From: Tubiluchus corallicola
Lineage: Eukaryota > Animalia > Priapulida
DNA length: 64,000 nucleotides
Direction of reading: 5' to 3'
NCBI GenBank assembly: GCA_030141605.1
Contig: JAQGDQ010000212.1
Location: forward strand, 318,769-382,768
A program made the translations under genes and the position numbers. Below are positions 1 through 64,000 of the stretch, in pieces; position 1 is the first letter of the stretch, and the number at the start of each line of letters is the position of its first letter. The notes under the pieces are model-generated. The model saw only the letters and a list, made by a program, of their open reading frames with translations, was not told the origin of the DNA and ran no database searches.

Positions 1-307
1 ACTTACATTTTATTTTGTTGCGTACAGAGCATGCGATAGCAGTAATGCTGTATAAAACTTTACATTTGTAAATTTAAACTTCCGCAATAACGGTTAGTTG
101 CAGCCATTGTGTCAGAAAATCGCTTGAAACAAGTATAGATAACATTGCATAAAGTGTGAAAAATAATCAGAGCATTTGTAGCACACTGTTCACAAGCGGA
201 GAACCATTCATAGAATTTGGAAATGAATTCCGTATGAACAATCCGATTTGAAAAAATGTCCAAACTGCTTTTTATTTGTCCTTTGAATTAACCTTATTTC
301 GCAAGTA

Positions 308-562
308 AATGTAATTGCATCAAAATGGAATTTATTGGCAACTGGTTTCGATGAAAGGTGCTCATTATCAAGGCATCTAAGACAAAGAAATTTACCAGAA
401 TTTAGAAACAACAATTCTTGGCGGAGTGGTTATTAACTACTGAATTGTATTTTGATGTTGTTTCTAATTTCTAGCAAATTTCTTTGTTTTAGATGCCTTG
501 ACAATGAACAGTTTTGTTCGAAACCGGTCGGCAATAAATTCCATTTAGATGTATTTGTACAT
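308..562. repeat. Imperfect inverted repeat (~90-100 bp arms), fold-back/MITE-like
   Basis: 323-413 is close to the reverse complement of 456-546. Confidence 0.75.
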
Positions 563-576
563 AACGAACATTGCAG

Positions 577-2921
577 AATCGAAGGAATTACATCTCCCAC
601 ATAGCTGAATTTCTGGAAATTGACTTATCAGAGGGTAAACTAGACGTGGTTGCAGAAGCGACAAGTTTCGATTCTATGAGAAAGTTTGTTGATGACAATG
701 TCATGAACTTGGCACTTAAAGCATTCGGTGCAGAAAGTACTGACCCAGATGAATTCAACAATGACCTGAGCATTTCCCATTTTATTAGAAGAGGTAAGTA
801 AAGAGTATGAGTTTGCTGATATCTATATAGCATACACTCAATTTAATAATACGGTGTTGTCCTTGTGAATTTGATTGTTTGTTGTTTATTAGACAAAAAC
901 ACCATTACAATTACATAAGATATACTACCTACAATTATACAAACTGAAAACAAAAGTTACTACAATTTCTTGTCAAGTAAGCAGGCAAATATTAGTGAAC
1001 AAATGATGTAACTGCTTGCAGCTGAGCTAAAAGCTGGAACTTGGAAATCCAAACTACAGTGCATGGTGTGTTCTTAGGTGTTAGAGGCAGGACAAAAGAG
1101 GTGCGCAATGAAAAGAGATGCCTTTAGGATAAAATTAGGGTGTAAGTAAGTAACGCAGGTAGAGTAGAAAAAAAAGCTAAAATTTATTAAAAAAAGTAAA
1201 AAAAACGATGAGGTGATAATGATGAAAATGCAGTGAAATGGCTAGAGCATGAAAAGCCATTTATGTATACTGGGACGGACTGTGGGTGGCAACTAACTTG
1301 ATGAACACAATATGCCAAGAAAAGTTGAAGACCAAATCCCCATAATATATACTTAAGAAATGCGTTTTCATCTCCTTCTTAAATCTAGGTTGACATGATA
1401 CTGTTCTAATATTACAAGAAATGGAATTCCAATCATTGGGACTTACAAAAGCAATGAATCGTATATGGGCCTACAACTGAAAATCCAAAAACATGGATCA
1501 GCATTGGAAATTCGATACGTGTGCTGCTGCTATTAAGAAAAGAATCGACCAAAAAATGGTAGAAGCATGAAGTTCGGCATAATATTTCCCACACCACACC
1601 TGCTCACTACTATTTCCTAGACCACACCTGCTCACTACTATTTCCTAGACCACACCTGCTCACTACTATTTGCTAAACCACACGTGCTCACTACTATTTC
1701 CTATACCATACCTGATCACAACTATTTCCTATACCACACCGGCTCACTACTATTTCCTAGACCACACGTGCTCACTGCTATTTCCTAGACCACACCTGCT
1801 CACTGCTGTTTCCTAGTCCACACCTGCTCACTGCTATTTCCTAGACCATACCTGCTCACTACTATTTGCTAGAACATACCTGCTCACTACTATTTCCTAT
1901 ACTATACCTGCTCACTACTATTTCCTAGTCCACACCTGCTCACTGCTGTTTCCTAGATCACACGTGCTCACTGCTATTTCCTAGACCACACCTGCTCACT
2001 ACATTGAATGATCGATGAACGATGATAACTTGAGCTGTAAAAGTGTATCTAATAAAATATAAATTTATATCCCAAAAACCAAAAAGTACATCAAAATGCT
2101 CAAAAATACCAAAAAAAACAGCCAACTACAAATATCGTTATGCAAAACGTAACGATTGTATATCAATCTAAACGTACTAGAGTCGATGCTGACTGATGTA
2201 ACAACAAGCAAACAGGACCTGATTTAGCCCTTCGGGCCCGGGGCACTTAACATTATGAGGTCCTCTACATAAATGTTAATTTTCATGGCAAATAGAACAA
2301 TGAATTGAAATGAATAATAAACCGCATGTCTTCCAAACAAATAATATTATGTTAGCTGCGACGTAAACTTCTGACTTTATTGTTTGCAATTTTATTGACT
2401 GTAAGAATAATTAGTAGTAATTTATTGATTTTTGGCCGATAGGGCCAATCAAACAACAAGCATCATGCAGCAAAATTTTGCATACAAATGCGAACAAACA
2501 GCACATTGAATAGTGACATCATGAGATTGCATCATACAACTTAGTTGTCATCAATATTTAAAAAGTAAAAGTCTGGAATAGAACGTGTGATTGTATTTAC
2601 AAGGAGGTTCACACTAAATAACAGCTGAGCAAGATAATAATCAAGTTTAGTTTTTGCATTTCTATTTACGATTCTTTTTGATAAAAGAAGTCGCCCAGGG
2701 ACCCTCTAGTTGGGGACTCGGGACAGTTTCTCTTATCCCACGCCCTATGAATCGGGCTCTGCGGGCAAGAACGTTTAAGTGTGGTCTGTTATCACTGTAT
2801 GTTTTCAGGAAAAGTTGGTGACTGGAAAAACTATTTTAGCGTCGCAGAAAGTGAAATGTTCGACAAACTGTACAAGGACAAAATGGCGGAAAATGAACGA
2901 CTCGAGTTTGAATTTGAGTAA
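577..2921 (+). CDS. Cytosolic sulfotransferase (SULT1-like), paralogue 1; only the last two exons are in the window (577-793, 2809-2921)
   Basis: The exons have AG/GT ends and join in phase 1 to give ...[15 protein letters not shown]..., the SULT RxGxxGDWKNxF PAPS-binding motif. Stop TAA at 2919-2921. Clearly paralogous to exons 5-6 of the gene at 4852-11661. Confidence 0.9.
1345..1560 (-). mobile_element. Degenerate 3' end of a CR1/L2-type LINE ORF2
   Basis: Minus strand translates to ..SPNDWNSISCNIRTVSCQPRFKKEMKTHFL.., resembling the WNSLP..IR..FKK.LK C-terminus of CR1-group ORF2. Confidence 0.45.
1592..2002. repeat. 28-bp minisatellite, ~14-15 copies (cacacctgctcactactatttcctagac)
   Basis: Head-to-tail units with point variants and no spacers, inside a SULT intron. 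Confidence 0.95.
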
Positions 2922-3476
2922 AATACTTAGTTTTAATAGACTTTTGTTGAGTCGTTTTTATAACATAATATAATAGATCTTATATTAAAAATATGTAGTA
3001 AATCGTGTAAAGTTAGTCGGTGAAAATACTTTTGCCTTAATATGAATTTTAGTATCATAATCTGTAATTTCACTTTTCGATAATCAGCTTATATGACAAG
3101 CCACTTCTTTTATTATACATTGTACGAATAGGTTGATATATATGTCTTTTGGAATCAGCGCCATCTACTGATCAAAGTTGCAAACTCACTGTTCCCTTTA
3201 TACGTATGCTTCTTTACAGGCATGGCAATATTAACTCAAACTTTTATGTAATAGTACTAATGGGCCAGGATTTGTCTATTAAACTGCGGAAATTACAATT
3301 ACTCTTACAATTACAATTTTGAAGAATTACCTTTAATAACATAAAGGTAATTTTTCGAAATCAGTTGAATACGTCTCGTGGATTTTTGTCATGCAGTTTC
3401 TTTTGCATAATTAGTTTCGCAAAAGGCCAATCACGTGCTTGAAAGTGTACATAAACTTGTAATCAAATACGTGAGA

Positions 3477-3682
3477 TAACCATTTTTCATGAATCAGCAC
3501 GTTTATTAAGCACAGATGATCGTTTTGGCTTATCAATAATTTTCAATGCTATAAATCAAGCCAAAAGGATCACTATGGCTTTTTTGGATTAATTTATAGA
3601 ATTGAAAATGACTGCTAAGTAGAAACGATCGTTTACGCTTATTAATGCTGTTAGATGTAATCAATAATAGTAAAAATGGTTA
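3477..3682. repeat. Imperfect palindrome / fold-back element between the SULT paralogues
   Basis: The left arm (cagcac..gatcgtttt..attttcaatgctataaat..ccaaaag) pairs with the reverse complement of the right arm; outer ends taaccattttt / aaaaatggtta. Confidence 0.6.
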
Positions 3683-3817
3683 TTATTATTAGTTTATTAT
3701 TTAATTAGGTTCTCTAAATGTTGTGTGAACATGAAAATATTGTAGGCCCTATGCATGTAAATTTTATGTATGTGCCATATGATGCATCATTTCCAATACA
3801 ACTACACATTTTAAAGG

Positions 3818-4245
3818 TTGCTCAATAATGCATTTCATAGGCTCTTCAACAGCTTGGGAAGATGCACCACAAGTGAAAAATTTGTAAATTTTAATATTCC
3901 TAACTATGATGCTATTACAATAAAGATAACAGGATCATTTATACATGAACTGACAGAACTACCTAATCATATTTTTGATAAACTGTATGCTTACTCATCA
4001 TATAGTAAAACAATTGTATATGGACGTATTAGTACAGACTATATTTTGCCTTGTGTAAACAACATTTTTTATCTTTTTAAATAGGTAGCTTTTATTGTGT
4101 TTTCTGTCTGGGCACGTATGTATATATGTAAATATTTTAGTAGCGTCTATTATGATTTTTATGATCTACCTGGGGATTGAGAGAATTTTATATAATGCTA
4201 TGTACTTTTCAAAGGACAAAATAAAGTTAAAATAAATAAATAACT
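3818..4245 (+). mobile_element. Possible decayed LINE 3' end
   Basis: The ORF weakly resembles the C-terminal region of the LINE at 53586-53804 and is followed by an aataaa-rich tail. Confidence 0.3.
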
Positions 4246-4851
4246 GATAAATTAGTACCTTTTTAGATGGGCGTTTAGGTTGGCATGCAGTCGTTTAGAC
4301 ATTCATTACCTGTATCTTATATGCTAATTTCTTGCTATAAACTTTTACATACTTTTAAGATTGAGTTGTCGGTTATAAAAAGATTGTTGCAACAAAGTGT
4401 AAAAGCTTGCGTTTTCAAATTTCACCTGTAGATTGTACAACGTTTTTGACAACAGTCAATGTTAAATTTTACATATTAGGTTTGATTTGTTGAATATGTA
4501 AGGATTTACTATGACAAATAGTTAGCAACCTTTTACTTATACAGTGGCTTCGTCTTATCTTCTTTATATGTAGTACATTAGAGTGGAGAAGTGCACACAA
4601 CGCACAGTGGCTCCATCTTGTCTTCTCTATATGTACTATATTATAAAAAGAACTGTACATACAATATTCATACACTGCAACACCTACATGAGAAAAACAA
4701 ACAAACATTACCATTCGCGCTATCACTTAAAATTACATTTTTATAATTCATTCATACGACGTACTATAAAATAAGCATCAAAGTCCATACACAAGAGCAA
4801 AGTGGAGCGAAGATTTTCATGTACTGAAAAGTAAGTTGGACACGAGTCAAA

Positions 4852-11661
<6,810 letters not shown>

Positions 11662-12264
11662 AATAGTGCCACTCAGTGATAATAGCATTTTGTTGAGCTG
11701 TTCTTATATTAGTAAGTATGCAGTAAAGTTATTTTGTGAAAATATTTTTGTCTTAATATGAATTTTAGTATCATGATGTGTAATTTTGCTGTTTAATAAT
11801 TACGTAGACAGCCTCAAATTACTCTCACATTGCAGTGTGCGAATTGTCTGAAATACCTGGCGGAACACTTAACCAACGCGACCTACTAAGCAAAACTGCA
11901 TGTTCGTTGTACTTTTACCATTTAAATTATTACTTATTGTACATTTCCACTTGCTGCTTTACAACTTTATTCTGTTAATTCACGTAAACAAAACAAAATA
12001 AAAACATGTTTCATTACACCAACGTGAACTGTTTAAAAGTGTTTATAATATAAAATCAAAAAGAGCATTTTCGTTGTTGTTTGTACTTCATCTTTTTCCC
12101 ATGAAAAAGGCACCTACATAAGTACGATTTTCATTACTATTATTATAAACATATTTAAGGATTACAACAATCATATATTAGTTCTGCTGGTATATATATA
12201 TATACCACATATATATATATACAACATATATATATATCGCATATATTAATTCTACTGGTATAAG

Positions 12265-12660
12265 ATTCGACGACGGCACCATTTGCGGCGATCTATACAT
12301 CAAACGAAAGGTCTCGATCTAGTGTGGGTGCCATTGGAGGTTTATTTTTCGAATCGTGCCCACAGGGACGAACAGGGGGCAAAAATCCTCCAAAAATGGC
12401 CATTTTCGGCCGTTTTTTGCAAAAGTTATACGTCTGAGATCTGGAGAACGGGAACGGGCCATGGGTGGTGCTGGGTATGGATAGATAGCCCGTTCAGCGG
12501 TGGGTGTCATAGGCGTATTTAGAATTTGCGAGAGGGCCACAGCATCCCGCAACGGGCGATTTCCCGGATCCAACTCGCGGTTTTTTCGAAATTTTGACCA
12601 AACAGCATGCGGAAAAAACGTTCTAGCGGCGCCTGGTGGGACTCTTGGAAGGAGATATGG
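12265..12660. repeat. GC-richer interspersed repeat; copies at ~28303-28650 and ~43527-43875, diverged copy at ~56255-56610
   Basis: Shared blocks ggtctcgatctagtgt..aaaaatcctccaaaaatggcc..gatagatagcccgttcagcg..ggcgcctggtgggactc; no coherent ORF. Confidence 0.8.
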
Positions 12661-12754
12661 GCAAAGCCATTGTTTTGACGTCATCAATTATACTCTGCCT
12701 ATAGCTTTAATTCAGTAAAAGCTGCTGCTACTGGCTTTGCGTTATAAGTGACAA

Positions 12755-13680
12755 GATGTTCAACAGATGTTAAATTGGTACACGTGCACCAGGCGTTAGA
12801 ATAGTACACATTCTATAGGTGTTAGACTGGTACACCTTCAAATAGGTGTTAAAGTGGTACACGCTCAACAGATGCTAGACTGATACACATTTGTCGCTTA
12901 TTGTACGCGATTGTGGTATTATGTAATCTATTTAATTGTCAGTTTTCTACAAATGTTTTTTAGCTGCAGCCTCAATATGCCTCCTCATCTCCTCGTTTCC
13001 ATGACTACTGAAAATTAGAAAGTTTGGAAGAGAAGCAACTAGTGAGCTTAATGTATTCTGCTATATAAGAAGCCAAGTAGATTTGATTTTGGTTTAACAT
13101 GTAGAGTATAGGTGACCTTTGCATGAATTAATGTACCTTCTAATAGGAACTTGTATGTCTGGTCATGTGATTAGAGCTTTATTCTCCCAGGCATGCAAGT
13201 TCCAGTTGGTCTTGAGACAGCATTTGGATAGGTTGAAAGTTTTCTACTGTAGTGGTATCATAATGTGTCATAAAAGTTTATAATCTGTGAACATTGTACA
13301 TTTTGCAATAATTTTGTTACAAGTTTTTTACAACATTCAACACGTGTTAGACTGGTATATGTTCAAAAGATGTTAAACTGGTACACCTTCAAACAGGTGT
13401 TAAACTGGTACACGCTCAACAGATGTTAAACTGGTACACGTGCAACAGGCGTTAGAATAGTACACATTCTATAGGTGTTAGACTGGTACACCTTCAAATA
13501 GGTGTTAAAGTGGTACACGCTCAACAGATGCTAGACTGGTACACATTCAACACTTGTTAGACTGGTATATGTTCAAAAGATGTTAAACTGGTACACGTGC
13601 AACAGGCGTTAGACTAGTGCACGTTCAACTGGTGCTAGACTGGTACACGTTTAACAGGTGTTGGACTGGTACACGTTTGC
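12755..13680. repeat. 26-bp minisatellite (aacaggtgttagactggtacacgttc-like) in two blocks, 12755-12890 and 13335-13680
   Basis: Tandem degenerate units; homologous arrays at 29270-29520 and 44490-45058. Confidence 0.9.
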
Positions 13681-16600
13681 GATAAAGACTATAAAAATTA
13701 TTCAAATGGTTATGTTAAATTTCATCCTCCTACTTCGAATTTAGAGCTACTTTTAACAGAAAATTAAACATAAATTTTATTCGACATTTTTAAAAGATTT
13801 ATTTTTTCTTTTTTTATTTACAATTGTTGCATGTGTGCTGTTCTGTGATTCCCTGAAATGAAATAAAACGAATAAACAAATAAACGTCCAGAAATTTTGA
13901 TCGTTTTGATATGTCAACTGGCAGGTACAGCTCGTAGTCAGGCGTCAAAATTTTTAATTTGAAAAAAGTTTGTTGACAATAATTTGTTACGGTCCTGATA
14001 ACAAAGCCCAAAAAAATGTTGGAGCAGGCGGAGGATATGTATTAAAATAATGGTGATGTTGTCAGTGATCAAATTAATCTGTTTGCAGCTAGATAAGAAC
14101 AAGAGAGCAAAAGAAAGGCTTCCTTGGTCGACCGACTGGCTCTACTGACGAGGATAATTGTCTCATTTAGAGGACAGATATATGTGTAAAGTTTGTCCGG
14201 ATCACTACCATTTCGACTAATTACGCAGTCGAAATTAGGCTGAATTTTTTTCTCTTCAACTATCCATTCCATTACACAGTTGCAGACAAACTTGGTTTCT
14301 GTAACAAGAAAGTTTTTAAACCAGGTAATGAGTTGGAAGGAATAAAGATAGAAAATAAGAAGCAGGATCACTACGCCACATCTCAAACTAAGCATACAGA
14401 CAGACATACAGATAGACATGAAAATCCCGTATGTCACTAGCTAGCAGGCCAGAAACTGGACATTTTGCTAAATATCGTACCTAACTGAAAGCGTTCAGTT
14501 TTGTGTACTGTGTTTCCTATCGGTAAAACATGTCAAAAATGTGAAAACTGTAAAAACTAGTTCTCGTTGACAAATGCGTGGTTTGTTTGATATCTCGCAC
14601 TTCCTATTATCTGACAATAAATGACAAAACTTATAAGTACCCACTGACGTATGCTGTGGTAACAAGTTTACCACAAATTATCCATACACTCAAAAACAAT
14701 AATATTTAGCTGAAATTCAACTGGAATAACTCCCTGATGTTCGCATGACACGTGCGCATATCTGAACCCGGGTTAGCGCGGGGAGGGGGGTTACTAAATA
14801 AATAAAAATAAATTGTTTGAAATGTGACTAATTTCGAAATAAACTTCTTGGTTCTTGTTGTGCAGTGTTTAATTAACCTTAAAAAAACAAAAACAAATGT
14901 TAGTACTAGTTGACAATATTTCTGACGTGGCCAGAAACTCAAGATTTTGCAACAATGGTTACAAATTTGAGCCTTAAAAATGAAGAGATGACAGTTTTTC
15001 TTGAAACAGCTTATTCTCTTTTATTGAATTCACCTTGCTTGAATACATAGGAAGTGCATTTCATAATGAAACCTCAGCCCATCAACCACGGGTCTAAGGC
15101 CAACCAATCTCGGCATAACTCATATCATTCAGTTTGTCCCATTGAGACCTTTCATTTGATGTACAACATGCATGCTAGATCTTGGAATACTTTTGGTAGA
15201 CCCCGGAAAGCATTTGTCTCTTCGAACCCTTTTTTCCCCAATAAGGTCACAGGTTAACGACTCACACTGTAACCTATACCATTCGATTCGCCTCATCAAG
15301 ACCTTTCATTTGATGTGTTACATGGTACTATTCGTTAGACACTCGATGAATTTCTGTTCCTGACCCCTACTGGGGTCAAAGATCAACTAGTTTCGGCATA
15401 ATTTAAACCATTCGGTTTGTCCCTTGTCCCATCGAGACCTTTCATTTGATATGCTACAAGCTAGTTCCGGTCGAACACGTCAAACAACTTTGGCATGGTA
15501 ACTATATGCCAAATATTGTGGCCCTAGCTCAAAAACTATGGGAGCAGATGGATCCTAAAGAAAATAAATGAAGAAATGACTGCTCCGTGACCTTTCACCC
15601 GGCAACTCGGGTGACATGTATGCGTGGATACCTTTGCTCTGAATGTACTCTGTGGGTTTTGTATCTCTAGCCTTCAGCATGCAAAAGGTCACCAATTTAG
15701 GGACCCAAATTTTGCATTTTGGCCCTTCACTTGGGCGTTTAAAGCTTGTCGGCTTTTTAAAACCCCAGGTGCACATCTACACTACAGTACCCAAATACTT
15801 GTGAAAAAAATGGAAAAAACGAAAGCAATAGGAGTTGAATCAAGGAAAAACTGACTAACGCCCATGTCCTTCGCCCTTGACCAGTGGTCAGCGGTCAACA
15901 TGCTGTTGTACGCCCCCCGCCCAGGGATACCCACTCTGTGAATTTGGTGACCTTAGCTTGCAAGGCTTAACAGTTATTAAGCGTTAAAGTTGCGGAGAAT
16001 AAATAATAAATCATATGATTAATAATAACCGGGTGAAAAACAGTAATATAGTTTTCGATATAAAAATTTTCGATGTTTTACAGTCAAAAAATCACAGGAC
16101 AAATGATATTTTGGGGGAAGTCTGTCCCATATTTTTTTAGCATTCGCTCAGATTTAGGGCAATTTTCTTTCTGTCCTGGCTTGTACGCCTATGTAAGACA
16201 ATGAGTAATAACTAGGCAATAACCTGTACATAACATTTACAAAGCATAGAAAATAAACAGTACATAAAACATTTTCCAGTCCTTGCAAGAAGCAATTTCG
16301 GTTCCGTAGATATTTCATTTTTTTGAAGATGGTAGCTCTCTAAATGCGGTCCAGTGTCTTTAGTACAGGCTAATAGATTCACAATATTCGTTTCGTGCGG
16401 ATAACTAGTCAGAATACCACATTTAACGCTGGTAAACAGCCCAGAAAACGAACATTTTAGTTCAGCAGTGGCCGCCATATTGAATGCTGGAGGCCAATCC
16501 TGTCGGTAGTTTAACCAATGTGCTGGCCAGGCCCCTAGTTGCCAAAGATGAATATTTATGACGTTTTGAAGTATTTTGACAAGATTTGACAACTCAGGTT

Positions 16601-17317
16601 TACCTACACGATGCTTTTTGACGAACGTTGTTACCTATATTTTCACCCTGATGAATGCCTCTTTCAGGGGTCATTTAGAATAGGGTGGAAATTCGCTCCA
16701 TCGAAATTATCACTGCAGCATAGTGGGATGGGATGCTCTATTCACATACATATCGATATGTTTGTCCAACGCAGTGGGTGAGATATAAGACTGAAATGAC
16801 TGAGTATTTGCATCTGCATCGTATGCATAACGCGAGCTAGAAGATCCCCTGTAGAGCCGAAAGAGGGGGGTTTGGGACAAAAGTCATCAAGTCATTTTGG
16901 AGAAGATAACAAGATTCAATACTGTGCAGAGTCAGATCTATTCAAACACAGTAGTTGCTGCATGACTAATCCTTCAAATATGAGTAAAAAATAGAGAAAA
17001 ATAGGTATTTTTTCATGAATTTCGGCCTATGCCGTACCTCTGCTACTATGAGGAGTTGGGCCAAGCGGATTCATATAGTGAATACTAGTGACTAGTGGAC
17101 CTCATACGCGAACTTTGGTCTGAATCGGTTTACCTAACCTTGTGCCGTATTTTTCCGATTTTGCATGGTCTTCTCGCGGACGTGTTCTTAATTCGTTTTA
17201 CCTTAATTGTTGGCTAGTCTTATAAATTGTGTTTTTAAAATTTGCCCCAAAACAAGCAGGACAAAGATTTGAAATTATAGTTTTGCTACTAAAATTTTCT
17301 AGGAATTGCGAATATAC

Positions 17318-17987
17318 CTTTCATTTCTAGGATGACACCTCTTGTTGCATTCAGATTTCGAGGTCTTTTAGGAAGATGTATTTTAAAATTGTCAACATCA
17401 TGTAAACCGGTGTGAGCTATAACAATGTTCTTAATGTTTTGGTTTTCGGAAAGGTCTAAGTCTACTTTCTGCAGCCAAGGAGCATGTATTATTTCAAGAC
17501 GTTCCATGGATTTCACCTCTTTGAAAGCGTCTGCAGCAATCCACTGAAGCTTCTCGTTCCACATCAACTTCAGTATGGTAGCTTGAGCACAAATACGCTT
17601 TGACTCAAGAGCCTGTAACTTGGATTGAATTATCTCCAATGTACTGAAAAGCTTTTCTCTTAGATAACATTTCGGAAGTGCGTTAGGAAGTATATTGTAA
17701 AGCTGCAACTGCTTTGTCTCCGATTTCAAGTCCCTGAATATATCATAAAGGTCAGTGTCGCCTAAATTAAGCTTCTTTCCACAGGTCATTTTGCAAGGAA
17801 GTTCAATTTCATAGGAACACAGCCGATCATTGAGTTCACCGCAATGCTTTTCATCGCCCACCTCGCGTAAATGCCGTTTCAAAACATCAGACTCAAAAAA
17901 CCCTTGGAGAGCAAAACTGGAATAAGATATTGAAAGGCCAACAAAGTGAACAAACGCCATCCATAAAATGGACTGCGCATGCAACAT
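17318..17987 (-). CDS. LRR gene copy A exon 1 (signal peptide, Cys cap, LRRs)
   Basis: Hydrophobic N-terminus; LMWNEKLQWIAADAFKEV..LEIIHAPWLQKVDL..IVIAHTGL resembles glycoprotein-hormone-receptor/Trk LRRs; phase-1 donor AAG|GTATAT. Confidence 0.8.
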
Positions 17988-18188
17988 GATGAAACCAGCA
18001 AATCAACATTTCAGGGTTGAATTCTGACAGCGATGACTTTAGTTGCCTTTGAGCACGGAAGTGTGTGCAACACTTAGTGACAGAGAAAACAGCAGTTTTC
18101 GAATATTTCGATTTCCTGCGTCATAATGCAATTGCGACTGATGTAATAACAATTTGAACATAAAAGTCAAAATACTAAACACAAGAAG

Positions 18189-19157
18189 CAAAGTGTATAA
18201 AGAGGAAGTGACGAAAGCCGTCTATTGTTACGTATTTCGCTTTTGCGATTAGCGGCTATTCTGGCGGCGAATCAGTAAAAAAAATTGAGGCGCATTGACT
18301 GTAATAATAATATTCTTAAGTTCACCAATAATGTTGGCATACGCTCAATTTTGATAAGCTAAAATCACTTTTGCATTTTTAATAAAATAAGTATATCTCA
18401 ATTAAAAGCAACTATTAGTTTAAAAAACTGAAAACATTTCATGAAAAGGAAAAAAATTGTAGCAATAAGTTTGTATTATGTACTTGCAAATGCCTCTTCA
18501 GTTTTCTTGTAAGTAAAATTTTATTGTTTTTCCTGAGGAAAGAGGCTAGCTGACTGTGTAATGGGCTGCCTACTATGTAAAAAAGTAATGCATTTTTTAT
18601 TGATTCATTGATTTTTCTCTCCCTCCCTCTCTTAGAGAGGAGGGAGATACAGAAAGAGAGAGGGCGAGGAAGAGAAACGGTGAAAGTGAGGGAAAGAGAA
18701 AGAAAGAGAGACACAGCCAGAGGAGAGGGAGAGAGACAGAGACACACACACAGAGAGATTCTTCTTTTCCTTTTGTTGAAGGTTCTGCCATTTGTTTCTT
18801 GGTCATTTTATTCCAATGCGAGGTAGCGAATTTGGCACATTAAAAATTGCACCCATTTACGTGCCCTGCAAATAATTACACATATATTATATTGTAGGTT
18901 TTTATATAAATAATTCGCACACACACAACAAGTAATTGCATGATACAGTGCTTCATATATTCAATTCAATTCAAAACGTTCATTTATTTCCATATTCATA
19001 ATATAACTGAGGCAAGTAAATTTATTTAATTTTGACAATGGAAATACGGTGGTGAAAGATCAAGAGGGTCAACTAGTCAAGCCATCCTTCAATGGATGTA
19101 TGTGATTATTGGGATGACACTGTAACTATTTCAAATTTCTGTGGTTTGTATTCTTTG
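18189..19157. mobile_element. Non-autonomous DNA transposon-like insertion, possibly P superfamily, ~200 bp upstream of the copy A start codon
   Basis: Absent from copies B and C; flanked by direct repeat caagaag(c); ends caaag...ctttg; contains a GA-rich tract at 18625-18760. Confidence 0.5.
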
Positions 19158-19499
19158 CAAGAAGCTAGAGAACTGAAATTGAATATGTAAGAATAATGGC
19201 GCGCCCAGACTAGAGAGTTCTTTCGCATCTTAGATAGATGGATAGATAGATATTTTATTTCTGAAAATCAAATTTCCAACATGAGAATTACAAACTCGAC
19301 GCATACCCAATGGTTTTATCAGTGGGCAGAGCTCGGGTAATGATTTCCAGATCATACTAACAATTTGACTCAACATTGCTGCACAAGTTATATACACAGA
19401 TATACAAATTTAGTTGTAAACTCAATGAAGCGAAAAAAACTATTTACTAAGCATTTGTACACATGTGATAAACAAATATTTTACCTATATGATAATCAC

Positions 19500-19800
19500 A
19501 GTGATGCGGTTATGTGTACGCTAACAAAGCTATACTATTTAATTCACAAATCTATGCATACAGTCGTAAATGAAATTTCCAATTGACATTAATTCTCCGT
19601 CAAATAAATTTGCAATATTACTATAATTTAACGTGTACGGTGCTCTATAAATTGCATTTTCATGGCACTCGCACAAAAAATGCTCTTCTGTCTGAATTTC
19701 TCCACAAAGACATAGCCTGCGTTCACGAGGTACATTTGGCCAACGACCTGTTTCTATAGCTAGATTGTGTGATGAGTCCCTTATTCTTATTGCGCAACTT
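19500..19800 (-). mobile_element. LINE ORF2 C-terminal CCHC fragment
   Basis: SHNLAIETGRW..RERRLCLCGEIQTEEHFLCEC is a typical non-LTR retrotransposon C-terminal zinc knuckle. Confidence 0.75.
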
Positions 19801-22800
19801 CTTCTCTGAGAGTAAACTCGGCTTGCCAACTTCTCTCGCAACTTACTGGAAACTGAGCAAGAGTTGCTGAGAATTCATGCTCAAGTTGACACTCTCAGAG
19901 AGAATTTAGGCAGAGAGAGAACTCTCTAGTCTGAATGCGCCATTAGACAGCCATTGATGATGTTTTCTCAGTGATGTACGAAATAAGACAAGAGTTGATG
20001 CTTCAGTAAATGAGTTCAAAACTTAAAAGGTCCCACACTAATGACATCGGCTTAAGGGCAATAGGTTCAAGATAAAGCACGTTAAACAGTAATGCAACCA
20101 AGAAATTGTGCAATGCTGCATTAAACACTCGATTGAGTAAACTACATTACTTTATTTAAATTTATTTGCGATTATTAAAATTACAAGCAAAAATAATAAA
20201 AAAAGAAAAAGAAGCGGTTGATAGTGACGACACAAAGATACATTAATTGTCCACACCTCCCATAATTGTTTTAAGAAAGTACTATTCGTTACCGTTTTCC
20301 ATTAATAACAGAAAAAACCTTTAACGAAAGGGCACAACGCATTAATGTCACGCTTCAAATAGCCGCCGTATAGACGAAAATACTACATTGTGATCAGTGC
20401 AATATCTCATTGTATATCGCATGCTGTATGTGAGGTGTGTGTTATTAATTTTGATAGTAAATGGCTTGCTTGGCTTGCATTACTGTATGTGTTCTTTCAT
20501 TTCATCATCTCCTCACCCCTGTCACGTAAAATGGTTTGTACTTACCTGTTGGAGTGCTTTGTTTACTTATGCAAAAAGAGTAATACCTGTTCTGAACAGT
20601 TGAGTTGATACTTTTCACTGGTACAGACGTTGGTCTGACCAGTGGGCATGTTCCAGCATACCTGTAGTTAACGTATTTGTCTGGAAAGGCTGGTACACGA
20701 TCTGTGATGTAACTTCTTCACCATGGAGAGCTGAGCTAAGTGCTGTTTTGGCCAAAAGGACAGTGTTCCTGTTGTATAGCCTGTCTTTCTCAGTCTCGTT
20801 GCTGTTACATGGTTTGAAGAGCTGATCAAGCAACAGAGTGTGATGTTAATCCATTCCAGTCAGCTGTTGGTACGTTGGTGTTGTAGACTACAAGAGGGTT
20901 GCTGGAAGCTGTTGATTAGCTGTCGTCATCTGCATTGTTATGGTTCATGGAGGATCGTCATGTTGCCGACGTCAGCGTTGTCATTGTAGGAGGAGGATCG
21001 CCAAGTTGTGAACAACATCGCCACGAACATTCAGATAAGTTATGCGGAATTCGTTTTCCTATCCTCATCTTTCCTTGGGGGTTTTCACAGCAAGCCACCG
21101 CATAACAAATAGTAAATGTACATCAAGGCGTCTTCCATTTATAGCCGTGAAACCTACCAGAATAGTGTATGACGTGTAGCCTAGTCCCACAAAAAACTAT
21201 GTAACTGTTCAGGCTATCTAGTGCTGTGTCACTTAGGTAGTTCTACTAGTAAACATTTTTTTTAATAAATGGGACGTGTATTTTGTGTCGCTGTTTACAC
21301 TTAATGACATTGCTAATCTGACTGAATCAGATCTCGGTAGGATATCTCATATCGACCTCCTACTATGTGCTTGACCGGGACGGTCAAGTATGGGGGGAGG
21401 ATTATGAGCTGAACAGGGAACAGTGCATTATACAGTTCTATTCATAGGCACCAGGCCAGCCAACTTACAGGTAACGTTATGACCTCAACTTTCAACTAGG
21501 AAGCCCATAACATTACCTGCGATTGGTTGAGCAGTGGTTTCCTGTGGAAAGAACAAACACGTGACATCGTCAGTTGTCTTCTGGTTGTCGTGGAATGCAC
21601 TTCTCCTGTCTGCCTACCGAGTGTCGTGGATTCCGTAAGATTTGAAGCATTGTCATCAGGCTTTGTTTGTTTTCTATTGTATTATTCTTCTCAGCTGTCC
21701 CTTTTGAATTCTAAGTTTTGATTTTGTTGTTTCTTTTTTTTAAATTTCTGGAGTGTCCATTATGCAGCGCTTACCCGCATCACCGATGGCGGGCCGTAAG
21801 GCTATCTACCGGGTCGAACCCCAGAACAATATAATGTTTTTTAAGCTATGCACAGCTGCATGATTGTAACTAATCCGTTTGGTTATTTTAGTGCTATTTT
21901 GGTGACGCATTTCGCTGCGCCAGTTGTCCATATTTGGACATGCCAGCATTCAAAGCAGGTGAAAAAATTCAGCTGAGTGAACGACAACTCAATCCTGATA
22001 CATAGTTTGTAGAAAGTTGCAGAAGTAATTTTTAACGTTTCAACAAACCAGTTTAAAAATTAAATTACACATGCAATTAATATAGATTTGAAATTTAAGG
22101 TTGAATGAGTACAAGGAATGTACCTTGCAAAGCTAGGCAATTTTATAATTTTACTTGTTCACGTTATTCAATTCAGTTCAGTCGGCTTTATTCAATAATA
22201 GCAGTTGAAAAGAATACATATAGTAGCAATTTCAATGTGTAATGGCAGAGCAGCAAAAGACTGTTCACACACTAAATCAGGTGTACATTGTATGTAGAAA
22301 ACAATATATGCATGGACGACAACAACAACAACATTTGCTTATTTTATGGGAACCTGCATTTGTACGCGATTATATTTAATGTTGACAGAGGAGTTGCTAC
22401 CATGTATTTAGAATCAAATCGTATAATACAGTATATAATACTTCAGATCAAGTTTCAAATGCTTCTTGCTCTTTGCAATATGCAATATTCTTGGTTGATT
22501 AGAATGTCATGTCACCATAATACTGTAATCAATACTGTAAATAATTGTGGAAAAACAAATAAAAATCTTTGAAACTGTCTGGCGTAAATCCATACATTGT
22601 TTGCAACAGATGTAACAAAATAGAATGATTGGGAAGTGCCAAACTACCAGCGGAGGTCAACCTCACAATGACCTCTAGCTGCCTACCTATTCCACTATAT
22701 AGAATTATACATAAAGTTGATAGGTAGTAATCCCTCTGTTTTTTGTTCACAAAGCCTAATAAGGGCAATTTAAACTGCTTAAATACCATTGCACATTAGT

Positions 22801-24633
22801 GATTATATGTAAACCTTTTATATGTAAACAATATCAAAATTCATGCATTTTACATGCACTTTTGTACCTCTAAATATATGTAACTGAAATTATGCTTTTC
22901 ATTGCTAAGATTTTTGTTTTACTACTGTGCCAGATTTTCGTTGAAGGATTCAAGTTGCATAAAAAAATTGTCGCGCTTAACTTTAGTCCCATGAAACTGG
23001 AAAGTAATTTTACATTTACAGGTTTGTGCAGCATTGGAATTTTTTTCATCACAAAAAACTCACTCACTAAGTTTTTAATTTTAGAAATGAAATCTTGAGC
23101 ATACATTATTCTGATAAAACAATTTTATTAATTCACCTCTACAGGTTTTTAATTTGATTGATTTGATTGGTTGATTAATCATTCATTCCAAACTTAAAGT
23201 TCACATTCAAAATACAGTTACAACAAGAAATAACCATTCAAGACACACACAGAAACTCATATAAACACATTTGTAATGACAAATTAATGTTCTAGCAGCC
23301 AAAGTTACTTAACTGAGTAGCCTTATGAGTTTAGGTATGGCAAATTAATATTCTAAAGGCTAAAATTGTTTACTGAGTACTGTTATGAGAGTAGGTATTG
23401 TATTGGCACTGAATTAACTTGAAAAAGAACAACATAATAATTCAAAAAATTAATTCAATTCTCGCACAGCCTGTCCACATTCACAGTGAGTTGGTCGAAG
23501 GTGGTGTACTGTCCTTTATTCTGTCTATATTGCATCTCTTTATTTCTCCTCAACTATGCCACGTCATATAGGATCTTCATTATTTTTTATTTTATTTTTT
23601 ACAACTTTATTTTTTCTTCTTTTTTTAATCTCCAGAAATGAAAAAATGTTCAAATTATTGTTCAACGATGTTTCAAGTTATTATAATATTAGTAAAGCCA
23701 ATATGACTGTGAGCTATGGCGATGTTACAACGTAAGACATGTAATAATCGTTACGGCTTGCTAAATTTTGTCTAACAACTTTAAAAATTTGGTTCTTCTA
23801 ATTTTTTAAATCCATAGGTCATTTCCGAACATCGCGTATTCAATTCAATTTATTTGACTAAATAATGAAAACGTATAATTCCGTAATTCATTTCTATTTG
23901 TCGAGAAGTTTCTGAAACTTACCGAATTTTGTGAATACAATAACTTCTCATTCAACTTAATGTTAACCTTGCTATTGGTTTTACGGCTTCATATTAGCCT
24001 GTATTATTCTGGTTTTGCACAGCTGTTAAGTACTATACTATAAAATAAAATTCTGACCTTGTACTTGCTGATTTCCTTGCTAGCAGTGCGCTTAACCACC
24101 TGTCTATTAATTTCTTGTAAATTGCTAAAATCTCGTGAAAATCATGATTTTTTTCTCTTACTGTGTTTGTATTAAACTTAATAGTTTTGGTTGTGCAGTA
24201 AAAGTGAATAAATTCGTCGTTATTATTGTGCTGGCCACATTTTACATGATTGTTGAGTTGTTTGGTAATGAATATTTTTTATGTTCATAATTAAGTACTG
24301 CAGAAAAGAAAGACAGACAAATGCAATTATAATCAAAACATTAAAATGTAAGTCAAAATACAAAGCTCTTTTAATTACAGCGGTTGTTACTAAATAATGT
24401 ACCAGGTAATTCGGTGTTTTCATTTGATCAAATTAACATTCATTTTTTCTGTCTAGGCATTAAAATTAGAACGAAATTAAAGTTTTCGATACCATCCATT
24501 GTACGAAAAGTGCAATCTGTGGGCAAAATACTTGACTTGATTAACTCGTAATAAGGTCATTGTTATTTGAATAAATATATACATTAACTAATTATATACA
24601 GTTAACAAAGGCAAAAAATGACAACCAGAAATA

Positions 24634-26966
24634 TCAAATTCCATTTAATTCGTTTTCGAAGAACAGGCGTGCGTTCGGGTTGTACATTGCCCTCCACTTT
24701 GCCAGTCTGTAACACAATTTGAAACACAACATTGATGGTGTTGTACATATTAATGCATATGTTGTTAATAAATTATGCATTGTAATAAATTATTATGATA
24801 AAAATTTTAATCATACATACATGAAACGTATACATGAAACGTACATATACTTTTCATCCTTCAGATCTTGGAACATGTACTTGTATATTGTTCGGTCGTC
24901 AAGCCAAAATTTTTGCTTCTTTGGCCGTCCATGCACAGCACATAGAGTCTCATTAGCTTCGCCTAAAATGAAAAGAAAAAACTATTCACGAAGATGTGTA
25001 TGAACCTATCTTAAGAAAATAATTTATTTAATTACTCATTCGTTTGTTCACTGCCACACACATCAAACACAAATGCAAAAAAGTGGTTACAATTATACAA
25101 GAACATCATAAAACCATACAAGACAGTATTTTTGACGGACATGTATAACATGTTTAGATTATAGAGTATATATAATAAATTATCTAGCTGCTTGAATAAA
25201 CCTACTAGATATCAATGTATCAGCAAACCAGCCTTAACAAACCAGTAAACGTAGCATCACATCATAGGGTTTACAAAAGCTATGGAAAAAAATAACAAGT
25301 CCGGTGAGTTCCAAGGCCTAATAATATGGATCGTATAACAAATTAACGTTCATAGTCAGTGGTCTTTGGACTTGTTGGACAAATGGATGGGTGACAGTCA
25401 GAAAATTGTTGTTCTAAGCAGTCTTGAGATCAAGTAAGAAGTTTAAATAGCAAACATGATATATGCAAAAACAAAAATAAGATACCAGTGTGGGATCCTC
25501 CATCGAAGCATCCTTCAAGATCCCACAATGACTTTCTTTTCCATCCTCCACCACACCTAAATTAATGAGCGCATAATTACACATTAATTGCTGTTAGAAA
25601 CGTATAAAACTTTCTACATTGTGGGCAGCAGTTTTGTCACCTGAAGATGAAGCTGCCCGGACATTTGTGCTCCATGTAATGAACGTAAGAAAACAGATTA
25701 AGAGTCTCTAACTTCATCTAAAACTTACAACTGGCCACAGTTGAAAACTTTAAAAATAAGGCAGGAAAGGGAAGGATGAAAAGGGGAAATCTACCAGACT
25801 AATAAGGTGTGTGCAACCCATCAAACTCAGCCCAATTTTACTCCTACAGGATTAGAACTAAATGATAAAGTTCAAACAAGAGCTACAACGTCATGTCAAA
25901 ATCTGAGTTATAACTCTCATTGCCTAACGAAACGATTCTACACGGTGTCATAACACCTCTCAGGATGGGTTGCACATCCACATTATTCCATCACTTCGAT
26001 TTTTAAAACAGAATTCGACTATAGGAGCATTTATGCTATTTATCCTAAAGATACCACCAGTTGGTCAATGGCTGCTTATAATTATAATAGTTGCTTATTA
26101 GTTCAAAACATGCACGGTTTCTTTACCAAAAGCCCGACTGGCGTCTCATTCCACCCTCCTAGTCACAGGTTCACCTTAAACATATAGGTCTTTGAAACGG
26201 ACATACATCGGGCAAGAATCTTTTTTCATATAATAGCAGTATTTAAATATTAAAACAAATCGTGCTTCTTTTAGTTGTCGATACTTACCGTAAATAAATC
26301 AGGATCGCTGTTATAACGACTATGGATATTCCCATAACAGCAATGCCCAGCTTGTAGGCTGAAAAAGTAAATAATTTAGCTCTTATTATAAAATTGAAAT
26401 ATTCTATTTTTATCGATAGGACAGTCGGTAATTTGCATTCAAAGTGCCGCAAAACAAAGAATGAGTCCGTTATAATTTACATCGCAAAAGCGCATCAGCT
26501 CTAGCAAGACTATAAGCATTAAAATTAAAAAAATCAAACTTGGATTGTGAGTAATTAATAATTTTTAATTAATCATGAATTATCTAAATCTCCTGCTTGC
26601 CTACCTTCCCACCTACTTACCTATCTACCTACCTACCTATGTACCTACCTATTTATCTACCTACGTATGTACGTACGTACGTACGTACCTACTTACCTGC
26701 CTGCCTACACCCTTGACAATCCACATGCCTAAAACTGTTTAGATATATTCATACAAGGCAAGCAGGTATGAAAACTTTATTCTGTTAACTTCGTTTCCGA
26801 CACACTTCAAGCTATTCTATACTATACTACTCACTTCTATTGTGATCTATTTGTGCCGTTGCGTTTATTCTACAGTATTTTGTTTTGTTCTTTAGTAAGT
26901 CAGTCAGCCAGCCAGTTAGTCAATAAGCAAGTGAGTGAGTGAGTGAGTGAGTGAATGAGTAGGTAG

Positions 26967-27051
<85 letters not shown>

Positions 27052-30000
27052 CAGGCAGGCAGGCAGGCAGGCAGGCAAGCAAGCAAGCAAGCAAGCAAGC
27101 AAGTAAGTAAGTAAGCAGGCAGGCAGGCAGGCAGGCAGGCAGGCAAGCAAGCAAGCAAGCAAGCAAGAAAGCAATTAAGTAGCAAGTAAATAAGTGGTAG
27201 GTAGGTAGGTAGGTAGGTAAGTAGGTAGGTGGGTAGGTAGGTAGGTAGGTAGGTAGGTAGGTAGGTAAGTAAGCAAGCAAGCAAGCAAGCAATCAAGCAA
27301 GCAAGCAAGCAAGCAAGTAAGTAAGTAAGTAAGCAAGTAAGCAAGTAAGTAAATAGATGATTATTAATTAATCATAAATTATAAATAATTTATATAGGTA
27401 GGTAGGTAGGTAGGTAGGTAGGTAGGTAAGTAGGTATGTAGGTAGGTAGGCAGGTAGGTCACTCGTTCGGTTGGTCAATCGGTCGGTAGGTAGGTAGGTG
27501 GCTGGGTGGGTGGGTTTTTAGGTAAGTAGGTAGGTACGTGGGTAGGTAAATAGGGAGGTAAGTATGTAGGTAAGCAGGTCGGTAGGTAGATAGGTGAGGT
27601 GGATTATTTGGTATAAAAATAGTAGGTAGCCTAATGTTTTAAGTAGGTAGATAGATAGATAGGTAGGTAGCCAGCAGGTATATAGGTGGGTAGGTAAATG
27701 GGTAGGTTAGATAGGTAGGCAGGTAGGAAGGAAAGTATGTAATCAGGTAGGTAGGCAGGTAGGTAGCTAGTGCTCCTCTGAAAATTTTCTGCACCACTTG
27801 TACTTCTTAACGTTTTCACTGCCCAAGTGTCACTGCTCAAGTGTGCTGCCCGTTGCCCAAATGTCAACTGCCCAAGTGTTGGAAAAATGGTGAACAATTG
27901 ATATATACGTACAGAGTATAAAACTGTAGGTTCAGGCAGTCTTTCAGGGTTATTATTGGATTGAAAAAACGTACCTAATATAATCTCCATTGTAATCCAA
28001 CCAAATAAAAAAAACTTTAAATAAGGAGCGAAAGAGATGTGTCTTGTCTCTTCCCTTCGCAGTCTAAAACTCGCAGTTGTTTTGTTGCTATGAAACCTCT
28101 CCGGGGTTACAATTGTGACGCGAGATCCTAGCGCGTCTCCTGTTTAGGTACCTATAGCAGCAAAACACGGCGACTGACGTAGCCATCATAACAGCTTTTA
28201 TCCAAGCCCAAAGCCACACACGCGCCTACAGCATTCTGTAGAAATTACTCCTCGCTCGCCCGTGATAAGATTCGTACTTTCCCATTTACGATTTTTAATA
28301 CAAGTCTCGATCTAGTGTCGTGCCATTGGGGGTTGATTTTTCGAATCGGGCCCACCGCGAGGAATGGGGAGCAAAAATCCTCCAAAAATGGCCATTTTTC
28401 GGCCGTTTTTTGCAAAATTATACGTCTGAGATCATGAAAACGGGAACGGCAATGGGTGGTGCTGGATACGGATAGATAGCCCGTTCAGCGCTGGATGTCA
28501 TAGGCGTATTTAGAATTTGCGAGAGGGCCACGGCGCCCCACAACGGGCGTTTTCCCAGACCCAACTCACGATATTTTCGAAATTTTGACCAAACAGCATG
28601 CGGAAAAAACGTTTTAGGGGCGCCTGGTGGGACTCTCGGAAAGAGATATACAGCTCTTTAGAAAGAGCAAGAACAGGGCTACACGATGGCGGGGGCTATA
28701 TTTTAGGACACGTCCACCAAGAGGAGTGCCAACGAGTTAATTAGATGTTCTATTATCCGCAATTTTCGCTTAGAAAACTGTTGACGCAAAGCCATTGTTC
28801 TGACGTCATCCATTATACTCTGCTTATAACCTTTTAACTTTAATTCAGTAAAAGCTGCTACTGGCTTTGCGTTATAAGTGAGGACTAGGTAGGATGTTCG
28901 CGTATTTTTGATTATACGTGTATTTATACGCACAATTTTTTGCGGGGCCTTTGCTAGCACTACAATTGTGCAACTTCCTATTTTGGTCGAAAGCACACCA
29001 TGTGCCAAAACATCATTATAAAATTTCTTTATTAAGGGTGAGCATTGAATGTTCGGGTTCGAACATTCGAATCGAATTCGAAAATCATAAATTAGATTCG
29101 ATTTCGTTTTCTGGTAGAAAATGCTCTCCCCTAGTGTTTCTACAAATAAAATTATGTTTAACTTAGAGGTGACATCCTTCATATCAAATCTTTAAGTTTT
29201 GTTGTATTGTTCTATTTTGTGTTTCTAACAGTGTCGATTTCTGTAGTCCCAGTGGTGATCTGCTATCTGGTAACTGGTATACGTTCAACAGGTGTTAGAC
29301 TAGTACACATTCTATAGGTGTTGGACTGGTACACCTTCAAACAGGTGTTAAAGTGGTACACGCTCAACAGATGCTAGACTGGTACACATTCAACAGGTGT
29401 TAGACTGGTATATGTTCAAAAGATGTTAAACTGGTACACGTGCAACAGGTGTTAGACTAGCACACGTTCAACTGGTGCTAGACTGGTACACGTTTAACAG
29501 GTGTTGGACTGGTACACGTTTGCGATAAGACTATAAAAATTATTCAAATGGTTATGGTAAATTTCATCCTCCTACTTCGAAATTAGATCTACTTTTAACA
29601 GCAAAATTAAACATAAATTTTAATCGACATTTTTAAAAGATTTCTTTTTCTTTTTTTTATTTTCATATTGTTGCATGTGTGCTGTTCTGTGATTCACTGA
29701 AATGAAATAAAACGAATAAACAAATAGACGTCCAGAAATTTTGATTGTTTTGATACATCAACTGGCAGGTACATAATTTTTATTTATATATATATATATA
29801 TACGATTTTTTAATTTGAAAAAAGTTTGTTGACAATAATTTGTTACGGTCCTGATCGTATTTATTTAGGAATTTAAAGTCGAATAACAAAGTATGGATTC
29901 TAACAAAGCCCAAAAAAATGATGGAGCAGGCGGAGCATATGTATTAAAATAATGGTGATGTTGTCAGTGATAAAATTAATCTGTTTGCAGCTAGATAAGA

Positions 30001-31788
30001 ACAAGAGAGCAAAAGAAAGGCTTCCTTGGTCGACTGACTGGCTCTACTGACGAGCATAAGTGTCTCATTTAGAGGACAGATATATGTGTAAAGTTTGTGC
30101 AAACGAACACCATTTCGACTTGGTTTTACGCAGTCGAAAGTAGGCTGAATTTTTTTCTCTTCAACTATCCATTCCATTATACAGTTGCAGACAAACTTGG
30201 TTGCTGTAACAAGAAAGGTTTTAAACCATGTAATGAGTTGGAAGGAATAAAGATAGTAAATTGAGAAGCAGGATCACTAAGCCACAGCTCAAACTAAGCA
30301 TACAGATAGACATACAGATAGACATGAAAATCCCGTATGTCACTAGCTAGCAGGTCAGAAACAGGACATTTTGCTAAATATCGTGCCTAGCTGAAAGCGT
30401 TCAGTTTTAAGTACTGTGTTTCCTATCGGTAAACATGGCAAAAATGTGAAAACTGTAAAAACTAGTTCTCGTTGACAAATGCGTGGTTTGTTTGATATCT
30501 CGCACTTCTTATTGTCTGACAATAAATGACAAAACTTATCCACATTACATTATTAACTCTATTCACATACATATCGATATTTTTGCCCCCGCCCCCGCAG
30601 TGGGTGAGATACAAGACTTTGAAATGACTGAGTATTTGCATCTTGTGCATAACGCGAGCTTAAAGTCCCCTGTAGAGCCGAAAGAGGGGGGTTTGGGACA
30701 AAAGTCGTCAAGTCATTTTGGAGAAGATAACAAGATCCAATACTGTGCAGAGTCAGATCTATTCAAACTCAGTAGTTGCTGCACGACTAATCCTTCAAAT
30801 ATGAGTAAAAAATAGAGAAAAATAGGTATTTTTTCGTGAAAATCGGCCTATGCCGTACCTCTGCTACTATGAGGAGTTGGGCCAAGCGGATTCATATTGT
30901 GAATACTAGTGGACCTCATACCCATACCTTTGGTCTGAATCGGTTTACCTAACCTTGTGCCGTATTTTTCCGATTTTGCATGGTCTTCTTGTGGACGCGT
31001 TCTTAATTCGTTTTACCTTAATTGTTGGCTAGTCTTATAATTTGTGTTTTTAAAATTTGCCCAAAAAACAAGCAGGACAAAGATTTGAAATTATAGCTTT
31101 GCTACTAAAATTTTCTAGGAATTGCGAATATACCTTTCATTTCTAGGATGACACCTCTTGTTGCATTCCGACTTCGAGGTCTTTTAGGAAGATGTATTTT
31201 AAAATTGTCAACATCGTGTAAACCGGTGTGAATTATAGCAATGTTCTTAATGATTGGGTTTTCGTAAAGATCTAAGTCTACTTTCTGCAGCCAAGGAGCA
31301 TGTATTATTTCAAGACGTTCCATGGCTGTCATCTCTTTGAAAGCGTCTGCAGCAATCCACTGAAGCTGCTCGTTCCACATCAACCTCAGTATGGTAGCTT
31401 GAGCACAAATACGTTTTGACTCAAGAGCCTGCAACTTGGATTCAATTATCTCCAATGTACTGAAATACTTTTCTACTAGATAACAATACCGAAGTGCATT
31501 AGGAAGTATATTGTAAAGCTGCAACTGCTTTGTCTCCCATTTCAAGTTCCTGGCAATTTCATCGAGTTCTCCACGGCCTAAATCAACCTTCTTTCCACAG
31601 GTCATTTTGCAAGGAAGTCGCATTTCATAGGAACACAGCCGTAAATCTTTACTGCAATTCTTTCCGTCGCCCGCCTCGTGTATAACATCAGACTCAAAAG
31701 ACCCTTGGAGAGCAAAACTGGAATAAGATATTGAAAGGCCAACAAAGTGAACAAACGCCATCCATAAAATGAACTGCGCATGCAACAT
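24634..31788 (-). CDS. Single-pass LRR receptor-like protein, copy B
   Basis: Exons 31788-31134 (SP+LRR), 30203-30052 (LRRCT; the junction gives LEMK-ATKFVCNCIMEW), 29110-~28805 (stalk, end uncertain), unresolved small exons, 26358-26289 (TM YKLGIAVMGISIVVITAILIYLR), 25556-25486, 24962-24851, 24706-24634 (stop). The last four exons chain in phase with GT-AG ends. Confidence 0.75.
26289..26358 (-). CDS. Transmembrane exon of LRR gene copy B
   Basis: ctttttcag|...|gtaagt; encodes a ~20-residue hydrophobic stretch followed by Arg. Confidence 0.75.
26590..27770. repeat. Compound tetranucleotide microsatellite (TAGG/TAAG/CAAG/CAGG/TGAG)
   Basis: Visible directly; produces the spurious LLTY/LLAC ORFs. 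Confidence 0.95.
29270..29520. repeat. 26-bp minisatellite, copy B
   Basis: Same unit as 13335-13680. Confidence 0.9.
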
Positions 31789-32833
31789 GATGAAACCAGC
31801 AAATCAACATTTCAGGGTTGAATTCTGACAGCGATGACTTTAGTTGCCTTTGAGCACGGAAGTGTGTGCAACACTTAGTGACAGAGAAAACAGCAGTTTT
31901 CGAATATTTCGATTTCCTGCGTCATAATGCAATTGCGAGTGATGTAATAACAATTTGAACATAAAGGTCAAAATACTAAACACAAGAAGCTAGAGAACTG
32001 AAATTGAAATATGTAAGTATAATGGCGCGCCTAGACTAGAGAATTCTTTTGCATCTTAGATAGATAGATAGATATTTTATTTCTGAAAATCAAATTTCCA
32101 ACATGAGAGTTACAAACTCGACGCATACCGATGGTTTTATCAGTGGGCAGAGCTCGGGTAATGATTTCCAGATCATACTAACAATTTGACTCAACATAGC
32201 TGCACAAGTTATATACACAGATATACAAATTTAGTTGTAAACACAATGAAGCGAAAAACACTATTTACTAAGCATTTGTACACATGTGATAAACAAATAT
32301 TTATTGCTATGCTATGCTCTGTAGGTTAGAATACTTATTCTCAGAATAATTTCACAATCGTTAACCTTGACTTTACACTTTGCTGAGAAATAACGGAGCT
32401 CTTGTATTGACTGACAACCGTGTGCAATAATAATTTAAAATGTTTTGGTTTATGTAGAGCTTTACACAGTTGCTTAAAAAGCAAATTACCCTGAACACAA
32501 TCAAGTGCTAACTAGTACAGGTGGTTCACAGTTTACCTGCTAAAACGTTTACTTGGTGGTCACATTTTATATGTAATAAATTTGTACAGGGTGGCCCACA
32601 TTTGTCTGCTAAGAATTTTTACAGGTTGATCACATTTTATCAGTAATAGATTTGTACAGGGTGGTCCACAAACTCGATATATAAACAAATGTACGACTTT
32701 AATTATCATAGTACAGGGTGGCTCGAAAATTTAATTACATAAATTTAAACTTGTACAAGGTGGGAAAAAATTACAATAATTTTACAATTTTCTTTTCAAT
32801 TTGAAATATTGAATCTATGGTACAAGTATAAAT

Positions 32834-35800
32834 ATGTCAGGGAAAATCAAACAATACACATTAGAAGAATTGTCTAGTTTTACAAAATCTGAATTAAAAG
32901 AAATATTAAAGGAATATGGGGACCAAAGTTCCAACTTCCACATTAAAAGATGACATGATACATAGAGTTTTAGAGCATCAAACCACAGAGAATATGAATA
33001 ATGGTGATGCTTTACCTAACAATGCAGCTATTGGCCAAACTTTAAAAGTTATAACAGAGAGTAAAGATGAATCTACTGTTGTATCGGAGCAACCAGTTCG
33101 CAGTAAGGTGTTGAAACCAGAAGGTTTAACTGTAAACACTAATGATATGGAGGGTGCCACTCAACAAGTTGAGGTCTCTGGCTTTGAACAGCCATGGCTT
33201 CTACCAACTTCACAATTTTCTAACCTAGCAGCGTTGTTGTCAAATGTTGCTGGCGAGCTAGGTCCTTCTTTCGTCCAGACCACATCACATGAAAATGTGC
33301 AGGGTGGTTCCAAACAGCAAGAACTGTCCTCAACATGTCAATTGCCCATTCAGTTACCAACTTTATAAGAGGTTTCTATGGTACCAGAAAAAGACAGAAA
33401 AGATGTTATGATTCAGCTGTTACAGGCACAAGAAAGGATCGCTGTGGCACAATTGAACTGTGAAAGAGCACGCCACCAGTCGGCAATTCTTGGGTCTTCT
33501 GCTATTTCCACTAATGCACTTGACAGTGCACAGTCCTCCAGACATCCTCGTGTAAAGATTCGATTCATTCTTATCTCGAGTATTTTGAAGCAGCTATGAT
33601 ACGCAATGGTATTAATGAAACTGATTATATGGCAAACCTAGCACCGAGTTTATCAGGTCGTGCTGCAATATGTTAACAGCAATGTCCAGTGTCTGAAATG
33701 CGAAACTATAATTTTATTAAGAAAGCCTTGATTGACACTTATGTTTTATGTAGTGACACTTACCGAGAAAGATTCCGTACTTTAAAACGCCAACCTGATG
33801 AAACTTACCGGCAGTTCTTTGTGAGAGTGGAAAAATGTGCTCATGACTGGCTCAATGCTGTTGGAGCAAACACTCGCAAGTTGGTTGTCCAACAGATTGC
33901 TCTTGAACAGATTTTTAATTCTATGCCCCCGGAAATGTCCATTCATTTGCGTACTATTGAACAGGGCAGCTATGAACATATGGCTGAATGTGCTGACCGT
34001 TATTTGGCAGCTAGGAGTAACAAGACATTTTCTTTCAGAAACCAGTATAGTGCAGAAGGCTTGCAATTTCAAGAGAAAAATGGTGACAATAAACAAACTA
34101 CAAATACTTTTATTATAAAGTTTCCGACAGTAATATTCATTGTTTTACTTGTGGCCTTTGGGGCCATAGAAGGGCTGACTGTGCTCAAGCAAAGTTTCCT
34201 CAGAGTAGGAGTGAGCCTATTAAGGATAAAAATTATCCTAAAAGCAAACCTACATTAGGGAAACAACCTGATAGAGCAGCGCGCCAATATGTGGGTATAA
34301 GAGAGAATACTGATTCCGCTAGCTCCTCTGATCAATGTGTAAATGACGATAACAAAATACCTGCACATACTAAACCATTTTGTTTCCCTGTTTGTGTCAA
34401 TGGTTATGACCTTACATGCCAAAGAGACAGTGGTGCACATATGTCCATTTTGTATTCCAAGTATGTTCATCCAAGACAAAGAATACCAGACACTTCCGCT
34501 AAAATAGGATGCATACATGGTGATGTTAAAAGCTACCAACTTGTCAAAGTAGTTGTAGAGAGTGACCGTATTTCTGGTTGGTTAACTGTGTGCATTTCTA
34601 ATGCTGCCCCGATCCCATTTTTGCTTCTTGGTAATGATATCGAAACAGCTTATGAACCTTTTCCTAGTTCTTCAATTACATTACCTGATGCTCTACTCTG
34701 TGATCAATCTGTATCTCAGTCAGATCCTGGGCAGTCTGTTTCCATGGGCCGAAATTCACAGCCTACCTATGTTGCAACAAGGTCTCAAATAGCACGCATA
34801 GAAGCTGAAACAAGGCATCAAAGGGAACTTGAAGATGAACTCCAAATGGATGCTGCACCCCATTCTCATCAAGTAGAAAAGAACACTTTGGATTATCAGA
34901 AGCTTCTAGAATCTAATAGGCAAAAACTCATACAGGAACAAAAGGAAGATATATCTATACGTAATATCCGTGATCGTGCTGGTACGGAAGCTGAGGCGCA
35001 AGCTGTTGGTAAAGGGTATTACATACGTGACAATATGCTATTTTACTTGGGTCGTGAGCGACGTGGTGATACACCACATGAGTTATTGGTAGTACCTAAA
35101 TGTAGACGTCGTGAAATTTTGCACTTGGCCCATGATAATCCATTAGCTGGTCACATGGGAGTAAAGAAAACTTTACATCGAATTTTGGCAGAATATACCT
35201 GGCCTCACCTGAAGCGCACTGTGCAGCAATACTGCAAAACTTGCCTTCCTTGTCAAAAGTCTTCACGTGTAAAAACTTCTGAACGTGCTAGATTAAGACC
35301 CCTTCCAATCCCTTTTCACACTATTGGTATGGACCTTATTGGACCCTTATGTACTTCTCGGACACCTAGTGGCAATCGATACGCATTAGTAATTGTTAAC
35401 CATGCTACAAGGTATCCGGATTGCTATCCTTTTTCTAATATTGAAAAGACCACAGGTGTAAAAGCTTTACTTCAGTTCATCAGTCGGTATGGTATCCCAA
35501 GACAGATTATTACTGACAAAGGTACCCATAGGTACTGTCATAGGTATTACAACCAGCCCATATCATGCTCAAGCTAGTGGTTTGGTAGAGCGTTATAATC
35601 AATCTTTGAAACATTCAATTTTGAAACTCTTGCAGGAAAAGCACCCTATTCCTTGGGATGAAATGATTCCAATGCTGTTGTTTGCATATAGAGAAGTTGT
35701 GCAAGAAAGTCTTGGTTATTCTCCAAATGAGCTTGTTTTTGGATTCAAGGTACGTGGCCCCCTTGCTGCTTACGGAGAAACACGGGGATTTGCATTTCCT

Positions 35801-36860
35801 GCCAATACTGAATCAATTGATGAACACGTTAATAAAATTATAAACTTAATTCAAGAGGCAACAGATAATGCCCATTCTGCCTTACATGATGCTCAAATAG
35901 CTCAAGAGAAATGGTTTAATAATATGGCTAGTGCACGAACTCTAGAGGTTGGCCAGAAAGTCATGCTTCTTAAACCAGCAAAACCTGGTAAACTGAATCG
36001 AGGTCCCTATGTTGTAACCGATAAGATATCAGATGTGAACTACAAAATCGGTATGGGTGGAACAGGCAGAAAGAGAAAAATTCGATCATTCCATATTAAC
36101 TTGTTGAAACCTTACCATGATCGTGAAGAGCAGTTAATTCTCTATAATGGTCGTGTTAGTCAATGTTGTTTTGGTTCTGCTGTCACTGATGATGATGACA
36201 TTTGTGATGTGTGTGTAGGCAGTAACCCTGATAACGATGAAGTTCTTGTGTATGATAGGGAACTCAGTCCTTCAGAGGTTGGACAACTTCCTGATTATAC
36301 TTTTCCCCCCTTAGCTGTGGCTACGCAGTCTTTAGAAGACATCATGTTTCCAGATTATTTGACTAAAGAACAGAAACAACAACTAAAGGTTGTTTGTGAG
36401 GAATTTGCTTCAACGTTTACTGATTTACCTGGACGTACTTCAGTCGTCCAACATCACATTAACCTGACAGATATGACACCGGTTAGGCAAAGGGCTTACC
36501 GTATCCCTTACCATTGACGAGAAATTGTCAGGAGGGAATTAAATGAAATGCTTAGGCTTGAAGTAATTCGTCGTTCAGAATCTGATTTGTCATCCCCCAT
36601 AGTTCTTGTACCAAAAGGTGATGGCACAATCCGTTTCTGCGTTGATTATCGTTTGCTGAATGCCCAAACTTCATTTAATGTGTATCCTATCCCATGTATA
36701 GACGACATCATTGATGAGTTACATAGCGCAAAATTCATATCAACACTTGATCTCAGCAAAGCCTTTTGGCAAATCGAGCTTTCAGAGGCTTCAAGGCCAG
36801 TTTCAGCCTCTGTAACAGATATCGAAAGTTTGAGTGGACCGTAATGCCATTTCGTCAAAT
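32834..36860 (+). mobile_element. Decayed Gmr1-like Ty3/Gypsy LTR retrotransposon (gag-SCAN-CCHC, PR, INT, RT), frameshifted and truncated in RT
   Basis: SCAN-like YRERFR..PDETYRQF..W..LEQIF (33689-34000); CFTCGLWGHRRADC (34141-34182); protease RDSGA; integrase H..H..C..C, MDLIGP, TDKG, VERYNQ; then RT SPIVLVPKGDGTIRFCVDYR..LDLSKAFWQI. No LTR pair recognised. Confidence 0.9.
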
Positions 36861-39402
36861 GATAAGTTATTTGAAACAAGTTTAAAAAAAATTGTGTAAT
36901 GTTTAAAAAATAATCAGAGCATTCATAGCACCTATGTCATTAACTAATTAAAATTAGAATTACTGTATCTTCTCAATAAGATTAAAAATACGTTTTTGAT
37001 TAGTGAGTGGCACACCCTGGAGGGTGAGGCAGCGACATTTTACCAATTGGTGAAAGCATTTTAAATAATTAATAATTTTCTTTTCTAGTTACATAAGTAT
37101 TTCAAGCAGGTTAGCGACATGCTAAGTAATATAACTTTGCATGGAAATTTTTTTGGGACAAAGTTTAACATTGTCTTTTCTTCCCCTGAGTCACGTTTGC
37201 GCAAGTGACATCATGTAATGGCACCATTGGAACAGTGTCGCGGAAAGTTTAAAATGAAAACAAACAGAAAATCCTTTCAGCGCGAGTAAAATATGTGCAT
37301 AAAGTTGCTAAGGAGTAATATAATTTCGTAAGGCGATTTTTCTGAAACCTACTTTAGGTACCGCCTTTCTTGACCTTTAACCCATGTAGCGCGCAACGAC
37401 AACGCGACTGCGTACAGCTGGTAACTCGCTTCACATCACATGCAGGTTTATGCGTCAGCATTGCTACCTCGGCGGATTAGTAGGTAGTTCTACTGGTAAA
37501 TATTTTTTTTAATAAATGGGACGTGCATTTTGTGTCGCTGTTTACACTTAATGACATTGCTAATCTGGCTGAATCAGATCTCGGTAGGATATCTCATATC
37601 GACCTCCTACTATGTGCTTGACCGGGACGGTCAAATATGGGTGGGAGGATTATGAGCTGAAAAGGGAACAGTGCATTATACAGTTCTATTCATAGGCACC
37701 AGGCCAGCCAACCTACAGGTAATGTTATGACCTCCACTTTCAACTAGGAAGCCCATAACATTACCTGCAATTGGTTGAGCAGTGGTTTCCTGTGGAAAGA
37801 ACGAACACGTGACATCGTCAGTTGTCTTCTAGTTGTCGTGGAATGCACTTCTTCTGTCTGCCTGCCGAGTGTCGTGGATTCTGTAAGATTTGAAGCATTG
37901 TCATCAGGTTTTGTTTTTTTCTATTGTGTTATTCTTCTCAGCCATCCCTTTTGAATTCTAAGTTTTGATTTTGTTGTTTCTTTTGTTTAAATTCTGGAGT
38001 GTCCATTACGCAGCGCTTACTCGCATCACCGATGGCGGGCCGCAAGGCTATCTACCGGGTCGAACCCCGGAACAATATAATCTTTTTTAAGCTATGCACA
38101 GCTGCATGATTGTAACTAATCCGTTTGGTTATTTTAGTGCTATTTTGGTGACGCATTTCGCTGCGCCAGTTGTCCATATTTGGACATGCCAGCATTCAAG
38201 CCAGGTGAAAAAATTCAGCTGAGTGAACGACAACTCAATCCTGATACATAGTTTGTAGAAAGTTGCAGAAGTAATTTTTAACGTTTCAACAAACCAGTTT
38301 AAAAATTAAATTACACATGCAATTAATATAGATTTGAAATTTAAGGTTGAATGAGTACAAGGAATGTACCTTGCAAAGCTAGGCAATTTTATAATTTTAC
38401 TTGTTCACGTTATTCAATTCAGTTCAGTCAGCTTTATTCAATAATAGCAGTTGAAAAGAATACATATAGTAGCAATTTCAATGTGTAATGGCAGAGCAGC
38501 AAAAGACTGTTCGCACACTAAATCAAGTGTACATTGTATGTAGAAAACAATATATGCGTGGACGACAACGACAACAACAACAACATTTGCTTATTTTATG
38601 GGAACCTGCATTTGTACGCGATTATAATTATGACAAGAAAATGACAAGAAATATCAAATTCCATTCAACTCGTAATTTAATTACTCATTCGTTTGTTCAC
38701 TGCCGGACATGTAATAATCGTTATGGCTTGCTAAATTTTGTCTAACAACCTTAAATATTTGGTTCTTCTAATATTTTAAATCCATAGGTCATTTCCGAGC
38801 ATCGCGTATTCAATTCAATTTATTTGACTAAATAATGAAAACGTATAATTCCGTAATTCATTTCTATTTGTCGAGAAGTTTCTGAAACTTACTGATTTTT
38901 TTTCTCTTACTGTGTTTGTATTAAACTTATTAGTTTTGGTTGTGCAGTAAAAGTGAATAAATTTGTCGTTATTATTGTGCTGGCCACATTTTACATGATT
39001 GTTGAGTTGTTTGGTAATGAATATTTTTTATGTTCATAATTAAGTACTGCAGAACAGAAAGACAGACAAATGCAATTATAATCAAAACATTAAAATGTAA
39101 GAGTTATGCAAATTTTACAAACAAAATACAAAGCTCTTTTAATTACAGCAGTTGTTACTAAATAATGTACCAGGTCATTCGGTGTTTCCATTTGATCAAA
39201 TTAACATTCATTTTTTCTGCCTAGGCATTAAAATTAAAACGAAATTAAAGTTTTCGATACCATCCATCATACGAAAAGTGCAATCTGCGGGAAAAATACT
39301 TGACTTGATTAACTGGTAATAAGGTCATTGTTATTTGAATAAATATATACATTAACTAATTATATACAGTTAACAAAGGCAAAAAAATGACGACAAGAAA
39401 TA

Positions 39403-41878
39403 TCAAATTCCATTCAATTCGTTTTCGAAGAACAGGCGTGCGTTCGGGTTGTACATTGCCCTCCACTTTGCCAGTCTGTAACACAATTTGAAACACAATA
39501 TTGATGGTATTGTACATATTAATGCATATGTTGTTAATAAATTATGCATTGTAATAAATTATTATGATAAAAATTTTAAATGAAACGCACATATACTTTT
39601 CATCCTTCAGATCTTGGAACATGTATTTGTATATTGTTCGGTCGTCAAGCCAAAATTTTTGCTTCTTTGGCCGTCCATGCACAGCACATAGAGTCTCATT
39701 AGCTTCGCCTAAAATGAAAAGAAAAAAACTATTCACGAAGATGTGTATGAACCTATCTTAAGAAAATAATTTATTTAATTACTCATTCGTTTGTTCACTG
39801 CCACACACATCAAACACAAATGCAAAAAAGTGGTTACAATTATACAAGAACATCATAAAACCATACAAGACAGTATTTTTGACGGACATGTATAACATGT
39901 TTAGATTATAGAGTATATATAATAAATTATCTAGCTGCTTGAATAAACCTACTAGATATCAATGTATCAGCAAACCAGCCTTAACAAACCAGTAAACGTA
40001 GCATCACATCATATCGTTTACAAAAGCTATGGAAAAAAATTACAAGTCCGGTGAGTTCCAAGGCCTAATAATATGGATCGTATAACAAATTAACGTTCAT
40101 AGTCAGTGGTCTTTGGACTTGTTGGACAAATGGATGGGTGACAGTCAGAAAATTGTTGTTCTAAGCAGTCTTGAGATCAAGTAAGAAGTTTAAATAGCAA
40201 ACATGATATATGCAAAAACAAAAATAAGATACCAGTGTGGGATCCTCCATCGAAGCATCCTTCAAGATCCCACAATGACTTTCTTTTCCATCCTCCACCA
40301 CACCTAAATTAATGAGCGCATAATTACACATTAATTGCTGTTAGAAACGTATAAAACTTTCTACAGGGTGGGCAGGAAATTTTGTCACCTGAAGATGAAG
40401 CTGCCCTGACATTTGTGCTCCATGTAATGAACGTAAGAAAACAGATTAAGAGTCTCTAACTTCATCTAAAACTTGCCACTGGCCACAGTTGTAAACTTTA
40501 AAAATAAGGCAGGAAAGGGAAGGGTGAAAAGGGGACTTCTACCAGACTAATAAGGTGTGTGCAACCCATCAAACTCCTCCAATTTTACTCCTACAGGATT
40601 AGAACTAAATGATAAAGTTCAAACAAGAGCTGCAACGTCATGTCAAAATCTGAGTTATAACTCTCATTGCCTAACGAAACGATTCTACACGGTGTCATAA
40701 CACCTCTCAGGATGGGTTGCACATCCACATTATTCCATCACTTCGATTTTTAAAACAGAATTCGACTATAGGAGCATTTATGCTATTTATCCTAAAGATA
40801 CCACCAGTTGGTCAATGGCTGCTTATAAGTATAATAGTTGCTTATTAGTTCAAAACATGCACGGTTTCTTTACCAAAAGCCCGACTGGCGTCTCATTCCA
40901 CCCTCCTAGTCACAGGTTCACCTTAAACATATAGGTCTTTGGAACGGACATACATCGGGCAAGAATCTTTTTTCATATAACAGCAGTATTTAAATATTAA
41001 AACAAATCGTGCTTCTTTTAGTTGTCGATACTTACCGTAAATAAATCAGGATCGCTGTTATAACGACTATGGATATTCCCATAACAGCAATGCCCTGCTT
41101 GTAGGCTGAAAAAGTAAATAATTTAGCTCTTATTATAAAATTGAAATATTCTATTTTTATCGATAGGACAGTCGGTAATTTGCATTCAAAGTGCCGCAAA
41201 AACAAAGAATGAGTCCGTTATAATTTACATCGCAAAAGCGCATCAGCTGTAGCAAGACTATAAGCATTAAAATTAAAAAAATCAAACTTGGATTATGAGT
41301 AATTACTAATTTTTAATTAATCATGAATTATCTAAATCTCCTGCTTGCCTACCTTCCTAATTACTTACCTATCTACCTACCTATGTACCTACCTATTTAT
41401 CTACCTACGTACGTACGTACGTACCTACTTACCTGCCTGCCTACACCCTTGACAATCCACTTGCCTAAAACTGTTTAGATATATTCATACAAGGCAAGCA
41501 GGTATGAAAACATTATTCTGTTAACTTCGTTTCCGACACACTTCAAGCTATTCTATACTATACTACTCACTTCTATTGTGATCCATTTGTGCCATTGCGT
41601 TTATTATACAGTATTTTGTTTTGTTCTTTAGTAAGTCAGTCAGCCAGCCAGCCAGTCAATAAGCAAGTGAGTGAGTGAGTGAGTGAGTGAGTGAGTGAGC
41701 AAGCGAGTGAGCGAGCGAGCGAGCAAGCAAGCAAGCAATTAAGTAAGCAAGCAAGTAAGTGGTAGGTAGGTAGGTAGGTAGGTAGGTAGGTAGGTAGGTA
41801 GGTAGGTAGGTAGGTAGGAAGGTAGGTAGGTAGGTAGGTAGTTAGGATTGTAGGTAGGTAGTTAAATAAGTAAGTAAA

Positions 41879-41968
<90 letters not shown>

Positions 41969-44900
41969 GGTAAGTAGGTAAGCAGGTAAGCAGGTAAGCA
42001 GGTAAGCAGGTAAGCAGGTAAGCAGGTAAGCAAGTAAGCAAGTAAGCAAGCAAGTAAGCAAACAAGCAAGCAAGTAATTAGTGTTCGACTATTAATTTTC
42101 ACAATTATGCAATAATTATATAATTAACTACGGTAGTGGATTACGTACTTAGTTTATTAGTTAGTTTTTGGTTGTCAGTCAGTGAGCTAAGAAGGAAGGT
42201 AGGTCGGTAAGTAGGTAGGTAGGTAGGTAGGTAGGTAGGTAGGCAGGCAGGTAGGTGGCTGGGTGGGTGGGTTTTTAGGTACGTAGGTAGGTACGTGGGT
42301 AGGTAAATAAGGAGGTAAGTAAGTAGGTAAGCAGGTCGGTAGGTAGGTAGGTGAGGTGGATCATTTAGTATAAAAATAGTATGTAGCATAATGTTTTAAG
42401 TAGGTAGGTAGATAGATAGATAGATAGGTAGGTAGCCAGCAGGTATATAGGTGGGTAGGTAAGTAGGTAGGTTAGATAGGTAGGCAGGTAGGCAATGAAA
42501 GTATGTAATCTGGTAGGTAGGCAGGTAGGTAGCTAGTGCTCCTCTGAAAATTTTCTGCGCCACTTGTACTTCTTAACGTTTTCACTGCCCAAGTGTCACT
42601 GCTCAAGTGCGCTGCCCGTTGCCCAAATGTCAACTGCCCAAGTGGCACAGCCTAGTGTTTACTGCATGAGTGCCTGCTGCCCAAATTTCCACTCCCCAAG
42701 TGTTCACTGCCCAAATGTCACTCAGCCCACATATGTTTGGCTACCACTGGACTGTCATTCACTTCCCAAGTGCCAACTGCCCAAGTGTCCATTGCCTAAA
42801 TGTCCAATGCGCTGGTGGCTTATATCCTGACAGATCAGTAACTGATTCGTAAGTCAATAACTGTTTCGTGCATGCAGTATTCGGGCAACAAAGTTCTCTG
42901 TAAGAACAACGTTAGCTTACACGCAGCTCGGTCACATGAGAGGTAGGGTCCCTCAACATCGCACACTGGTTATGACATCAAGCCAATTTTTACAAGTGAT
43001 ATTTTCTGTTGATCAGCCAAACACGTGGATTTGCCAGAGCGAAAATAGGAAGTGAGGGACAGAAACATAATAATTAGCCACTAAGACAGTTGTCGAACTT
43101 TTTCGCGCATGTTGGAAAAATGGTGAACAATTGATATATGCGTACAGAGTATAAAACTGTAGGTTCAGGCACTCTTTCAGGGTTATCATTGGATTGAAAA
43201 AACGTACCTAATATAATCTCCATTGTAATCCAACCAAATAAAAAACTTTAAATAAGGAGCGAAAGAAATGTGTATTGTCTCTTCCCTTCGCAGTCTAAAA
43301 CTCGCAGTTGTTTTGTTGCTATGAAACCTCTCCGGGTTTAAAATTATGACCCTAGTGCGTCTCCTGTTTAGGTACCTATAGCAGCAAAACACGGCGACTG
43401 ACGTAGCCATCATAACAGCTTTTATCCAAGCCCAAAGCCACACACGCGCGTACAGCATTCTGTAGAAATTATTCCCTGCTCGCCCGTGATAAGATTCGTA
43501 CTTTCTCATTTACGATTTTTAATGCAAGTCTCGATCTAGTGTCGTGCCATTGGGGGTTTATTTTTCGAATCGGGCCCATCGCGAGGAATGGGGGCAAAAA
43601 TCCTCCAAAAATGGCAATTTTTCGGCCGTTTTTTGCAAAAGTTATACGTCTGAGATCTGGAGAACGGGAACGGGCAATGGGTGGTGCTTGCTACGGATAG
43701 ATAGCCCGTTCAGCGGTCGGTGCCATAGGCGTATTTAGAATTTGCGAGAGAGCCACGGCGCCCCGCAACGGGCATTTTCCCGGACCCAACTCGAGATTTT
43801 TTTCGAAATTTTGACCAAACAGCATGCGGAAAAAACGTTCTAGCGGCGCCTGGTGGGACTCTCGGAAAGAGATATACGGCTCCTTGGAAAGAGCAAGAAC
43901 AGGGCTACACGATGGCGGGGGCTATATTTTAGGACACGTCCACCAAGAGGAGTGCCAACGAGTTAATTAGATGTTCTATTATCCGCAATTTTCGCTTAGA
44001 AAACTGTTGACGCAAAGCCATTGTTCTGACGTCATCCATTATACTCTGCTTATAACCTTTTAACTTTAATTCAGTAAAAGCTGCTACTGGCTTTGCGTTA
44101 TAAGTGAGGACTAGGTAGGATGCTCGCGTATTTTTGATTATACCTGTATTTATATGCAAATTTTTTTGCGGGGCCTTTGCTAGCACTACAATTGTGCAAC
44201 TTCCTATTTTGGTCGAAAGCACACCATGTACCAAAACATCATTATAAAATTTGTTTATTAAGGGTGAGCATTCAATGTTCGGGTTCGAACATTCGAATCG
44301 AATTCGAAAATCATAAATTAGATTCGATTTCGTTTTCTGGTAGAGAATGCTCTCCCCTAGTGTTTGTACAAATAAAATTATGTATAACTTAGAGGTGACA
44401 TCCTTCATATCTTTATGTTTTGTTGTATTGTTCTATTTTTTGTTTCTATCAGAGTCGATTTCTGTAGTGCCGGTGGTGATCTGCAATCTGGTAACTGGTA
44501 TATGTTCAACAGGTGTTAGACTAGTACACATTCTACAGGTGTTAGACTGGTACACCATCAAACAGGTGTTAAACTGGTACACGCTCAACAGATGTTAAAC
44601 TGGTACACATGCAACAGGCGTTAGAATAGTACACATTCTACAGGTGTTAGACTGGTACACCTTCAAAAAGGTGTTAAAGTGGTGCACGCTCAACAGATGC
44701 TAGACTGGTACACATTCAACACGTGTCAGACTGTTATATGTTCAAAAGATGTTAAACTGGTACACCTTCAAACAGGTGTTAAACTGGTACATGCTCAACA
44801 GATGTTAAACTGGTACACGTGCAACAGGCGTTAGAATAGTACACATTCTATAGGTGTTAGACTGGTACACCTTTAAACAGGTGTTAAAGTGGTACACACT

Positions 44901-47900
44901 CAACAGATGCTAGACTGGTACACATTCAACACGTGTTAGACTGGTATATGTTCAAAAGATGTTAAACTGGTACACGTGCAACAAGCGTTAGACTAGTACA
45001 CGTTCAACTGGTGCTACACTGGTACACGTTTAACAGCTGTTGGACTGTTACACGTTTGCGATAAAGACTATAAAAACTATTCAAATGGTTGTGGTAAATT
45101 TCATCCTCCTACTTCGAAATTAGAGCTACTTTTAACAGCAAAATTAAACATAAATTTTAATCGACATTTTTAAAAGATTTATTTTTTCTTTTTTTATTTA
45201 CAATTGTTGCATGTGTGCTGTTCTGTGATTCCCTGAAATGAAATAAAACGAATAAACAAATAGTCGTCCAGAAATTTTGATCGTTTTGATATGTCAACTG
45301 GCAGGTACAGCTCGTAGTCAGGCGTCAAAATTTTTAATTTGAAAAAAGTTTGTTGACAATAATTTGTTACGGTCCTGATCGTATTTATTTAGGAATTTAA
45401 AATCGAATAACATGTATGGATTCTAACAAAGCCCAAAAAAATGTTGGAGCAGGTGGAGCATATGTATTAAAATAATGGTGATGTTGTCAGTGGTAAAATT
45501 AATCTGATTGCAGCTAGATAAGAACAAGAGTGCAAAAGAAAGGCTTCCTTGGTCGACCGACTGGCTCTACTGACGAGGATAATTGTCTCATTTAGAGGAC
45601 AGATATATGTGTAAAGTTCGTCCGGATGACCACCATTTCGACTTGGTTTTACGCAGTCGAATGTAGGCTGAATTTTTTTCTCTTCAACTATCCATTCCAT
45701 TATACAGTTGCAGACAAACTTGGCTTCTGTAACAAGAAAGGTTTTAAACCAGGTAATGAGTTGTAAGGAATAAAGATAGTAAATTGAGAAGCAGGATCAC
45801 TACGCCACAGCTCAAACTAAGCATACAGACAGACATACAGATAGACATGAAAATCCTGTATGTCACTAGCTAGCAGGTCAGAAACTGGACATTTTGCTAA
45901 ATATCGTACCTAGCTGAAAGCGTTCAGTTTTATGTACTGTGTTTCCTATCGGTAAAACATGGCAAAAATGTGAAAACTGTAAAAACTAGTTCTCGTTAAC
46001 GAATGCGTGGTTTGTTTGATATCTCGCACTTCCTATTATCTGACAATAAATGACAAAACTTATAAGTACCCACTGACGTATGCTGTGGTAACAAGTTTAC
46101 CACAAATTATCCATACACTCAAAAACATTATTATTTAACTGAAATTCAACTGGAATAACTTCCCAGATGTTCGCATGAAACGTGCGCATATCTGAACCTG
46201 GTTCAGAAAAAACAATTAATTTAAAGAAAAACACAGTTATATAGGGTGTAAAACAGAGCTTCAGCCTTCAGGATAAAACTGAACAAAGAATTTGATTTTA
46301 ATATCTAAAGTTATGTTCTCTCGACACATCAAATTTTGCCCATAAAGCTTAGCTCTTTATTTTTCCACGTAGACTGTTAAGAACGGTTCCGCGAGAGCAC
46401 CATGCAGGCGGTGGCACATGAGGGGTGACGAATTTATATCATTTTTTTAACATGAAGGGCGACCCGCCAGAACCATGTAACCAAGATATCAAATCGATCG
46501 AGCTACTATTGGCAGAGAAATGACCACATGAAGAAATTGACCTCAAAAGTGGCAAAAATTCGCTATTTTATGGCGTTATTTTAACTTTTTCTCCTGTATA
46601 AACTATTATAGATGGGTCGATGTAAGTTGGCCGGTACATAAACCTAAACATTGTCTTCTGATATCCTAACTTTTTCTGACATACTATTAATAGTATCAGA
46701 GAACGGGATTTTTCAAAATCTTTGTTAAGAGTCCAGGGAGAGGTTAAGTTGTAAGGCTCATAACTCGATCACTGCGGGGCTACAGAACTTCTGGTTTTCA
46801 TGTATGTGTTAACCATCGTCCTCACTAATATTATAAAAAAGAAAATTCGCTCGAGCCTGTTTCAGTATTTAGTACTAGCACTTTAATATTCCACAACAAT
46901 CAGCAAAATTCGCCTTTTTTGTATTTTTTCTATATTTTTTCTATCTAAATGCTGGATTATAAGTGACAAATCTGTATTCCAAATTTCATGAAAACGCACG
47001 AGCTGAGATAATATCATGCATGACATTATATAGAGGGGGCACTGTTAGAAAAACTGCCATATCAACAAACTTTTTTACTTTCCATAGTAATTCCGTCCAT
47101 GTGTAAAAAGTAGACATACTTGGCTCAGGTCGTATATGACAGTAAACATTTAGCCACGTTTAACCTGCGTTTTCTGTGACTAGTGCTCTCATTTCCTAGT
47201 AGCAATAGATTCCTTTGCCATGGAAATTGCAAGAAATTTGCGAATTTCATCTTAAATTGGTTTAGTTATGTCGGAATTTTCATATGACTACAAATATGAA
47301 TAATTGCCTCTTCTGACAGATTTCGGACAGGACATCATGCATGCCCCTAGTACTGAGTCCGACCCTGATTCACGGCATTCTCTACACACTGAATCGCTAA
47401 TGGATATCAGGAAAGACTAAACAATAAGCCATCTATTAGAAAAGGAGTACCGATTGTTAAGACTGAGAGTCATTGCTAGCGAAAGAATCTGAAAATTCGG
47501 TATATACATGTAAAATAGAAATCTGTTCATTTTTTATACATCTATTCATTTTTTATACTTTTTATATGAATAAGCTTTATGGCTTTATAGAGAAAGAATT
47601 ATCGATGCAGGTAGATTAGCACTAGAAGATAGATACAGAAATATAGACAAATATATCATGGGGAAAGTGATAAAGCAAAAATCTTACAGTCTAAACATGG
47701 GACAATATAAGCGTATGGGCCGCTTCTAGGGGGATGGCGGTGACATTTAGCTCAGAAAATTTTTCTTCGCCCAAAATTTATTTGTGGCACAAAATCGATA
47801 CTTCTGTCAAAAAATACTAATAGTGCGATTGAATGACTGCGCCAATGGCACAAAAATTTTCGATGTTTTACAGTCAAAAAATCACAGGACAAATGATATT

Positions 47901-49756
47901 TTGGGGGAAGTCTGTCATATATATTTTAGGCATTCGCTCAGATTTAGGGCAATTTTCTTTCTGTCCTGGCTTGTACGCCTATGTAAGACAATGAGTAATA
48001 ACTAGGCAATAACCTGTACATAACATTTACAAAGCATAGAAAATAAACAGTACATAAAACATTTTCCAGTCCTTGCAAGAAGCAATTTCGATTCCGTAGA
48101 TATTTAATTTTTTGAAGATGGAAGCTCTCTAAATGCAGTCCAGTGTCTCTAGTACAGGCTAATTGATTCACAATATTCGTTTCGTGCGGATAACTAGCCA
48201 GAATACCGCATTTAACGCTGGTAAACAGCCCAGAAAACGAACATTTTAGTTCAGCAGTGGCCGCCATCTTGAATGCTGGAGGCCAATCCTGTCGGTAGTT
48301 TAACCAATGTGCTGGCCAGGCCCCTAATTGCCAAAGATGAATATTTATGACGTTTTGAAGCATTTTGACTAGATTTGACAACTCATGTTTACCTACACGA
48401 AGCTTTTTGATGAACGTTGTTACCTATATTTTTACCCTGATATATGCCTCTTTCAGGGGTCATTTACAATAGGGTGGAAATTCGCTCCATCGAAATTGTC
48501 ACTGCAGCATAGTGGGATGGGATGCTCTATTCACATACATATCGATATTTTTGTCCTAGCCCCTGCAGTGGGTGAGATATAAGACTTTGAAATGAGTGAG
48601 TATTTGCATCTTGTGCATAACGCGAGCTAGAAGACCCCCTGTAGAGCCGAAAGAGGGGTGTTTGGGACAAAAGTCGTCAAGTCATTTTGGAGAAGATAAC
48701 AAGATCCAATACTGTGCAGAGTCAGATCTATTCAAACACAGTAGTCGCTGCATGACTAATTCTTCAAATATGAGTAAAAAATAGAGAAAAATAGGTAATT
48801 TTTCATGAATTTCGGCCTATGCCGTACCTCTGCTACTATGAGGAGTTGGGCCAAGCGGATTCATATAGTGAATACTAGTGGACCTCATACCCATACCTTT
48901 GGTCTCAATCGGTTTACCTAACCTTGTGCCGTATTTTTCCGATTTTGCATGGTCTTCTTGTGGACGCGTTCTTAATTCGTTTTACCTTAATTGTTGGCTA
49001 GTCTTATAATTTGTGTTTTTAAAATTTGCCCAAAAAACATGCAGGACAAAGATTTGAAATTATAGTTTTGCTACTAAATTTTCTAGGAATTGCGAATATA
49101 CCTTTCATTTCTAGGATGACACCTTTTGTTACATTCAGACTTCGAGGTCTTTTAGGAAGATGTATTTTAAAATTGTCAACATCATGTAAACCGGTGTGAG
49201 CTATAACAATGTTCTTAATGATTGGGTTTTCGGAAAGATCTAAGTCTACTTTCTGCAGCCAAGGAGCATGTATTATTTCAAGACGTTCCATGGCTGTCAT
49301 CTCTTTGAAAGCGTCTGCAGCAATCCACTGAAGCTTCTCGTTCCACATCAACCTCAGTATGGTAGCTTGAGCACAAATACGCTTTGACTCAAGAGCCTGC
49401 AACTTGGATTCAATTATCTCCAATGTACTGAAATACTTTTCTACTAGATAACAATACCGAAGTGCATTAGGAAGTATATTGTAAAGCTGCAACTGCTTTG
49501 TCTCCCATTTCAAGTTCCTGGCAATTGCATCGAGGTCTCCACGGCCTAAGTTAACCTTCTTTCCACAGGTCATTTTGCAAGGAAGTCGCATTTCATAGGA
49601 ACACAGCCGTAAATCTTTACTGCAATTACTTCCATCGCCCACCTCGTGTATAACATCAGACTCTAAAGACCCTTGGAGAGCAAAACTGGAATAAGATATT
49701 GAAAGGCCAACAAAGTGAACAAATGCCATCCATAAAATGAACTGCGCATGCAACAT
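39403..49756 (-). CDS. Single-pass LRR receptor-like protein, copy C
   Basis: Exons 49756-49102, 45726-45575, 44336-~44031, unresolved small exons, 41105-41036 (TM), 40303-40233, 39708-39597, 39475-39403. Same lengths, phases and splice sites as copy B; tail differences are synonymous only. Confidence 0.75.
41345..42535. repeat. Compound tetranucleotide microsatellite, copy C
   Basis: Visible directly; homologous to 26590-27770. Confidence 0.95.
44490..45058. repeat. 26-bp minisatellite with ~210-bp higher-order periodicity, copy C
   Basis: The same order of monomer variants recurs at 44586 and 44796. Confidence 0.85.
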
Positions 49757-51282
49757 GATGAAACCAGCAAATCAACATTTCAGGGTTGAATTCTGACAGC
49801 GATGACTTTAGTTGCCTTTGAGCACGGAAGTGTGTGCAACACTTAGTGACAGAGAAAACAGCAGTTTTCGAATATTTCGATTTCCTGCGTCATAGTGCAA
49901 TTGCGACTGATGTAATAACAATTTGAACATAAAGGTCAAAATACTAAACACAAGAAGCTAGAGAACTGAAATTGAAATATGTAAGTATAATAGCGCGCCC
50001 AGACTAGAGAGTTCTTTCGCATCTTAGATAGATAGATAGATATTTTATTTCTGAAAATCAAACTTCCAACATGAGAATTACAAACTTGACGCATACCCGG
50101 TGGCTTTATCAGCGGGCAGAGCTCCGGTAATGATTTCCAGATCATACTAACAATTTGACTCAACATAGTAAAATTGTGACTTTCCAAGTGAAAGGAGGAA
50201 ACAAGATATTTAATATTTCAAGACAAAGTTTGCATTTTCTCTAATTTGCATGTTGTTATTACAATCCCTTGACCACACCTTAAAAGAAACCTACGTACAA
50301 AACACAACATTAATTAGTGTTTCTATCTATTTGATGAAAAAATTCTACAAGATTATTCAATAAAACTAAAATAACGAGTCTACGTGAAATTATTTTTCAA
50401 TAAAAAATATATTATCAACTTCTTTGAAATGTTGAAATGTGTCTGACTTTTAAAATGTTATGATTCCAACTGAACAAATTCATTAGAAAAGTAAATACCA
50501 GTGTCCAAGCGTAAAAAGATAAAAGAATAACATCTTCATTTGCGTGGTCTGGAGTACTCAGGTAAACACCTCATTTTGTTCCTTTTGATGATAGCTGCAC
50601 GGTTTACTAACGTAAGAATTTTTGTTCGCTATTAATATCATTAAAATTGGAGTAATTTTTGGAAATTACATTTGCAGGAATCAAACTGTGCTCCTATGAT
50701 TAGGACATTGGTATAAATGCTGATACGCTAGGCAATACACGGTTCATCTCGCTATGCGTGGGTGCTGTCATTTACTTTTCTAATAAAGTTTTGTTTCCAC
50801 AGTAATAAATGTGAATAACTATTTTTCTGTCATCATCAATAAACATCAAAGCTAGTGTGAACCACGTTTATACACAAATAAAACGAAATGAAAATCGGAA
50901 GCGTGCAAAAATGGTCAGAGTTAATTTATTAATAGATACTTGAAACAGTGACCAATTTCACATATTGCTGATAGTGAAAGTCTCAAGAGGATAGGTATGA
51001 CATAAAAATATTTTAAAAGTATTAAATACGGGCATTCTAAACGGGCATGCGCTGCAACCAACCGTATTGAAAAGTCTACACACAAGCATCTGTTTGCTCA
51101 TCACTGAGATCACTGAGTAAACTCATGTCCTATAACGAAGCCGTCCTCACTAACTTTTTTGGTGCAAACTCGTGAAACTTGAAACTCTTGAAAAGAACGT
51201 TAGAATTTCTTTTTAAAGTTGTGAGTGTAAATCTTCAAGCTGAAAAACATCCAGGAATTCTAGCAAAAAACTGTAAATCACA

Positions 51283-52296
51283 ATGTTAAATCTTACAGTG
51301 AACTCAACCATCGAAGAATGGCACGAATTTAGTGAAAGAATAACTCCAAAAGAGATTGTCATGTTTGTTGTAATTGCTCTGGTAGGAGCGTCTACAGCTT
51401 TTCTAAATGCCGTGGTTATTATTACTATTTACAAGTACCGATGTCTACAAACCTTCCATAACAAGTTATTGGCTAATTTGGCAGCAACAGATTTGATGTG
51501 GGGTGTTTTAATTGAACTATTGACAGTTACATTTATAGTTAAACCAAAGGCTTCAACTGAGCTTTGTTGTCTACAAGCGTTTTTAGTTGGAACGCTTTTA
51601 ACTCTGGGTGTAATTTTTCTTACCTCCATTGTAACGGATCGCTATATTGCTGTTGGTAAACCTATTGATTACCATAAGCTACAAGTGAAACTGAAAGACT
51701 TTAGCATCTTTATCGTATCTTCCACAACATATTCGCTGTTCGTGGGTGGGCTTTCTGCATCCCAAATAGCAATTAACTATAGTCCAGAAATTTTATGTTT
51801 TGACTTTGAACTTATGGTTCATCCCTGGTTTGCCGTCTTCTTCACAGCACATTACTTTACAGCATTAATTTTTATGATATATGCTTACACAACGATCACC
51901 ATAAGAGCTCTAAGAAGGCAGAACAAGGTCAACACTACTTCACGATCATCAAGAAGTTCTACAGTCGGGTTGCTTGTGCAAGTCAAGGCAGCTAGAATGT
52001 CAGCAGTAATCATTGTTTCATCAATGACACTTATTGCACCCACTATGTTTCACATGATAATAATCAGCACCACAAAACAGCAGGATCAAAATTTAAACAC
52101 CGCTATGTTAAAAGGATTGGGTTTCACCTTAAACTCGTTACTGAATCCGATTATATATTTCCTGTTCGTGAAAGACTTTCGTCGATGTGTTAGTAAGTTA
52201 CTCTGTCGAGCGAATGATATCAGTACAGAGGACAAAAGCCAAATTTCCCGGCCAGCAACTGTCTCTGTCGTCAAACAGCACAATTCTAAAGCTTAA
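51283..52296 (+). CDS. Intronless rhodopsin-class (class A) GPCR, orphan, 337 aa
   Basis: Seven hydrophobic segments; TM1 Asn, TM2 NLAATDL, TM3 Cys and DRY, TM7 NPIIY, helix 8 DFRR, N-terminal NLT/NST sequons. Confidence 0.92.
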   Translation: MLNLTVNSTIEEWHEFSERITPKEIVMFVVIALVGASTAFLNAVVIITIYKYRCLQTFHNKLLANLAATDLMWGVLIELLTVTFIVKPKASTELCCLQAFLVGTLLTLGVIFLTSIVTDRYIAVGKPIDYHKLQVKLKDFSIFIVSSTTYSLFVGGLSASQIAINYSPEILCFDFELMVHPWFAVFFTAHYFTALIFMIYAYTTITIRALRRQNKVNTTSRSSRSSTVGLLVQVKAARMSAVIIVSSMTLIAPTMFHMIIISTTKQQDQNLNTAMLKGLGFTLNSLLNPIIYFLFVKDFRRCVSKLLCRANDISTEDKSQISRPATVSVVKQHNSKA

Positions 52297-52329
52297 AAGC
52301 AGAAATGCACGACTCTTAAATCTACACCA

Positions 52330-52558
52330 GTGTTGATTGCTGACGCATGCTGTGTTTAAAGCAGTATTTCTTTCTACTGTGACTGATCCTATTCTATAGA
52401 TAATAGGTAAATCGAAGACCCCAAAGACAGCTTAGCAACCGCAGAACTGGGGTGTATAACAACCTAACAAATAACAAGGGTGGGAGGACACTTCCTTGAG
52501 GCACTCCTGATAGAACTGGGATGGGAAAGGTGACGAGGCTCAACTCTCAACTTCGACA
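52330..52558 (-). mobile_element. Old CR1-type RT fragment just downstream of GPCR1 (homologue at ~58390-58625)
   Basis: Minus strand reads PVLSGVPQGSVLPPLLF; the second copy reads PVPPGLPQGSVFGPLLF. Confidence 0.65.
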
Positions 52559-52559
52559 G

Positions 52560-53855
52560 TTTTGTTCGCATTGTTTTATAATTCTTGTATCACTCATTGT
52601 TTCTTACCAGACTCACTAATGTTATCAGTATTTGTGCCACTTATTAAAGACAAAAATAGAGATATAGCGGACAGAAATAACTGCAGACTCATCGTTTTAT
52701 CTTCGGTCTCTAGTAAACTTTTAGAAATTGTTGTATTGACTCGTTATGCTGATTGGTTACCTGCCACACCCAACCAGTTTGGTTATGTGGAGAATTTGGG
52801 TAGTGATGTATTAACATGTTAAAAGAAGTAGTAGAATATTATATAGACCGCCAGAGTACCGCACATATAATGTTTTTAGGCGCCTCCAAAGCCTTCGATA
52901 GAATTAATTATTTTAAACTGTTTTTAAAACTCATTGAGACTGAGATGCCAAATGTTGTTGTTCGTTTACTCGTTTTTTATTACACCCATCAAGGCATACT
53001 GGTGAGATGGTTCAACTATAACTCTGAGATTTTTGAAGTTGGAAATGGCGTACGGCAGGGAGGAAAGATGTCCCCTCTTCTGTTTAAATTCTACTTTAGA
53101 GAACTTAGTGAAAATCTAGCCTCTAGTAATCTTGGATGTCAAATTGCAGATATTTATTACAATCATTTGACATGTGCTGACGAAAATTGCCTATTAAGTA
53201 CCACGATAACTGCTCTGATGAAATTATGTGATATATATGTTGATTATGCAGCAAAATTTGATATTTTAATTAATGTTGACAAAACTAAGCTTCTGACTAT
53301 AACGCCTTCCAATATGAGCAATTTTGAGTTCGGAACAGTTAAGTTAGCTGGATCTGTTATTGAGCCTTGTGATAATGAAAAATATCTTGATCACATCATT
53401 TCTAGGGACAATAGAGACGATAGAGATATCATACGACAAGTAGGCATTTATTACTCTCGAGCAAATAAGCTATGCCGTAAACACGTCTATTCAACACTTA
53501 TAGCAATAGCTTCTACTCTATAGATACCTGGCGGCATTTTCATAATTATAATCTGAACAAACTCAAGGTTGCTCATAATAAATCTATGCGAAAAATTTTC
53601 AATTATCAGTTCGATCACAGTGCCAGGGACATTTCTGTGACGCATAAATTAGTGTACTTTGATGTTATTTACAGGAAAAGCATTTACAGCCTGAATACTA
53701 GAATTTCAAACAGTGAAAACTTGTTATGTAGAACAATATTCGGTAGTGATACTTTATTTACTTCCAGTATAAGAAAGATTTGGAGAAAGATATTGTATGC
53801 TTAATTTTTACATTGTTGATATTCATTGTATATAATGATTGAAGCCAATGCGAAA

Positions 53856-53919
<64 letters not shown>

Positions 53920-54040
53920 TGTAATTTTGTTTACTTTGTGAGCTTGTGTGTTTATTTAATTGTATTTTCGTTGTATATATTTTTATGTTGTACTAATATG
54001 ATATGAACGAAAATTTGAAATAAAGAAGTGAATCAAAATA
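52560..54040 (+). mobile_element. 5'-truncated, frameshifted LINE (RT domain and 3' end; RTEX-like by motif recall)
   Basis: NNCRLIVL, NQFGY, ASKAFDRINY, GVRQGGKMSPLLF, decayed YADD (CADE); (att)n at 53858-53920; absent at the homologous position after GPCR2. Confidence 0.85.
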
Positions 54041-55059
54041 TTCGAATCTCTCACTTAGCTATCTTTTTATCAATTTATCTCTGAAATATCCTGATGGAAA
54101 AAAAGCTAAAATGCGAGCACGTGCAGAAACCAAGTATGTTGTTGTAACGACATAAATTGTCTTTAATATCTGTAAATTATACTAGCACAATAATATAAAA
54201 AAGAAAAATTATCTTCCGAGTCTCTGGCTCAGATGAATTTTTGTTTCTTTGTACGAATTTTGCCTCGCTACTTGAGAGAGATATGTGGCTGGGCCTAGCA
54301 TTAGGATTCATTTCTGACGTTTGATCAATAATCTCGTTTACATGACATTATTATGATATTGTGTGTGTTGGTAACCATTAATGCTAGTTGTTTACAATCA
54401 CTTTCATGATTTGTGTACAAAACATTTGTTTTATGCAAGCATTTAGTATAGCTGACACTTCAATATTTGTTGTTGTTGTTGTTGTTGTTCTGCTTTGGCT
54501 AGGTTGATAAAATTATAGACATTGTTTATTGGGCTCTTGCATTTTGCTGGTGTTTACTTATCCTCATACATGGTGTTAAATAGTGCACAAAATATTATTT
54601 TGTTATAATAAACGAGAAATTGATAAACCCATGATAATTTTATCAAATAATTTGTAAAAATGGCATTTTTCGATGATACATTATGCAGTGCGAAATCATA
54701 AAAGCTGAAGACAATCTCAAATTACCACGATGTGCAGCAGGCCTACCACGAACTTATAAGCCAGTTATGTTATGCACAAAAATACGAGTTTACTCTATTG
54801 TTTGATTTTAAATAAATAAACTACTAGAATTTTATCTTGAACGTAATTTGTTTTCTGCGGTGTAATGCAATACAAAACTTTGTAAATTTACGACTAATTA
54901 ACATACTGAAATCAAATTATTACAATCCTTTCTTCAGGTATTCAAATTTGAAAATATGGTGAAGTTCTTTAGTTTTATGAAAAATATACAATCTGATACA
55001 AGTGGATTAAATAAACGTCAAGATAAAAAATCGATTTCTGTTTTACAGAATAATTCCAT

Positions 55060-55472
55060 AATTATCCATGGTTGTTAAATCAGCCTCAAAAATTGTAGGA
55101 ATTCAACAGCCATCTATGGCATATTTGTATGAAACAAGGGTCGGAAAGAGAACGCAAGTTATCATGAAAGATGAATTCCATCCAGGTAATAAATTTTTTG
55201 AAATGCTCCCCCCTCTGGACATAGATACCTACTCAATTAACGCTAAAGGCACAAGAACTTTAAATTATTTTTATCCCGTTGCAATTCGTATCATAAACAG
55301 TAAATTGCTGTAAATCTCCAACATTAATTATCTATGTCACTGTACAACTGATTGAATTATTTGTGTTAATCTCTTTGTTGTTTCCATAAGTTATTGCAGT
55401 ACGTAAAACCACATAAATTTCATTGTATGTATTATGCTATAATGACAATAAATTGCTTACTTACTTACTTAA
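55060..55472 (+). mobile_element. Rex1/Babar (L2-group) LINE 3' fragment
   Basis: VVKSASKIVG..IMKDEFHP..FEMLP..YFYPVAIRIIN resembles the Rex1 C-terminus; ends in aataaa plus (ctta)n. Confidence 0.7.
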
Positions 55473-55646
55473 CTAGGCTATATAGAATTCCATTCTAGTT
55501 CTATTATCATAACAAAAATAATTATCACCCAAAAGATTCCGCACAAGCTTTCTGCAATTCTATGTTATTACGAAAAATTCTTCACTTTTCGTTAGCTAAA
55601 TCACGATGTTTGATCATTCATTGAACTCAAGCATCAACATGATTAG

Positions 55647-55822
55647 CATGAATTTAGTGAAAGAATAACTCCACGAAAGATTGCCATGTTAATTGTAGAT
55701 GCGCTAGCTGGTACAATTACAGATTTTTCTAAAGGCATAATTATTAGAGCTGTTTTCAAGATTATGTAGATACGTTACAGACATACCATAACAGTCTGCT
55801 GGCTGATTTGTCACAGCAACCA
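55647..55822 (+). pseudogene. Relic of a third GPCR paralogue (N-terminus to TM2)
   Basis: gaatttagtgaaagaataactcca is identical to both GPCR genes and is followed by frameshifted TM1-TM2-like sequence. Confidence 0.7.
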
Positions 55823-57347
55823 ATTTTGTAGTAGTCAGGACCAGATTTAGACGCGATGAAGACCTAAGATATATAAAGCTCAAAAGCCTTTTTTTAAATA
55901 CACTAACTGGTCTCTGAAAACTTAAAAATATGTGCATTTTAATTATTTAATAGAAAAGTAAACAATGAAAATTATTTTAAGTGTAAAATATAATTTATGG
56001 TTACAACTCCACAACTTCATCAGAACTTTTTATCGACATGGTTGAAAATCATGCCAAACCTTTCAACAGAGCTACTGCAGTCATCATTAATGGTAAATTT
56101 TTACAAACATACAACCAGTTTATATAGGCAGAGCCTACAGTATAGAACATTATGCACTAATTATGTATACAGCACAAGCCACAAAGGTAACGATTAAGCA
56201 GACCTGATACAGTAGAAAAGAAATTGATACATCCATATATATCGACGAGGCTACAGCTCCGACGATGGCACCATATCAAACGAAAGGTCTCCACCGATAG
56301 GTTCGAACCTGAGGGTTTATTTTTCAAATCGGGTCCATCCTAAGGAACAGGGGACGAAAAACCTCCAAAAAGCCCTTTTTGGCCATTTTTTGCGAAAAAT
56401 TATTCCTAGAGAACAGGAACGTGTCAGGTGGGGGTGCCGGTAATGGTTAGGTAGGCCGTTCTACGGTGGGTGTTATATTTCGATTTTGCGGGAGGGCCAC
56501 CGGCTACGGAATTTTACCCGGACAAATCCACGCAAATTTTGTAGAAAACTGGTCAAACAGCCTCCAGAAAAATTCAGTTTGTTCAACTGTTTGGGCATGT
56601 TGGGAAAAAATAAACACAATCCAACGAAAGAGGATGAAACGGTCTACAAAATGTGGAGGGTGTCACTAGGAGAAGTAACGGCACAGTTTACTAAAGTAAG
56701 AATTTTTGGTCGGTATTAATATCACTAAAATTAGAGTAATTTTTAGATATTATATTTGCTGGCATCAAACCGTGCTTCTATGATTAGGGCATTGGTATAA
56801 ATACTGCAGCGCTAGGCAAATAAACGGTTTATCTCCCTATGGGTGGGTGCTGTTATTCACTTTTCTAATAAAGTTTTGTTTCCACAGTCATAAATGTGAA
56901 TAACTATTTTCATCAACAAACATCAAAGCTAGCTTGTATACAAATAAAACGAAATGAAAATCGGAAGCGTGCAAAATTGTCAGAGTTAATTTATTAATAG
57001 CTGCTTTAAGCAGTGACCAATTTCACATATTGCTGATAATGAAATTCTCGAGAGGATAGGTATAATATATGACATGAAATTATTTTAATGTAATAAATAA
57101 ACTAAACGGGCATGCGCCGCAACCAACCATATTGAAAAGTCTACACACATGCATCTGCTTCCTCATCTCTGAAATCACTGAGTAAACTCATATCCTATAA
57201 CGAAGCCGTCCTCACTAACTTTTTTGGTGCAAACTCGTGAAACTTGAAACTCTTGAAAAGAACGTTAGAATTTCTTTTTAAAGTTGTGAATGTAAATTTT
57301 TAAGCTGAAAAACATCCAGGAATTCTAGCAAAAAACTGTAAATCACA

Positions 57348-58355
57348 ATGTTAAATCTTACAGTGAACTCAACCATCGAAGAATGGCACGAATTTAGTGA
57401 AAGAATAACTCCACTAAACATTGTCATGTTAGTTGTGATTGCTCTGGTAGGCGCATCTACAGCTTTTCTAAATGCCGTGGTCATTATTACTATTTACAAG
57501 TACCGATGTCTACAAACCTTCCATAACAAGTTATTGGCTAATTTGGCAGCAACAGATTTAATATGGGGTGTTTTAACTCCACTATTGGCAGTTACATTAA
57601 CAGTTAAACCAAAGCCTTCAACTGAGCTTTGTTGTCTACAAGTGTTTTTAATTGGAACGCTTTTAACTCTGGGTGTAATTTTTCTTACCTCTATTGTAAC
57701 TGATCGCTATATTGCTGTCAGTAAACCTATTCATTACCACAAGCTACAAGTGAAGCTGGAAAACTTTAACATCTTTATCATAATTTCCACAATATATTCG
57801 CTGTTCGTGGGTGAACTTTTTGCATCCCAAATAGCAATTAACTATAGTCCAGAATTTTTATGTTTTGAGTTTGACCATATGGTTCATCCCTGGTTTTCGG
57901 TGTTCTTCACAGCACATTACTTTACAGCATTAATATTTATGATATATGTCTACACCTCATTGATCATAATAGCAGTAAGACAGCAGAAGAAAATTAACAC
58001 TACTCTACTACTATCAGAAAGTTCTACGTTTGGATTGATCAGGCAAGTAAAGGCAACTAAAATGTCAGCAGTAATCATTATTTCATCAATGACACTTACT
58101 GCACCCAGCATGTTTCACATGGTAATAATCAGCACCACAAAACAGCAAGATAAAAATTTAAACCTCATTTTGTTAAAAGGATTGGGTAGCTCCTTAAACT
58201 CGTTCCTAAATCCGATTATATATTTCCTGCTCGTGAAAGACTTTCGTCGCTGCATTAGGAAGTTACTATGTCGAGCGAATGATATCAGTACAGAGGACAA
58301 CAGCCAAGTTTCACTTCCAGTAACCGTCTCAGACCATCAAGCAGCAAAATTCTAA
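57348..58355 (+). CDS. Intronless rhodopsin-class GPCR, paralogue 2, 335 aa
   Basis: Same motifs as 51283-52296; flanks are also duplicated (50580-52558 vs 56680-58625; 54040-54780 vs 58630-59430). Confidence 0.92.
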   Translation: MLNLTVNSTIEEWHEFSERITPLNIVMLVVIALVGASTAFLNAVVIITIYKYRCLQTFHNKLLANLAATDLIWGVLTPLLAVTLTVKPKPSTELCCLQVFLIGTLLTLGVIFLTSIVTDRYIAVSKPIHYHKLQVKLENFNIFIIISTIYSLFVGELFASQIAINYSPEFLCFEFDHMVHPWFSVFFTAHYFTALIFMIYVYTSLIIIAVRQQKKINTTLLLSESSTFGLIRQVKATKMSAVIIISSMTLTAPSMFHMVIISTTKQQDKNLNLILLKGLGSSLNSFLNPIIYFLLVKDFRRCIRKLLCRANDISTEDNSQVSLPVTVSDHQAAKF

Positions 58356-60424
58356 AGCTAGAAGTTTCAAAAACACACGACTACAAAATCAACACCAGTG
58401 TTGATTGTTGATGTCTGGTATGTTTAAAGCGGTTTTTCTTCGCACTGTGACTGATCCAACTCCTTAAATAAATAAATGAATAAATCGAAGAGCACAAAGA
58501 CTTTTAGCAGCCACGGAATTGGAGTGAATAACAACCTGGCAAATAACAAGGGCCCGAACACACTTCCTTGTGGTAGTCCTGGTGGAACTGGGACAGTTGA
58601 TGAGGCACAGCCCTCAACTTCGACACATTGGAATCTGTCACCTAGTCATGCTTTTATCTGTTTGCATTGTAACTGAAATGTGCTGTTGCAAAAGAAGCTA
58701 CAATACAAGTATGTGCAGAAACCAATTCTGATATTGTGGTCGACATAAATTGTCTTTGATATCTATAGATTATAATTAATCAATAAGCAGAGATACAAAA
58801 TTCGTATTATCAAAAAACTATCTTGAGAGCTATTGTCTCAGGATGAATTTTTACTTCTCTGTACGAGTTTTGCGTCGATACTTGAGAGAGATACGTGACT
58901 GGACCTAGCGTTAAGTCATTTATGACGTTTGATTAATAATCTCGCTTACATGATATTATTTTGATATTATATGTGTTGGTAACTGTTAATAATAGGCGTT
59001 TACAACCATTTTCATGATTTCTGCGCAAAACATTTACTTTATGGGAGTAGATATTGTAGCTGATACTTCAATTTTTGTTGTTGTTGTTGTTTGCTTTGGC
59101 TAGTTTACGGAGGACATTGTTTATGTTAATTGCGTTCTTGTACTTTGCTTGTATTTATCTATTCTCATACATGGTGTCAGTATGAGAATAGTGAGAGTAT
59201 ATATATAGTGAGAATATGAGAGTATGTCAATAGTGAACAAAATATTGTTGTACTAAGCAAGAAATTGAAAAACACATAATGATTTTGTCAAACAATTCGT
59301 GAAAAATGCCATTTTTTGGTACTAGACTATGCTTTTGCAAAATTGCAAAAGCTGAACGCAAATCTCAAATAACCATGATGTGCAGCAGGCCTACCAGGAA
59401 CCTGTAGGCCTGTTGTGTTACAAAATGTTTTCTTTTCTGGCCAGTTTTTATAAACCTCAATCAGATCTTTATAAACCACAGTCAAAATTAATTCAAATGT
59501 GGTCAAAACTTATATTATACATCGATGTGATATTAGCTACTTTTACACTATTTTTCTGGTTATAATCATGGTTAAAAGATGCCATTGGGACTTATGTGAC
59601 TCAGACATTCAAAATACGGGATCGCCTATGGAATGGAACAGTCAAATTTATTTCATTTCCGTAGCCTGACAAACGGAAACATACAAAAACTGAAAAAATC
59701 TTGCAAACGAGCACATGATCAGTAAACATTGAAAATAAATCGCAGGCTTGAATGATGTTCGTATGTTCAAAGACAAGAGAGACTTAATATTTTTGTTGTT
59801 AATTTATTGTAAAACAAAGCTAATTGGCGTAGTTTCCCTATTATACTTATGTCTCTGTATTTTGTAGTGCTTTGAAACTTCGTCCCTAAATTCTGTTTAA
59901 ATTGAAAAGTCATTTTTTGGCTACTTGAAGTGTTAATTTCGTTTAAAATAGCTGCTGCTCTGCAAATTTGTGTTTACGAAAAAGTGCAATCAGATTATCT
60001 GCTGATTAGACATTAGCTGTGACTGTCATGTTGTTTAGTTCAGTTTAGTTTAGCTTAAACAGTTGTTGTCCTGCGTGAGCTGTTGTCCCGAATGCTGCTG
60101 AGCGTGCTTAAATTACAGCGGGGGCGGAGCGATAGAGCAATGTGTTTGACGTCAAGTGACTATTGTTGTTATTGTTTTGTTGATGTTGCTATTATTGTTG
60201 TTATTAACATAATAACATTATTATTGTCGTTGTTGATGTTATCGTTATTGTTATTATCATTATTATTATGACTTATTAGCTAGATAAATATATGGATACT
60301 AACAATTGCTGGTTCTTAATTGTCATAACATCAAAGCTACTGACAATGTTTAACTACTTGATTAAAAAGAAAATCTGGAACTCCATAAAGCCATCTCTGA
60401 ATACTACACTGACATGCATGCTCA

Positions 60425-60783
60425 TAATTACGAGCATGGGCTTGCAGATAAATGATATGGATATTAGTGCAGTACACCGCATACCGTCAGAAAAAGGGGT
60501 GCCGCCGATTATAGTGAAATTTACAAGAAGGTCAGTCAGGGATAACGTATATAAGCAAAGGAAAAACCGTCCAAGACTTGGTGATATAGGGTTTTCGTCC
60601 AACAATCGTGTCCAGATAGGGGAATGTCTCACTTCGGCCAGGAAAGCATTGTTCAAAAAGTGCGTTGATTACAAAAAACAACGAGGCTATAAATTTGTAT
60701 GGCCAAATCAAGGAAGAATCTTTATGAGAGCTAATGAAAAAATGGAATCCTTCGAAATAAAATGTGAAGAGGACTTAACCTAA
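60425..60783 (+). mobile_element. CR1/L2-type LINE ORF1, C-terminal part
   Basis: DISAVHRI..PPIIVKFTRR..R..I.ECLT..RKALF..YKFVW..GRIFMR is typical of RRM/CTD ORF1 proteins. Confidence 0.8.
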
Positions 60784-62033
60784 TTTGAACTGTTGCAGAT
60801 TCTGATTATACTTATGCTCGTCTTTAACGCTAATCAAGTAAACAGGTATCTTTCTTATTTGAAGTTTCTTTGCCGTTTGTCAGATTGATTGTTCGCCTAA
60901 TACAGTTCACGTGTGTACTAATTGTGTGTGCATGTCTGCGGGTGTACGTATTACTCATAATTGCAAGTTTATATTGTATAAGTGAGCGAAAAATAGCTCA
61001 CATTTTTTTCTGCATGGTAACTAGAAACAGTTATCGGTACAGTCGTAATGCCTATGCAGGTTGGTACTGTAAGTGATTACAAAACTATGGATACCACCGA
61101 GTAATAATTACAAACAGCTTAGTGTGGTTCAGTGAAACCAGTTTTTTTGTCCGTATGTTAATTGATAACCTTGACTACATGGGTAAATGGTCCAATGAAT
61201 AAGCGATTCGTAAATGGTTGCGGACGAGATTTTGTCACGTATCAAGTATTTAATATATTAACCTGTTTACAGAAACCGATTACAGATTACCTTTACCGTA
61301 CCTGGGTATAATCTATGACATTCACAGGTATGCTGCCTTGATTGCGAAATTGTATTTTACCAATTAATACAATAAGGGATTTTTTTTGCATAGGCCTATA
61401 TATTCATTATCAATATAATAAATAATAATTTATTATTATACTGTTAATAATAGCACTGTTAGACACTAAATGAAACGTGAACGTGTAATATTTTTAATAC
61501 AGAAGTGACTCTATTTTTTTTGTATGGCGAGACAGCTTAACGTAAATTTATGCCTAACTCTTAACTGCTTAACTCCATATTAAATTTAACCCTTTTTAGA
61601 AAGATATGCATAAAAAATAGTAACTTTGTTTCAATTTTCACTTATTAGCAACATGGATATGTAATTAAACTGTATTAATGCTACGTATCATGATTAGTTA
61701 ATATCTGGCAAGTTATTTTCTGTCTATATATCATTAACAGTCAAATTTAAGTGGAACCATATTTCTAAATATGAGACTATTTTTGTGTACTTTAATGTAT
61801 AATCAAAGAATTCATACTACATCAATAATCCAAAATACATGTGCAAATTATATGCTCCAGGATATATTAATTTGATAATTTGAAGCAATTATTTTATCTT
61901 TTTTTTAAATCAAAGTGGAAGATAGAGGCAAATAAGTCGGCCCTAATTACTACCTCAGTCTTTTCGCATTTTTTTTCTTTTTTAACAATTACTCACCCTC
62001 TTTACCTACATCATTCATATGTAAACATTCTCA

Positions 62034-64000
62034 TGTCCCGCTTGCGAGAAACCTGTTAAACATAACCAAAAGGCTCTAGGATGTGACAACTGTTATAGGT
62101 GTATTCACCTAAGATGCTCACCGTTATCTGTTGACGATTATAATGACCTGGCTACAGATGATAATGAATGGTTTTGCCATCTTTGTCTACAGTCTATTTT
62201 TCCATTCAATAATATACCAGATGATGAAGAATTTAAACATATTGCACGTTTTTCAAATATTGGTTCTATCTTGTGCGATTATAATTTAAATCTCTTTTGC
62301 ACTGAATCAGATGATAGCAATAATATCACGAATATGGCAGATCCTGATTTAAATTTTTTTAATGCACCAAACTTAATACCAAAAAGCAATTACTATGATG
62401 AAGATCAGTTCACATATTTGAACAGTAACACTGATTTCAGTACACCACTGTCTATGATCCATGTTAATATTCGTAGCCTAAAAGCTAATTTTGATTATTT
62501 AAACGTATATTTAGAATCATTAACTATAAGTTTTTCAATTATTGCCTTATCAGAAACATGGCTCCAAGATGATTCAGGAGTAACCATTTCCCTGCCTGGA
62601 TATGAATTTGAATGTATAAATCGTAAACACAAATCTGGTGGTGGAGTCGGCTTGCTTATAAGGAAAGACATACCTTATACAGTGAGAAAAGACCTATGCC
62701 ACATCAATGATCCAGACATAGAATCACTTTTCATTGAATTACGCAGCAAGAATAAAAATACAATAATGGGAGTAATATATAGACCACCTGGTGAAAATCC
62801 TAACAATTTTACAGACAATATACAGAACACTATGGCAATTCTTAATAGACAAAACAAACATATTTTCGTACTAGGAGACTATAATATAAATTTAATAAAC
62901 CATGCTTCTCACAACGAAACCGGACACTTTTTACACACAATGCTGACCAATTATCTGTTTCCTACTGTTACAAGACCAACAAGAATTACGCCTTATTCAG
63001 CAACACTTATTGATAATATATTTACCAATGCACTAGACTATAAGTATAAATCAGGTATTTTTCTAACAGATATAACAGATCACCTCCCAATTTTTTTAAT
63101 TATTGATCTCAAAATTGAAACATACAGTAAGGAATACGTGCGCAAACATATTTATAATGTTCATATAAAAAACAAAATTATCCAAGATTTAAATCAATGT
63201 GACTGGTCAGATTTATATTCTGCAACTAATACCGAAGACGCATACAATTTATTTCATACTAAGCTTTCTGATATCTATAACAAACATATTAAACTACAGA
63301 AAAGCAATAACAATCGTAAAGCACCAAAAAAACCTTGGATCACTACAGCAATTTTAGAAAGTGTTAAGCGGAAAAATTAAAACGCATCGTTCTCTGGTGA
63401 ACAAGACAAATAATAACGTATCTGAAGTAGAATACCATCGATATAGAAATGAACTTAATACAATTATAAAAGCATCAAAATGTCAGTATTATAGGGATAG
63501 ATTGATGACAGTTAAAGATAACATAAAAAAGACATGGGATACAATGAAAGAAATTATGCATAAAGAAAGACAAAATCGACCCATTACGTTGTTCATAAAC
63601 AGCAAATTAATTAAAAATAATGTAGAGGTGGCAAATGCTTTTAACGATTACTTTGTAAATATTGGACCAATATTATCAGAACAAATTGAAAACACAAACA
63701 TAAATCCATGTATATATCTTAAAGGTACCTACCGACAAAGCTTTTTTATTAGTGCAGCAACAGAAAATGATATAATAAATACTTGTAAATCGTTTAATCG
63801 GAATAAAGGTCCTGGTAAGGACAAAATGTTACCTAAAGTCGTAATAGACACCATTGACTACATCTCGAAACCTTTGCAATATTTAATTAATTTATCTTTT
63901 CTTACAGGTGAAATACCAGTGAAATTAAAAGAATCAATTATTGTTCCTTTGTTTAAATCAGATGATCCCATGTCTCTGAACAATTATAGACCAGTGTCCT
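62034..64000 (+). mobile_element. CR1-type LINE ORF2: PHD finger, APE endonuclease and linker running into RT; frameshift near 63380; continues past the window end
   Basis: In-frame CPAC..CDNC..HLRC..WFCHLC; HVNIRSL, SETWL, GGGVG, YRPP, GDYNI, PTR..TLIDNIF, TDHLP, KPWIT; next frame KKTWD..FNDYF..NYRPVS. Confidence 0.9.

What the first reader, a model, noticed from the sequence alone, without database searches (positions are those of the whole stretch)
12661..49756. Tandem family of single-pass LRR receptors with a hormone-receptor/Trk-like ectodomain but no TIR, kinase or 7TM
Seen: the ORF track shows only disconnected pieces, but they splice together. Exon 1 joins exon 2 in phase to rebuild an LRR-to-LRRCT junction (LEMKETKFVCNCVMEW, compare LxLxxNPFxCxCxLxW). 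Four small exons mostly missed by the track chain in phase to give a TM helix and an ~85-aa tail ending in a stop. Established: the LRR wording resembles FSHR/TSHR repeats (N..L..I.AD.F..I.NTG) and Trk repeats, but those receptors carry a 7TM or kinase, and TLRs carry a TIR. Inference: a lineage-specific, possibly undescribed receptor family. The exons between stalk and TM are not firmly resolved.
Basis: partly seen in the sequence, partly recalled or inferred. Interest (0 to 1): 0.85.

Follow-up and report, generated by a model that had tools for sequence, protein, structure and literature searches.

The report
Orphan LRR cell-surface receptor cluster
Three neighbouring gene copies in an unidentified animal genome are predicted to encode a small leucine-rich-repeat cell-surface protein with no known signalling domain, likely a recognition receptor made in a membrane-spanning and possibly a lipid-anchored form; this layout is already known in animals, but this family has no named relative in the searches made.

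Summary
The cluster is real, and the gene model needed one correction. There are three minus-strand paralogs. Copies A and B each splice with canonical sites into six exons and 381 aa: predicted signal peptide, capped LRR solenoid (about 6 repeats), one TM helix, 85-aa tail, stop.

Exon 2 more likely uses a phase-1 donor after 30039/45562 and joins the TM exon directly. Left unspliced, exon 2 reads on to a GPI-signal-like end in all three copies. Two of the three unnamed animal-type relatives end the same way. So a GPI/TM isoform pair is plausible, and copy C, which lacks the TM exons in the window, could be GPI-only.

The FSHR/Trk likeness is generic: fold matches to TLR13, LGI1, FSHR and LRRC26 tie at Z about 14. 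The layout is the known 'LRR_Only' class (for example LRRC19). Paralog divergence clusters in the N-cap and first repeats, which suits ligand recognition, but dN/dS above 1 is not significant. All junctions are predictions. The scan's earlier notes hold nothing on this family.

Verdict: new orphan member of a known kind.

The parts
49102..49756 (-). Copy A exon 1: predicted signal peptide, Cys-capped N-terminus and about 5 LRRs (655 nt, phase-1 donor)
   Evidence: (AF2 pLDDT about 90 over residues 61-200)
45562..45726 (-). Copy A exon 2, spliced form: LRRCT with 4 Cys; phase-1 donor after 45562
45467..45561 (-). Copy A exon 2 read-through: GPI-signal-like C-terminus of a predicted 304-aa short form; AATAAA 77 nt past the stop
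41036..41105 (-). Copy A TM exon (phase 1 in)
40233..40303 (-). Copy A tail exon 1
39597..39708 (-). Copy A tail exon 2 (holds a YxxM-type motif)
39403..39475 (-). Copy A last coding exon, ends in the stop
31134..31788 (-). Copy B exon 1
30039..30203 (-).
29944..30038 (-). Copy B exon 2 read-through, GPI-signal-like end (304 aa); AATAAA 78 nt past the stop
28304..28957 (.). Also at 43528-44183, 12311-12751 and 56310-56500
29033..29133 (.).
26289..26358 (-). Copy B TM exon
25486..25556 (-). Copy B tail exon 1
24851..24962 (-). Copy B tail exon 2
24634..24706 (-). Copy B last coding exon, ends in the stop
17318..17987 (-). Copy C exon 1 (open; 12-nt and 3-nt in-frame insertions; divergent N-cap)
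14069..14298 (-). Copy C exon 2 with read-through to a GPI-signal-like end (299 aa); no TM or tail exons follow in the window

Best explanation
This is a recent tandem cluster of genes predicted to encode a small extracellular LRR protein of the LRR_Only kind, likely a ligand-recognition receptor that is predicted to be made as a 381-aa single-pass form (copies A and B) and possibly also as a roughly 300-aa GPI-anchored form (A, B and C). Shown by sequence or computation: the duplications, open in-phase exons, an LRR solenoid fold, one TM helix followed by basic residues, no room for a TIR, kinase or 7TM domain, and divergence concentrated in the N-cap and first repeats. Inferred: the capped solenoid binds a variable extracellular ligand, most likely microbial or self/non-self. 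The TM form would pass the signal on through an adaptor-binding tail (three Tyr, one YxxM-type motif; motif recalled, not tested) or through a separate signalling partner. The GPI form would act as co-receptor or decoy. The choice between forms would be made by using or skipping a splice donor that sits right after the predicted GPI attachment site.
For: Six-exon, 381-aa open models in 2 of 2 complete copies, with exon GC 0.41-0.49 in the TM and tail exons against 0.19-0.36 in their flanks. The 3 length differences among the window's copies in exons 1-2 are multiples of 3. The TM exon is unique in the window: 2 hits on both strands, 0 of 300 simulated. Fold is an LRR solenoid, Z up to 14.4, rmsd 2.5, 157 aligned. 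The exon-2 read-through passes a crude GPI rule in 3 of 3 copies, as do P0003 and P0004; 265 of 20,000 random non-coding starts pass (1.3%). It aligns with those relatives' C-termini. Copy C differs from A and B at 10-17 of 100 columns over 49660-49376 against 0-8 elsewhere. Non-synonymous divergence in the ectodomain (about 52 and 61 of 570 sites) exceeds that of adjacent intron 1 (22 of 563, 25 of 564; p 4e-4 and 7e-5).
Against: pN/pS is 1.4-1.55 for C against A/B, but the N-versus-S test is not significant (p 0.33 and 0.23). Silent sites in the divergent patch are also raised (pS 0.12-0.13), so gene-conversion mosaicism alone could explain the patch. The identical A/B tail is not proof of constraint, because the neighbouring introns differ by only 0.6-2.1%. 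A tail variant in run X3 has 6 amino-acid changes from 9 substitutions, one of them in the YxxM-type motif. The GPI rule is home-made and was written after seeing the sequence. The read-through differences among copies are not silent, and C has an earlier stop. The diverged paralog that supports the donor choice has a net loss of 10 letters inside exon 2 and is probably broken there. The signal peptide rests on hydropathy only (peak 1.62). Ligand and function are untested.
Confidence: 0.5

Rival explanations
1. Same gene structure, but the protein is an adhesion, guidance or auxiliary-subunit protein (like Connectin, LRRTM, 5T4 or the LRRC26 channel subunit). The copy divergence would reflect recent duplication, relaxed constraint and gene conversion.
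For: Many top fold and profile matches are neural or auxiliary eLRRs (LGI1, LRRC26, LRRTM2, SALM, AMIGO). The LRR_Only class includes such proteins (PMC2235866 passages). dN/dS above 1 is not significant.
Against: Recent triplication, a further diverged paralog in other DNA runs, and divergence focused on the N-cap and first repeats are more typical of recognition loci such as the three-gene APL1 cluster (PMC3050937, abstract).
Confidence: 0.27
2. Only one product exists per gene. Either the TM form is the only one and the read-through end is chance, which leaves C a truncated pseudogene or secreted form, or extra small stalk exons lie between exon 2 (donor 30052/45575) and the TM exon.
For: The phase-0 donor is conserved in 3 of 3 window copies and scores 6 of 9. 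A 31-nt exon at 45232-45202 would bridge phase 0 to 1 in A and C.
Against: That 31-nt exon starts with a stop codon and lacks its donor in B. The stop version is present in 4 of 4 DNA runs (2 samples). No other single phase 0-to-1 exon was found in B. Read-through ends resemble those of P0003 and P0004.
Confidence: 0.1
3. It is a derivative of a glycoprotein-hormone receptor (LGR) ectodomain, acting as a hormone co-receptor or decoy, possibly with the neighbouring 7TM genes as a split receptor.
For: TSHR and FSHR rank high in Foldseek, though none reaches E 0.001. FSHR is hit by the profile. A 7TM gene lies head-to-head 1.5 kb from copy A.
Against: Fold scores tie with unrelated LRR proteins. 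The solenoid closes with a CxC-type LRRCT after about 6 repeats. The 60 best of 298 PDB matches of the neighbouring 7TM are all amine receptors.
Confidence: 0.07
4. The copies are decaying pseudogenes carried in a segmental duplication.
For: pN is about equal to pS. Copy C is truncated, and a paralog in other runs is frameshifted.
Against: Exon 1 and exon 2 are open in 3 of 3 copies, all window indels in them are triplets, and A and B are complete. The X3 tail variant has no stop.
Confidence: 0.06

Closest known systems
Extracellular LRR 'LRR_Only' class (Dolan et al. 2007, PMC2235866; passages read), e.g. LRRC19 (364 aa: SS, LRRNT, 6LRR, LRRCT1, TM), nyctalopin (TM in mouse, GPI in human), Connectin (GPI)
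   Same: Signal peptide, capped LRR solenoid, LRRCT, then a TM helix or GPI anchor, and no other domain. The paper describes many lineage-restricted, rapidly diverging members.
   Different: No orthology to any named member was shown (best PDB profile E 6e-7, spread over many families). Here both anchors may come from one gene, and there are recent tandem paralogs.
TLR-like LRR-only proteins, including Hydra LRR-only plus TIR-only pairs (PMC8609888; passages read)
   Same: LRR sensor without a TIR domain; it would need a partner or adaptor to signal.
   Different: Only about 6 repeats and an 85-aa Tyr-bearing tail. No TIR-only partner was seen in the window, and partnership was not tested.
Anopheles APL1A/B/C (PMC3050937; abstract and outline read)
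   Same: Three-gene LRR cluster with high diversity.
   Different: APL1C is described as secreted (PMC10898737, abstract start in the search listing). No sequence kinship was shown, and population data are lacking here.
FSHR/TSHR (LGR) and Trk ectodomains
   Same: LRR solenoid with similar repeat wording (profile E 6e-6 to FSHR).
   Different: No 7TM, no Ig domains, no kinase. Fold similarity is no higher than to TLR13, LGI1 or chondroadherin.
Unnamed Logan proteins P0001, P0003, P0004
   Same: 26-33% identity over exon 1, same element order and the same LRR-to-LRRCT junction. P0003 and P0004 end in GPI-like tails.
   Different: None shows a TM helix plus cytoplasmic tail. P0001 has an extra LRRCT-like unit at its N-terminus. 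Their organisms and functions are unknown.

Membership tests
eLRR LRR_Only (type I TM or GPI) | LRR solenoid | tested here: met
   AF2 model and VIA-align Z 14.4 to eLRR proteins; profile hits. Pfam found nothing on exon 1.
eLRR LRR_Only (type I TM or GPI) | Cys-rich N- and C-caps | tested here: met
   Four N-terminal Cys plus CxC and two further Cys in exon 2, in 3 of 3 copies.
eLRR LRR_Only (type I TM or GPI) | Signal peptide | tested here: inconclusive
   N-terminal helix 2-27 in the model; hydropathy peak 1.62. No SignalP available.
eLRR LRR_Only (type I TM or GPI) | One TM helix or GPI signal | tested here: met
   KD 2.58 over 19 aa, followed by basic residues. GPI-like read-through by a crude rule. 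The splice is predicted.
eLRR LRR_Only (type I TM or GPI) | No other domain | tested here: inconclusive
   No Pfam hit for 5 of 5 exon pieces and no PDB hit for tail exon 2. The pieces are only 22-85 aa and the joined tail was not scanned against a library.
Toll-like receptor | Cytoplasmic TIR domain | tested here: not met
   The predicted tail is 85 aa and ends in a stop in 2 of 2 copies. Alternative splicing to a distant exon is not excluded.
Glycoprotein-hormone receptor / LGR | LRR ectodomain fused to 7TM | tested here: not met
   One TM only. The neighbouring 7TM genes are on the other strand, and the one searched is amine-receptor-like.
Glycoprotein-hormone receptor / LGR | Binds a cystine-knot hormone | not testable with these tools
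   No ligand sequence of this species was at hand.
Trk / LRR_Ig | Ig domains and Tyr kinase | tested here: not met
   LRRCT is followed within about 15 aa by the TM helix, and the tail is too short for a kinase.
Variable lymphocyte receptor | Incomplete germline gene with flanking LRR cassettes | tested here: inconclusive
   Germline exons are complete and tblastn finds only the three copies in the window. The genome outside the window was not available.

The most novel reading that the evidence does not exclude
An undescribed, rapidly diversifying invertebrate LRR immune or allorecognition receptor family. One splice donor placed just after the GPI attachment site switches each gene between a lipid-anchored sensor and a Tyr-tailed signalling receptor. 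Copy number and anchor type vary among paralogs and individuals, and the TM-plus-tail module was added to an ancestrally GPI-anchored gene.
Probability: 0.2. Interest if true: 0.7.

Novelty: new member of a known kind. Interest (0 to 1): 0.38.

Why it matters
TIR-less LRR surface proteins are numerous in animal genomes and mostly without known function. These genes are invisible to Pfam (0 hits on exon 1) and broken up by small exons and repeats, so annotation pipelines would likely miss or mis-splice them. If both isoforms are real, the locus is a compact test case for how a GPI-anchored sensor gains its own signalling tail. The divergent N-cap also points to where ligand specificity would lie. 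If not, it is one more lineage-restricted LRR_Only gene cluster.

Tried and rejected
- No whole genome is held for this window, so family size outside the window and the organism's lineage were not determined.
- Expression: no RNA holder listed. The one RNA-guess run covered only the repeat (3 of 30 bins). Neither says anything about expression.
- Homolog searches with exon 1: 0 hits among 728 longer candidates. 4 hits at E up to 0.001 among 1.84 billion representatives, one of them a generic bacterial-type LRR protein. The alignment search returned only 2 of its own members among 3,869 candidates. Metagenome scan: 124 pattern matches, 0 confirmed.
- The ESM Atlas gave no result.
- The neighbouring GPCR returned one unnamed relative (70%) and no lineage clue.
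- Foldseek gave no match at E up to 0.001.
- 31-nt micro-exon (45232-45202): first favoured, then set aside.
- Donor GTAGAG (after 30048/45571) is also in phase but weak (3 of 9) and is not excluded.
- Split LGR with the neighbouring 7TM: rejected. No complex prediction was run.
- Reading the conserved A/B tail as purifying selection: rejected, because the introns are equally alike.
- Literature searches showed no paper on this family in their listings; two searches returned 0 papers. The organism is unknown and subscription papers are not covered, so a prior description is not excluded.
- Four look-ups in the scan's earlier notes gave nothing relevant.
Full report
Setting. The window is AT-rich animal-type DNA (GC 0.30-0.44) with many repeats. 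No genome is held for it, and the organism's lineage was not determined. A self-comparison shows a segmental unit repeated on the minus strand: copy A (about 50168-37481), copy B (about 32302-21234) and a shorter copy C (about 19481-12311).

Gene model. Exon 1 (655 nt in A and B, 670 in C) ends in a phase-1 donor and joins exon 2 at a canonical acceptor in 3 of 3 copies. Three unnamed relatives found by an unindexed search of 1.84 billion representatives (P0001, P0003, P0004; 26-33% identity, E 2e-7 to 8e-4; the fourth hit is a generic LRR protein) carry the same LRR-to-CxC junction in single ORFs. That is independent support for this splice. A rule-based scan of both strands of the whole window found 2 TM-type exons, those of A and B, and 0 in 300 simulated 4-kb introns (thresholds chosen after seeing the exon).

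Correction of the stalk. DNA contigs laid on copy B show 28304-28957 to be an interspersed repeat. Summed depth in X1 is 0.5-1.3 million against 700-5,700 over the exon bins, with 53 and 94 loose ends at its borders (depth is not copy number). A 72% copy lies at 56310-56500. The acceptor at 29110 is inside a 101-bp element with terminal inverted repeats. The TM exon needs a phase-1 partner, and exon 2 has one 13 nt further on (after 30039 in B, 45562 in A). With it, A and B both give six exons and 381 aa. Against this: that paralog has a net loss of 10 letters inside exon 2 and is probably broken. The phase-0 donor also matches consensus as well or better. A 31-nt bridging exon would work in A and C, but it begins with a stop in B, and the stop version is present in 4 of 4 runs from 2 samples (contigs show presence only).

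A second possible product. If exon 2 is not spliced it stays open for a further 26-31 codons. It ends in small residues, a polar spacer and a hydrophobic C-terminus, with AATAAA 77-78 nt past the stop in A and B. A crude GPI rule of my own is passed by 3 of 3 copies and by P0003 and P0004 (not P0001), and by 265 of 20,000 random non-coding starts. The read-through aligns with the C-termini of those two relatives, and the P0004 model ends in a helix at 256-272. The donor sits directly after the predicted attachment site in A and C. For B the rule's best-scoring site lay further downstream. GPI/TM switching by splicing and polyadenylation is recalled for NCAM and CD58; I saw only a reference title on NCAM (in PMC2200109). 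Copy C has open exons 1-2 but no TM or tail exons in the 12.3 kb downstream. Its likeness to A and B stops at the repeat's edge. There it runs on into letters like the loose-end consensus of that repeat, which suggests loss of the 3' half by recombination between repeat copies (inference). C could therefore make only the GPI-type form.

Fold and kinship. The exon-1 model is confident over residues 61-200 (mean pLDDT 78) and is an LRR solenoid. The best matches tie: TLR13 14.4, LGI1 14.3, chondroadherin 14.2, FSHR 14.2, LRRC26 14.1 (rmsd 2.5-2.9, 148-157 aligned). Foldseek ranks TSHR first but at E 0.011. The family profile hits SALM5, LRRC15 and Slit2 ahead of FSHR. So the hormone-receptor wording is real but not diagnostic. 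The 7TM gene head-to-head with copy A is amine-receptor-like (the 60 best shown of 298 PDB matches), which rules against a split LGR. The tail exons have no Pfam hit and tail exon 2 has no PDB hit. They are short, and the joined tail was not scanned against a library, so a remote fold remains open.

Evolution. A and B differ at 25.5 non-synonymous and 8.5 synonymous positions, with none of the former in the last 104 codons. The 3' introns are equally alike (0.6-2.1%), so this is not proof of tail constraint. A tail variant in X3 carries 6 amino-acid changes and no stop. C differs from A and B at 10-17 of 100 columns over the N-cap and first repeats, and at 0-8 elsewhere. Ectodomain pN (0.085-0.098) exceeds intron-1 divergence (0.039-0.044; p 4e-4 and 7e-5). 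pN over pS (1.4-1.55) is not significant (p 0.33, 0.23), and pS in the patch is also raised. Diversifying selection and gene-conversion mosaicism are both compatible with this.

Mechanism. Most likely a cell-surface recognition protein. The capped solenoid would bind a variable ligand. [quoted passage not shown] The GPI form would be a co-receptor or decoy. Gene structure and fold are supported by calls. Splicing, the second isoform and function are inferred.

Comparison with what is known. Dolan et al. 2007 (PMC2235866, passages) list 161 LRR_Only proteins in four species, 94 type I TM and 14 GPI. They include LRRC19 with the same layout and size, and nyctalopin with TM in mouse and GPI in human, and the paper notes many rapidly diverging lineage-specific members. 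The finding is thus a new, unnamed member of a known kind. It fails the defining features of TLR, LGR and Trk. Six literature searches (listings only, apart from the papers named) showed no description of this family. With the organism unknown, and supplements and subscription papers unseen, that is weak. Interest 0.38: a correct and hard-to-annotate gene cluster with one worthwhile lead (the GPI/TM switch), but an ordinary architecture.

Noticed in passing
window 51283-52296 and 57348-58355 (+); fragment 55597-55826: Two tandem single-exon rhodopsin-type GPCR genes (7tm_1, E about 5e-24); the first is amine-receptor-like by PDB search and lies head-to-head 1.5 kb from copy A. It has one unnamed relative at 70% identity.
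   Followed up: partly
window 32910-36844 (+): Ty3/gypsy-like retrotransposon ORFs in several frames (gag-, protease-, integrase- and RT-like wording, recognised from memory) between copies A and B.
   Followed up: no
window 52514-53804, 60280-63380 (+), 19539-19874 (-): Fragments resembling non-LTR retrotransposons (RT-, endonuclease- and ORF1-like wording, recognised from memory).
   Followed up: no
window 49778 (and the same place in B and C): An out-of-frame ATG lies 22 nt upstream of the predicted start and would open a frame of about 38 codons overlapping the signal-peptide codons. It may lie outside the mRNA or may dampen translation.
   Followed up: no
runs X1-X4 laid on window 45542-45800 and 31257-31725: Contigs of a further, more diverged paralog: one about 84% alike in exon 1, one with a net loss of 10 letters in exon 2. 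Whether they are the same gene is not shown. The A-type and C-type exon 2 were not seen among the listed rows, which hints at copy differences between individuals.
   Followed up: partly
window 13336-13677, 29273-29520, 44494-45056: A 26-bp minisatellite in intron 2 differs in length among the copies (13, 9.5 and 21.5 units).
   Followed up: no
window 43186-43509 (-): A 107-codon open frame with a hydrophobic stretch in intron 2 of copy A, interrupted by a stop in copy B and without a Pfam hit; probably chance.
   Followed up: partly
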